Assembly: GCA_958009085.1 (NCBI GenBank)
Contig: OY253686.1
Coordinates: forward strand, 806,001 to 870,000
Direction of reading: 5' to 3'
Length of the DNA: 64,000 nucleotides
Origin: Protoeuglena noctilucae
Taxonomy: Eukaryota
Below are positions 1-64,000 of the stretch, one piece after another. Position numbers and translations under genes: made by a program. The notes under the pieces are model-generated. The model did not search any database, had not been told where the DNA came from, and saw only the letters and a list, made by a program, of their open reading frames with translations. Every line of letters starts with the position of its first letter. Positions within the stretch are counted from its first letter, which is position 1.

Positions 1-3000
1 TCCCCATGTCTGGGTGTGAAAGTCACTTCGTGGCCATCTTTGTGTGATACGACGTCGGGCGCCTCTCGACTGTCACCTTTCTGCACCCCACGGGGGGGCA
101 ACAACTGCATGCCCTGCTTCGTAGGACCCATTGCAGTGACATCGCCTTTGGTGCTTGGGTTCCGAGTCATTGATGGTAGCTTCGAGGGAACGCGGTCCTC
201 CCCTGGCGGGCTGCCTGCACCGACACGCATGCCCTGCCCCGCCCCCTGCCCCACCCCTTGCCCCATCGCCACCCCCATCCCCTGCCCCGCGCGTTGAGGT
301 GCGGGGAGCGTCACCACGCGCCCCCCTCCCGCCTCCTCAGCCCTCGCCGTCGAATCATCGACCCCCACCACCGCCCCATCCCTCGCCGCCACCGCCGCCA
401 CACCCCCACCGCGCACAAACACCGCCAGGCTACGGGGGCCTTTTGCGAGGACATGCGGCTCGTCCACATGCACAACCGCGCACCCGTCCGCCACCGCCAC
501 CGCCCGCGCGCCGCCCCCGCCCCTCGCATCCATCGCCACGCCACCGATCGACTGCGACAGACGGCACCGCCACAGCGCCACGCGCCCACCACCCCCCACG
601 CGCACGACCGCGCCCCCGCACTCCCCGACCCCCACTTCCCGCAGCACCGCCACCGACGCCACCGCAACAGCGGCCTCTCCAGGCCCACCCTCGTGCCCCG
701 CCACCACCGCTGCCATCCCCGTCCTCGCGCTGCTGACAAGGCTGTCCGTCCGCCGCAGCATCCACGCCCCGAAAGGGGCCCGCGCGCCGCCCTCCGCGTC
801 CCCTGTTGCAGACTGCGACCCCTCAGTTGCCACCGCAGTGGTCGCCGCCACACCCCCCGCCCCTGCTAACTCTTCCTCGGCACCCACCCACACGCCGTCG
901 CCGCGCCGTACCCCCGCCACAGATCCCCGCACCATCAGCGCCGTGGCTCCCCGGCACACCCGCACCCCCGGCCCCTGCGCCACCCGCGCCACCCCCACCT
1001 CCCGCAGCAGCGCCGCCACTCCCGCCAGCACCACCCCGCCCCCGCACCCCGCCACCGTCGTCCGGCTGACCTCCGCCGCGACCCCCGCGGCCTCTCCCCG
1101 CGCCCGGGATCCCTCCGCCGCCGCCCTGGCCAGCCCCGGCTCATGCGCCAGAAACACCGGGCCCGCGTCAGAAACCGCGGCCAGGGCCTCGACGTCGGAC
1201 GCAGCCACAGGGCCATCAACTGACATAAGCCCAGAGGCCGTCGCCAGGGCTGCGGAGCTTAGCCCGGGTCCCTGGATGAGCAGGGCGTGGGCCGGGATGG
1301 CAAGCAGGGAGCAGCCGGTCATGACCAGAGACGCGCCTGCCCCAGTAATGGACACCCCTGCAACTGTCGCCGGCGCCGGGGTGCCCGCCCGCTCGTCCCA
1401 GGCGCCCTGCACGCGAGTGTCAGTCATTTCCAAGGAAGCGCAATCGACGCTGACACAGGCGCGCGGGGTGGCGTCGGTGGTGTGGGTCGCGAGGCATTCC
1501 AACAAAGACGTGGCGATGGAGAGGCGGGCGCCGTCCGTTGCGCGCCCCGCCTCCGCGCATCCCTCCACGGAGCAAACGGAGAGGGAAGCGGAGGCGCCAG
1601 GCCCGTGCACCTGCACGCCCACGCACGACGCGCTCCCACTGCCGTCCGCCCGCCCCGACAGCGCGCAGTCGCTGAGCGTTGCCGCAGCGCCGGGACCCAC
1701 CGCCACGCAGCGGGCGTTCGCGGGTCCCGCGCCCACCCGGCATCCCTGCAGGGCCACGGCTGCCCCCGCCCCTGCCACCCAGACCCCGATTGCGGCACCG
1801 TCCACCGTGCACTCGGACAGGGTGGCCCCCGCCCACGCCGCCAGCTCCTCCGCTAACGCCGCGGCGCTTTTCTCGCCGGGCGACGATCCCTGGGACCCCG
1901 GGGAAGCTGTCTTAGCACGGGGATGGCGCACGGCACCGACACCGGCACTCCCCGCCCCATCCGCTGCTGTTGAGACGCCGTCGCGACCCAAACCTGGCTT
2001 CTCAAATGCACTCCCGATAAGCGATGTTGCGGGATTCGCTACATTGACACCAGCCGGCCTCTGCGTTAGTGGGCCAATGGTCCCCTGGCTTTCTGACCCA
2101 CTGCCCTCCACACTCCGCCCGCTCACTGCCACCCCGCAGCCCAGCGCGCCCCGGCACTTGAGACGCGTGAGTCGCATCCTCGAGGCACCCCACGCCCGCA
2201 CCACCGCCGGGCCATGCCGCGAGGACGGCTCACCCACACCCGCACCCGCACCCGCACCCGCACCTGCACCTCCCACACCGGAGCACTCAGTCACATTCAC
2301 CGACACCTCAGCTGACCCACTCCGCACCCCCTCTTCTCTAGCAACGTCATTATCGTCCCGCTGCCAGGCTGTCAGCCACTCTGGCACCCCCAATGGGACA
2401 CCGTCCACCCACGCGCTCTCCGCCCACCCCAGCGCTCTCTCCAGCACAGCGGCCCCGCCCTGTCCCTCGCATGCGGCTGCTTCTGCGCCCCACGCGGCTA
2501 CCGCAGTGCTCTCGCCACGCCCCGGGTGCAGGGATGCGCGGGTGAGGGTTCCAGACGCACCCCCCACCAGCGCCATCCCACACAGCGACCCCCCGCACCC
2601 CACTGAACCCCCCGCCACCGCCACCTCCGACCCGGCCGCCAGGACCGCCGCCAAGAACACAGGCGAGGTGTGCCCTCCCACAACATCCCTCTGCACATCC
2701 TGATGTTGCACTGACGGCCGGGGATGGGGTTGGGATGGGGATGGGGATTGCCCCAATGCGCTGCTGCCAGTAACAGCGGGGCTGGCGTCGGTCGCGGCAA
2801 CTGAGGCGGGTGCCTGGACGGCGCTGCGGATGAGTGCGAGCGTGGCGCTGTGCGTGGCGAGCACAGGTGGGGGTAGGAGGGGTGGCAGTCGCACTGGTGG
2901 CGATGAGGGCGGGGCTTGCCCTGCGAGAGTGTGAACCTCCCCTGACTGGATATGACCCTCCCCTGACTGGGTATGACCCTCCCCTGACTGGGTATGACCC

Positions 3001-6000
3001 TCGCGGTGCGTGGGAGGTGGCGACTGGAGGTGAGCGGCGTGGGGGAGGAGGGCGTGGGTGTTGGATAGGGGGGATAGGTCGATGGTTGTCTCCTCAATAG
3101 ATGCATGGGCTCCATGAGTGGCCACCAGGAGAGGGGCCGGGCAGTCGATGAACTGAGACGAGATGACCTGGGGTGGGTTGGGAAACGGGGTGTTGCATGC
3201 ACAAGTGGCGTCGATGGATCAATGGCTTTGTGCTAGAAGAGTGAGTCAGCACACACCAGGCATAACCCATGCAGTCCACACCCGTTACAAGTAGCCCCCC
3301 ATGCGCTCACCTGCACCGTCGCCCCCTCTCCCTTCGCAGACACCGCCCCTGCCCCGCCGCCCTCCAACCGACACCGGACAGCAGCTGCCCGCGCCCTCGC
3401 CCCCGCCCGCACCAGCGCCGCCATCCCCGCAACCACGCAATCCACCGCTCGCACCGTCCCCCCCTCCCGCGCCTCCAGCCCCACCCCGCCCTCTCCCTCC
3501 CCCACCACCTCACACCCCGTCACCACCGCCCGCGTCCCCTCCCCCTCCGCCACCACGCCCCACCCCCGCAGACTCGCCCCATTGTCCGCCGATGGCACAT
3601 GCAGCTTCGCCCCACCCCTCACCACCAGCCCCGCCCCGCCCATGGCTGCCAGGCACCCCATCCGCACCCCCGCCACCTCTCCCCCCTCCAACACCGCCAT
3701 CCCCAGGTCTCGGGCCACCACGCCCCACGCCACCTGAGCCTCATGACCCCCCACTGTCACTCCCACGAGCGTCACCGTCGCTCCACACACCTCCACCGCC
3801 GCATCGCCCCATGCCCTCTCCTCACCCACCCCGCCGTCCTTGACATCCCTAACACTGTCAGGCACCCCCACGGCCACCTCCACAGCCACCCCCTCCACCT
3901 TCACGTCTGTGTTGTCCCGCGCTATCAGGGCACGGCTTGTGCCGCACGACAGCGAACCCCGCGCCCACGCAAAACGCGTCCCCGACCCCGTCGCCACCAC
4001 CGCAGCCCCGTTTGTGAGAGAGTCAGGTCCCATTCCATTCACCATCATGCTCGCACGCACGGTGCATCCCTGCAGCCGCGCGTGCGCCCCCCTCGCCACC
4101 GACACCGCCAGCGCCGCCCCCTCCACTGCCACCTCGCAGTCCCTCAACCGCAGCTCTGCGGGCGCACCCCGCGCCCCCCCCGACGCCGCCACGGCCCCCT
4201 CCCCGCCCCCCGTTAGCCGCACGCGCACCACGCACCCCACCGCCCGCACCCGCCCCCCGCTGACACACCCCACGGCCGGGGCCCCCTCGCAGTCCACCTC
4301 GCAATTGGACAACCCAATCTCCGACTGACGGGGCGGCGCCTCCGCCTGCCCTTGCTTGCCCACCCCCTCGGCGCTCAGGGCCGCCCCCGCCCCCGCATGC
4401 GTGACGGTGCATTCACCCAGCGACACCTGACCACCCCCCATCGCACGCGCCACCCCCTTCGCGCCCTTGCTCATCTCGCACCCCCGCAGCCCCACCGCGG
4501 ACCCCTCCCCCTCCGCGCACACCAGCGCCGCGCCACGGCTGCCCAACACCTGGCACCCCCCTGCTGCCGCCACTCCCCCCGCAGCTGCCGCCAGGCAAGG
4601 CCCAGCAGCGCCCGTCACCGTGCACCCCTGCAGCGACACGGCCGCCCCGCGACCCCGCGCCGCCGCCCCCGCCCCCTTCAATGCGCAGTCGGCGGCTGCC
4701 ACCCGCCCCGCCACCCCCGCACACACCGCCCAGGGCGCGCACCCCGCCACCGTGCAACCCTGCAGGGACACGTGACCGCCCCTCGCACCCGCGCCTGCTC
4801 CGCACCCCTCCACCGATGCCCCCTCCACCTCCACGCGCCCTCCTGCCTCTGCCCACACGCCCCCCGCCCCGCACCCAGCCACCGCTGCCCCCCGCACGGC
4901 CACGTGAGAGCCCTTCCCCCTCGCCGCCACGCCCGGGGCCCCCTCGCACTCCCGCACGGCGCAAGCTGCGTCCAGAGACACCGCCCCGCCACCCCTCGCC
5001 TCCACCCCGCCCCCCGCGCACCCCTGCACCGTCGTCCCTGCCAGCCGTGCAGTGCCTCCCTCCGCCACCACCCCCGGCCCCCGCTCAGTGCTCTCTATTC
5101 GCACGCCGCCCTCTGCCGCAAAGGCACCCCCGGCACGGCACGCCACCCCCGTACCCCCGCACCCCACCACCCCGCAGTCACGGGCGACGACCGACGACCC
5201 CAACCCCGTGGATGCCACCCCCGCTGCGCCACACTGGGTCACCTCGCATGCTGCAAGTGACACCCTCGCCCCGCCCGCGCACCGCACCCCCTCCTCCACC
5301 GCCCCCTTCACCTCGCACCCCTCCGCCTGCACCCGGGTGCGAGGGCCGTCGGCCACCATGCCCCACCCCACGCCCGTCCCAGACACCTCGGAACCCTGCA
5401 CCAGCGCCTCGGCCCCCGCCACCGCCCGCACCCCACGCCGGAAGGACCGCAGTCTGCACCCCGTCACGACAGCGGTGGCAGCTGGGCGACGGAGACCCGG
5501 GGCGGGCGACCCTCGCGGGGACTCCTCAGCAACACGCGCGCTGATGGGGTGATGACTGGTGCTGCTATGGGCAGTAGTTATCGCATGCGCACCGCTCGCG
5601 TGCACCCCCGCCGCTCCCAGCCCACTACCTTCCAAAGAGCACTCAGCGACATCCACACGGCCACCTGCCTTGGCTGCCACGCCTATGCTGCCGAAGGAGG
5701 TGCCCTCGCAGGCATGCACGCGGGCAAAGGAGGCTGGGCCTGTTACGCAGACGAGGGCGGTGGAGGGGGGGGCGGGGGAGAGGGGGGAACCGGGGCCCAG
5801 GAGGGTGCAGGCCAGGACCTGGGGGGGCAGCGAGGGGCGGATGGTGGTGTTGGAACACAAGGGGCGAGTAAGTGCATTTGTGGTGGTGCGAGCGTGTCTG
5901 AGGTGACATGAGGTGATAGGTGCTGGGCTGAACATTTGCAACACACCAGCCACCCCACCCATGCATCTCTACCATAACCAGCCACACCACCCCAACCCAC

Positions 6001-9000
6001 CCAACGACCAACACGCATGCTCGCACCCCACCCCTCACCTGCAGCTCTCCCCCCACCTCGGCCACCACCACGTCCCCACTCCCGGGATGCACCATGCACT
6101 CTGCGATCTCCATCAAGCTCCCCGCTCCCCTGACACACGCCGCGTTTGTAGGTACCAAGTCCGCCACACCCCCCGCCTCGCCCGCACCCCCCTGCCCCCG
6201 CACCGCCACCAGCCCCAGCGCAGCCAGGCTCGCCAGCGTCGCTGCCTCGACAGATCGGACCAGAGATGCTGCCAGGGACCCTCGGGGAGAGGCGGAGGCG
6301 GCAGAGGTGGGGTTGGAGAGGGTGCGGGTGGCAGAGCGGGCGGCGCGGGCCGAGGCACGGAGGGCATGGGTGTGGTGGGAGCGGAGGGTCTGTGTGAAGG
6401 GGGAAGGTGAGGTGTGTGAGAGTGGGCGTGGTGGGAGCGGAGAGTCTGTGTGAAGGGGACGAGTGGGGGAGGTGAGGTGCGTGTGAGTGGGCGTGGTGGG
6501 AGCGGAGGGTCTGTGGGGGGGGGACAGGATAGGTGTGTGAGAGTGGTGGGAGCGGGGGGGATGTGTGAGAGTGGGCGTGGTGGGAGCGGCGGGTCTGTGC
6601 GTGGGGGGAAGAGTGGGTGCAGTGCGTGAGAGTGGTGACCGCACATGCATGAGAGCTGGCTTGCAATCCCTCAGCAGCGACCCCAAGCTCCTCATCTCCA
6701 CCCCCCACCTATGGCATATACAAACAAACACCCCCATTCCCACTCTCACCTCTGCATCCACCGCCACCCCTGCCCCCCCCAGCCGCACGCGCACGGGCGA
6801 CTGGGTCAGCGGCCCCGCCTCATCCTCATCCCCAGAATCCGTCAGCGCCAAACTCCCATCCCCCGCAACCCCACCCGCACCCGCACCCGCGCTCCCCGCC
6901 CCCACCGCCATCGCCATCGCCATCGCTGTGGTGGATGCCTGGCGCCTGGGACTCTGCTTGGCTCTCGGGGCGATGGGTGCGAACGGCGACCGTGGCTCTG
7001 ACCCTCGCGAGCTGCCGGGCACGGCATCTGTCTCATTGCCATCTGTGTCTCCAGGAGACGGCAGCGGTCGCTGGGCTGCATACGCCTCCAGGGCACCACG
7101 CACTGTGGGAGAGAGGGGGGAGGGGGTGTTATGAGGGGTGGGATTCAGGAGATGGGATACACAGGATGGAATTGGAGAGATCAGCTTGGAGGTTCAGGAT
7201 AACAGCGTACTGACTGAGACATGAAAGCGGTGGGAGTGAGATAAGACATGGACAAAGCATTAGATCAAAACACAGACGTGCGAGTACAGCTGAAGTACCA
7301 CCAACCACTCAGCCATCCCCTCCTAGCTCACCTGTCCTGGCGCCCCCCTCGCTCCCGGGGCTGCCCACCCCCCACATCCCCGGCGCCCCCGCCGCCGCTG
7401 CGGGGCTCAGCAGCGCCCGCCGACTCCACGTGCGCGGCGCGAAGGGTGGCCCGGCAGACCCAGCGACCGATCCCGGCTGCCGTGGTGAGGCGGTGGATCC
7501 GATAGCGCCCGGGCTGGCTGCCCTGCCATCTACACCGCTGTCAGGCGAAGCAACTGAGGCGGATGCGGCGAAAGATGCGACGGAGGGTCCGCGGGCCAAC
7601 AGGTCGCGTGCGCTGGTGGAGCGGCGGCGGGGGGCGGCGCGGGCGGCGCGGGGCCGGGCGGCCGGGGTGGCGGTGGCAGTGGCGGGGGTGGGGGTGAGTC
7701 CCTTGGGGTTGGGTGGGGCGCGGGAGGGCGCGAGAAGGGTGCAGCCGCGTGCGGTGAGCTGCGCGCCGGCGGTGGAGAGGAGTGCACAGGTGGGGAAGGA
7801 GCGGAGGAGGCAGTCAGAGACCTGGGGATGGGTGGGGTGGGGGTGGGGTGGGTGAGTGCGACTGTTGAAGGTACAGAGCAGGTACATGGTGGGTGAGTGT
7901 GATGGCAATCACTTAGTGTGTAAAATGTCATCGATAGTGACTATTGACTGTTGGTAACAAACCACAGCGCACTCCACATTAGCCCCACTACACCTGCCAC
8001 CACCGCAGCCCCACAGGTGCCGGCTCACCTGCACGGCCGTGCCTGCGCCCTCTGCCATGACCCCGTGGCTGGTGGCGGATCCCGTGAGGTGACTGTTAAC
8101 AACTGCAGCCGTGGCCTGGTCCCCGACGAACACCACGGGGCCCTTGCACCCCGAGAGCGTGCACGCGTCCACCTCGGCGGTGCTGTCGGCGCCCTCCACC
8201 GTCACCACGCAGCCTGGGGGGGGTTGGGAGAGGAGGAGGTGGTGGGAGAGGGAGAGGGGTGGTGGGAGAAGAGGTGAGGGAATGAGGTGGGAGAGGGGGT
8301 GCGGTGGAGGGAGAGTGGGCGGGTGAGGGAGCGTGGCATGCGTCGCACAGAGATATGAACAGTAGCATCGTCATGCCTTGAAGCAGACGGTCTCAACAAA
8401 CATTCCCAGTTGCGATACACACACACACACACACACACCCACGCGTTACACCTTGGCTCTTCCCTCACCTCTGGCGGAGGCCAGCACCCGGCACGCCCCC
8501 ACGGACAGGCAGGCCCCGTCGGTGCAGGTGAGGCAGTCGGAGGCAGCGCCGAACAGGTCGCAGCGCTCCAGGGATGCGCGGCTGGAGGGGCCCTGCACCA
8601 CCACCAAGGCACCGTCCTGCGGAGATGGGGGGGGGGGGGGGAAGGGGGATGGGCGTGAAGAGCGATACGGGGCTGCTTAGGGTGTCAGGTGGTATTAAGG
8701 GCAGGTTGGGTGATGATTATGACCATACACCACGGACCCAACACATACACATAGTAACACTAACCAGTCAACCATGCTCCGTATCTCGCCTGCGACCCGT
8801 ACACGACCGACCCCAGGGACGCGACCTCAGCCCCCCCCAGCGCCACCACGGCGCTGCCTTGGAAGGAGTGGACGCGGCAGGCACTGAGCAGCGCCACGGA
8901 CCCGGGGCCCTCCGCGCGCAAGCCGCCCTCCTGGCAGCCAAACACCTCGCAGCCCTCCAAGTCAGCGATGGCGCCCTCGGACACCCCCACGCCCACGCCC

Positions 9001-11692
9001 AGGCAGTCGGAGACCTGGGGAGGGATGAGAATGCTTTAAACTAAGAATTGTCGAATGCTACACTAGTTTACATGACTTGTCAGCCTGCTCGTAGCGATGA
9101 GTGCTTGCCTGGCTGCCCAGGCACCCATGCAGGGCATTCCTAAGCCACACCCCCATCGCATCCCCACCCTCGCTCGCTTCTCATATCCCACCAGTCACAA
9201 CTCTCACAACCCCACCCAACTATCTTTCTCACCTGGCACTGCACCAGCGCCGCCTGCGTGTCTGCCCCCGCCACCACCACCGCCCCCTCCCTCGACCGCG
9301 ACACGCGGCAGGCAGAGGCGTCCAGTCGGCCCCCATCCTCCGCCACCACACAAGGGCCGCGGGACTCGGTCACGAGGGTGCCTTCCAAGGCTAAAGCAGA
9401 TCCCGTGCCAGACACCACCACAGCTGGGCCCTTCTGTGTAGAGAAGACACGGCAGGGTGGTGGTGGCGAGATGTGAGTAGGCGCAGGCATAGCGCAGGCG
9501 TGGTTATGGCATGCTAGCCGTTCATTCCAACACAAGGCCTTGCTGCTCGGATGCTTGACCACTCTTGCCCCGTACGAACCGGCATTCTCCACTCGCCTTG
9601 GACCCCAGCACCGCCCCATCTCAACCAACTCCATCCACTCTGCGCTCGCTCAAAACCTATCTCATCCCCACCACCCCCACCCAGCCCCCACTCGCCTTGG
9701 ACCCCATCACCGCCCCCTTCGTGAACGATGCCCTGCCCCCCTCCGCGGCCCTCAGCCCCTCTCCCCTGCACTGCTCGACGGTGCACTTGGACAGCGCACA
9801 CGTGGCCCCCGCCCCCACCACCTCTAGCCCGTGGCCGTTGGGAGCCGAGAGGACACACGCGTCCAGTGACGCGCGCACTCGTGTCGACAGCGGCAGCGTG
9901 CGGGAACCGGACGCGCCCTCCTCCCTGGGGTGGATACGAGTGATAAGATGCATGTGGTGAAGAGCGATGATAACAGCGATGCTGGGTAACTAAGGCGATC
10001 CTTAATCAGTCGCAAGCACTGAGGTTGACTTGACACGGTGCATGCCGAGGCATCGTCACCGCACCATGCCAGCACACCGTGCCGCTTTATAACCTCACCT
10101 GATGGGCGCCATGCCCCGCGTCTGCCCCTGCGTCTGCGTCAGCGTCCCATCGCCGCGGCTCCTCGTCAGCAGGCTCTCCGCCACCGATGGCGGGCCCCGT
10201 CTGCCCAGCTGCAGCGAAGGGGCCACCACGCCCCTCGCGCTCCCGGCCGCCGACTGCGCCGACTGCAACGAAGGCGCCGCGTGGCCCTCGGCGTGACTCT
10301 GTGTGCCCACTGCCCCAGCCACCGCCATGCGAAGGCTGCCGTCCGTGCGCGAGCGAGCCAGGGGAGGGCGCTCCCAGGCCAGAGCAGAGCCGCGGGCGTC
10401 CGCGCCGGCAGCGGAAAGCGTCTCGGATCGCGCGAGGGGCGGGCGGGGGGGCCGCGATCCCGGCCCCGCCCCCGCCGCAGCCCCGGTCGGAGTGGGGGGC
10501 GCCGATGGTGACGCGACAGGCACCTCCCCGCCCGCCCCCGCACCCTCCGCAGCTGATGCGAGGGTCGCCGCCCCGTCTGCGCTGCGTCGGGCCCCGGGGT
10601 CACTCGCGCGCCCCGTCACCGGCCCCCCTGGGTCCTCGTCGCCTTGTCCCTCTACCCCTGCCTCTGCCTCAACATCAATCTCAGCCTCAGCCTCAGCCTC
10701 CGCCTCCCCGTCCGCCACCAGCAGGCACGTGGCGTGGGGCGCGGAGGCCACGAGTCTCACGCGGCTGAGCAGGACGCGGTCGGCGCACACGCGCACCCCG
10801 CGCTCGGTCACAATCTCCCCGTTGGTCACTATCACGCGGGGCTCGCTGCGGGCAGGCCAGGAGACGCGGCTGTGTTTGTAGCGAACATCGCGGGACAGGG
10901 GTAACACCCCTGTGGGCACCTGGCTGAATGGCAGCGACTGTGCAAGGAAGGACAGTAGGTACGGTGGTGCAACAAATGTGACGTGCCACCCCAAGGGCAC
11001 GTTCACTGTCCCCTCGCGGCCTCACCGCAGCACGAGAGACGTGAGGCGGACGCGCGAGCCCTGCAGGTCCAGAATGGCGGCGGGCAGCGACGGGGGCTGC
11101 AGTGGGTCCTTCCCCCTTCGCCGCTGCGACTCCTCCCTGTGCCGTGCCAGCACCTGGGCACGGTGCCGCGCCAGGCTCCTGCGAGGGTCGAGAGCGGGAG
11201 CGCAGGCGTGAGGCCCGACGCTTTCATTCACAGCAAAGACGCGACTTGGGCAGGGGCAGGTGCATTTGTCTGCACCTGAGGCCCTCCTGCAGCCCCTCAG
11301 CATTTGTGGGGCAGGCCCAGACCTCCGCCTCCACGGCCCAGTCCTCCGCATCCTCGTCCGCTTCCGCATGACCCTTCGGCGCATCGCCGGGGGGCACGCC
11401 GGTGGTCTCTGGGCCCTGACGAGCGGGAACCTCGCTGTCACGGTCCTGCGCAGGCGCGGGCAGCGGGCAAGTTGCGGAAAAGGAGCTTTTACGTGACAAA
11501 GCTCACATCCGTAACACACGGAGGCAAGCATCGCAGCGGTTCTCGGCTGGGGCGCCCTCGCAACTCCCTTCTCCTTGCCGGGACCAAGGGTGGGGCGCTG
11601 TAAGCGCGATGGCCGCGCCGATGTCGGCTCACCTCTTCGACACGGAATCCACGCCCGGACAGGGCGCGCCCCAGCCCTCGCACGATGTGCAT
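1..11692 (-). CDS. Giant Ala/Gly/Val/Cys-rich right-handed parallel beta-helix (pectin-lyase-fold) repeat protein; about 14 exons; 3' end runs off the window start
   Basis: Approximate exons: 11692-11633, 11445-11276, 11179-11025, 10845-10099, ~9925-9696, 9433-9233, 9014-8790, 8616-8468, 8213-8029, 7821-7332, 7102-6749, 6389-6039, 5818-3310, 2699-<1. Joins checked were phase-compatible. Repeated 'xxxxC.V.GC.G.GV.A.GG..V.L..C' units are typical of beta-helix repeats. The last exon appears open to base 1. Start codon is tentative. Confidence 0.75.
2933..3002. repeat. Intronic 21-bp minisatellite (~3.3 copies of TATGACCCTCCCCTGACTGGG)
   Basis: Directly visible tandem copies inside the 3309-2700 intron. 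Confidence 0.9.
6371..6600 (-). repeat. About five degenerate tandem copies of an acceptor/exon-start junction (CACAG|ACCCTCCGCTCCCACCAC)
   Basis: + strand unit GTGGTGGGAGCGGAGGGTCTGTG recurs near 6371, 6429, 6494, 6544 and 6577; the copy nearest 6389 continues as coding exon. Confidence 0.8.
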
Positions 11693-12077
11693 CGGCCCGG
11701 GAGTCACGCAACAGACATCCACCAGCTCCTACGGGCCTCCGGTCACGCGATTGCAGCCAACCTTCGCTCTATGGTTCGCTTGTCGAACGCTTGCTACGTA
11801 AAAGTCGACATCACTCCCGGAAATTTGATGCAAAAGGGTCTCGCACTCCACGCACATGTGTACGCCCCGCGCGTGGGCCACGCACCGCCAGCGGCCCCCG
11901 CACAGCTTCCCACGACAGTCGTCATGATCGCCGCCTCATCATCGGCTACATCCACCGCTCTCCTTCGTCTGGCGCTTTTTCTGCCGACTGAGCAACCGCG
12001 CTCCTTCGGCGCTGGGAGGGCCACGTCGTCGATCCACATCTTGGTCGATTGTTGAACCTGGGCGTGTGGCGTGAGCG

Positions 12078-13378
12078 ATGGAGGACGAAACCTTTTACGA
12101 CCGGGGCCATGATGGCGGGGAGATGGCTGGAAGGGGCCGCGGAAGGGGCCGTGGCCGCCGTGGCAGGGGCCGCGGGCGGGGGGGCAACGTGGAGGGCGCG
12201 GGCGACGGTGAGTGTCCCCCGGACACGCGACAGGCGGAGACCCAGATCTGACCCGGCAGGGATCGATTTCCAGGGATGCGCGTGGTCAGACTCGCGAAGA
12301 AGCGATAGGAACCACGATTGATGCCTAGGCTTCCTCTTTCGATGCCCCGGGACGGCGATCCCATGACGTGCTCTACGCCCCGCTTCGTGCCCGGGAACGC
12401 GGATCTCCGCGGCCCCACAGCTCTGCGGCTTCCGCAACTCTATCGATTCGCCTCTCGCTTGCAGAGTACACCGCCGCTCCGGCCGCGGCGTCGACGGAGG
12501 ACGGCGAGCTCGTTGACCCTTTCTCGCTGCCGGGCCGGGGCCGCGGGCGGGGCCGGGGCCGCGGCAGGGGTCGCGGTCGGGGTGCCGCCTATGCGGACGG
12601 CGTCGACGGCGGGCAGACGGACGGCTTCTCGGCCCGGGCGGACGACACGGTGACCGTGGTCGTGCGAATGCTGGACGTGTCGACCGTGGAGCGCCTCCTC
12701 AAGGCCGCGAGCAAGCACTGCCACTCGCGCCGCTTCCGCGCCATGGCCTTCGCGGCCGTGGACGGCCAGGGCGACGTGATGTGCGTGCGCCGGTGAGTGT
12801 TGCAGCGAGTTGGTGCGTGCTGGTCCAGCTGTAACGCGATTTGACTTCACCAAAACTGCAACCCGCGTGTGTTTGCCCGCAGGATGGACGACGCCATGCC
12901 GCTGACGCCCGAGATCGCCGTTCGCAAGGCCTACACGGCCGCCATCATGCGCCAGACGACCGACGCGTTCGCGGCCAAGTGCCAGTCCCGCAAGGGCTAC
13001 TACGAGTCGATCCGGGACGCGGGGGCCCGGCCGCTGTGGGCGGGCGGAGCCGGGGGCATCCCCATCTGCTCCGGCAACGTGAGGCACCTGGCAAAGCATG
13101 ACTGCGCACCTGCCCTGCCAGCTCCCCTGCTGCGCTGCCATCTATCTGAGAAAGCTGTACCCAGTCAGCTTGCTTGTGCACAGCCTCGACTGTGTACCTG
13201 TCCACCGTCAGCTGCCACCCCGTGCCCTCCCCGCCCCTCCTGCCCGCAGCAGCTCATCGGCGCGGTCGGCGCCTCAGGTGGCGACCCTGCCGAGGACCTG
13301 GAGTGCCTGGAAGTGGGGCTGCAGGCCGCCGGGCTGCGGCGGGGGAACCTCGGCAGCTCCCTGTGCTTCCTCCTTTGA
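12078..13378 (+). CDS. GlcG/HbpS (DUF336) haem-binding family protein with two N-terminal RG-repeat tracts
   Basis: Exons 12078-12207, 12464-12792, 12883-13078, 13250-13378, phases consistent. Motifs: AVDGQG..RMDDA, A.RKAYTAA, GGIPI, IGAVGASGG..EDL. Confidence 0.85.
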
Positions 13379-13621
13379 GACTCGCCTCGTGACTAAAAAC
13401 AGCTACCCTGTTCTGGCGCTGGCAGCGCGGATGCGGATAGGGCGCGCTTGCAGGCTCGCCACGCTCGTTTCAACAGTCGGCAGAGTGGACGCAGGCACGC
13501 ATTGCGATGCACCGGTGGCGCGCTGCCCCGGCTTTGCGATTGGCGCTCTGCTAGGCTCGGCCACAAGTGTCAGTGACCGCACGCATGTACAGAGAGACAA
13601 CGGGTACTTGCCCCATGCCAG

Positions 13622-15259
13622 TCACCAGGGCAGGTCGGTGCCCGGCGTCACGCGGTCTGGGTCCTCGAGTGCCCACACGCCCAGGCCGAGTCCCTTGGAC
13701 CCCAGCGCCGCCACGAACCGCCCGGTCGTGTCGAGGGTCATGTCCGCCACCGGCTGCAGGATGTAAGGCACCGCCTCCTCTGCAGACACAAGCGCAGGGG
13801 CAGACCATTTATGAATGAGGACGTACAGCACCGCCTCCTCTGCGAAGGCGAGCAATGAGCCAGACCATCACTGGTTGGAATGAGTCCCTTCCAGTCCCAC
13901 TGATATCGATATGCTGCTCCTGGCGCAGCTCTGGCGGTAAGACCAAAAGCCTCCTCTCCCCTGTCTTCTGCAACTTGCTGTCTCTAGAACAACTCACCCG
14001 GGAACACGGCCCCCAACTCCTCGTACAGGTGCGCGTACTTGTCCTTGGTCATGTCTGTCTTGAGGAACCTGTGTCAGAAACAAGGAGCACTCTGACACGT
14101 CACACAACACGACATCTGCCTGTCCTGCACCGTCAGGGCAGGCCGAGGCCGCATGTCGACACCGGAATGAGGCAGCCTGCACTCCGTCTCATACCCAGAG
14201 TGAATAGCATACGCACCCGGGGTGGATCATCACAAGGGGAATGCCCTTGGGCTTCAAGTCCCACGCGAGGAGCTTCCCCCCCATGTTGGCCGCAGCCTTG
14301 GACATGTGGTGGCCGTAGTTGGCCCCGCCCTCCTTCTCCGTCCGCAGGCCGATGGAGCCGCCCTCGCTGGTAATGAAGCCGATCCGCGACCCAGACGACA
14401 CCAGGCCACTCTGCGAGCGTCATGCGTGATCGATGATAGATATGTCAGGAAGAGTAGGGTAGGTCACAAAAGCCCTATTCATAAGTGCTAGCCTGTGATG
14501 CCAGGCACCCGCCTGCAAGCACGAGTGACCCACTCCCCTCCCCTGTCTCATCGCACCTGAGCGAGGGCCGACACGATCTGGACAGGCGCAATGGCGCAGA
14601 TCTCGAACATCTTGCGCTCCTCGTCACGGTTGACCTCCAGCACGCCCTCCTGGGTGAAGTACCCCGCCACAATCATGAGCTGCGAGATGGGAGACGAGGA
14701 GAGGAGGTGGGTCCGCTGTAGCTGTTGGATGAGGTCAGCTGTCAGCAGCAGGCCGGGATGGGGGAAGAGAGCATGTTGATTATGGGTCAAAGTTGGTTGT
14801 TATGAGATGCCTAAGGTCCATGCCCATCTCTGCACATCCTGCGTAGGCCCCCACTCACCGTATCAATCTTGGTGATCCCCGCGTCGCGGAGGCCCTTGCA
14901 CAGCTTGTCGGCGACTTCGTGGTCGAGGAAGTCGATGCCGGAGACCGCAGCCTTGAGGCCCAGGCCAGCCAGGTCGGAGCTGGGCTGCTTGCGGCATGTC
15001 CCCACCACCGGGCACCCCGCCTCGTGCAGGCGCTTGGCCATCTCCAGGCCCAGGCCGCGGTCCGAGCCGAGGACCACCGTCGTGCCGAACGTCGACGGGT
15101 ACTTGGCTGCCTCCAGCAGGTAGTTTGCTGCGAGCCACGGGCAGGTGCGGGCGTCCAGGCAAGGCATCAACGTGGCTGTGAGCTGCTCGACAGCCGAGCC
15201 TCGGCGCCCTTACCCGGCGCACCCAGCTGCGTGGGCGGAATGGTGACGCGCGTGCTCAT
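13622..15259 (-). CDS. Short-chain dehydrogenase/reductase, CsgA/C-factor-like
   Basis: Six exons. Rossmann motif VVLGSDRGLG, ITSEGGSI, NYGHHMSKAAANM and IHPGFLKTDMT; ends DLPW-TGA. Confidence 0.88.
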
Positions 15260-15806
15260 CGCGGCAGGCCTGATGTCGCGCGCGATGCTCGGGAGAGCGA
15301 GTGGCCCGTGGAACGAAGTGTTTGGCAGGCCCCGGACGGCGAGGTGGCGGCGCGAGACCGTGCCGTTACGCCCAGAAAGGGTGGATCTGCGGAACGAGGC
15401 GATAAAGATTAGACGATGGCTCACGGTGGGAGGAATCGAGCCAGATGTTGGCGTACGGGGGCGAGTGTAGCCCAGGGGCCCCAGACCGCCCCGATGCGAC
15501 TGGCGGGTCGCTCTCTATATCTTTGACAGCAATATAAAAGCGTGATGTGTTCCAGAAAGGCATAATCTCGCACCTGGCGATGGAGGACACAATAGTCGAC
15601 ATCGGGTGGCCTCTCCACAGCAGCTTCGTCTCCTCGTTCGTTTCCTCTGTGCCTGTGACGCTGATCATAGCAGCCGCGGCCTTATGGCGAACAGATTTCA
15701 AGTCAGTCAGCTTGCGTCACGCGTCGTCACACTGTCAGAGACAGCAACAAGAACAACAGAGGGGAACAGAGGGTGGAAAGAACACACACTGCGCTGGCTG
15801 TCAACA

Positions 15807-17311
15807 TTACGCTACCAGTCTCCCGCCGACCGCTTGCAGGAACCGCGCCACCTGCTCGAACCCGTACTTCTCCGCCACCCCCCGCGCGGTGAGCCCGCGG
15901 CCGGTGGTGGCGTTGACGTCCGCGCCCGCCAGGACCAGCGCGCGCACGCACTCCAGGTCCCCCTCCCGCGCCGCGAGGTGCAGCGCCGTCCAGCCGTCGT
16001 CCGTCCGCACCCGCGCGTCGACGCCCCACCGCACAAGCCGCCGCACGAAGGCCGGCGACGCGTTGGCGGCTGCCATGTGGAGCGCCGTGACGCCCCGGGC
16101 GGTGCGGGCGCGGGGGTCGGCCCCCGCCGCGACCAGCACCTCCGCCACGGCGAGGTGGTCGCCCTCGGCCGCGGCCAGGAAGGGCGTCTCGCCCCTCTCC
16201 GCCTCCGCGCCCGGGTTGGCCCCCTTCGCCAGCAGCAGCTGCACCACCTCCAGGTGCCCCTGCTGTGCCGCCAGGATCAGCGGCGTCTCCCCGTCCTGCG
16301 TCTCGGCCTCGAGGGGCAACCCCGCCGCGCACAGCGCCCGCACCACGTCCGTGCGCCCCGCGTACGCCGCGTCGTGCAGGGCCGTGTGCATCTCGTAGTC
16401 CTCCCAGTCGACCGAGGCACCCGCGGCAAGCAAGACGTCCACGACCGCCAGGTGCCCGCCCCGGGCCGCTGTCTCCAGCGCCGACACGCCCCCGGGCCCC
16501 ACGGCATCGACGCGGGCCCCGCAACGCAAAAGGCACGCCACGGCGCCCAGGTCCCCGTCGCCCGCCGCGCGGATGAGGCACGCGTGGAAGGCGTCCGGCT
16601 TCAGAGCGGCGCGAAACCGACGCACCACGCCGTCGTGGCCCGCTCGGCACGCCAGGTAGAGCGGGGAGTGGCCGTCGCAGTTGTCCGCCACCGGGCTTGA
16701 TCGGAGCACCAGCAGGGCCTCCGCCACGTCCTCGTGGCCCAGGCGCGCCGCGAGATGGAGCGGCGTCTCGCCGAAGCGGTCGGGCGCCGGGCGGGTGCCG
16801 GAGCGAAGGAGCTGGCGGACGCGCGGCCCGTCCCCCGCCGCGCACGCCGCGTGCAGCTCACTCCAGCGGCAAAACCACTCGAGCCACTGCCACTGGCCCT
16901 TCTTCAGCGCCTCCTCGCGCGTACACGCCGGCGGAAGCGCCGCGACGGCTTTGAGGCCCAGCGCCGCGCCCACCGCGTCCGCCTGGGCCTTGATTTCCGT
17001 GCACACCGCGCGCGCGCGTAGGAGGTCGCACAGGGGCATGCGACAGAGGACCTCCCGCGAGACGGCCTGGAAGGCCTCGGCGACCTTTGGCGGGTGCGAA
17101 GGGGACAGGGCGGCTGCGGGGGCGGGAGATGTGGGAGACGCTCGTAAACCCTAACAGACGTGACAAAGGGCGCACTCGCCCAGCGAAACAGGCGGACAGC
17201 GCGCCTGCCAAACACGGTTCATGAAAGTGACTCACCCTGCGCGTGGAGGCTCAGGCTCCCGGGCACTTGGAGCGCGGGGGGCCGCGGAACAGCGGCGGTG
17301 GTGCCCGCCAT
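15807..17311 (-). CDS. Ankyrin-repeat protein with an F-box-like N-terminal segment
   Basis: Exon 17311-17236 plus a large exon ~17113-15807. About 10 ankyrin repeats (GETPLHLAA, GWTALHLAA). EVLCRMPLCDLLRARAVCTE resembles an F-box. Confidence 0.85.
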
Positions 17312-18204
17312 CCTTGTCGAGTCTGGTTCGAGGGATGCAGCCGCTGCGGAGATGGAGGAACAAACGAGGTTTCACATCCGCTGCCGTTGGCGGGCATCGC
17401 GCTTGCCGTTATCCGCTGTTGAGGGTTAGGGAACGCCACCAACGCCACGGGGGCCGGCCGGCCGCGAGCCAACCACGTCGGCGAACGCGGGTGCGATACA
17501 TCGATGCGATTGGTTGCAAACGCACTGCAGGAGGGCTGCCACGCAGGGGGAGCGAGCGACGGCGCGGCAACGGGCGATGGCCGGTCAGGTCACGCTCAAG
17601 GTCTCCGCGCGGACGACGCTCGACCCGCACACGCACAGGAGGCAAGGAATATATGCAAGAGAATCGACCCAGCCGATGAACGCTCGATCCCGTCGCGAGC
17701 ACGCTCGCCTTTTGACACCTGAAGGTGGGTACAGGTAAGCGGCGTGTCTGAGCTGGACAGAGCACGAGACGCCGTGTGCTTGGTCTGGCCGCTTCTTTCC
17801 TGCAAATGGTGTGAATGGTGGCGGGCAAGGGCGGGGCAGGGTGAGAAATAAGGCGCGGCCGACCGGTCAGACTGGGGGAGATGGGGAACACCCTACTTGC
17901 AGCTGCAGAAGAGAGAGGGGGAACGGTGCATTCCCATATCCATATTTGTACGGGAGTCACGCGTCCCGTCGTCCCCCGCACTCAGAACACGCTCACCTCG
18001 AGGGTTGCGCCGTGAAGCCGGCGCAAGGGCCGTCGTCTGAGGTGCGCTCGAGCGCAGACACACCGTTCCTTACCCTTCACACCCACATCAAGGTGCAGCT
18101 GTCGTCCCGGTGCCTTCCTGCGCGACCACCAGCAGCCTGGACATCCTTCGACTTCGTTTGCCCACAGAGGCACCGCGCGAGGCGGCGGCAATTCTCTCGC
18201 GAAG

Positions 18205-20821
18205 ATGATGACATCTCCAGCGGCCTGCTTAGCCGCGATGGCCTCGGCGTTACTCCTGGGCGCCTTACTGCCGATCGCACGCGGGCAGCCATCGGGCGGA
18301 TTCATTCGCGCGGTGGGGACCCGGTTCGCCGACCAGGACTGCAACGACTTCGTGTTCGCCGGCGCCAACCTCTGGGCGCTCATAGAAGCCACGGCGGGGC
18401 AAGCGGGCCTGCAGAGGGCAGGGAAAGCCGCTCCCAGGGTGCATGGCATGCTCACGGCTCCCGCTTTTCCAGCGCGCAGGGTCAGCTGGGCCGTCCCCAA
18501 CTCGGGACCATACCTCCAGAGCGGGTCGAGCGGCACTTCTGGGGAGCGCTACCTGGCCTGGGTGCTCGACACGGCCCGCAGCAACAACCTGACCGTGCTG
18601 CGCTTCTTCGGCCACGGCACCGAGCAGGACTTCCAGCTGCAGCCGCAGCCGGGGCAGTACAACGAGGTAGCCTTCACTGCGCTGGACAAGGCGAGTCCTG
18701 CAGGGCACGCTGTGTATCTCCTAGTAGGTGAGAACTTGAAGCCATGACCAGCACGCGCCCCTGCCGCCGCAGATCCTGTCCGAGGCCGGAAAGCGCGGCA
18801 TACGCCTGATCCTGACGCTGACGGACAACTGGAAGTACTATGATGGCAAGCAACAGTACGCCGCATGGGCAGGCCACGGCAGCAACCCGGACAGCTTCTG
18901 GACGGACGCCAAGGCGCGGCAGCTGTACAAGGACCACGTGCGTGCGATGCTGAACCGCGTGAACCGCTTCACGGGCGTGGCGTACAAGAACGACCCGACC
19001 ATTTTCGCCTTTGATCTGATCAACGAGCCTCGGGGGGACTACAGCAACGCCGCAGATGACATCGATCACTGGGTGAACGAGATGGCGACATATGCAAAGT
19101 CCATGGGCGCACGCCAGATGGTCACGGTGGGGGAGGAGGGCTTCTACGCCTATGGGGAGGTAAGGCAGAGAGGATGTGGGAGTGAATGGTACCTTTGAGA
19201 CCAGGGTATGTCGCATGTGCTCATTCACCCCAAGCGTGGCTGCAGGGTCGCGATGGCCTGGTGGGCGGCGCGTGGGCGCTCACGACGGGGCAGGACTTCA
19301 TTAGGAACCACTCGCACGACGCCATCGACTACGCGTCCATCCACGCCTGGTGATGATGGGCGTGATGTGGTTGCTACGAGGACGCGAGGGCATACACACG
19401 CACGCCCTCTGTCCCTTTGTAGCTGCCCTGGTCCCACCCTAGCCCCATGGGCCCTTATGCAGGCCTGAAAACTGGAACAAGCCCTACGTTTCCTTCCTGA
19501 TTGACTGGATCTCCCAGCACCAGGACGACGCGGCGAACAAGATCCGCAAGCCCCTGGTCGTCGAGGAGTTTGGCAAGACAGAGACCAGCAACACCGGTGA
19601 GAGACAGTGACACGTGTTGCGAGTGAGGAGGCGAGAGAACTGGTGGATGCGCAGGTCGGGCTGGATGACTTGCAATCCATTTTCCCCAGCGCTGTACAGC
19701 GCTGTACAGCGCAGCACAGCATGTGGCGCTTGACCCTCTCTCGCCCGCACATGCGCAGACGCAGGCCGCCGTAACGTGCGTGACCCCTTCATCGCCGCGG
19801 CCTACTCTGCGGTGCTATCCTCGGTTCAGAGCGGCGGCATCGTCCGGGGCAGCCTCGTGTGGGAATGGAACGGCTTTGAGGACCAGTACGGGGGCAGCTA
19901 CGGCATCCATACTCGGGACTCGACGTGGACGGACCACATCACACCCCACGCCCAGCAGGTCGCGTCGCAGCTGGCCAAGAGGGAGCGAGTGGCCGGCTGC
20001 ACGCCCGACATGACGTGAGACGGCCGTGCTGCCGTGCTGTGTTGTGACCATGTCGGTGTTAGCTGCGAGCGCCGCGACCGGCTTAGGGGCAGTCACTGTG
20101 TTCCTGCATCTCCCACTCAATCTGTAGCATGCGGATTGACCGTAGCACTGTAGCACAAATTGCTGTCGCTTTCTCTTACCATTCACCGCTGTGCTCCCTT
20201 GTTCCCATCCGCACCCCTCGCCCCACCCCGCAGCGCCAACCAGCTGTCCAAGCTGGTGTCGCCCAACGCCAGTGCTGTCCAGGCAGCCGAGGGGGACCTC
20301 CAGCGCTCGCAGGTGGCCGACGCCACTGCAGCCGTGCCCCCGACACCCGTCACCGACAGCATGCTCGCCCAGGTGAGACTGGCTTTCCTCTCTGCTGACT
20401 GCCTGGCCTTGCTGTGATCGACACAGCCAGCCTCACGCACCCTCGCTTACACCCCACATCTCATCCTTTGCAGGCCCAGGCGTCCGTGTGCACGGCCGTC
20501 ACCCAGCTGGGCCTGGGCGCCCTGTGGAAGTTCGGCATCATCCCTGGGAGCTTCCAGGGCCTTACCCCGACCGTCCCCGCTAGCCCCGGCCCCAATACCG
20601 CATCCCTGTCCTGCCACACCCTGTGCTGCCCTGCCACAAACCCCGTGCCTTCACCTGCACTCGTCAGTGCCAGTCCCAGTGGACAGTCCGTGGACCCATC
20701 GGCCCAGCAGAGGGCCCAGGAGCGAGAGGCAAAGGCCGCAGACGCAGCCCTCATGGCGAAGCTCCACAGCGAAGCGGGCGCAGGTAGCGCAGGCGCCAGC
20801 TCTGGCACGACAAACCCCTGA
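18205..20821 (+). CDS. Secreted glycoside hydrolase family 5 endo-beta-mannanase (GH5_7-like) with C-terminal extension
   Basis: Signal peptide. Motifs: FAGANLW, RLILTLTDNW, YKNDPTIFAFDLINEPR (acid/base Glu), VTVGEEGFY, GQDFIRNH..IDYASIHAW, KPLVVEEFGK (nucleophile Glu), GSLVWEW. Confidence 0.92.
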
Positions 20822-21322
20822 CACACTCGCAGAGGGGGGGGCGCGTGCGACGGGGCGCGGAGTGGGGTGATGTGACACGTCTTCAGCTGCGGCCAAGGTC
20901 TGCATGGAAGAGAATTGGGGAAACACTTTCTGGGTGCTGCGCTTGGGGGCTTTGCTTTTCAACCAGCCATGAGGCTGCAGTGGCGAAGTGAGGGGGTGCC
21001 CGCCCTCTCCCACACGCAGCCCTGCGCCTCAAAGCCTCAAAGCCCCGCGCATGCCATGTGAGGCGTGACATGAGAGCCTTAGAGTTTCAACGCAGCGAGC
21101 GCAGCGAAGCCTTGGCTGTGCGAGCATGAGAATCAAGTGAATGTGTGAAGAGGGATGCGATACTGGGACACCCAGCAAGTCAACATGACATTGGGACGCC
21201 TCTCTAAGCAATCGATACCACTAAGTATAAAAGAATGTGGAAGAATAAGCGATGGAACAGACCCTGGGACAGGATGTCACCCTGGCAGCCTCATGACATC
21301 GACATACATGCCACGCACATAA

Positions 21323-24300
21323 TCAGCACGGCAGCTCCATGACGTGGCTGGCCAGGCCGAGCCTCTGTCCCTGTGCGTCGTAGTGCAGTGCCCTGTTGCA
21401 CGCGTGGCACAGGTAGCAGGGGCTGGAGGGCGTGGAGGGGCTGCCAAAGACAACGACGTTGGCCGTGGACTGCGGGGGGGGATGCGGTGGGGGCACTGAG
21501 AGGGGGTCAATGCAGCAGAACTCAAGCAGGGGAGGGGGGGTGGTATTAAGGAGGGGGACTCAGTGCGGAGTGGATGAGGAGTGGGTCACAGAGCTGCACT
21601 CGTGCTCACACTCAACCGGCACATCTGGCAGCCTTGCAAGCAAGACCGCTGCTCTCTCACTCATTCGGCACATCTGGTGGCACCAGCACTCAGCTCTCGC
21701 TCTCTCACTCACCCGGCACGTCTGGCAGGCCATGGCGGGCTGCTTGGGCCTGCACACGACCTTGGGGTAGCTGGCTGCCCTCAGGTCGTCGTCGGCGTGG
21801 GGCAGCCGCACGTCCACCACCGCCATCACGTGCTCGCAGCACCCCGCGTGCACCAGCAGGTTGCCGGCCAGCGTTCCCAGGCAGCACCAGAGGTCTCGCA
21901 CGCGCGCCTGGTGCATGGGGATGACGACGAAGGTCTCCAGGCGGGGGGGGAGGGGCGCCAGGGGGGGGGGATTGGCGTCCGTGCTGGGGAGGGTAGAAAG
22001 GGGGTGCGGAGTGAGCAAGTCGTGTTGTGGTCACGGGAACTGCCAGCATGTGACATTGAGGAAGTAGCGTCACTGCTCGCCCAATCAAGGAAGGACACAA
22101 CCACTCACCCCCGCGCGATCCTCTGTTCCAACTCCTCCCCATCCCACCCATCCAGTTCCTCCCTCGTGTACTCCACGCCCCACGAATTCTGGAAGTGCCC
22201 CCCTGCTTCGACCAGAAATCCCTGCAGGCCCGTCCCACTGTCATCCTCCACGCCGGTCCCATCGTCACTCACACCCAGAAACACATGCGCCCACTCCGTA
22301 TCCAACTCCTGGTCATGTGCAGCCTCGCCCACCGCATCGCCGTTCCCAACCACGCCCGGCAAAGCAGACGGCCCTGCCTCGCCACCTGCCCCACCATTTC
22401 TCTCACCACCCCCCGCCGCCCCTGCCCCCCTATCGCTACTTAGCTGCCCAGGCATCACATGTGCACTCCCCGCCCCGGCCTGCACCCCGCCAATCCCATC
22501 AGCTGTGTCATGCGCGCCCGCCTGGCTGACGAAGGCGGGGTGCGTGCCCTGCGCTGCCTGCCACGCCTCGCCCAGGGCACGCGCGATGGGGTCTGAGGAT
22601 GGCCCGAGATCCGATTGTGGGGCGGGGCCAGCGGGTGGCTGAGGGGGAGAGAATGGGCCGTGGGCAAAGGGCAGCTGAGGAGGTGAGAATGGGCCGGAAA
22701 CAGAGGGTAGCCCAGAAGCAGGGGCCGGCCGAAAGGCGAAGGGTGGCTCGGGGGCTGAGGAAGGGCCGGGATGATCGGGCGGCTGAGTAGAGGGCAGTCC
22801 CCCCTCGGGCGTCACAGGCACGCGCCCCTGTGTCACACCACCCACCCCTATTGGCAACGAGACCATTGTCCCATCTCCACCCTCAGTCAAGACCGCCCCC
22901 ACGCCACCACTGCCACCCCACCCCACCCCACTTGTCCCAGCCCCACCCCCACCAGCCATCGTCACCGCTGGCCCGCCCTGCACCGCACCCTCTCCTCCCT
23001 GCCCCTCCTGCATGGCGTCGATGTGCTCCTGGGATGGCAGGGACCCGGCTGGGGTCTTCAGCCCGTGCTGGTGGCAGAAGGCGAGGATGGGGCTTATGTA
23101 GTCGGGGTGGTCGTCCCTGCAGATGGAAAGGCAAGAGACGCGTGTTGGTCAAGCGACGTCGATCACAGTAAAAAGGGAGGTTTGTGGAAGGTGCTTTGCA
23201 GCCTTGACGTGAATATGAGCACCCCTCACCTCCTGGTGTCTGGGTACAGGTGCTCATACACACAGTCAACACCCCCTCACCTCCTGGTGTCTGGGTACCT
23301 GTGTTGATACACCCACACCCACACAACGCCTATACACCCCCCCTCACCTCCTGGTGTCCGGGTAGAGGTGTCCGTTGGCGTACACGTACCCCCCGCTCAC
23401 GGCCCCCGCCACTCTCTCCAGGCTCCGGTGCACGGGGCAGGTGATTGCATCGAAGAGATCGGTGAGTGGCTGGCTGCTGGTGAGGAGGATCTCCTGCCTG
23501 GCTGAAAGGGCCAGGGAGCCGGGGCTGAAGACGGCGAAGCGGACCAGGACGTCGTTAGCAGGGATCTGTGGGGGAGGGAATGGGGTTGATATAAGATCAA
23601 AAGACGGCGAAGCGGACCAGGACGTCGTTAGCAGGGATCTGTGGGGGAGGGGGTGGGTTGAAATGATTTATATTAAATGACAGCGTGGCATGCGAACCAG
23701 GACATCGCCATCTGTGGGGATCTGTGGGAATGGGGAGAGAGTGAGAGGGAGTGCAGAGTGTGAGGGGGCGGAAAGAGATAAACATATGGATAAACAACCA
23801 CTCTGCACCCCATCACCCTCCCCAACACCACACAACCGCCCCACCCCACCCTCCACTCACCCTGTCCACCTCCCCCGCCCCCTCCTCCCCCTCTCCCACC
23901 GCCCCCCTCCGCCCCCTCCTCCTCCTCCTCTCTGCTTTTGCCTCTTTCGCCTCCCTCTCCCAATCCTCAGAGTCACTCGGCATGGGCACCCGGGGGCGCC
24001 TCTTGCGGGACCTCAACGGGACGGCCCTGGGGGGAGTGGGGGCCGGTGCCTGCAGGGAAGGGGAAGGAGACGTCGAGCGGCGTAGAGGACAGATGCTAAG
24101 CTATAGTTGTGCCATGAATATGAGCCAAACCACATCACTGGATTCTATCGCCCGCGCCTCTGACGCCACCACCACCCCCCTCACCCATCACAACCACCCC
24201 CCCCCACTCATCCCCACCACGGCCCCTCACCGTGGCATGTCCCACTCACCAGCACTGACCCTTACCACCACTGCCCCTACCCATCCCCACCCCCACCCTC

Positions 24301-25594
24301 ACCGTGGCATGCGCCGCATGCAGTGCACTCAGCTCCGGCCCCACGAGCGTCTCCCTCAGCCGCGAGGACTTGGGGTTCAGGGAGCGATGCATCTGACCGC
24401 CCTCCTCCAGCTGCTTGATGCTGCACAGAGGGGGAGGAGTGGGTGATGTGATGGGGTGCTGCGATGGATGTGCTGCGGGCACAGGTGCAGCACCGTCGAG
24501 CAAAGCACAGCAGCCGTAACAGCACATGAGGTGCAGGAGGTGGGACTGCAGAGCTTACTCGTACCTCATTGCTCAGCTCCCATGCGACTCGCATGTGTGC
24601 ATTCGTAACCCCTGCTGCTGCCTCACCTGCACAGCCAGCTCGCCGCCTCCTTCACCCTCTCCCTGTGCCGCCTCGTCACAGCCTCCTGACCCCCTTGCAC
24701 AGCAGGCGGGGGCTGGAGGGCCGGGAGCGGTGGCAGGGGTGGCAGGGGCGGCAGGAGCGGCAGAGGGGGCGCTTGGGAACCTGGATTGGGTGCTGTGATG
24801 GGCGGCAGGGTGAGTGCTTGAACCCCCGACTCAGGTGTCGCCCCTGGCCCGGGTGCAGAGACGGGGCCAGCAGCCGAGGGTGGCGCTGCGGTCAGGTCGC
24901 CTGGCGGAGGGAGCGGGAACAACTCCCGCAACGTCGCCAGGTCGGGCAGCGCAGCGGAGAGGGGCGGCAGGGAAGGCTCTGCATTGTCGTTCGCGCTGCC
25001 CCCACCATCGCCCCTGCCCCTGCCCCTGCGCCGGCCCCTGCCCCTGCTCCCTCGGGCAGCCTGTGAGGTCTGCTGAGCTGCGGTGAGGAGCTGCTCAGCG
25101 ACGGGGCCGAAGCGGAGATGCCGCACTGCGAGGGGAGACTGGGAGGTGCGTCCGTGCGCGTCCCACTTGTCGAGCTTGGGAACAATGTTACCGAGCTGAG
25201 AACTGAGCTCCCTAGCGCTGCGGAGCGCGAGCCCGTGACAATCCTCGCACCTTCGATGTCCGCGGGATCTTCCGGCGAAAGGCATTTCGCGGCGTCGTCG
25301 ATCTCGGCAAACAAAGTGTCCCGCAGCTCCGCCAACTCCCGCCTCGCGACGGCGACCGAGATGGGGCCCAGCACCGCCGTCGCCACGAGTGGAGCGGCAT
25401 TGACCGTGTACGCCGAGTGCTTTGCGGCACGCTGCACGGAGGGCGGAGGGCTCGCGATGAGTCGGCGGAGCACGGACGCAACCATACGCATATGATATGA
25501 TTTGGCGAAGGCGACTGGATGGCCGCGTCATGAAACCATCTACCACCCCATCGGCTTGACCCCCTCGCCCAACAGCGCTCGCCTCGAGGTCCAT
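21323..25594 (-). CDS. SNAPC3: snRNA-activating protein complex subunit 3 (SNAP50)
   Basis: SGYVYANGHLYPDTR, LLVHAGCCEH..DVRL.H.DD....YP, CQTC and terminal PCYLCHAC..LHYD..G zinc motifs; long low-complexity insertions; start tentative. Confidence 0.85.
23222..23730 (-). repeat. Duplicated donor (x3) and acceptor (x2-3) junction copies flanking one SNAPC3 exon
   Basis: CCCTCACCTCCTGGTGTC at ~23223, 23274 and 23341; GACGGCGAAGCGGACCAGGACGTCGTTAGCAGGGATCTGTGGGGGAGGG at ~23530 and 23603; a degenerate third copy at ~23695. Confidence 0.9.
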
Positions 25595-26016
25595 GGTGGC
25601 CCGTGAATGGAAAGCGTCCCACCGCGCAGGATTGCGGGCCCAGTGGGCCCGCCCGCGTCACAAACGCTGCTTGGAGACAACCATGGAGACAACCATGAGA
25701 TGACGGATCGTTCCGCGGGGCAAAGGCCTTCTAGACTCGCCGAGCAAGCACAGCGCGCATGGTTCGGAGAAATGGACGCCCTCCTTCGCGACAAACAAGC
25801 TTCTGGCCTCCCCTGACGCTGACCCCGGCAGAGCGTCAAAGCATGTTGTTCTGAGAATGCATGGACAGCGTATCGGCCTTCTTCCTTCGCCCGTCTGACG
25901 GACGGGGCCCGCCAGACTCTGAAACTCACTTCATTGTCGAAATCCAGCTCTTAGTCATCACCGCTGGAACACGGCACGTCTGCATCCGTCATTGATTGCC
26001 ATTTCTCCATCCAAGC

Positions 26017-26568
26017 ATGAGCGCTGCGGGGACAGCCCGTAGCTTTGTTGTTGCCTCGGGGCTCCGTGCTCGCGCCTCCGTTTCCCGGCGGACCGCCGCG
26101 GCCGCGTCATCGGTCGACCTCGATACCGCTCGGACGTGCCGCAGGTGAATAGGCCGCACTTTTGCTCCGCTTCGCGGGGGGAGCGAGTCTGGGCGACTCT
26201 ATCACATCGTACTCGCCCTGACGCTCCCAGGTGCAAGCAGCAGTACGTGGAGCGTCACAACCACTCTAAGGCCTGCAGATTTCACCCGGAGCTCTTCACG
26301 GGTGGGGAGGTGTCCAAATACGTGGGCTTTTTGAGGTGACGGGCGGGCCTCGCGGGCCTCGCGGGCCAATCGACGCGCAGCTGCGTCGATGAAGTGAGCG
26401 ATATGTCAATTATGCTTCGCTTCGCTGTGTTGCAGGAAGAGCGCGGACCCCGCGGACCAGCTGAGCCAGGTGCTCGGGACCGGGATTCGGCGTTTCTACG
26501 ACTGCTGCGGTGCGGACCACGAGGAAGCCCCCGGCTGCACTTTGGGGAAGCACGTGCCGTTCGATTGA
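26017..26568 (+). CDS. Small Cys/His-rich (putative Zn-binding) protein with probable plastid transit peptide
   Basis: Exons 26017-26144, 26231-26335, 26436-26568. Ser/Ala/Arg-rich N-terminus; CRRCK..N...CRFHP..DCCG..PGC..H motif. Confidence 0.8.
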
Positions 26569-26689
26569 TTGATCAAGGCCCTTCCAACGCTTCCATTCGC
26601 TGGAAGCTGCATGGGCCCGGGACGTGCGCGTCATGGGTTAGAAAGACCCAGCAAGGCGGCCTGCATAGTGGCTCGGACGCTCATCTCCC

Positions 26690-29674
26690 ATGTTGCCCTC
26701 CCCGGACATTGAGGTGGTGGAGGAGGCGCGGGCGGACCCGGTCTCTGACCTGCCCCACTGCAGGTAACGACCTGCACCGCGCTGCAGCGGGGCCGACCGC
26801 GGCGACCCTCGCTCCTATACCTGCGCACCCGACAGTACTATGCCAAACTCGCTCTTGCCTTGCAGGAGCGACTGCGGGGTGCACCCCTTTTTGCGCCCCG
26901 TCCCTGCCGCCCCCAACGCCCGTCACTGTGGCCAATGCTTCTGCGTGATTTGCGATGTCCCCGCCAGGCAGTGCGCGCAATGGGGGACGGGCGTGGATGC
27001 CGGGGACCATTGCAATCGCGACACGAGGGATGAGGAAGACATGCGAGAGAGGCGGCGGGCGCGGAGGGCGCGGAGGGACGCAATGGCAGGTGCGGCAGGT
27101 GCTGGACCAATGTGCATGTTTGAAACTGCTCTGTTACTCACTAGTCACCCATGCCTCACTTGTCACTAGTCAACCGGGCACCACCTATCTCGGCATCGCT
27201 CTGCCCCTTGCGCGTAACACATTCCGCCCACCCCATCCCACTCGTGCCATCCACGCTGCCACTCTGCTGACGCACACTGCACGCAGAGTGCCCTGGGTCT
27301 GTGGCGCCCCATGCCTCGTCTCAGTCCTCCTTAGGGCACTGGCTCACGCGGCCTGGTCTGCCACGGCTGGGCAAGGCACCACAGCCGCAAGCGGGGCTCG
27401 CGGCCTGGCTCAACCACAAAGCATGCGACGTGCGTGTGGGGTTAACGACAACTCAGCCCCAGCAGCAACAACAACAGCAGGGGCGAGGCATGGGGGATGC
27501 GGGGCAGGCAGGCGGCGGGGTCCGAGTGAAAGAGGAGCCTTTCGATTGGGCATCAGTGGAGGTGTCCGATTCTGAGGTGCAGCTGGTGGCGGTGATGCGG
27601 CCACAGGCACAGCGGCGGCGGCGGAGGTTGGCTGGCAACAGCGGGGCAGGGGCGGCAGGGAATGGGTTGTCGGCATGTGAGGGTCGTGATGCGGCGGACG
27701 GGGCGGTGAATGGGAGCCCCGCCATGGCGGCGAATGGGAGTCCGGCGATGGCAGCGGTGTCGGCGGCGGATGCCAAGGCGGCCTTTGCCCGTCAGCACTT
27801 GGAACGAGAGGCCCAGGAAGCGTGAGTGCATAGGTGGCGGTGTGGGTTGTTTGACGTGTCTGCTATCATCGACTAATTACTGATGATGCCCTGCATGGTT
27901 AGAAAGACTCATTGTTGACAACTGCATGCCATATCGACTCATCACTCTGCGCTGGTTCTTGATCATCGCTGCGCCATCCCCGCCCGCAGCGCTGCGGTGG
28001 ACGAGACCCTCCGTGCCTTCATGGAATACGTGGACGGCGTTTCTAGCAGCCTCCCCCGCGACGGCGACCGTCTGCCCGCGTCCGCCAGGGGATGCGCGCC
28101 TGTGCCGGACCTGGCCAGGGTGTGCATGGCCGTGACGCTGTTTAACAAGGCGAGGGGCTGGGTGTGTCAGGGTGTGGGTGTGCATGGCAGTCATGCTGTT
28201 CAATAGGGCGAGGGGCTGGGTGTGGGTTTGCCTGGGTGTGGGTGCGGGTGTGGGTGATCTCTTGCTATCCCTTTGGGGTCTCTTGGAGCGGTCGTTACTC
28301 CTTTAGTCTCCCTCCGCTGGGCATCTCTTATATCGAATGTTACTCTTGTTGGCTACCCCTGCAGGCCCAGAAGATGACGCACTACTTTCCCACCCACGCA
28401 CAGCTGCTGCGCAAGTGCCCCAGGCAGGGGGTGTCGCTGGCCGCGTGGGTGGACGCGTACGGAGGCACCACGGCCCTCGCGCAGCACATGGGGCTGAAGG
28501 AACTGACCAAGCAGGCGAGCATGGTTTATAGTATAGGACTTGTAGTCTTCTATCTATCCAGCGTCTCACTCAGTCATATCATATCATGCTGCTTGGCATG
28601 GCCTGGCTCACTCGCGTGCTTGCACTCGCGCATCGCAGCCTCGCCACGCAGCGCCTGAGTCTTCACATCACCCCTGCCTTGCCCCGGCTCGCAGAAGCAG
28701 GGTTAACGGCGGAAGCACCTCCTCACCCCCCCGTGGGTGTGCAACCCCACCCCAGGCACAACCGATGCCGTGCCTGTAGCTGTGGCTGGCCGGGGCGTCA
28801 ACAGCGGGCCTGCCCATCATGCCGTGAATGTGGGTGCGGGCGACCATGTGCGCAGGGATGGCGGTGGGCGTGGGGGGAGGCTCCCTGCACATGCGGAGAG
28901 GGGGAGCAGCGGTTGGGCTACCTTGCCGCACTTGCCACCAACCTCATTCAGCCCACACCCCGCCACTGCCAGGCCAGGCGCGGCCGTGGCTCTCGTGTGT
29001 CACCCGAGTGCTGTGATCGTTGATGGCAGTCCTCTCAGGGAGCCCCCGACGTGCGGGCAAGCAGGCCCACTACCCTCGACCGCCCCTCCCACCCCACTTC
29101 CCCCCACCGCCCCTCCCACCCAACTACCCTCGACCGCCCCCGGCCCGCCCCTCGTGTCCGTGGTCAATCTCCCACCTCACCCCTCATCTCTATCATCTCG
29201 CCCTTCGTCCATCGCCACCCATGGCAGGGATGGCCGGCACCGTGACTGGCCTGCACCCGCACCCGCACCCGAGGGACCACGGGGCGGGCGAGGGGGGAAG
29301 AGGAGGGCGGAGGCGGAAGCACAGCAATCAGGTAAGATTTGATGACTGGGCATATCTGCGCGTCGCGTCCATCATGATGCTGCTAGGTGCTCCATCGCTG
29401 TCAGCGATGCACGTCGCACGGTCGCGCGCCCACAGGGGCCCCCCTGGCAGCCCCGACGGTGCGGGTGGTCTGCGGGGACGTCCGCGCCGAGTTCGATCCC
29501 CAGCGGTGCGTCTTCCGCGTGGACGGGCGCAGCTGGTGGGTCCAGGGGCGGACGGTGGAGCGGTTGGGGGGATGCGGGGCGGCCAAGGACTGGCGCAAGA
29601 GCGTGCGTGTCGAGGGGCCAGGCGGCGTGGAGATCGGGGAGTGGATGCGCATGTGGGGGTTCGAAGGAGGCTGA
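26690..29674 (+). CDS. Protein with N-terminal RIN13-like Cys/His domain and C-terminal SAND domain
   Basis: DLPHCRSDCGVHPF...HCGQCFCVICDVPA.QC..W....DHC at the N-terminus; VRVVCG....ERLGG.G.AKDWRKSVRV...IGEW (SAND KDWK-type motif) at the C-terminus; internal exons approximate. Confidence 0.7.
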
Positions 29675-29854
29675 TGATGGTGGCGGGACAGCGCTGTTCC
29701 GTGAGATACAGGCTGATACAGGCTGTCTTTGGCAATTGTGCCCGGGCATGCGGCAGAGCGGAAGGGCATCCGGTGAATCTCAAAGCTAGTCTCACATCCC
29801 GTATCTTGAATATCCTGCGATCTGCATGCGCGGGGATAGGGCATAGGTCCGCCC

Positions 29855-32800
29855 ATGGGTTGTGGAGCGAGCCGGCCTGCCCCTGGGGAGGGGCAGCCCC
29901 TGGCGAGGCCTGCGGAGCCTCCGCGTGTTAAGGTGACGTCTTCAGCCGTGCATGTGACGCTTTCTTTGCGTGTAACAGGAGCTGAAGCTTCAACGAACCA
30001 CGGGCGTCGCTACACGGCTAAAACATTTCGCACACATATGTGTCCTCTCAGGGGCCTGCGGGGGACGCAATCGCTCGACCAAAGTCTGCAAATAAGAGTC
30101 CGGAGCAAAATGTGCCAGCGGGCATCTCCTCACAAGCCCATGCCGAGGAGAACACTGGACAGTTGGGAAGCAATCAAATGGGAACGCCGCGCCGAGCCGA
30201 TACCCGCAACGGAGCACAGAAGGAAGCGCAGGTTCCCGCCAGTCACTTGCACGGGAGCACCGGCGACTCGGGAGGGGACGCGCGCGTTGCACTTCCCAAC
30301 CTGCAGGTGGCGATGAGCGTCTCCCCTGCGGCGTTGGCGACCGGGTCCGCCCTGGCGACGGCGCTACAGCAGTGGCGCGTTTCGGATGAGGTGCTGGGCG
30401 TGCTCCTCCGGGGCGGCATCCACGCCATGGAGGTGCTGGCACGGGCGCCCATGGTTGGCCCGCTGGCAGAGGTGGCGCCCCGCGTGCTGCAGGGGATTGC
30501 CGAGGTGAGGCGTCGCCATTGCGAGCTGCGATGGCCGGCTCTGTCATGGGGAGTGGCAGTGGATACGCACGGCAGGCGCACACACACCCCACGTGGGTGG
30601 CAGGCTTGTGACGCCCCCTTGCCCCTGCCATGGCTTGTCGGGGTGGTCACACCGCACGAGCTATGCAAGCCAGTCACGCGATCCTGCAAGCCGCGTGTGC
30701 CACCTACACGAGCCATGTAATTCGTGCACGCCATGTGTGCCATCCAAGCCCGCAGGCGGGGGCCGTGCGCCCGGCCCTGGAGGACTTCCGCGGGGTGGTG
30801 ATGGGCGTCGTGGAGGTGGTGGCCGAGGCCGGGGAGGTGCTGCAAGGCCAGCCACAGGTCCTGCAGAGACTCGTGGGTGCGAGGAGACAACGCCAGAGCT
30901 GGCCAGTAACTTAGCCCCGGCATAGCACTGCTGATGGGTCTTATCGTTCGCCCTCATCCTCATCGTCGCCCGTGGCCCTGAGTGGCAAGCGCTTGCACAC
31001 AGACGCTCAGTAGACTGCTTCTCCACCACCCCCTTGTGCCCGCAGAGCTGTTAGGGGCAGCAAGGGGCGTGGTAGAGGAGGTGGAGGGTCGGACGTGGCT
31101 GGGGCGGTTCGTGAAGGCACGAGGGGACACGGACGGCCTGCAGGAGTTGGCGGGGAAGGTGCTGGCGCAGGTCGGGACGCTCACGGCGGCGATGCAGGTG
31201 CAGTCGCTCCGGGGTATCGAAGAGATACGTGCGGCTATATCAGGAGGCAAGCTCTTCTCCAGTAAGGACCTGGCGCAGCGATTGGCGCGGGAGGCGGGGG
31301 CAGCGCGGCTGGAGGACGTGTCACCCGATCAGCTGCGAGCGCTGCTGGCGGAGCGCGGGCGGGTGGACGCGGTGGTAGCGCTGCTGGCGCCGGGGGAGCA
31401 GGTGCTCGCGGGGCTGGTGCAGGGCGTGGAGGACCGGGTGGAGCAGTTGGGGGCGCGCATGGACGAGCAGTACGCGTCGCTGATGACGCATCTGAGGATC
31501 GGTGAGGTCCTTGACCGGGAGCCCTTGGAAGTCAAGAAGCTGCCGCCGGAGCTGCGGAAATTATGGGCGGACGAAGACACGGGGTTCGGGCACATGGCGG
31601 CGGAGATGGCGTGGGGCGTGTTCCACCTGGCGCTGCTGCACGGGGAGCTGGAGGTGCTGGCGGAAGCGGCCGCGTGGTACACGGACACTCTGGCGCCACC
31701 TCAATGGCGCGACTTCGTCATCGGGCCCCTGCGGGAGCTATTGGCGCCGGGAGATCGTGTGGCGGCGCAGAACCTCTACCAGCTGGCGCAGGGCGCCAAG
31801 CGGCGGGGGAAGCTGGAGTTCGCGGAGGTGCGGCTGCAGGACGTGCTGTGGTACGTGCACGTCAACACGGCGCCGAGCGTGGGGCAGGCGGCGCCCCCAC
31901 GGCAGTCCCGGGGGCACACCTGGCGCAGGCTGGTGTCTGCGGTGTCGATTGCGAGGCGCGCGGAATGGGGTGCGGCGGCCCGGGGAGCGGAGCCGGGCCG
32001 GGGGAGCGGGCACACAGAGAGCGTGGCCGATGGCGTGGCAGTGCCGGCCGTGATTGCTGCCCTGCGCCACCACGACTTTCTGGCGGACGCAGATGCCCGT
32101 GATGCCACTTTCATGGTGGGTGGCGCAACGCGGGGCGATGGGGTGGGCCGCGAGTGTGCCTGTAGCTACTCCGCATGTGTGGCAGTCGTCTTCATGGATG
32201 ACATATGTGGTATAGAATGTCATGAAATGCTTTTGTTCTGGTCTGCAGGTGGGTACCCGGGAGTGGCTGGCCAGCCGGGTCATGGCCTGGGCCGGTGGGA
32301 GAACCGATGGGGCCACAGATGGGGCAGCAGACGCGGAGAACGGCGAGGGGTTCGAGAGCCGACTGTTCCTGCTCCTGTCTCTGCCCGGTGAGCGCTCCAA
32401 GCGAGGCGTGGTGATCGCCTGGCTGCCGCCGCTCAGAGCTTGCACGTGCTGAGGGTGTTCGTGCATGGCGGTGCGGCGCAGGTATGGGCAAGACGTCCTT
32501 CGTGGCTCACATGGCGCTGGCGATGCGCAAGGCGGGGATGCTCCTGGGCGGCCACTTCTGCCGGGCGGGGGACGAGAGCCGCATGGACCCACGCCTGGTT
32601 GTGCAGTCGCTGGCGTGGCAGGTGGTCGAGCGCGTGCCCGCGGCCATGCCTGCTGTGGAGGCGGGGCTGAAGCGCCTGGACGTGACCAGCGCTGGGATAC
32701 CCGAGTGGTGCAGGAGGTGAGGGGGGTTAGAGTCCATGAGTGGTGCAGGAGGTGGGCCAGGAGTGGGTGTGCGTGCACTGACCTGCTTGGCATCCGATGT

Positions 32801-35800
32801 CTCACTGCGCTTTGACTGACACATGACAGGAACATCACATCGTGCATGTGCCTCCCACCGCCGCAGTCTGCTCATCGAGCCCCTGCGTAGCGTGGCCTGG
32901 ACCGGCCCCGACGTGGTGCTGGTGATCGATGCGCTGGACGAGGCGGGGACGGACGCGCGCAGCAACGGGGTGCTGCAGATGCTGACGGGGTGCATGGGGG
33001 ACCTGCCCGCATGGGTCAAGGTGTTGGTCACTTCCCGGCCCGAGGCGTACATCGTGGAGCAGATGGCCCGTTTCAAGCCCTTCACGCTTGAGCCGACTGA
33101 GGAGCGCAACCGTGAGGACATCCAGGCCTTCATCCGCGGAAGCCTTCGCGGCGGGCTGACGGAAGAGGAGCGCGCCGCAGTGCTGGCGGTGGCGGCCAAG
33201 AGCGAGGGCGTCTTTGCGTATGTCTCTGCGCTGGTGGCCATGGTGCAGCGGGAGCTGTCCAGGGACGGTGGATCCGACGGACTGGCCCACCTCACCCTCT
33301 CTAACCTCCCTAAGGGACACCGGGCGCTCTACCAGGACTACTTCGATCGGCAGCTCCAGGGGCTGGGCTCGGGGGAGGTCGAGGTGGTGCGGCAGGCGCT
33401 GCTGCCATCGCTCGTGGCGGCCGTGGAGCCACTGACGGTGGCGGAGCTGAGGGAGCTGGCGGGGGACGGTGCAACGACGACGGCGCTGCAGGCAATCGGC
33501 AGCCTCTTCCCGATGGGGTCGGATGGCCGCGTGCGCCCTTTCCACAAGTCAGTCGTAGATTGGCTGGCGGAGGACCGGACGTCCGAGTGGCACGTGAAGG
33601 TAGAAAAGGGCCACGCCTGGCATGCGGCGGTGTGGGGTCACAAGGTGGAGGCGGTCGGGGCGGGTGGAGCGCCGGGCGAGTCCCTGGCATCGCTGGGGAC
33701 CTACGCGGCCACATACGCCCTGCACCACGCCCTGGAGGCGGGGATGCTCGACACGGCGGCGGCCTTGTGCACGAGCCTGGCGCTGGTGCGGGCGTGCCTG
33801 GAGGCGGGGGAGGTGGAGCGACTGGTGCGGGACGTGGGGAGGGCGACCGTGGCGCTGCGGGTGGGGGGGCACAAGGGTTGGCGGCGCGCCCAGGAGACCC
33901 AGGCCTGGCTACGGTGAGTGCAGTGGCGGTGCCTGTGCCGCCGCGGCCCTGCGTTGGCGCATAGAGTGCGAGCGGTAGTGATGATGAGCACGCGTGATAT
34001 CACTTTGCCGGTTGCCTATCCCGCAGGACCTTCTCGGCGGTGCTGGCGGAGCATCCGCATTTGGCAGCTGAGGCAGCGCGGGCCGCACCGTCCGGCACTT
34101 GGCTGGCGGAGAGCGGGGCGGCGGCACTCACATTTAGTGACGGTCCCGAGGGTACCCGCCCCGTGCGTCTCCGGTTGGAGGGGCGCATGGCCCGACTGCA
34201 GAGCCTGCAGGTGCTGGCCGTGACTTCGGGGGAGGTCACATCGGTGGCCTTCTCCCCTTCTGGGTCGCTGCTGGCCGTGGTCGCGGGGCAGACGCTCCAT
34301 TTGCACGACAGTGTCACGGGGCTTGCCCGGCAGCACCTGCCGCTGCCACCGGCAGAGGGGTCCGGGGGGCACCGGCTGTGCTTCGCCCCCGCCCCCTCTT
34401 TGCATCTAGCCACGTGGCACACCGCCGGAGCCTCGGCGCTGACGCTGTGGGAAGCGAGCTCAGGCGCACCGACGCCGCTCGACACCGAGGGGCAGCTCAC
34501 GCAGGCGTGGGACGTGAGGTTCGCGCTAGATGGGTCACATGTTGCCGCAGTGGCGGCGTCGGGGTACACGCAGTGGAGGGTGCTGGCTGGGGAGCGTTTG
34601 GTGCTTAAGGCCAACGCGTGGGCCGGGGTGCGCCGGGAGAGGCCCTGCGCGGGGTGCCTGGCGCCGGACGGGACGTGGGCGGCTGTGGGGTACGACAACG
34701 GCGCCGTGCGCATCGTGACCCTGCCCTCCTGCGCGGCGGTCGCTGAGCTGGGGCCGAGCCCGCAGAGTATTCGGGAGCTGGCCGTCAGCCCCAGCGGGCA
34801 GTGGGTCGCCGCAGCCGCAGGCAGCGTGGTGCATGTCTGGGATGTGGCCCTGCGTCAGCCGGGGCCGGTGCTGGAGGCCCACCGGCGTCACGTGGAGGAC
34901 CTGGCGTTTGAGGGGGCCGTGCTGGTGTTGCGGTCGGGGGACGGCACGGCTCTGTGGGACGCAGAGACATGGGAGGGCCTAGTGCCCATTGACGGCGTCT
35001 ATGCCAAAGCCTATGGCCCTGCCAGGCTCCACCCGCGTGTGGCCGTCGCCGGAAGAGAAGGGACCGTGGTCGTCGCCTCACCGGAGGCAGAAGACGGCGG
35101 TGCGGGGTGGGGGGTGGTGCGGGCGGGCGTGCGACCGGGGGCGGAGGTGGACGTGGCCACCGCCCGCATCCCCAGCCACGTTTTGAGTGACCCGCGGTGC
35201 CTGGCTGTCCACCCCACGGAGCCGTTGGTGGCCGTCGGCATGCCCGGCGGGCGCGTGGCTCTGTGGGACGCGACAGGCGGGGGCGGGGGCGACGACGGCG
35301 GGGGTACGGCTGTGTTGGCCGCCGCTGTCAGCGCAGACGGCGCCCTGGCTGCCGTGGGTGTCGCCGGCCCTCACGGCTCCGGCAGTGTGGTTGCGGCCGG
35401 GGAGGTGCGCGTGCTGGGCCTGTCGCCAAGCGGCCTCCGCGAGTCTGTGCTGCCGTGCCCGGCCCAGGGTGCAGTGGGGTGCGTGGCAGTCAGTGCGGAC
35501 GGCGCGCGGGTGGCCGCCATCGAGCAGGTACTACCGCCCGGCCCCTGTCAGCTGCGGGTGTGGGACGTAAACACTGGTGCCGAAGCCACGGCGACCGTGC
35601 CCGACCGCTTCGATGGCAGTGACCGCTCCCATTCTGACACCCCCGCGTCCATCGCCTTCCTGGGACCGTCGGCAGTGGTGTGCCAGCTGGACAGGGACAG
35701 TGCGATATGGAGGTGGGACTTCGCTGCATCGCTGCAGTCGCAGAACCAGGCATGTACATCCCTGGTGGATGCGCCGACCGTCGAGTCCGGGGCGATGCTG

Positions 35801-36463
35801 GCGGTGAGCCCCACTGGCGACGCTCTCCTGGCATCCGAGGGGACCCACCTGCGCATTCACGAGGCCACGGGGCAGCTGCGTGCCTCCATCGATGTGTCCC
35901 AGCACGGCCCGGTGCTACTCGCATGCTTCTCTGCAACTGGGGGCGAAGTCTTTGCCGCCCACGCATCCAGGCGCATCTCGGTTTGGAGTGCAAAGGGCGA
36001 GGCCCTCACGTCCTTCCACGCCACAGCGGCACCCGGGGGTGCATCCCAGCCCGTCACCGCCCTGGCTGCCAACGAGGCCTGGGTGGCCGTGCTGACCGGG
36101 CGCTCTCTGACGCTCTGGGATGCGTGGACAGCCCAGCACCCGGTCCCCGTGACAACGCTGCCGTTAGACCTGACCACCGTCCCTCACGGCAACCCACTGC
36201 GACTCGCTTCCCTATCGGCTGCCCGTGACCCGGGGGCCCTGCGCCTGGTGGGAGTCTCCGCTTTGCACGCGGGGGCGCCAGTGGGGCTCCGCGTCTCCGC
36301 GAATGCCCTGCGTGCGATGGCCGCTGCTGCCAAGAGAAGGGGGGAGGCGTGGGAAGGGGCGGACACCTTGACAGCTTTCACGGCGCTGGCGGGGGCGGCG
36401 GGGGCTGCCGGCGGCCACATCGCAGTGTACGTAGAGGAAGGGACGTCGGTTGTTAGCATGTGA
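29855..36463 (+). CDS. NLR-like STAND protein: MGCGAS acylation motif, MLKL/HeLo-like helical domain, NACHT NTPase, WD40 repeats
   Basis: Exons from 29855-29932, 30052-30504, 30756-~30876, 31046-32115 through the final exon ~34027-36463. Motifs: FMVGTREWL, Walker A SLPGMGKTS, HFCR, Walker B VLVIDALDE, LVTSRPE, SEGVFAYV, FHKSVVDWL, multiple WD40 blades. Confidence 0.88.
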
Positions 36464-36561
36464 AGTAGTGGTCGTAACGCCCAATTCAAACAAATGTTAG
36501 GCCAACGCCCCACCTCGCCTCCCGCTACCTTGTGCCCTGGCGAGCCACACGCGGCCGCCCC

Positions 36562-38247
36562 TCAGTTTAGCACTCCCCCCTCCCTCCACCCGCCCCGCCC
36601 CGCCCCCGCACCCGCCCCCGCACCCCCCTGCCCCGGCATGGGCGCCACCCAGGTCTGTCCCGGCGGCGGCTGCGGCGGCCGCTGCTGCCCCGCACCCGCC
36701 CCCGCCCCCGCCCCCTGTGCCCCGCGCCCCTGGGCGTAGTACTGCCGGTACGCAGCCGTGGTGTTGAGGATGAGGAGCCTCGGCCCCGGCGGGATGCGCA
36801 CCTCGGCCAGCGCCGTGTCGGTCAGCAGCAGCAGGCATTTGTCGTCCAGCTGCCCCTGCCGGAAGTTGCGCTCGTACTGCTCCAGGCCCAGGCTGCGCAG
36901 CATGTGCGACGTGCGCACGTAGTCCTCGTCCTTCGCCTGGGCGACACGGAGGGGACGAATGCTGACAAGTATGGGAAACAACAAGCAACAAGGAGCGTGG
37001 TGTACTAGTACAATCGAACACCCTTCGCAGCTGCGGTGCGTCTTGCAGGCACTGAAGCGCTGCCGTATGTACAACTGGCTGCGTTCACCACCCGCACCTT
37101 CTTGTCCCCTCCCTTGAACGCCTGCCCTATTTTGAAAAAGGCCGCATTGAAGACCCCGAACATGGCGCCCGTACCCAGGGCCGCGTCGATGGTGGGGCCG
37201 CGGGGGGTGCCCAGGGCGGAGACCACCGAAAAGACCACGCCTGGAGAGGCGGCAAGGGGGGCGGCGTGTGTGGAAAGATTGATCGGAATGTGCTGTGAAG
37301 ATGTGTGTGCTGTGAACGTCGAGGACGCCCGGTGCAACTTGGATGGCTGCGTGGCGCGCGTCGCCACTGCTGGTGCCATCTTGTTGAACATCCCAACATC
37401 GTGTGTGCACATCTCATCTCAACGCCCCTCACCCGACGCGGCAGACCCCACCACCGTGTTCCACATGTCCTCGTCCCCCGTGCCACGCTGCAGCTTGCTG
37501 TACTCGGTCACGGCCGTCTGGGCGAACATCAGCGCGCCGATGTTGGCAGCGAAACGTAGCGGATTGGAGCTGCGGGACAAAGGGAGGTGCCCGGCGGGTC
37601 GCGGGGCGCGCGTGCGGGTGTGAACGCGTCGCGCAGCGGCAATGCCCAGCGAGTCGGCCTACCGCCGCGTCGGCCCTCGCCTGCCCATCTGCTCCATCGC
37701 CTGGAGTTGCGACTGCATCAGAGGGTTGTTCGCGGCCGCCGGGTTGTCCTTGTTGAGCTCCATCGCGGAGCTGTTGAGCTTCCCGAGCAGGACGCCGAAC
37801 GCCATCGCTGGGAGGGCGGCTGCCACGCCCTTGAAGATTGGCTTCACGTACGCTGGCTGCGAATCCACAAACTTGTCCACTGCGCGGGCAGCGCGGGCGC
37901 GGCGAGGGTCACGGGCCGGCGCGGGGAGGCATCGACGGCAGCTCACGATGGCGTGGCCCGCCCCGCGCCGTTGGGCCGAGGGGCCGGAGGCTGGGTGAGC
38001 AGATGCATCGCATGATGTGCTCTGATCCTCAACGCGGCCCGAAATAAGCGCGTGATCTCGGGGGGCGAGCGCTAGACCGCGTGACACTGGTGCAGCGCGT
38101 CACGGGGTGAGCGGCGCCAGCACGCAGCTGGAAGGTTCCGTAGCGGCAGCCGGGCGTCAAATATGTCTCTCGATCAATCCATCGGCCCTCACCCGACGCC
38201 CTCATGTCGTCCAACTTCTCCTGGACGGCCTTGATGGCGTCGCCCAT
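36562..38247 (-). CDS. Tim17/Tim22 (PRAT) family protein with C-terminal SAM domain (HP30/TRIC-like)
   Basis: PRAT transmembrane segments (EDMWNTVVGSAASGVVFS, GAMFGVFNAAFFKIG) followed by the SAM domain (MLRSLGLEQYERNFRQGQLDD..LLLTD.AL.EVRIPPGPRLLIL). Confidence 0.9.
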
Positions 38248-38516
38248 CGCCGCCCGCGCCTGCTCCCGCGCGCCCTGACAAGGGTCGTTACAAAAAGCTT
38301 CGCAGTGTCCACTCTGCTGGTCGCTGAGAGCACTCGCGCCCCCTCAGCGACCGGACCGTCTCGTGCCGCACTGCAAGTTGTGTCACCAGCACAACAGCGA
38401 AAATCCCCCGCGCTGCATTCACAGCTCGACGCGTTAGCTACAGGCACACTTGCACTCGGCTCGCGGCCGCCAAAGGACCCCAGGCGTTGGAAGGAGCCTT
38501 CGCCAAAAGTGGGCGC

Positions 38517-39684
38517 ATGCCGGCCCCGAATCCTGCCCCGCCCGCGCGAGGGCTGTCCAAGGAGACCAGGCGAGCAGCATGTTTGCGTCGTAGACGACCT
38601 GCAGTGATCTTGGCCTTGCGGCTCCGATGCAAACGCCCGTCTCGCTGTGGTGACGTCGACATCCGTCTCGCTTCCCCCAGCGCGTTCCTGGACAGCCTCC
38701 TTCGGGACAAGAACCTGTCGCTCCGGATGCGCGAGGACATCAAGAAGGGCATGGCCACCGGCGAGGACTGGGCCGCACAGCTCAGGCGAGTTATAGCGGT
38801 GCTGAAACTTGGCCGGCAAGCTTCTCGGCCGCTCCTTGCGTCGATACACCCTTCCTCAACCCACCGCAGCACTCGGAAGGCCTCTCACGTCGCCGCGACC
38901 AGCGCCCGGCCTCGCCCGCGGGGACAGCCCTCCCGGCGCCGCACGACCGCCCTGCCAGCAGAGGGCGCCTCGCTCGCTGCCATGCCTGCCCGCACGGGTG
39001 AGTGTGCACGGATCGTGGGTCTATCGCGTCATTTCGAGTCACCCTGACTCACTGGGGCATGTCAGTGTGTACAGGCCGCCTTAACACACCTGGCACCCCA
39101 CCGCAGGAATCCGCACCCGCGACCAAATCCTGGCGGATACGGGCAACTACTCCGTGGAGCGGTTCGCGGGGACGGGTGTCGGCCCCAACCGCGATGCGGA
39201 GAAGGGCCGACTGGCGAGGGTGAATGAGATGGGGCGGGAGGCGGCGGGGTGGCTGGAGGCCGCGAGGCTGGCGGGGCGGGGAGCGGTGGCGGGGCCTGGG
39301 CCGGGAGCAAGGGGAGAGAGTGACGTGAGGGAGGAGCTGATGGACCAGATTGCCGAGGAGATACGGTGAGGGGCGCAGGGATGGAGAGGCACATGCAAAT
39401 GACATTTTCACCAAGGCAGGCCACCTGCTTTGGTAAATGCACATGTCACCACCGTCACCCGTGCCTGCCTTGGTACGCACATGCCCCTTCAGGCATAGCT
39501 TGAGAGCTGTCACGCTCCTGAACATCAGAAATGCCTTCAAACAATAACCATGCGTGCTCGCAGGGGCCGCCGGGAGTTCTACGAGCAGATGCAGGCGGCT
39601 GGGCGGGAAAAGGAGAACCGGCATCTGTTGGGGGAGATATCGTCACGGCTGGCGGAGATGAGGCGGCTGCAGGGGGCGGGGTGA
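38517..39684 (+). CDS. UPF0193 (EVG1/C22orf23-like) protein
   Basis: Five exons. SKET.AFL..LL....L at the N-terminus; RDAEK.RL; EELMDQIAEEIR.RREF.EQM.A.G....LLGEISSRL.EM at the C-terminus. Confidence 0.75.
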
Positions 39685-39799
39685 CGCGGGGTAACGGGAG
39701 CGCGGATTATGGCAATATAGATAGCAACAGTAGCGCTACTACACACATCACAGCCGATGGTCATTGCACGCTTGCAACTCTCTCTCTCACTCTCTCACT

Positions 39800-41102
39800 T
39801 CACTTGCCGCCACCCCCGCGCTTCTGCCGCCCCCGCTTGCCCATCTTGCCGTCCCCCTTGCGTGCTGCCACCTTCTTCACTTTGCGACCCTTCACGCCCA
39901 GCTTGGCCAGCGAACCCGACGCCATCTGGCGCTTCATGCGCCCCTCCTGACGCTGCGACAGGCGAAAGGCGTCGGGTGGTCATGCACCTGCCGAGAGCTC
40001 TTGAACACCACAGCCTCGACCCCTTACCCAAAAAGCTCACTTCCCATCCCACCCCACCCCACTTCCACTCCCACCCCACCCACCTTGCTCAGCTGCCCTC
40101 CCCCCTCCCGGTGGTCCCCACGCCCGCCACCCCTGTTCCCCCTCGCACCCCCACCGCCCTCATCCTCATCATCGAACGTCCCCTCCTCGTCTTCTCCACC
40201 GCTGCCCCCAGAGTCCGAGTCCCCAGGGTTGATGGCCGTCACTGCAGACACGCCACAGCACATAACACGCTTAGCGAACTGTGTCTACGCTGTGCTGTGC
40301 AGCCTAGTGCAGTGTGCTGTGCAACCCAGCAACGCTGCTCTCACCCGTCACCGTGGCCATCCCCCCCGCCACGTCAAACACACGCTGCCCCTCTTGGTCA
40401 TCTCCACCCATGCATCAGCCCTCACCCGTCACCGTGGCCACCCCCCCCGCCACGTCAAACACACGCTGCCCCTCCTCCTCCCTCCGAGGGTCCGCCACAG
40501 CCACGGCGCCGTCGTCCGCACCCTCCTCTGCGTCGCTGTCCGCCAAATCCGCGGCATCCAGCCCTATGCTCCTGCGATGGTGCAACAGAGGGCATCTGTT
40601 GGCCTCACAAGAAGCAAGGCACAGAGCTGCTGGAATGCCCGCCCCGCCACGCACTCACTGCAGAAACTCCTCCCTGGATTGCTTCCGCGACTCGAGACGG
40701 TCCTGCCGTGCGCGCTGCGGGTGCCGCGGGGTGATTGTGCTTGCTCCAGAGCAGCCATGCCACGTTCTAGTGTGCAGTGTCGCCCATGCGCTGTATATAT
40801 ACGTGACAATGGTCGACGCGGATTGATGAACATCACATCTACGCATTGGCAACGTGTGCGCACTCGCAAGGGCCGCTGAGACGCGAGCGTGGCCTCGCCT
40901 CGTGCAGCTTGGCGACCGCGTCCTTCTGGCGCTGCTTCTTGCGCTTGTGGAACCCCGTCACAAAGTCCCGGTGGTCTTTGGGATCGAACACAACCTCCAA
41001 GCCTCGCGTGCGGCGATTCCGCTTGGCCATGTGCCGGGCATTGCCGCGCTCGTCGGGCAGCCGCCCGTCGAAAGCCAAAAAGTCCACATCGCGCGCCCCC
41101 AT
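39800..41102 (-). CDS. RRP17: Ribosomal RNA-processing protein 17 / nucleolar protein 12 (Nop25 domain)
   Basis: EVVFDPKDHRDFVTGFHKRKKQRQK motif, acidic middle, Lys/Arg-rich tail; five exons. Confidence 0.88.
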
Positions 41103-42005
41103 GACGGCTGCGCCTTGGACGTGAGGTGCCCTTGCAAGGCGAGGAACGGAGGCGCACCGCGGGTGCGAGGGAGCTGGGCGAGGGACAAACACCGCCGCAG
41201 TGCTGTGCCCTGCGCGCCACGGAACAAGCACAGGTCTAGAGACATCCACGGCAGGACTGTCGCGATGGTGCGGACGTAGCTGAACAGCGGCCGCGAACTC
41301 CGGCCTCGTCGGCCGCCCGTGACACCTCATCTGGCGTTCCGCTGCCGGTCCCGCCTCCAGGGAGACGCCCGACACTCTCCCCTGCTCATCCCCTGATACT
41401 TCGCTAGTTGCTTGTGCTGGTGTGTCGCTCGCCTCTTTGTCTTGTTGTAGAATTGCGCTGCGTTAGCTCGCCACAGGGCAGCATCGCCCTTTCCGGCTCC
41501 CGCGCACAGGCGGCGCGCCACACCGCGTCCGCACCCCCATATCTTGCTCGATCGCTCGCGTTGGCAGCGAGCCGGCCCCAGCGGGCCCGTCGCCCCCGCG
41601 CGGGTCGCCGGGGGGAGGATCGAGCGTTGGCGACGGTTGCGTAACAGCCCGCCCCTGGTCCGCTGAGAGACGCGCTGGGTGAGCGTTGGCCCTCGCGCGG
41701 TTTCATCGTCTGCTCGACATCGAATTCTGGCCTCGACTTTGCGTGTCCACCCTCTGCGCCGCGGCGCGGGGCTGCACACTTGGCGCCATGCCTTGGCCAG
41801 CCCGTGCGCGCCCGAGACGACGGCATTCGCAGATCGCGGCGCACAAACGTACTCCTTGACTGATACCCCAGCGCTTCTTTTCCTCGGACCCCGCCATCGC
41901 GCGCAGAGCGCGGCGGTAGGGCAGTTTACAGAACGCGACTTTTTCGACGCACGCAAAGCCCTTCCGGCCCTCGTCCCCGCAGCGATGGGTGCAACGAGAG
42001 AGCGG

Positions 42006-47587
<5,582 letters not shown>

Positions 47588-47853
47588 GGGGTCGACGCGG
47601 TGGAACGGCGCGACGCGGTGCCTTCTGCCATATCGACTTTTGCGCGTTTGCTGTTCAACGACCGACGTGCCTTCCATTCGACACATGAGTGCTTGCTACT
47701 TGCTCTGCCCTGCGACGCCACCTCCTCCGAAACACGAAGACGCGTCGATGCTCGCGCCCGGACGCCACGGTTGTCACCCACTGCAGAGAGAAACGAGGGA
47801 AGAGACCCGCCCACAACGCAGCTCAGCTCAGCTGCTAGTAACGAAATTGCGTG

Positions 47854-47953
47854 GCCGGCTCAGATAGGGGCGAAAGGTTTTGTTCTCATGCGCCGGTTAG
47901 TAGGGCCGGCTCGAGCGAACTATGCCTTGTTCCTTTCCATCCTCACTGCCGGC
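47854..47953 (-). ncRNA. Box C/D snoRNA, U80/snR60 orthologue (two LSU rRNA guides)
   Basis: Minus strand: GCCGGC stem, box C GTGAGGA, guide AGGCATAGTTC (antisense to LSU GAACUAUGCCU), guide CTTTCGCCCCTAT (antisense to LSU AUAGGGGCGAAAG) directly before box D CTGA, closing GCCGGC. Confidence 0.85.
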
Positions 47954-47969
47954 GGCCGCGGCAAGCCCT

Positions 47970-48063
47970 CTCGTGGCCTCAGCATCCATGGTATCAGTCG
48001 GCGGGCCGAGGCCCATCAGATATATGCTTGTCTATTGATGTCATGCGTATCCTCGGCCACGAG
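47970..48063 (-). ncRNA. Box C/D snoRNA, U27/snR74 orthologue (SSU rRNA Am27/28 guide)
   Basis: 9-bp terminal stem CTCGTGGCC/GGCCACGAG; guide AGACAAGCATAT (antisense to 18S AUAUGCUUGUCU) before D' CTGA; box D CTGA; box C is degenerate. Confidence 0.78.
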
Positions 48064-48091
48064 GCGGGGCGGAAAGCGGCGGGCGGGGGAG

Positions 48092-48171
48092 GGCTCAGAG
48101 AAATCCGCTAAGATGAGGTCGGCTCACCCGTTGCCGTCGCCACGCGTGTACTCATATTTCTCATCACGGCC
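48092..48171 (-). ncRNA. Box C/D snoRNA guiding LSU rRNA GAAAUCCGCUAAG (possibly plant snoR22-like)
   Basis: Perfect box C GTGATGA, box D CTGA, short GGC/GCC stem; 13-nt guide CTTAGCGGATTTC antisense to conserved LSU rRNA. Confidence 0.8.
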
Positions 48172-48852
48172 AGGAAAACGGCCCCGCGCGGCGCGGGCGG
48201 GCCGGGGAGCGCGGGGGCCGCGGGGCCAAGCCGCCGCCTGCTCCCCGCGACGCCCGGGGCCCCGCCGGCGGATCGAGGGGCCGGAGATCGAGGGAAGGAG
48301 CAAGGGGGCCGGCCGTGAAGAGGGCACGGCGCGGCTGGAAAGAGGAAAACGAAAAAAGACGCCGACCAGGTCGAATCGAACGACTCACGCGCTAGCGTGC
48401 TACGGGTTTGAAGCCCGCACCCGGCACCAGCCGGGATCAGGTTGGCATTGCGGGCCGGGCGGCGCCGCTCGTCGCTTGGGCAGCAGGCGCAGAGAACCAG
48501 CATCCCACTCACCCAGAAGGACCTCACTCACCTGCTGACGCGCAAACTGGGGAGCGGGCGGTGGGCGGGCGGCAGGAGAGAAGCGGCTTCGGCGACACCG
48601 GGTTCTGGTCCCCGGCGCCCCTACCCGACGCTTTCCGAGGCTCATGTGGCGTCTATGGGTGGCTACACCGTAGCAACGACCAGGAGCACGGGTGGTGTCA
48701 GCAACGGAGCACTGAGGGCGAACGCAGAGCGCACTCCTGTCACGGGGACTGTGCCGCCGCTCTGCAACCACGATTCTTTCCTCGCAAGCACCCACAGCTT
48801 GCTAAGCCATCGCTGGGTAGGGTCGACGGACCGCTCGCCCTTTAGGGGCTCC

Positions 48853-49929
48853 ATGGCAGGTGTGGGCGCGTGCAACGACAGCACGGACCGCGGTCCGACC
48901 GCGTGCGCCGGTGACCGCGCGCAGAGGGCTCCTGATTGCATCGCCAGATCCACTGCACCGTTACTGCCTCGCCCCGCCCCGCAGCGGGATCCCCGGGGCC
49001 GGGCTTGGCCTTCCCCGTCCCCGTCCCGCCTCCCGCCCCGCCACCGCCAGGTGAGACACTCTTTGGTAACCGCCGGCGCTCCCCACGCCCCCGGCATCCT
49101 CTCCTCTCCCCTCATGCAGCCCTGTCTTCGCCGACCCTACCTTCCCTGCCATCTCCCCTGTCGCTCACTCACCGCCACGCTGCCCCCTCCCCACGCAGCC
49201 GTTCCCTCGATCTCTCCCCCTGGTATGGCCTTGGCGGAGGAGTTGGATCACTTGATGTTCTTCCAACTGCGGGACGGGCGCAAGTTCTACGGGTGAGCAT
49301 GAGCACGGATGAGTTGTGCTGTGAAAGAGGGGCGACCGGGTGGGTGCTGTCACATACCCAGCCCTGCCAACCCCGTCTCGCCGCAGGGTGCTGCGTTCTT
49401 TCGATCAGTATGCGAATTTGGTGTTCGATGGGTGCGTGGAGAGGTCGGTGGTGGAGGACAAGTACGCAGATGAAGACCTGGGCATGCAGGCGAGCGTTTG
49501 ATGAGACAGGGGGCCATGTGCTAAGCTAACTGGGAAGTAAAGAGTGACTATCCATTTCTCTCTCTTCAGCTAAGTGGCTTTGTGTTTGTTAAGTTGCAGG
49601 TCATCCGTGGGGAGAACCTGGTGTTGATGGGGGGGGTGGGGGAGGAGGGGGACCCTGTGCCGGACATGCCGGCCTCCTTCAGCCGAGTGGGAAAGGAGGA
49701 GATGCAGCGATTGCAGGAGGTGAGGGCGGGCAGGGTGGGGGATGGGCTACTGCAGGCATGCTTGTCTGCCACCCACGCCCCTTCGCAGCTGTCTGGCAGC
49801 TTGGGCCGTGAGAATTGATACCATATGCTATCGTGCGTGCTTCACGTGACCGCGCCGCAGGAGCAGAAGGAGGCGCAAAGGGCCGCACAGCAGGCGCTGC
49901 CCGTCAAGTTCGACTTCCTGGACGAGTGA
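48853..49929 (+). CDS. LSM1: Sm-like protein LSM1
   Basis: LAEELD....QLRDGRKFYGVLRSFDQYANLV....ER....KYAD..LG..VIRGENLVLMG; six exons with consistent phases. Confidence 0.9.
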
Positions 49930-50094
49930 AGGAGTGGGATGTCTCATGAAGAGACACTGCTGCCCGGCTGGGTGCGATCGACGAGCTGGTTTGCATCGCC
50001 ACCGTCCTTGCAAATGGCCTGTTCCCATGCTCTCTGTCCTTCCCCACTCCTGACGTTCAACGAGTGCCGTATGCGTATGTCATCCCACCACCCG

Positions 50095-51905
50095 TCAGAC
50101 GGACAGCAGCAGCACCTCCGGCCGCTGCACGTGGTCGGTGATCTCCCACCGGGGCGGCACCCACTTGCCGTCCCGGTTGACGTAGCCGCTGCGCTCCTGC
50201 CGCAGCTCCCAGAAGTAGAACAGCGTCGCGATCTGGTCCTTCGAGCCCTGCAAACAACGGTGCATTACCTATGACAGGAGGACCCTCGGCACGTGCACAT
50301 AACCCTCTCAGCTACCGCACCGCCCCTCACGCACCGTGCCATCATCAACCGTCCTCCCCTCACCTCGGTCACGTTGCCGTGCTTGTCCCTGACGCAGTGG
50401 ATGCGCTGCACCCGGACGTCCACCACCATGGCGGGGTCATCCGCGTTAATCTCCATGGCCACCAACTCCACCTCGTCCGTGCTCAGCACGCGAGGGTCAG
50501 GGTACATGTCGTTGGCCCTGGGAGGGAAGCGACATGAAGTGGATGAGTGTCAATACCAGAGCGGTCAGTGTGACATGACAGTCAGCCACATGCAATCCTC
50601 GCTGCTTCCACTTCTGTCGGTCCCCGCTTACGCCACTGCATGCACCCCCACTGTGTGTGTGCGCATCATCCTCACCTGAGTGCCTTGACGCGCGCCTCCA
50701 GTCGCTCCGCCAGCTCCTCCGAGCCCATGCGCCGCAGACGGGCCATGTCGCCCTCCGCGAACGCACGCTCGAACGCGGGCACCTGCCCCCGCACGCCCTT
50801 CAAGAAGGTCGGCATGTCGAAGCTCGGGTCACGCGCCAGCACCTCCCTGCGTGTCACAGGGGTAGGAATGCATGCTACGGTCACAGCAACGCTCGAGCCA
50901 ACAGAGTTGGTGCCCAGACATGCATAAAGAGAAGTGCTGTACAATGTGCCATCACAACTCCTCGTCACTTGCACCACACCCCCGCTGTCACCAGCACCCC
51001 ATCCCTGACAAATCTCTCACCTCATGGCCGATGCATATTCCGACTCGGACCACAGCCCCTCGGTCATGTCCTGGATGCGGTGCACCATGGGGTTGTCTGA
51101 CGTCTCCCACTTGTCCTGCAGCTGACCCCGGCGCTCCTCCAGCCCCCGCAGCACCGCCTGCACCGTCTCGTTGGTCTCTGCCTGGGCACGCATCTCGTCC
51201 ATCAGGCGGCGCCAGCGAGGCACGTGCACGCGCGCCGCCACCAGCTCCGTCCGCCGAGAACCCTCGTCCTCCACCGGACGGTCGCCCCTCTCCACCGCGT
51301 GGCTCTGCAGCATCTCCGCGTATTGCTCCTGGGGAAGCAGCACCGCGCGCACCTCCCGCGCCAACCCACGCAGCAGGCCGGGGACGCGGCCCAGCACGCG
51401 CTGGTAGCTCGGGCCCGCCTCCTCGCCCCTCCCCGCGCGGTCGGAGGCCCCGCCGTCGCCGCCCGCCCCGGCAGCCGCGCCCCCGCTGGCCGGGCCGGCC
51501 CCCTCCGCCTCGCCACCCCCGCCGCGGCCCGGGGGAGGGGCGGCCCTCCGCCCGCGGCGCCGCTCGCCGCCTTCTTCTTCGCCTCCGACGTCGCCCACCG
51601 GCGCAGGACCTCGGGAAGCGCCGCCATCGCGGGCTCCTGCGGCCCCGGCCGGAGCCCCGCCACGGCGGACCCCCACCTGCGCGACGGACGGGGCGCGGGG
51701 CTCAGGGAGGGCACCAAGTGACTACACTTAAGCGATTGGAGGGCACGGGATGCGATGCGCTGCGTCCGTCGATCCAACGGCGCAGGGGCACGCGGGCAAG
51801 CAGCGTGTGGGCATTCTCATCAGCCTGCAGGCTTCAGATCCCCCGCGGCGGCGACCCAGCTGGGGCGCGAGCAATGTGGCTAGAGCTCACCTGGCGCAGA
51901 AGCAT
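50095..51905 (-). CDS. TIM44: Mitochondrial import translocase subunit TIM44
   Basis: KWETSDNPMVHRIQD....SE...A.REV.ARDPSFD.P.F, QRIHCVRDK.GNVTEG.KD.I, PRW; five exons; start tentative. Confidence 0.88.
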
Positions 51906-52016
51906 TCCCCCGGGCGCGCGACAACATCACGGTGCTGCCTTTTCCCCACCGTCGCTGAGATCTCCGAGTCCCTTCCAGCCGAGCTTGGCCTGGAGCAGGT
52001 TTCGGCCAGTGCGACG

Positions 52017-52767
52017 ATGAAAGACTACGAGGGAAGGGTGGTTGGGCCTTCCGGTGATGGCTGGTTTGTGCAACTTTTCTGTGCCAGTGACACAGCAGCC
52101 GACGTCATCCGNNNNNNNNNNNNNNNNNNNNNNNNNNNNNNNNNNNNNNNNNNNNNNNNNNNNNNNNNNNNNNNNNNNNNNNNNNNNNNNNNNNNNNNNN
52201 NNNNNNNNNNNNNNNNNNNNNNNNNNNNNNNNNNNNNNNNNNNNNNNNNNNNNNNNNNNNNNNNNNNNNNNNNNNNNNNNNNNNNNNNNNNNNNNNNNNN
52301 NNNNNNNNNNNTATAGCTGCTTGCACATGCACTGCGCCACGTCGAGCCTTTCCCTGCCCACCTCGGCCACTTGCCACCCCCCCAGGACTATGGACAAGCA
52401 GTCCTCCACCGGGGGCGGCCCCGCCACCTACCAGCAGTCCCTCGCCAGCTCAAGACCCCGCGGTTCCCGGCCACCCCCCGCCCCCACGCCCCCCAGCCCC
52501 CTCGCCAGCACCGCCCTCTCCCACGCCCGCTCCTCGCGCGCCCTCAGCCATAGCACGCAGGAGGGCCAGCCGCCCGCCGAGGATGCCCCCCGCGTGCCCC
52601 TGCGCGGGTTCGGCCCCGCCAGCCTACGCCGTGCCCCGCCGCCCATGCCCACGCATCCGGAGGCTGGGCTGGGGGCCGCGGGGGGGCTCGGGGCCGTCGG
52701 GGAGGGGCTGGGGGAGGAGGCGGGGGAGAGTGAGGGCACGGGGGCCTTTTGGGCAGGAGAGGTGTAG
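52017..52767 (+). CDS. Gene of unknown function interrupted by the gap (putative first exon from 52017; last exon 52386-52767)
   Basis: ATG-initiated open frame entering the gap; CCCCAG acceptor and a Pro/Ser-rich terminal exon after the gap; no recognisable domain. Confidence 0.35.
52112..52311. other. Assembly gap (200 N)
   Basis: Run of N. Confidence 1.
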
Positions 52768-53355
52768 GGTTGTCATGCGTGTCATGCCCTGCCGGACTCT
52801 GGATGTCATCGATGGGATGCCAACCACTCCCTGTGCCTCGTCCCTCTTCCCTGTTGTCAACGACCCTCGCAATGTGCGGTTTCCTTTCACGCCTACGCAC
52901 TGCGCGCGTTCCATGCCGCTGTGCCATCCACGTCTCCGTTCCTACCCCACCCTGTCACCCAGTCGTGCTCCCACCTGCCGTGGTGCATTTTGAAAGCGTA
53001 CGGAATTGGGAAGTAGACAAGAGGTGCACGACAGGGCGCTAAGGGCGGAGAAACCAAAGCGGCGCCAGTAGGGCACGGCAATACTTGGCATATCCAGCCC
53101 CCATCGTCACTCCGGTGGGTTAGTTCGCTTCTATCGTCAGATCCAACCCATCGGGAATATCGTCGAAGGCTGAGGAAGCCGAGATCGCGCAAGCTCGAGG
53201 TGAGGGGGTCGCCACCGGTGCGCCTCGCCGCGTAATTCGTCATCGTCGCGTCTAGATGTGCTTATTGTCATCATTTACTGCGATTGGCGGCGAGTTTAGG
53301 CGACGAGGGTGCGGTGCCGCTGCTGACGAGCTGGGTAGTCCTCGCAGGTCCAGCC

Positions 53356-56177
53356 ATGCCGGGACAGAAGCTCCCCGACACGCGGGACAGCACGCCCACG
53401 CTCACGACCAACGAGGGCGCCCCGGTGTTCGACAACGTCAACAGTTGGACCATCGGCAGGTCCGGGCCCATCGTCATCCAGGACGCGCACTTCATCGAGA
53501 AGCTGGGCCAGCTCTCGCGCGAGAAGGTTCCCGAGCGCGTCGTCCACGCGCGCGGGGTGGCCGCGAAGGGTTACTTCGAGGTATGAGGCGGGCACGTATG
53601 CAAGGGTCACGCAACCGAACGTTTGCGTGGGCCCCGCCCGCGCCCGATACACATTTCCGGTTTGCCTCCGCAGGTCACGGATGACATCACCGAGTTCTCC
53701 TGCGCCGACGTCTTCCGCGAGGTGGGCGCCAAGACGCCCGTCTTCACGCGCTTCTCTGTCGTCACCCACTCCAAGGACGTCCCCGAGTCGATCCGAGACG
53801 TGCGCGGGTTCGCCGTCAAGGCAAGCGAGAGTGCTTTTAGTATCTCCAATCACCCAAAGCAGCAACGCGTTGCTGTGGGTAATGGCCACCGCGTGCCCCG
53901 CCATCGCAGTTCTACACTCGCCAGGGCAACTGGGACCTGGTCGGCAACAACATCCCCGTCTTCTTCGTCAGGGATTCGATCGAATTCCCCGATCTCGTGC
54001 ACTGCCTCAACGTGGACCCCCAGACCAACGTCCAGGCGAGGAGGCACAGCAGACACGCATGTCAGGTGTCACGGTGCCTTGTGCAGGAGTAACTGGACCT
54101 GTGGCAGGGTGGCTGCCATGAAGCGAGCACTGTTGTCGCCTGCGCTGCCCCCTGCTCTCCTCACTCACACCCAGCTTCGCTCTCCCCATCACTACATCCT
54201 CGTCCACCCCATCTCTTCCCTCCACCTTACCCCCCCAGGAGGGCTGGCGCATCATGGACTACCTGAGCCACCACCCCGAGTCCTGCCACATGCTGACCTT
54301 CCTCTTCGACGACGTCGGCGTCCCCGCCAGCTACCGCCACATGGACGGCTTCGGCGTCAACACCTTCGTGTTGGTCAATGCCCAGGGACGTGAGCGCCTC
54401 GCCAAGTTCCACTGGCTGACGCGGCAGGGCGTGCAGTGTTTGATGGACGAGGAGGCGGCGCAGGCGGGGGGCAAGCAGCACAACTTCGCCACCCTGGACC
54501 TCTTCCAGGCCATCGCGCGTGGGGAGTCCCCCGAGTGGAGACTCTGCATCCAGGCGAGGGGTGGGGGGGGCGGGGGTGATGTGGGAGATGATTGAACTTG
54601 CATGGCAGCGGCATGTCTGAGCCCATGCCTGCTTATAGCAGGGTCGAAGGGATGCGCCTATGCTCTTGCGTGACCCTGGCCACCCCTGCCCATACCCCTC
54701 CCTTCTTCCCAGATCCTTCACCCTGAGTGTGTTCACTGCTCTCACCACCCCAACCCCCACATCCCTACTCTCCCCCCAGATCCTGGACCCCGACCGCGCG
54801 GGTGACCCGTCATCCTCACAACGCTGTGCTCACCGCTCTCACCACCCCACCACCCACGCCTCCTCCCTCTCAGGTCCTGGATCCCGAGCGCGCGGGTGAC
54901 CTCTCCTTCGACCCCCTGGACCCCACGAAGACGTGGCCCGAGGACCAGTTCCCCCTCATCCCCGTGGGCAAGATGGTCCTGGACACCAACGTCGACAACT
55001 TCCACAATGAGACGGAGCAAGTCGCCTTCTGCCCCGCCAACGTCGTCCCGGGAATCGACTTCTCCGACGACAAGTGAGATGATCGTGTCATGCATATGGC
55101 AGGCGATGCATATGGCAGGCGATGCATGGGTATGTGGCTGTACATGTGTCAACTACACCGACTTCTCCAACGACAAGTGAGCGATACTAGTGGCAGGCGA
55201 TGCATGTGGCGGTGTCAGCTGGGATGCAGAGGGTGATGATCATGTCGTGGCAGTCGCCGCATGTGGCTGTGTCAGTCACAGCTGGGATGCACCCATGCGC
55301 ATGCGTGCTGTCGCTTGCGCACACCTTAACTGTGCCTGGTGGCTGTAGAACCGTGGCTGTCGTTAACGTTGGCATGCGCCCGGTTGCCACCCCGACCGAC
55401 TCGCTACACACGCACACGCACACGCACACATCACCCCCCTCTCTCCCCACCCCCACCCCCAGGCTCCTCCAGGGCCGCATCTTCTCCTACCAGGACACCC
55501 AGCGCTACCGCATCGGCACCAACTTCCAAATGCTCCCCGTCAACGCCCCCCAGTGCCCCTTCCATTTGAACAACATCAACGGGGCCATGAACTTCAGCCA
55601 CCGGGAGGGCAACGTCAACTACTACCCATCGCACCGGGAGCATGCACGCGAGGCAGAGCGCTTCCCCGTCAGCCAGCAGCGGCACGAGGGGCCCAAGACC
55701 AAGCAGCGCATTGAGAAGGAGAACAACTTCCAGCAGGCGGGGGAGCGGTGGCGGTCGTGGGACCATGGGCGCCAGCAGCGCTTCGTCAAGCACTTCTGCG
55801 AAAAACTCTGCGACCCGAGGCGAGGCATGCACGGCGAGGGTGACACCCGATAGGCGCAGGCGCGGCACGCGTCGGGTCATCGGCAGCAGTGATGCGTGTT
55901 GGTATCGCCTTGTGGTCATCCCTCTCTCAAGCTGCCTTCTCAAGTGTCAATGCCTCGTCGCACGTCGCCCCGTCTCCCCACACCGCTGCCCAGCCCAGCC
56001 CTGCCTCGTTGCCCCTGCAGGACGCCCTGGGAGGCGCAGGACCTTTGGGTCGAGTACTGGACGCAGTGCGACCAGACGCTGGGGCAGATGGTCAAGGAGC
56101 GGGTGCAGGAGGCGCGCAAGGGGCGCGACGGGGCGGCCCTGCCCCCGGCTGCCGCACAGGCGCACGGCAAGGCGTGA
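53356..56177 (+). CDS. CAT: Monofunctional haem catalase
   Basis: [13 protein letters not shown] (distal His), [46 protein letters not shown] (proximal Tyr); seven coding exons; probable 5'UTR intron ~53200-53348. Confidence 0.97.
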
Positions 56178-56618
56178 GGAGGAGAGGCGAGGCGAGGAGA
56201 GCGAGCGGGATCTGCAGGGGGAGCAGGCCTCCGGCTGTCGTGGCGCATGGGCCGCATGCGGGCTGAATGGCTACTACTGATTGCTTTAACAGAGCTGCGG
56301 GCAACGGTATGAAACGCTATCACGGCAACGCTATCATGGCATGCTATAGAGGGACTGGCAGCACCGTGCCAGTGCATCCCCGCGGGATGGAGTAGGCCAA
56401 GCAAGGGCGCATCTGCATTTACTGGTTGTGCCCATCGCGCCGCGCTAAGATTTCCTCGCGTTTTTACGTCTGCTTCCGTTGCTGAGGCCACTCGCAATTC
56501 ATTCGCGGTTTGCCCCGGCTAGGCGTCCCAATTCTCTAATCAACGTTTTTGTTCTCGTGTGAGGAATCGACCGGGCTGCGCTGCGGGCCGTCGTCCCCCT
56601 CGGGGACGTCAGGCCGGC

Positions 56619-58398
56619 ATGCAGACGTGCGGGCTGTGCTTCAACGAATATGCGCCCCGCATGCGGGTCCCGAAGCTTCTACCGTGTGGCCATGACTTCT
56701 GTCAGAGCTGTTTAGAGCAGGTAAGTACGCATCTCGGCATTCCGATCGTCGGTGTGGCGCAGCGAGTGGGTCGCATTCACAAGAGCCTGCGGGACACGCT
56801 CGAGCCATACGAACGCGTCGTTCGCCCTCCGCAGCTGGTGGCATGCACAAAGTCAGCGAAGTGTCCCGCTTGTCGCCAGCCGCTGCCGAGTGGAGTGGCC
56901 ATCGACAATCTGCCGACCGTCTTTAAGCTCATGGAAGCCGCCCCCGCGACCTCCGATGGCGAGCCGGTGAGGCACAATACACGGCGCGTATTATATATAT
57001 GGGCTATGCATTTTGTCGGCCGAGCACTCGCAAGGCCCTAGAGCCAAGGCTGTTCACGCATCTCTCTCCGTGCGTCTCTCGTCCTCAGTCATCGGCGGGC
57101 CGTGAGGAGGCAGCGTCTCCACCAGCGGGGCCAACTGCAGGCGCGACTCCCAGCATCGCGGACGATGATGACATCCAACAGCTCATCCACGACCTCCTCG
57201 CCTCGGCAGAGCGCAGACCCAGCAATGCATGGGACGTGCCACGGCATCGCCAAGACGACAGGCCCACCGCATCCGAGAGCGCTTCCTCTCACCGCCAGGC
57301 ATGGTCCGGCATGCAAGATTACTTTCGTGCTACCATCAAGTGGGTCTTTGGCCCCGCCCCTGCCGCCCGGACCGACCGCCGCTCATCGCCAGATGGGCTC
57401 AGGAGGGCCCTCGTCGCCTGCTTCAGGAAGCCTGGGTATGCCCTCCTCTCGGTGCTCGATGGGTGTTTCCTGGTGTGGACAGCCGCGTCGTTCGTTCCGT
57501 TCCTCCCCCCGCCATTCCCGGCTCTTCTGTACCACAAGGCCCTGACCGTGGTGGCGTGGGTGTCGGCGATACGGGTGGGGGCCCAAGTGGGCTTCCCAAC
57601 CTTCACTGCCCCGGGGGCCAAGGCGTGGCTGGCGAAGGTGTGGATATGCCCATGCTTTGTCGCAGCACTAGCACTGGCTAGCGCATCTCAAAGCATGTCA
57701 CCTCACTCATCTTGCGTCTACTGCCATCCGCAGACCATGGCCACTCGCGAGGCGTACCACCTGCTAGCGGCTCTCGTGTTCATCTTTCTGGCCCGCTGGG
57801 TCCACTTTCACATCTTCCTCCTCTCCCCAGCCATTCTGGCGCACCTGCACATGCTGTCATCCCTGCAGTCCCTCTTGGGGTGAGCCACGCCTGGCAGACA
57901 GGCCCTCATTCAAAAGGCTGTGTGCTAGATGGCCCAGTGCTGCGACCTGACCCTTCACAAATTGTATGGAAATGCCCAAGTGCCACAGTATTTGTCGAAA
58001 CCTCAGCACCCCCACAGAATAGATCCACGCGTCTTGTCTCTCCCCGCAGCCCGGAGCTGTTCGCCTCCACGCCCCTCGCCCGCATTGAGCGCGAGACAAC
58101 GCCACGGCTGGAGAGGTTGCAAACGCTGCAGGTGGTCGCCGAGCTGGCAGGGGCGTTTCTGCTGCCCGCGTATGCTGTCTTTTACCGCAGTCTGTGCTAT
58201 GCCCTTGCTGCCTTCGCATACCTGAACGTGTTGCGGCTCATGTACTACGCGCGAGGGTGCGCCGACCACCGCAAAGCGTGGTCCGCCCTTTGGCGGTGGT
58301 GCCGCCCCATCTCTGGCATTCCTGGGGTTGCGACCGCTGTCGATGCGTATTGGCAGTGGTTCGTGGCACTCCGCGTCATCCCAACAGCCAACGAGTGA
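56619..58398 (+). CDS. RING-HC E3 ubiquitin ligase with multi-pass hydrophobic C-terminus
   Basis: CGLC..Y....PKLLPCGHDFCQSCL...CPACR; several downstream hydrophobic helices. Confidence 0.82.
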
Positions 58399-58558
58399 CC
58401 ACTTGGCTGACCATTCGTGACCACCTAGCTATGGCATTTGAACATGTGCACCGTGTCTCATCAACACACTGTGTTCTCTTGGGAAGGCCGCCCAATGCAG
58501 TCAGCCACCAATCTCACGCTAGGCAATCTCTTCGCGTGGCATTGCTAGCCTGCCACTC

Positions 58559-61500
58559 TCATGCACAGCACTGCCTCTCGCCACAGCCATGCCCCTCATC
58601 CCTCCCCCGCCCGCCCCCTCCGCCGCCCCCCCCTCCGCCTCTGCCCCCCCCCCCCCCCTCCCCCTCCCCTTCCCCCTCCTTCTCCTTGCTGGGTGCCTCG
58701 GGCAGTGTCCCAGATTCCCGGTACCTGGCCAGAGCCTCTCCAAACGCGGCATCTCCCCTCCTCAGCAGAAGCACCAGGCAGTCCGGGTGCTGGCCCAGCC
58801 GCGACAGGAAGGGCACCTCGTCGGCATAGTTCTGGGGGGATACAGAGACATTAAGAATTGTGGATTCCGCCATGTCATGCCCAAGACATCTCTCATAGAA
58901 CACGCCCGCATGCCCGCTGCTGTGTACACACCCGCCCACTGCACAGGCACACACCAGGCATACCGCACACCCAAACACACACCGCATGCCACCCCCCCCC
59001 CCCACCCCCCCCCCCCAAAGCCCCTCACCTCCTCATCCATGTTGGTCCTCACGCCCCTCCCCTTCACCGCCAGCGCCGCCCTGTCGTATGCCCTGGCCGC
59101 CCCCTCCTCGCTGGCATGCGTGCCCAATGACACGGCCACCTTCGCCTTGCCATTCCAGTGCATGCGGATCTGGGCAGTCCACCCCGTGCCGCGCTTGCTG
59201 GGGCGCGTGCCCTGGGGACAGGTGGCGGGTGGCAGTGGTGATGGAGAGTAGTGGAAGATTTAAGAGGGGGTGACGATGTAGCTGTGGTAGTAGTCATAGA
59301 GGGCAGAGTGAGACACGTCAGTGACTAAGCGAGGGTCATGGGCGCATGGGAGCAGGGCGGACAACGCGTGAAGAGGGTAGCAGGGATAGGGCTCATGGCA
59401 TCTAGTGCCACTCTCCATCCCCAGCTACCCCCCCCCATCACATCCCACTCCCCCACGCCCATCCACCCCTCACCACGCTCTCCCTCCTCTGCGCCACCCC
59501 CCCCGGCCCCCGCGCCTCCTTCACCACATCCTCCAACGGCATCCCCATGAGCCTCGCCATGTCCCCCACAACGTCACTCAAAGGGTAATTCAAATGCCCA
59601 CGCGACCCCACCAGGCCACGCACCCGCACCACCACCAGGTCATGAGCCCTGCGACGGACGCAAAAAGACAGGAGCGTCATTCATGGAGCGTCAACAATTT
59701 AGATACGTAGGGTAGCGCATCATTCAGCACACTACCACCACGGTCACCCATCGCCAGTGGCCCTGGCCATGCCACACTCTGCCTTGCACGCATCCGTCAT
59801 GACTCAGCAACCTTCCCTCATCTCACCTCCCTGCCTGCTCCTCCGTCCCAAACACCCCCACGTGCAGCAAGTCCCTCCTCCCCGGCACCTCCACCTGAGC
59901 CTGCCACCCCGCGCCCTTCCTCACCACCCCACGCAGGGGCGCGTCCAGACCACGCACGGCCGCCCACCCCCGCTCCGCCAGGGCCGAGTGGTCGTGGAGA
60001 GACAGCGCATACGACACCAGGGCACGGGACAAAGCACCCCCGCTTGAGCTTGTTGAGCCAGCCATGACGCCAGGGGTTGCGATAGGCACTGTGCCAGCCA
60101 CACTCCCCGCAGCCACTCCAGTCACAACTCCAGGCGCGGCGCCGACTGCCGCACTCGCCACTGCCATCTCTCCCTCCCTTGCACTTACAGCCCCCGCCTG
60201 CCCCGGCCCCTCCTGCCCCACCGGCACCCCACCCTGCGCCCCCCCCCGCCCCGCCCCGCCCACAGCTGCCCATGGGGTCTCAGATATGCCGTCGTTATCG
60301 GGCCGTGACCCGAGCACCCTCCTCGCCAGTCCGTCGAGGGCGGCCATGTCGACCGGGAGATGGGCGGGGGTGGAGAGCAGGTGGTCCTGGGATGGACGAG
60401 GTGAGTGATGGGTGAGATGATGTTAGATTGAGGGAGAGCGGGTGGTGTGTTGTTAGAGAGAGGGAGCAAATGTGGTGAGCACACCATCTCCATCTCTCAC
60501 CCGGCACACTTCCTCCAGCACCGCCGCCGCCTCCTGGTCCAACGCCACCCCAGGGCACACCCGCTCCGCCACTCCACGCACAAACGCCTGGAACTGCATG
60601 GCTGGGGCAGGCGCGTCCCCTTCCCCACTGCCACCCGCAGCCCCGCCTGCGCCATCCCCCGTCGCTGCGTCCGGTGCCGTTTCTGGCAGAACTGCGGTCC
60701 CCTCCGCCCCATCGCCGTGACTGGCATCCCCGCCACTCCCCAATTCGCCCCCCACCCTCCGCCGCTTGGGTGCCGGTCCCTTGCGCCGCGCCGACCCTCC
60801 CCGCTGACCCACGCCCTCCGCTGCCACTGCTAGCCGGCCTGATGTGGAAGGGCCGTCCTCAGAGGCATGGGGCGCAGGGAGAGCCAGGGTGCGGTGGCGT
60901 GGCATGCCGCCCTTCCTTCGCACGCGGTGGCTTGGGGCGGGTGGGGCAGGTGCAGGGGGCAATGAAGGGGGCAGCGGTGATGGCGGGGATGAGGGGAGTG
61001 GTGGGCTGGGAGGAGGCTGGGCAGGCAGGGGAGGTGGGCTGGTAGGGCGCTGGATGGGTGCAAGGGGCGGAGGAGGCAGCGAGGGCGCCGGCACCCCCTC
61101 CGGGACGGCGCTGGCGACCGGAGCAACCTGCGCGAGCGGGGGTGCGACTCCCGCAGCGCCGCTCCCCTGGATGTAGGCCACCACCGCCTCTGCAGGGAAC
61201 GTGCCGTGAGCGCTTAAGTGGACAGCTCGCCGATGAGGGCCGTTGTCAACGAAACAGGCGAATGGGCGTGTAGATGACAAGCGACTAAGCACGCAAGCAT
61301 ACCTGTCGCGTAGAGGAAGGCGTCGAGGGGCTCGTGGTCGTAATTATCGGTGGGGAAGTTGAGGAGGAGGCTCTCGAGGCTCGACCCGGCCTCGGGGGTG
61401 TTCACGGTGGCTAGCAGACGCCCATTTACGTGGATGAGCATGCGGTCGTAGGCCCTGGAGGGGCGGGCGACGCGCGCGGTGGGCAATACACGGGGAAGCA

Positions 61501-61657
61501 AACGCAGTTAGGGGCAGCGCAGGCCGAGGACGCACCGAGCGGCCTCTTGCTGGGATCCAAAGATACCCAAAGAGAGTTGACATACTCCGGGCGCCACCTT
61601 GGCCGGATACACCGCCTCCCAGCGGCTGCGTCCCCTTTGTCGCACGCCGAAGAACAT
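58559..61657 (-). CDS. AP2/ERF-domain transcription factor with three AP2 domains and a histone-fold-like segment
   Basis: FFGVRQR..SRWEA..LGIF..QQEAARAYD..NFP; LRGV..GWQAQ..VGVF.TEEQAGRAHD..LNYP; WTAQI..LGTH.SEEGAARAYDRAAL..TN; start tentative. Confidence 0.85.
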
Positions 61658-62020
61658 GCTCGCGGGCCCCCGACAACGTCCTCGTACAGCTCTCAGCGGC
61701 TGTGCATCCTCAGCGCGACGGCCACGCTCGAGGTGCACAGGGTGAGCCAAGCATGCTCAGCGTATGCGCGCAAAGAGCGGGGGAGGCGTGTCGCGGACCA
61801 CAGCGCACAAGCTGGGTCGCGAGCGACTTTAACCCAGTGTCGCATGAACAGGATGCGGCTCTGCGGGTGCTGGCGATGAAAGAACACCGGATTCGGCGCC
61901 CACTGGCAGCTGTCCGACGCCCATTTTGACGTCATGCGCGTCAAGTCAATCATCCGGCATCCTGCATGGATAGCAGTTCGTCGGCCCTGCTGATGAAGGC
62001 ATCGGGCATCCCGGCGGGCC

Positions 62021-64000
62021 ATGGGTCGCCGCGATTGGCTGCGGCTTGCAGCGTGGGCGCAGTGGGCGTTTCCGTGGCGCCGCGTCCCGGCCCCGCTGCG
62101 GTCGCCGTGCGTCCATCTCCCACTGGATGCATCGCTCGGCGCGTCCCGGACTCGCGAGCTCGCCTCCAGAGCTTGGCGCGCGGCCCCATCGCCCTGCCTA
62201 CGCACTCCAGCCGTGCCGGGCCCCCGCGTCGGGCCCCGCCGCCACGCCGGGCAGGAAGCGACGGACGCCGGCGACCTCGAGGATGAGCGCATCGAGATCA
62301 CGGAGTCTCTCCTGTCCGCTCTCCGCGAGCGCCACGCGCGCCACGCTGCGCTGCAGCGGCGTCTCTCCGGGGAAGGCGTCGCGGAGATGGACCCAGCGGA
62401 GGTGGCGAGGCTGAACAAGGCAAGGGATACTTTGCGTGATGTATGGGCATGCGCTCAAGGGCACCGGCAACGACCTCACCCGTTTTTGCATGACCGTGTC
62501 TGTCGCTGCCCCCTTGGCTGCAGGAGCTGGGGTCCCTGGCGGGGGTGGCGGCGCAGTGGGAGGAGCGCGAGAGGCTCCTGGAGGAGATACGGTGAGCGGG
62601 AGGGGCAGGTGGGCCCGCAGGACCCACCATGTGACACGGCAGCCGTGTCGTGCCCCATCGCACGCCTCGCTTCAGATGGCTGTGATAGAGTGAGCTGTTA
62701 GGTAGGGAAACCTCCGTTACTTGTTCTTCGCTTCTCAGTGGTCTTCGCGAGGCGGCGGATGACCCCGGGGAGGAGGAGGAGGTGCGTGCCCTGTGCCGCG
62801 ATGACCTCAGTCGTGCTGAGGGTGCCCGGGAGGCATTGGAGCAGCGCATGGCGTGGAATATGGTGCCGAGGGACGAGGAAGACGAGGGTGAGTCATGGTT
62901 GGTCATGGGTTAGATGTAATCTAGGGACACAATGCGGGTGGGAGAGGTGCGCATGTGAGGGTGCATGTTATGCAGGGGCAGTGCGGGTGGCATGCGCATG
63001 TGAGTAAGGCCGCGTGTCGCACAAAGTGTTGGCACCATGCTAGTGTGAAGGTGCGTGTCCATGCCCCACCCGCAGCCGAGGGCCTGGTGTTGGAGGTGAA
63101 GGGCGCCGTGGGTGGCGAGGAGGCGTGCGTGTTTGCGGGGGAGTTGCTGGCCATGTACCGGTCCTTCTGCCACAGCCGCGGGTGGCGCTTCGACGTGATC
63201 AGCCAGCAGTCCTCCGAGTACGGCCACTGCAAGCACGCCGTGGTGGACGTCACGGGGGCGGGGGCGTACCGGTGAGGCATCACAGCTGCATCACAGTCGT
63301 GTGTCTTGCTATGTAACACTGACTTAGATGGTACTGGATCCACTCCGCTACTAGGGTAAGCACGGCAGCATAGCACGCTCTTGCCTCGGCCGTGCGTGCG
63401 GTGGGGCAAAGGCACCCTCGGGTGCATGGATGCTCACCTGACAGCCCATCACGTCAGATCTGACGCTCAGGGCATTGAAGCACGAAGCGGGCATCCACCG
63501 CGTACAGCGCGTGCCCGACACCATCAAGGCCGACAAGGTGCAGACGAGCGCGGCGGCCGTGCTGGTGCTGCCACGAATGGGGGAGGCGCAGGTGCAGCTG
63601 GACATGAGGGACGTGGCGGTGGAGGTCATGCGGTGAGATCACATGAGCAGCTGGGCATGACAGGTCCTGAGTAGCCAGATTTGGATGGTGATTCGGATGA
63701 CAGGCCACCTGTTGGCAAGTTGGCCAAACATGCGCCATCGCACTGCTACATATTGTTAGTGCTACACACCCTGCCGCCCCTCGTCAATCCACTTTGCTCC
63801 CTCCTCTCCCCCTGTCCCCCCAGTTCCTCTGGCGCTGGCGGCCAGCACGTCAACACCACCGAGTCAGCCGTCCGCGTGACCCACCTGCCCACGGGCGTGT
63901 CGGTGCGGGTGCAGGACGGCCGCAGCCAGCACCAGAACAGGGAGAGGGCGCTGCAGATTCTTAGGGCGAAGCTACTCGACGCGGAGAAGGCCAGGGCAAC
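62021..64000 (+). CDS. Organellar (probably mitochondrial) class I peptide chain release factor, RF1-type, divergent; 3' end beyond the window
   Basis: Arg-rich presequence; [28 protein letters not shown] (PxT), [24 protein letters not shown] (GGQ), [10 protein letters not shown]. Confidence 0.93.

Follow-up and report, generated by a model that had tools for sequence, protein, structure and literature searches.

Why should an intron contain a copy of its own boundary with the neighbouring exon? In the 64-kb stretch of DNA from a GC-rich marine alga analysed here (the window), the only source of our data, about one intron in eight carries such a copy in decaying form, corresponding to ca. 7% of the junctions and 12% of the introns. 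The copies are direct and lie 49–129 nt apart within introns of a median length of 187 nt; their units abut head to tail, and the similarity mostly spans the whole period. The original prediction that introns hold tandem copies of their own splice junctions is borne out by sequence inspection and by three independent scans recovering the listed pairs, namely TRF, our own gapped self-scan and a separate repeat search (Table 1). Fifteen of its 16 loci hold up, the fivefold array at 6367–6637 being real with an only putative boundary, and the events fall, in line with the predicted minimum of eight, in eight genes (a beta-helix gene, SDR, SNAPC3, a 26–30 kb gene, NACHT/WD40, Nop25, LETM1 and catalase). 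About half of the junctions derive from our own HMM gene model, not from RNA. Most likely, the junction copies do no harm and simply result from short tandem duplications being frequent in introns that are very short, rather than from a process aimed at splice sites.

Table 1. Duplications at or near exon-intron boundaries in the window (^ marks the splice site)
Positions	Strand	Feature	Basis and remarks
6367..6637	-	Tandem array, ~5 units of 56–65 nt	Scans and inspection; exon boundary at 6389/6390 only putative
9589..9716	-	Predicted GC donor 9696^9695 (used copy 9688–9716) with intronic copy 9589–9617	Junction HMM-predicted only
13758..13843	-	Predicted acceptor 13779^13780, SDR-like gene, with upstream intronic copy 13818–13843, period 60	Junction HMM-predicted only
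21596..21728	-	SNAPC3 exon donor 21713 with two intronic copies (~21654, ~21605)	Scans; positions 21596/21654/21693
22618..22790	-	Tandem duplication inside an intron (periods of 36 and 108), touching no junction	Scans
23222..23370	-	Predicted donor 23348 with two intronic copies, 23273–23297 and 23222–23252	Junction HMM-predicted; positions 23222/23273/23340
23528..23728	-	Predicted acceptor 23565^23566 with upstream copies 23601–23657 and 23674–23728 (third copy partial)	Scans
24193..24311	-	Donor near 24303 (ACG^GTGAGGG) with intronic copy 24193–24239, period 71	HMM placed donor 12 nt off; positions 24193/24264
28118..28233	+	Predicted GC donor 28149^28150 with adjacent full-unit copy 28176–28233, period 58	Scans; new locus, absent from original list
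32703..32754	+	Predicted donor 32716^32717, NACHT/WD40 gene, with 17-nt exact copy 35 nt downstream	Weak
40337..40474	-	Predicted donor 40426, Nop25-like gene (40418–40474), with intronic copy 40337–40393	DNA-run contig 40364–40471 bridges copies
42509..42656	+	LETM1 donor 42529^42530 with copy 90 nt downstream	RNA contig and P0001; positions 42509/42599
42686..42938	+	LETM1 acceptor 42900^42901, preceded by three copies (starts 42686, 42750 and 42826)	Scans; positions 42686/42750/42826/42897
43790..43951	+	LETM1 acceptor 43912^43913 with upstream copy 43790–43860; intron has GC donor	Positions 43790/43864
44292..44547	+	LETM1 donor 44350^44351 with full 122-nt unit copy at 44414–44547	RNA joint; DNA contig 44302–44443
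44699..44813	+	LETM1 donor 44709^44710, then 49-nt units, each CAG-ending and GTG-starting	New locus (44699/44748), absent from original list
45213..45397	+	LETM1 acceptor 45344^45345, preceded by two partial copies	45213 and 45277 versus 45342/45358
54728..54901	+	Catalase acceptor 54873^54874 with upstream copy 54728–54807, period 94–97	Positions 54728/54825
55056..55210	+	Catalase donor 55073^55074 with copy 103 nt downstream (CAA^GTGAGCGA)	Positions 55056/55159

The individual loci differ considerably in clarity. Each unit of the 6367–6637 array contains one motif resembling an acceptor (CACAG, minus strand) and one resembling a donor (GGTGAGG, plus strand); the junction of its first unit is only putative, because the HMM-derived minus-strand exon 6240–6389 has a negative net coding score and an alternative acceptor at 6280. 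The 9589/9688 pair (29 nt, 96.6% identical) has AAG^GCGAGTGG at both sites, and the 13758/13818 pair (26 nt, 88%, score 37) is weak by score alone, as the best shuffle scores are 31–44. At the SNAPC3 donor 21713 both GTs described as destroyed are indeed TT (21605) and AT (21654), while both intronic copies of donor 23348, whose exon matches SNAPC3 profile positions 1–58, retain GAG^GTGAGGGG. The 73-nt unit at acceptor 23565^23566 combines 38 nt of exon head, identical at 38/38 positions, with 35 nt of intron tail, and the 40337/40418 repeat extends over 57 nt (96.5%). The 32703/32738 match (17 nt exact, score 34) is weak and flagged as low complexity. A low-complexity match absent from the original list was also seen at 40038–40081. 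In LETM1, the 42509..42656 unit includes a (TGG)n microsatellite, the unit at acceptor 42900^42901 measures 64–76 nt including 27–30 nt of exon head, and the 43790–43860 copy lacks 18 nt of exon between GAAGAAG repeats. The young 122-nt unit at 44292/44414 (repeat ~100–130 nt) consists of 59 nt of exon tail and 63 nt of intron head with GTGG microhomology at both breakpoints; 44699/44748 is a marginal case, since only 5–11 nt of exon are included. The partial copies of acceptor 45344^45345 comprise 45213–45253 (AG plus exon positions 1–39) and 45277–45316 (exon positions 14–53).

The repeats clearly exceed the chance expectation. Outside low-complexity sequence, 63 local direct repeats were found compared to 1–8 in six dinucleotide shuffles, and 43 direct-repeat families compare with six weak inverted pairs at the same settings. 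Comparison of introns with their own flanking exons within the window, as the original prediction had suggested, points in the same direction: probes centred on each junction detected (score ≥32) a boundary-spanning copy in the cognate intron at 17 of 242 junctions versus 3 of 1452 non-cognate comparisons. For the junctions supported by RNA or protein, the corresponding values are 6/48 and 0/1104.

We assign a probability of roughly 60% to the reading that ordinary short direct tandem duplications, combined with survival of those which leave the outer site in use, account for the junction copies. In this scenario, the mutational source of the direct duplications of ~50–130 bp, some of them re-duplicated to 3–5 units, would be replication slippage, microhomology-mediated template switching or unequal exchange. 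As the introns are very short (median ~190 nt) and thus of the size of the duplications, about half of all intron-touching duplications must include a boundary. A boundary duplication would be harmless only if the spliceosome stays on the outer site, so that the extra unit, the exon fragment and the spare site remain intronic; exon-internal and splicing-redirecting duplications would presumably be purged by selection. The survivors would be introns lengthened by pseudo-junctions, which then probably decay neutrally.

Site usage and decay agree with this expectation. Every one of the nine junctions testable by RNA, transcript-derived protein or Pfam profile continuity uses its outer site: six in LETM1 (transcript-derived protein and RNA contigs), two in catalase and one in SNAPC3 (contiguous Pfam positions). 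Profile positions 79–152 and 155–192 in the flanking exons validate the SNAPC3 donor 21713; catalase positions 155–255 and 256–321 in adjacent exons validate acceptor 54873^54874, and positions 256–321 and 323–381 donor 55073^55074. The predicted arrangement of donor copies downstream and acceptor copies upstream of the used sites is correct but true by construction; a copy persists only while the outer site remains used, and its location inside the intron therefore reflects survivorship. Identity amounts to 428/465 positions (92%) in the exon-derived parts and, counting aligned positions, to 604/734 (82%) in the intron-derived parts, which fits neutral decay where one of the two exon-derived copies is constrained but both intron-derived copies are free.

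A duplication process centred on junctions, as originally postulated, is not needed. Uniform placement at the observed periods and host-intron lengths predicts 10–11 junction-spanning events among 22–24, compared to 14–17 observed. Junction-spanning events are thus enriched over interior ones in the window by ~1.4–1.6-fold, with a nominal one-sided P of 0.005–0.05 set by the classing of two doubtful cases, and detection is biased since exon-derived sequence decays more slowly, rendering such events easier to detect. By a rough estimate this slower decay accounts for only part of the excess, and a mild junction bias is possible. Together with 22618..22790, seven interior arrays are present (29066–29140, 47060–47219, 55090–55127, 55190–55291, 8217–8336 and 2929–3002). 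Two further features count against ordinary duplication: at periods of at least 49 nt only 1 of 17–18 events is interior, and the exon share of the unit averages ~0.36 (maximum ≤0.65) instead of the ~0.55 given by uniform placement. The low share indicates either selection against exon-rich units or a process starting in introns.

These deviations, namely the residual excess and the near absence of long-period interior duplications, would be accommodated by a junction-proximal mutational hotspot, where breaks or replication stalls near splice sites concentrate duplications at boundaries and drive intron growth. Candidate causes are G-runs after donors (GTGAGGGGG, (TGG)n), C-runs before acceptors, and transcription- or splicing-coupled damage; the known introns do show G-rich heads and C-rich tails, and tandem repeats of Chlamydomonas and Volvox are, according to PMC3887541, densest in introns and significantly enriched near intron-exon junctions. 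However, the excess is small, P rises to ~0.04–0.05 once the two doubtful cases are reclassed, and the slower exon-derived decay inflates the count. Moreover, the exon-side breakpoint lies 8 to 59 nt from the junction, so the duplications are not centred on it, and in three other genes none of the 20 junctions belonging to 10 introns with RNA support has a copy. We therefore regard a hotspot as possible but rather unlikely.

Retention of the copies for a function, as decoy or alternative sites in regulated unproductive splicing or isoform formation, or as splicing enhancers or buffers, appears improbable. Many copies keep intact splice signals, as originally noted, and at 14 of 16 junctions the decoy matches the site in use for score, which is also a point against ordinary duplication; the acceptor copies at 13779 (60 nt) and 45345 (129 nt) would even add an in-frame, stop-free insert. 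However, intact dinucleotides are expected by chance at 3–20% divergence, the copies decay at an approximately neutral rate, and the GT is lost in both copies at 21713. At 13 of 15 junctions, splicing to the nearest live decoy would shift the frame or introduce an in-frame stop, such that redirected splicing would be selected against, and only outer sites occur in RNA contigs, which drop rare forms, and in the transcript-derived protein.

Similarly poor are the prospects of a model in which foreign or mobile DNA was inserted and produced long target-site duplications, whether as introner-like elements or through break repair with filler; the copy would then be the duplicated target. The idea draws on unrelated filler between the near-identical copies of two events, ~70 nt (9618–9687) and 27 nt (40394–40420). 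Nothing corresponding to this filler follows the second copy; such fillers are not expected from one simple tandem duplication, and they count against the ordinary-duplication reading. However, neither filler matches elsewhere in the window, an inverted-repeat search of the window found no inverted termini, the other events are similar over the whole unit and so contain no insert, and junction probes lack matches in other introns, so that no repeated element family is visible. False expansions by the assembler are highly improbable: Logan contigs of a DNA run do break at repeats, as with any short-word assembler, but the copies differ by 3–25% and are thus not the same reads placed twice, contigs of this run (another assembler; possibly the window's own source sample) cross copy 1, spacer and copy 2 at 40364–40471 and 44302–44443 at flank depth, making an artefact not an obvious explanation for these copies, and three RNA runs from a separate study contain a joint (44349>44593) that removes the LETM1 copy as intron.

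What the duplications contribute to the introns is substantial locally and limited overall. Boundary-including duplications are, as anticipated, common in the window and lengthen introns, making up 20–65% of the length of the affected ones; these measure 184–389 nt and, after subtraction of the duplicated units, ~100–290 nt, close to the window median. The stronger proposal of a main source of intron sequence is not sustained, as recognisable duplications cover ~2.3 kb of ~27.7 kb intron (8%). Nor did intron gain by tandem duplication find support: among the 63 local repeats of the window none joins an intron's donor to its acceptor, and no new intron of the Rogers type was found.

Several known systems are related. 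Introners (PMC9860276) are transposable elements that generate introns in marine protists. They have in common with the present case the marine algal setting, the shortness of the introns and sequence duplicated at the intron edges; here, in contrast, only the local junction is copied, and neither an element shared between introns nor terminal inverted repeats are seen. Zhao et al. (2014, G3; PMC3887541) described green-algal tandem repeats that are densest in introns and commoner towards intron-exon junctions, likewise in GC-rich, intron-rich algal genes (green-algal membership of the present organism is only suggested), but counted mostly short motifs inside introns, and the cited portion does not report boundary-crossing copies of exon and splice site. 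In the Rogers model, an intron is gained when an AGGT segment within an exon is duplicated in tandem (review, PMC3443670; reported demonstration, PMC3265369; cases from Drosophila, PMC2891723). There, a short tandem duplication also provides a second splice site and the mRNA is unchanged with the right site pair; the duplicate, however, is the whole intron with ends copying the flanking exons, while here one boundary of an older intron is copied. A donor-to-acceptor repeat pair is likewise missing from the window. For Daphnia, Li et al. (2009) reportedly described intron gain at staggered double-strand breaks whose repair leaves filler DNA between short direct repeats. The pairs 9589/9688 and 40337/40418 resemble such direct repeats flanking unrelated filler. 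Staggered-break repair with filler is named among the intron-gain mechanisms in PMC3443670. The present repeats, however, are longer (29–57 nt, compared to only a few), the filler sits within an intron that already existed, and the majority of events are devoid of filler. Gao and Lynch (2009, PNAS 106:20818) reportedly described tandem duplications internal to genes in which splice sites are duplicated as well. These are also short and overlap the exon-intron boundary, the frame being kept by using one of the duplicated splice sites. Such internal duplications are cited in PMC3443670 and PMC4974935. In contrast to a new intron or exon, the product here is an existing intron that has been lengthened and carries a spare internal junction.

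Introns of the window carry copies of their own exon-intron junctions, a striking pattern that is real and evident in the sequences cited by the original prediction, in scans of the window and in a test anchored at the junctions. Gapped self-alignment of the window at offsets of 12–400 returned 126 local direct repeats, of which 63 are free of low complexity, with scores of up to 150, against 1–8 matches with best scores of 31–44 in six dinucleotide shuffles (300-nt blocks); local direct repeats are commoner than chance for the composition of the window. In the anchored test, a 90-nt probe was centred on each junction and a copy spanning the junction position was sought in its own intron at a score of at least 32. 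Six of 48 junctions in the supported intron set were positive compared to none of 1104 probe comparisons with other introns, and for the whole window the figures are 17 of 242 junctions and 3 of 1452 control comparisons. From the predicted loci 15 of 16 stand, 13758/13818 and 32703/32738 (named by the start coordinates of the two repeat copies) being weak by score. The fivefold array at 6367–6637 is real as an array and the exon boundary at it is a candidate; the net coding score of the putative exon beside it (6240–6389) is negative, and position 6280 offers a further acceptor candidate. Two further cases were found at 28118/28176, with a predicted GC donor, and at 44699/44748. An origin of the copies as assembly artefacts is unlikely, since contigs of a DNA run (possibly the window's own source), built with a different assembler, bridge the first copy to the second at 40364–40471 and 44302–44443 with the same depth as the flanks, and since the copies diverge by 3–25%.

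The window is dense in genes and has a G+C content of 65%. The contrast between third codon positions of coding sequence (89% G+C) and introns (62% G+C) made a simple two-strand HMM gene model feasible. A Pfam run on 110 exon translations named beta-helix, HbpS-like, SDR, ankyrin/F-box, GH5 hydrolase, SNAPC3, NACHT/WD40, SAM-domain, Nop25, LSM, Tim44-like, catalase, AP2 and release factor genes, and a LETM1 gene was identified via P0001, a transcript-derived protein of 837 aa with LETM1 and EF-hands. In a protein search with the Nop25 exon the best homologues are distant ones from green plants and a green alga (54% identity), so that a green-lineage origin is a possibility. The SNAPC3 exon as a protein-search query gave no match, P0001 as guide protein in a scan of metagenome contigs yielded no relative, and an exact search with a 34-nt exon pattern matched nothing. 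Words sampled from 40000–46000 are contained to 98% in DNA runs of one coded organism and to about one third in marine metatranscriptome runs. Two long intron-free exons on the minus strand contain in-frame repeats, of beta-helix type at 3311–5479 (periods of 60–351 nt) and of ankyrin type at 15810–17111 (periods of 99, 198 and 297 nt), which are coding and separate from the intronic duplications.

Spliced joints were taken from three RNA runs and one DNA run aligned to 35400–55399, with 15 of 40 joints listed; the RNA runs consist of contigs, from which rare forms drop out. P0001 maps to 15 exons between 42027 and 47584 and thereby defines 14 exact introns, 13 GT-AG and one GC-AG, which together with ten further introns from the RNA joints listed form a set of 24 supported introns. 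The HMM recovers 21 of these and misses 42530–42900, 44351–44593 and 45074–45344. At all three, as at several other introns, it took junction copies for mini-exons (see table). Such false exons may be present in automated annotations of the Protoeuglena noctilucae genome, and junction copies are a practical trap for gene finders. After merging introns across the mini-exons, the window has 125 introns with a median length of 187 nt and a mean of 221 nt. RNA cover is absent over 53409–55399 in the aligned runs, which is why the catalase junctions were assessed by the continuity of Pfam profile positions over adjacent exons, which is unbroken for catalase (155–255, 256–321, 323–381) and for SNAPC3 (79–152, 155–192) and validates the acceptor 54874 and the donors 55073 and 21713. 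GC donors occur in just 2 of the 24 supported introns; passages of PMC4028052 put their share in Emiliania huxleyi at about 56–60%, and on this ground that species was discarded as the source of the window.

Junction copies called as exons, GC-AG introns and the sequence gap of the window
Feature	Coordinates	Remark
Junction copy called as in-frame mini-exon by HMM	23230-23232	
Junction copy called as in-frame mini-exon by HMM	23281-23283	
Junction copy called as in-frame mini-exon by HMM	23618-23638	
Junction copy called as in-frame mini-exon by HMM	23698-23721	
Junction copy called as in-frame mini-exon by HMM	40345-40392	
Junction copy called as in-frame mini-exon by HMM	42535-42597	
Junction copy called as in-frame mini-exon by HMM	44449-44472	
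Junction copy called as in-frame mini-exon by HMM	45216-45278	
Junction copy called as in-frame mini-exon by HMM	54713-54726	
Junction copy called as in-frame mini-exon by HMM	54780-54801	
GC-AG intron	37570-37680	RNA- or protein-supported
GC-AG intron	43667-43912	RNA- or protein-supported
GC-AG intron	9434-9695	predicted; duplicated copy keeps GC donor
GC-AG intron	28150-28364	predicted; duplicated copy keeps GC donor
200-N gap	52112-52311	only gap in window

The aligned runs also touch the state of the sequence itself. A long contig of the DNA run flanks the gap with ca. 2.2 kb of its own sequence in between (record positions 6737–8949), so that the true gap exceeds 200 nt. Within 35400–55399 the depth of the DNA-run contigs is about 100–130 and falls to about 50 rightward of ca. 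45368, where one 25.9-kb contig lies; the stretch may be haplotype-specific in a diploid genome, or the region may be hemizygous. At 51546–51907, in a minus-strand gene beside the Tim44-like exons, the DNA-run contig differs from the window by seven single-base deletions, three of which (51546, 51548, 51907) are also present in RNA contigs; they are probably small indel errors of the window, or else the runs derive from another allele. DNA-run joints at 46744–47098 (353 nt skipped, 29 other letters between) and 36403–36696 (292 nt skipped) have flanks of just 20–21 nt and may represent repeats or other loci rather than alleles.

At all nine testable junctions, six in LETM1, two in catalase and one in SNAPC3, the outer splice site at the exon edge is in use and its copy is intronic, as judged from RNA contigs, P0001 and Pfam continuity; the other seven or eight junctions rest on the HMM. 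On our own donor and acceptor matrices, 14 of 16 junctions have inner decoy sites that score about as high as the sites in use. For the acceptor at 42901, the nearest copy reaches 5.1 against 8.6 for the used site, and both copies of the donor at 21713 have lost the GT (AT, TT), exactly as had been read from the sequence, and are the sole copies to have lost it. Splicing at the nearest live decoy would shift the frame or introduce an in-frame stop at 13 of 15 junctions, whereas use of the acceptor copies for 13779 and 45345 would insert open sequence in frame. The neglect of full-strength decoys is a puzzle, and these introns, with equal-strength duplicate sites 50–130 nt inside and the outer ones in the transcripts, offer natural experiments in splice-site choice.

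At equal settings, 43 direct families were obtained versus six weak inverted pairs. Most events are head-to-tail full units with similarity over the whole period, in the manner of short tandem duplications or minisatellite-like arrays, and are composed of an exon fragment of 8–59 nt and the adjoining intron end of 26–95 nt; the periods of the junction copies are 49–129 nt, and several events have been re-duplicated up to 3–5 units. The exon-derived parts are identical at 428 of 465 positions (92%) and the intron-derived parts at 604 of 734 aligned columns (82%, somewhat inflated by free-end gapped alignment), which is the ratio expected when the exon part is constrained in one copy and the intron part drifts in both. 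Non-homologous DNA, as expected of break repair that leaves filler between direct repeats, lies between the copies at 2 of 17 events, although a later insertion or deletion could look alike. At 9589/9688 and 40337/40418, the copies are 96–97% identical, consist of an exon tail plus 5–8 nt of intron and are separated by spacers of 70 and 27 nt that have no counterpart behind the second copy or elsewhere in the window; one simple duplication does not account for either case. The two intronic donor copies at 23222–23370 (GTACCCAGACACCAGGAG) are closer to each other than to the exon (CTACCCGGACACCAGGAG), which implies that the second was made from the first or that the exon changed afterwards. In LETM1, the intronic copy of an exon head (43847–43866, compared with 43913–43951) lacks 18 nt lying between GAAGAAG repeats of the exon; six codons were either gained by exon slippage after the duplication or lost from the copy.

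The best reading of the pattern is that short tandem duplications are frequent, that the introns hit by them are very short, and that the copies are the residue to be expected once selection for intact mRNA has filtered these events. The original prediction had instead proposed a junction-centred duplication or repair process. Its observation on position, with donor copies downstream and acceptor copies upstream of the used sites, is true, but it provides no evidence of targeting because it holds for any intronic copy; the position inside the intron would simply be what survives selection. As a geometric null we counted for each event, from its period and the length of the host intron minus the duplicated units, the placements that preserve the mRNA, i.e. 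units inside the intron or units across a single boundary that include 8 nt of exon or more. Under uniform placement, 10–11 of 22–24 events are expected to span a junction, whereas 17 of 24 do so at a score of at least 30 and 14–15 of 22 at a score of at least 40; the nominal one-sided P of 0.005–0.05 varies with the classing of the junctions 6389 and 44709 as spanned. Geometry thus explains about two thirds of the pattern, and the remainder is a 1.4–1.6-fold excess based on small numbers, part of which would be accounted for by the slower decay of exon-derived sequence. Breakpoints at a fixed distance from the splice site are contradicted by the wide range of lengths on both the exon and the intron side. 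Two features point the other way, away from geometry as the only cause: among the interior duplications just one reaches a period of at least 49 nt, and the exon share of the unit averages about 0.36 and does not rise above 0.65. Copies are entirely absent from ten supported introns of three other genes. According to passages of PMC3887541, tandem repeats in Chlamydomonas and Volvox reach their highest density in introns and are enriched close to intron-exon junctions, so that a mild but genuine bias toward the ends of introns would be unsurprising. Such a modest bias may exist alongside duplication and selection. We consider it improbable that the boundaries are true duplication hotspots, e.g. 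through G-run/C-run structures or splicing-coupled DNA damage, that introns owe their growth mainly to copies of their own ends and that the spliceosome follows an "outermost site" rule ignoring equal-strength inner donors and acceptors 50–130 nt away. Apparent junction targeting can arise from geometry and selection, and genome-wide claims of a junction-centred process must beat that null.

Counted as period times extra units, ca. 1.9 kb of junction-spanning and 0.4 kb of interior sequence is duplicated, which makes up 20–65% of the affected introns. With respect to the total of ca. 27.7 kb of intron sequence, the recognisable duplications amount to about 8%, although old, decayed units would evade detection; the suggested role of the process as a main supplier of intron sequence is not borne out. 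Intron gain by tandem duplication, likewise envisaged, found no support, as among the 63 local repeats there is not one that joins the donor end of an intron to its acceptor end, and a newly created intron of the Rogers type is accordingly absent from the window. The duplications nevertheless represent a concrete, countable route for the lengthening of short introns.

Among known systems, intron gain by tandem duplication is treated in PMC3443670, PMC2891723, PMC4974935 and PMC3265369. In the Rogers type the intron length equals the period, the 5′ end copies the downstream exon and the 3′ end the upstream exon, an arrangement not seen here. Introners, a topic of PMC9860276, are distinguished by one element sequence recurring in many introns, whereas the junction probes and fillers match no other intron of the window, and by terminal inverted repeats and short target-site duplications of fixed length, whereas the lengths found here range between 17 and about 130 nt. 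Strong local inverted repeats are absent from the window. Snap-back or templated-insertion repair was rejected because inverted copies are lacking. The titles, abstracts and passages covered in the literature contained no account of pervasive intronic copies of an intron's own junctions. The closest likeness is to intragenic duplications spanning splice sites, which Gao and Lynch reportedly described in 2009: the unit likewise comprises exon and intron of one boundary, and the mRNA is likewise kept intact by the use of one of the duplicated sites, here at nine of nine testable junctions.

Follow-up and report, generated by a model that had tools for sequence, protein, structure and literature searches.

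A putatively membrane-anchored MLKL-like–NACHT–WD40 protein of the NLR type in Protoeuglena noctilucae

Gene structure and transcription of the locus

The DNA analysed here, referred to as the window, is a 64,000-nt stretch of the Protoeuglena noctilucae assembly GCA_958009085.1 (OY253686.1, positions 806,001–870,000). On its + strand, at 29855–36463, lies a gene that conceptual splicing resolves into eight exons and seven GT..AG introns forming one 1774-codon frame, with 36463 the final base of the stop codon (Table 1). The spliced model is 5325 nt long and has no internal stops. Its donors follow GTG(A/C/G)xx and its acceptors YGCAG, and GC content is 70–74% in the exons versus 56–69% in the introns. 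Among the marine metatranscriptome contigs listed (depth 3–5), the splices 32387/32482 and 32716/32867 are both present as GT..AG joints (32386/7 to 32481/2 and 32714–6 to 32865–7), and one unbroken contig covers 35408–36334 in exon 8. The window also contains a tRNA-Sec gene which, together with the matches to marine metatranscriptomes, is consistent with a marine alga but is not proof of one.

The same structure is seen by comparison with relatives. A single HSP aligns residues 66–944 of the conceptual product to residues 176–1044 of the homologue P0010 (37% identity, E 5e-140) and crosses five exon junctions, and residues 67–380 align to P0007 (E 4e-32). The P0010 frame runs on into junk precisely at the end of exon 7 (..LRWLR|), and the intron position is therefore common to both genes. 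The locus is one expressed gene, with the structure of exons 2–8, its transcription and two of its splices established. The effector–NACHT–WD40 layout described in the earlier note is borne out by the Pfam domains, the single 1774-codon frame and the one-piece alignment to P0010.

Two further candidate junctions were considered. A GTACGT at 31851 was rejected as an intron donor because WYVHVN is conserved at this position and the frame of the relatives is uninterrupted. An RNA joint from 35303 to 36381 (GT..CA, side 21, X4 only) was discounted as foreign or repeat-driven.

Table 1. Features of the gene, in positions of the window.
Feature	Position	Strand	Description
Proposed exon 1	29855–29932	+	MGCGAS..., 26 codons, donor AAG|GTGACG; in frame with exon 2
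Proposed intron 1	29933–30306	+	374 nt, GT..AG, acceptor CTGCAG resembling the other six introns
Exon 2	30307–30504	+	N-terminal helices with conserved AP(M/L/F)V(G/A)P(L/V)A helix; alternative ATG 30313
Exon 3	30756–30876	+	Second/third helix of the MLKL-like region
Exon 4, start	31046–31206	+	MLKL-like region from the end of helix 3 through the RTWLGRFVKA motif to helix 4
Helical linker, brace-like	31207–31521	+	Variable length; pLDDT 45–64
Conserved middle domain	31522–31869	+	About 116 aa; invariant L, W, W; pLDDT 91–98
Linker of low complexity, then the conserved motif (..HHDFLADADARDATFM) ahead of the NACHT	31870–32115	+	End of exon 4 (exon 4 = 31046–32115)
Exon 5	32249–32387	+	Helix preceding the NACHT, then the first half of Walker A (..LLLSLPG); 3' junction in RNA
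Exon 6	32482–32716	+	MGKTS.. P-loop, first part of NACHT; NPHP3_N 28.0 bits
Exon 7	32867–33913	+	Walker B (VVLVIDALDEAG), then the sensor TSRP and the winged-helix portion of the NACHT module
Exon 8	34027–36463	+	Degenerate WD40 blades over about 813 codons, then a short tail and the stop

The NACHT module and WD40 region

The central part of the product is assigned as a NACHT/STAND NTPase of the NPHP3_N type, with Walker A and Walker B motifs. Two NACHT exon pieces score 28.0 and 27.6 bits for Pfam NPHP3_N, above the cut-off of 24.8, and P0010 scores 63.1 bits. In exon 7, Pfam NACHT reaches 18.6 bits, under its cut-off of 26.7, and HTH_TANC1 gives a weak 19.4 bits. The Walker A consensus is GxxxxGK[ST]. 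In the product it reads S-L-P-G-M-G-K-T-S, with Ser replacing the first Gly. This motif is split in the DNA and is formed by joining 32387 to 32482, a GT..AG joint that one of the RNA contigs from run X1 contains; the NACHT with an atypical Walker A that had been noticed earlier thus stands on an above-threshold domain model and an RNA-supported splice. The Walker B VVLVIDALDEAG (DALDE) and the sensor VTSRP were read directly. Searches with phmmer match exon 5 to P0010 (E 0.004) and P0017 (E 0.014), and exon 7 to P0010 (E 1e-89). The NACHT exon has no match among PDB sequences at E <= 0.01, and no PADLOC defence model matches this exon or P0010.

The last frame, of 821 codons, is assigned to the WD40 β-propellers. 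It scores 52.5 bits for Pfam WD40 (PF00400, cut-off 27) and contains 16 propeller-family matches across its residues 66–702, so the large WD40 region claimed earlier is present. The blades are degenerate, nine [WFY]D blade ends are found in exon 8, and the region may amount to roughly two propellers' worth. Tandem Repeats Finder reports no array at score >= 40 inside 34027–36463, and PADLOC gives one marginal HEAT-ARM row on this frame. The earlier comparison with HET-E-type receptors is hence kept for domain order only, because the highly conserved, near-identical tandem WD repeats of that type are not found here.

The N-terminal start, helical head and middle domain

N-myristoylation/S-palmitoylation starts are marked by Met-Gly, Cys at position 3, a small residue at position 6 and no Pro at position 7. 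The MGCGAS start that had been claimed is real: ATG GGT TGT GGA GCG AGC begins at 29855, with an in-frame TAG 15 nt upstream, and M-G-C-G-A-S-R at 29855–29875 fits this consensus. MGCGA occurs once in the 64-kb window on both strands versus 0.03 expected, with at least one occurrence in 3 of 100 shuffles. Three relatives (P0010, P0015, and P0016) also begin MGCGAS, with frames uninterrupted into the MLKL-like region and NACHT. The GC content of exon 1 is 73%, compared with 59% in intron 1. The splice from exon 1 to exon 2 is proposed because of the in-frame consensus splice sites and the MGCGAS start of the 37%-identical P0010. Exon 1 is hence probably the true start, and the product would be expected to be myristoylated at Gly2 and palmitoylated at Cys3.

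The proposed joining of exon 1 to the NACHT exons is drawn from these sites and from P0010 homology. Among the contigs listed (depth 3–5) the 29932 to 30307 joint is not found and 29824–29998 is uncovered. A contig from an RNA library covers 29999–30275 unspliced inside the proposed intron 1, and contigs of the upstream gene from three runs end at 29815–29823, 32–40 nt 5' of the ATG. GC3 is 0.65 in exon 1 versus 0.78–0.92 in the other exons, although exon 1 has only 26 codons, and the N-terminal HSP to P0010 (1–123 vs 1–123) is weak (E 0.29). These observations favour a real gene that starts instead at the ATG at 30313 (MSVSPAAL..), with MGCGAS an unrelated intergenic frame or one in an upstream 3'-UTR, and a soluble, unanchored protein without the lipid motif. 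This alternative is considered rather unlikely. It would leave a motif expected 0.03 times to fall by chance on the correct strand 452 nt upstream, with a consensus donor after it and an acceptor that is likewise consensus and in frame, and to agree with P0010 in all six opening residues, from which the P0010 frame is continuous. Several upstream ATGs would also lie in a 5' leader that ran unspliced from 29999.

The helical segment quoted in the earlier note exists, spread over 30307–30504, 30756–30876 and the start of 31046–32115. Exon 2 lies within single HSPs to P0010 and P0007, and its residues 41–66 match residues 55–80 of P0007 by BLASTP (42% identity, E 0.001). The family HMM matches the exon 3 ORF with E 1e-4 among the 1435 ORFs of the window, at profile positions directly preceding those of exon 4, and HSPs to P0010, P0007, P0017, and P0013 span both exon 3 junctions.

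Resemblance of this head to MLKL-N is found at the level of the family. When the family profile A2 is searched against the PDB, all seven distinct sequences at E<=10 are MLKL (best 1.5e-6), with columns 53–116 aligned to residues 60–123 of human MLKL, which covers helices 3–4 only. Pfam MLKL_N (PF22215) is found at E<=1 in six of eight relatives and in two not at all, at the place aligned to the start of exon 4. One relative exceeds the curated cut-off of 27 bits (P0013, 29.8), followed by P0008 (26.9), P0007 (18.4), P0010 (15.2), P0003 (14.5), and P0009 (11.8). In a language-model atlas, the clusters neighbouring P0010 150–310 carry MLKL_N on 36% and 22% of their members, at scores of 0.94 (with 201 features in common) and 0.91, respectively, and streptophyte MLKL_N/RPW8 clusters score 0.85–0.88. 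The clusters nearest to exon 4 of the window are all fungal NLR N-terminal families (0.75–0.78), which is a lead only. Pfam RPW8 is not matched in the window or the eight relatives and is seen only in one distant atlas cluster, which scores 0.85 and carries it on 16% of its members.

The window's own pieces do not give the same result. Scanned separately, with the domain split over three exons, they yield no Pfam match in the helical head, and when exon 4 alone is searched against the PDB, no MLKL appears and antibody chains match best (E 0.24). The closest-subfamily profile A4 likewise finds no MLKL in the PDB. Of the resemblance to MLKL-N, HeLo and RPW8 proposed earlier, the part concerning MLKL-N is supported through A2, the MLKL_N matches of relatives and the atlas, and not through the window's pieces or A4. 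On sequence comparison, the NACHT and WD40 identities are established, and homology of the N-terminal helices to MLKL_N is supported at the protein-family level. In MLKL and HeLo the first bundle helix is right at the N-terminus; its putative counterpart here lies further in.

A linker of differing length among relatives (family alignment) separates the head from a middle domain predicted with high confidence by AlphaFold2. This domain has no Pfam match at E<=10, EF-hand included. Its best fold match is CBL (6xar_A 177–262, Z 7.7, rmsd 2.4, 84 aligned), calmodulin also matches (4e50_A, Z 5.6, rmsd 3.1, 77 aligned), and Foldseek returns weak EF-hand rows only (E >= 0.36). In its loops, as read off the model, the would-be Ca2+ ligand residues are not acidic. 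The region 31870–32115 that follows is open in the window and in P0001 and P0003, its pre-NACHT motif is aligned among relatives, and the junction FM|VGTREWL corresponds to the contiguous GFMPGTRAWL of P0010.

The resemblance of the middle domain to an EF-hand pair is one reason to ask if the head is MLKL-homologous at all. It might instead be a helical domain peculiar to this lineage, or else a death-fold or EF-hand-like module, that acts through a different output, for example by recruiting adaptors; the MLKL matches would then reflect helical composition. A4 matches the death domain of FADD at residues 90–159, and FADD makes up 10 of its 13 matched sequences (best E 0.0099). The bundle itself is modelled unreliably: for the relative P0007 (11 aligned sequences), AlphaFold2 predicts helices with a pLDDT of only 40–55 over 35–180, fold searches with this low-confidence model return generic helical hairpins (best Z 9.2), and Foldseek finds no match at E<=0.001. 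The MLKL matches are also confined to two helices. Nonetheless, this explanation is judged very unlikely. Three independent methods agree on MLKL_N over the same aligned stretch, A2 finds MLKL alone up to E 10, and the would-be Ca2+ ligands in the modelled loops of the middle domain are not acidic. The FADD lead is probably chance: it is gone with the wider profile A2, its stretch varies in length by about 16 residues among relatives, and Pfam Death is not found in the window pieces, the relatives or the middle domain.

Relation to known systems and a possible mechanism

The helical-region family is small, with 12 matches among 1.84 billion representatives, and comprises about 11 cluster representatives. 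P0011 was not counted as a member, as a matter of judgement, since it matches through WD repeats in 6 stretches. A search of longer proteins with the exon 4 piece found one relative, A2 found none among proteins of 1960–5000 residues, and a near-relative search with A2 re-found two known members. No relative was found with the exon 4 piece and P0010 in metagenome and viral contigs, in a scan sensitive to close relatives only. The family HMM detects one copy among the window's ORFs. An algal protein of this kind is not described in the literature searched, the scope of which excluded subscription journals.

Fungal NLRs combine HeLo-like or MLKL-like N-termini (BaMLKL, Goodbye-like) with NACHT and WD40/ANK/TPR repeats (PMC9815663, PMC10197012). 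They share the order found here, from an MLKL-related effector, a putative four-helix bundle in the present protein, through an NPHP3_N-kind NACHT to WD40, and the BaMLKL and Goodbye-like domains likewise carry extra helices ahead of the bundle. The present host differs in being a non-fungal, selenocysteine-using marine eukaryote, and its protein in having a Gly2/Cys3 acylation-type start and a ~116-residue middle domain without a Pfam model. Animal MLKL, composed of a 4HB, brace, and pseudokinase, has the loop motif RSNICRFLTA where RTWLGRFVKA is found here, and both proteins have a helical linker after the bundle. However, MLKL is regulated by a pseudokinase phosphorylated by RIPK3 rather than by a fused NACHT–WD40, and the algal protein has an N-terminal extension with a lipid motif and helices 1–2 that are unmatched by sequence. 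Plant RPW8-type NLRs (ADR1, NRG1) also place an MLKL/RPW8-superfamily head on a STAND NTPase at the plasma membrane. RPS5, an acylated CC-NLR with an N-terminal myristoyl/palmitoyl anchor, is a precedent for a lipid-anchored NLR. These plant RPW8-type and CC-NLRs have NB-ARC and LRR where NACHT and WD40 are present here.

NPHP3 (nephrocystin-3), from which the best-matching Pfam P-loop model takes its name, is N-terminally myristoylated for ciliary targeting and has an N-terminal helical region. It differs in its TPR repeats, ciliary role, and absence of MLKL_N similarity. The gene could encode an NPHP3/NWD1/TANC-like scaffold targeted to a membrane or to the flagellum, in which the anchor serves localisation, the helices form an assembly coiled coil and the WD40 region binds partners. 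The weak TANC1-like winged helix would suit such a scaffold, as would degenerate blades with no sign of repeat diversification, a single copy in the window and the unmatched PADLOC models. It is nevertheless quite unlikely. The family profile and three relatives indicate MLKL_N specifically and not generic coiled coils, the NPHP3_N model also fits fungal NACHT–WD40 death receptors, and a family this tiny and patchy is unlike conserved ciliary machinery.

The explanation favoured here, with a slight lean towards its being correct, is a STAND/NLR-type switch protein of 1774 residues which would carry, in order, an acylation-type start, MLKL_N-like effector, linker, middle domain, NACHT, and WD40, and which would be lipid-anchored and mount a ligand-triggered membrane attack. 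The two acyl groups would hold the resting protein at the membrane, and the NACHT module would be kept shut by the WD40 region until the latter engages a ligand, which may be altered self or something foreign, such as a viral product. The NACHT would then form oligomers in a nucleotide-dependent manner and so bring the MLKL-like heads together. The clustered heads would disturb or permeabilise the membrane, causing cell death or an ion signal and so acting as abortive infection. By analogy with known systems, ligand sensing, oligomerisation, and membrane attack are plausible steps, and we infer a function in cell death or defence against pathogens.

The infection sensing and death execution of unicellular phytoplankton is an old open question with few candidate executioners. 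This gene is a testable candidate in which a single polypeptide would unite a sensor with an MLKL-type effector, and its predicted lipid anchor allows G2A and C3S controls. It would extend the MLKL/HeLo/RPW8-on-STAND design of fungi and plants, here on a NACHT–WD40 chassis and with an extra conserved domain without a family, to another eukaryotic lineage, one whose immunity of this kind has hardly been studied. More tentatively, and as a possibility that is rather doubtful, a small marine-microalgal clade may possess a single-chain, necroptosis-like executioner: a lipid-parked NLR in which a viral product on the WD40 region would drive NACHT oligomers and fire the MLKL-type bundle via the previously undescribed middle domain. 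If true, this would be the missing pore-forming effector of virus-induced phytoplankton death.

Gene structure and family support

The gene on the + strand was modelled from stop-to-stop frames over 29.8–36.5 kb and direct reading of the sequence. Its eight exons join into 5325 nt (1774 codons) with the terminal codon as sole stop. All seven introns are GT..AG with GTG(A/C/G)xx donors and YGCAG acceptors, and GC is 70–74% in exons vs. 56–69% in introns.

Exons of the NLR gene and other features of the window
Feature	Position	Strand	Remarks
Exon 1	29855-29932	+	proposed
Exon 2	30307-30504	+	
Exon 3	30756-30876	+	
Exon 4	31046-32115	+	
Exon 5	32249-32387	+	
Exon 6	32482-32716	+	
Exon 7	32867-33913	+	
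Exon 8	34027-36463	+	
Tandem upstream gene	28000-29823	+	three introns or more, with a clear GT..AG one at 29332-29435
Convergent SAM-domain gene	36565-37413	-	Pfam SAM_1 28.1 bits; four minus-strand introns in RNA contigs
Ankyrin-repeat protein gene	15810-17150	-	strong, Ank_2 193.9 bits
Catalase gene	53587-55850	+	multi-exon
Right-handed beta-helix protein gene	3236-5968	-	
tRNA-Sec gene	48360-48446	-	Rfam tRNA-Sec 77.9 bits; ARAGORN anticodon TCA

RNA contigs from four runs (X1–X4) of a single marine metatranscriptome study, with 10–44% of the locus's sampled words, were aligned over 28000–38500. They splice at 32386/7 to 32481/2, which creates the Walker A motif, and at 32714-6 to 32865-7, both GT..AG. 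At a depth of ~3–5, introns 1, 2, 3, 4, and 7 yielded no contig joint. Unspliced contigs over introns 1, 2, and 4 (29999–30275, 30448–30723, 31939–32179) show that the libraries also contain pre-mRNA or DNA, and RNA cover by itself is therefore little proof.

Homologues bear on the remaining junctions. When the 267-aa exon-4 piece was run in full with HMMER against 1.84 billion cluster representatives, no more than 12 proteins passed E ≤ 0.001, the window's own frame included. These are ORF calls from ENA, Logan, and JGI assemblies, the longest contig reaching 1.27 Mb; P0011 was not counted as a family member, as its similarity runs through the WD repeats. The homologue P0010 (1119 aa) is useful here, as it stays in one unbroken frame from the start through the helical region and NACHT. 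The spliced conceptual product matches it in one HSP (66–944 on 176–1044, 37% identity, E 5e-140) spanning the E2/E3, E3/E4, E4/E5, E5/E6, and E6/E7 junctions, the first of which are also spanned by HSPs with the relatives P0007 (67–380, E 4e-32), P0017, and P0013. The family HMM singled out the exon-3 frame among 1435 window ORFs (E 1e-4), phmmer with P0010 recovered exons 7, 4, 6, and 5 and a weak match to exon 2, all collinear, and the end of exon 2 aligns to P0007 55–80 (BLASTP, 42% identity, E 0.001). Homology to P0010 stops right after ..LRWLR, matching the exon 7 end (..QAWLR|GTGAGT), which indicates by sequence comparison a common intron position.

Some contigs depart from this model. 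An X1 contig (depth 3.7, side 30) omits 101 nt at 30486–30588 with CT..AC ends, equivalent to a minus-strand GT..AG intron, and an antisense transcript may cover exon 2/intron 2. Contigs from X1, X2, and X4 leave the window sequence at 36404–36405, 56 nt before the stop, with the same continuation, which is absent from the whole 64-kb window at ≤3 mismatches. These contigs could stem from an allele or paralogue whose C-terminus differs, or be chimeric at the GC-rich repeat.

The surroundings are ordinary nuclear genes, with RING and Nop25 genes besides the protein-coding neighbours tabulated. The upstream gene's RNA ends 32–40 nt short of the MGCGAS ATG, so the two genes are very tightly spaced or have overlapping transcription units. 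SAM-domain gene contigs are deeper than those of the NLR gene. CCCGCC-type microsatellites lie directly 3' of the NLR gene (36587–36715), where X2 depth reaches 540, probably from other organisms' contigs drawn by low complexity. The tRNA-Sec gene marks an organism that uses selenoproteins, as many algae do, whereas land plants and fungi are not known to. An algal source is plausible.

A probable acylation-type start

The earlier note proposed a membrane-anchored protein beginning MGCGAS. This sequence is present from 29855 on, with an in-frame TAG 15 nt before it, and also begins P0010 and two variants of that protein, P0015 and P0016 (contigs of 3655–4117 nt). Exon 1 is probably the true start exon, since MGCGA occurs once where 0.03 would be expected (both strands, 128 kb), the donor AAG|GTGACG (29932/3) and acceptor CTGCAG| (30306/7) preserve the frame, and these homologues share the start. 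The rival is a start at the ATG at 30313, giving a protein without a lipid anchor. In its favour, an unspliced RNA contig sits within the proposed intron 1, upstream-gene contigs end at 29815–29823 in three runs, GC3 is 0.65 vs. 0.78–0.92 for the remaining exons, and the contigs contain no exon 1-exon 2 joint. Judged by consensus rather than computed prediction, M-G-C-G-A-S-R fits N-myristoylation and Cys3 fits palmitoylation. P0010 carries ~150 extra residues between MGCGAS and the MLKL-like region, with a compact helical stretch (residues 25–95) that has no assigned Pfam family and is missing from the window gene.

A probable MLKL-like head and a middle domain

The head is very probably homologous to MLKL_N, judged from family-level comparisons. 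Searched against the PDB, the wider family profile (A2, 11 sequences) returned only MLKL up to E 10 (best 1.5e-6 among 7 distinct sequences); profile positions 53–116 align to human MLKL 60–123, loop motif included. Pfam MLKL_N was matched at the aligned place in 6/8 relatives, of which P0013 passes the cut-off of 27 with 29.8 bits, P0008 reaches 26.9, and the other four score lower. In a language-model atlas, P0010 150–310 adjoins MLKL_N-bearing clusters (0.94, with 201 shared features, and 0.91), with streptophyte MLKL_N/RPW8 clusters farther away. For window exon 4 the nearest clusters are fungal NLR N-terminal families at low scores (0.75–0.78).

The rival is a non-MLKL helical or death-fold domain. 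The window pieces alone match neither MLKL nor any Pfam family in the N-terminal region, and a profile built from the six nearest sequences (A4) misses MLKL and touches the FADD death domain (E 0.01). Matching to MLKL is restricted to helices 3–4. The window is tied to MLKL_N transitively: the exon-4 piece reaches P0008 (E 3.9e-12) and P0013 (9.6e-5), and both of these reach MLKL_N. The bundle proposed in the earlier note was checked on an AlphaFold2 model of P0007, whose pLDDT of 40–55 there (model mean 58.9) is too poor to judge the fold, making fold searches uninformative.

Family members conserve the middle domain (31522–31869), in which one L and two W are invariant; it is modelled at pLDDT 91–98 and matches no Pfam model. 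Its best structural neighbour is CBL 177–262 (Z 7.7, rmsd 2.4, 84 aligned), the EF-hand of the TKB domain, followed by calmodulin (Z 5.6); Foldseek gave weak EF-hand rows only. Read directly from the model loops, the would-be Ca2+-ligand residues are not acidic. The domain is left unassigned, with a degenerate EF-hand-pair fold as a possibility.

NACHT, WD40 and a possible switch

The NACHT with atypical Walker A proposed earlier holds up, with NPHP3_N above the Pfam cut-off on both NACHT exon pieces (63.1 bits in P0010) and NACHT and a TANC1-type winged helix below theirs. P0010 and P0017 also have SLPGMGKT, which makes the Ser replacing the first Gly of Walker A a trait of the family. The large WD40 region is likewise borne out by degenerate blades over ~640 residues of the last exon, with nine [WFY]D blade ends. 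The effector-NACHT-WD40 order agrees with the suggested HET-E-type layout, but the last exon has no tandem DNA repeats and therefore no likeness to hypervariable HET-E-type repeats.

The NPHP3_N match would also suit a rival NPHP3-like localisation scaffold; against it, the family comparisons favour MLKL_N over generic coiled coils. The gene is best read as encoding a lipid-anchored NLR-type switch with an MLKL-type head, in which the WD40 region would sense ligand and NACHT oligomerisation would cluster the heads on a membrane. Beyond the architecture shown, each functional step is drawn by analogy with fungal HeLo/HELL NLRs and MLKL (passages of PMC10197012) and MLKL-like N-termini of basidiomycete NLRs (passages of PMC9815663).

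Fungal proteins that combine an MLKL/HeLo-like head with a NACHT and repeats are already well known, and Fig. 8c of PMC13449251 shows NLR-like proteins bearing MLKL_N and conserved repeats. According to passages of a 2026 survey of NLR-like genes in chlorophytes (PMC13315243), TIR, RPW8, CC, NB-ARC, and NACHT profiles were screened, but not MLKL_N; its supplements could list such genes. What is new here is the host lineage, the acylation-type start common to distant members, the extra middle domain, and the very narrow family.
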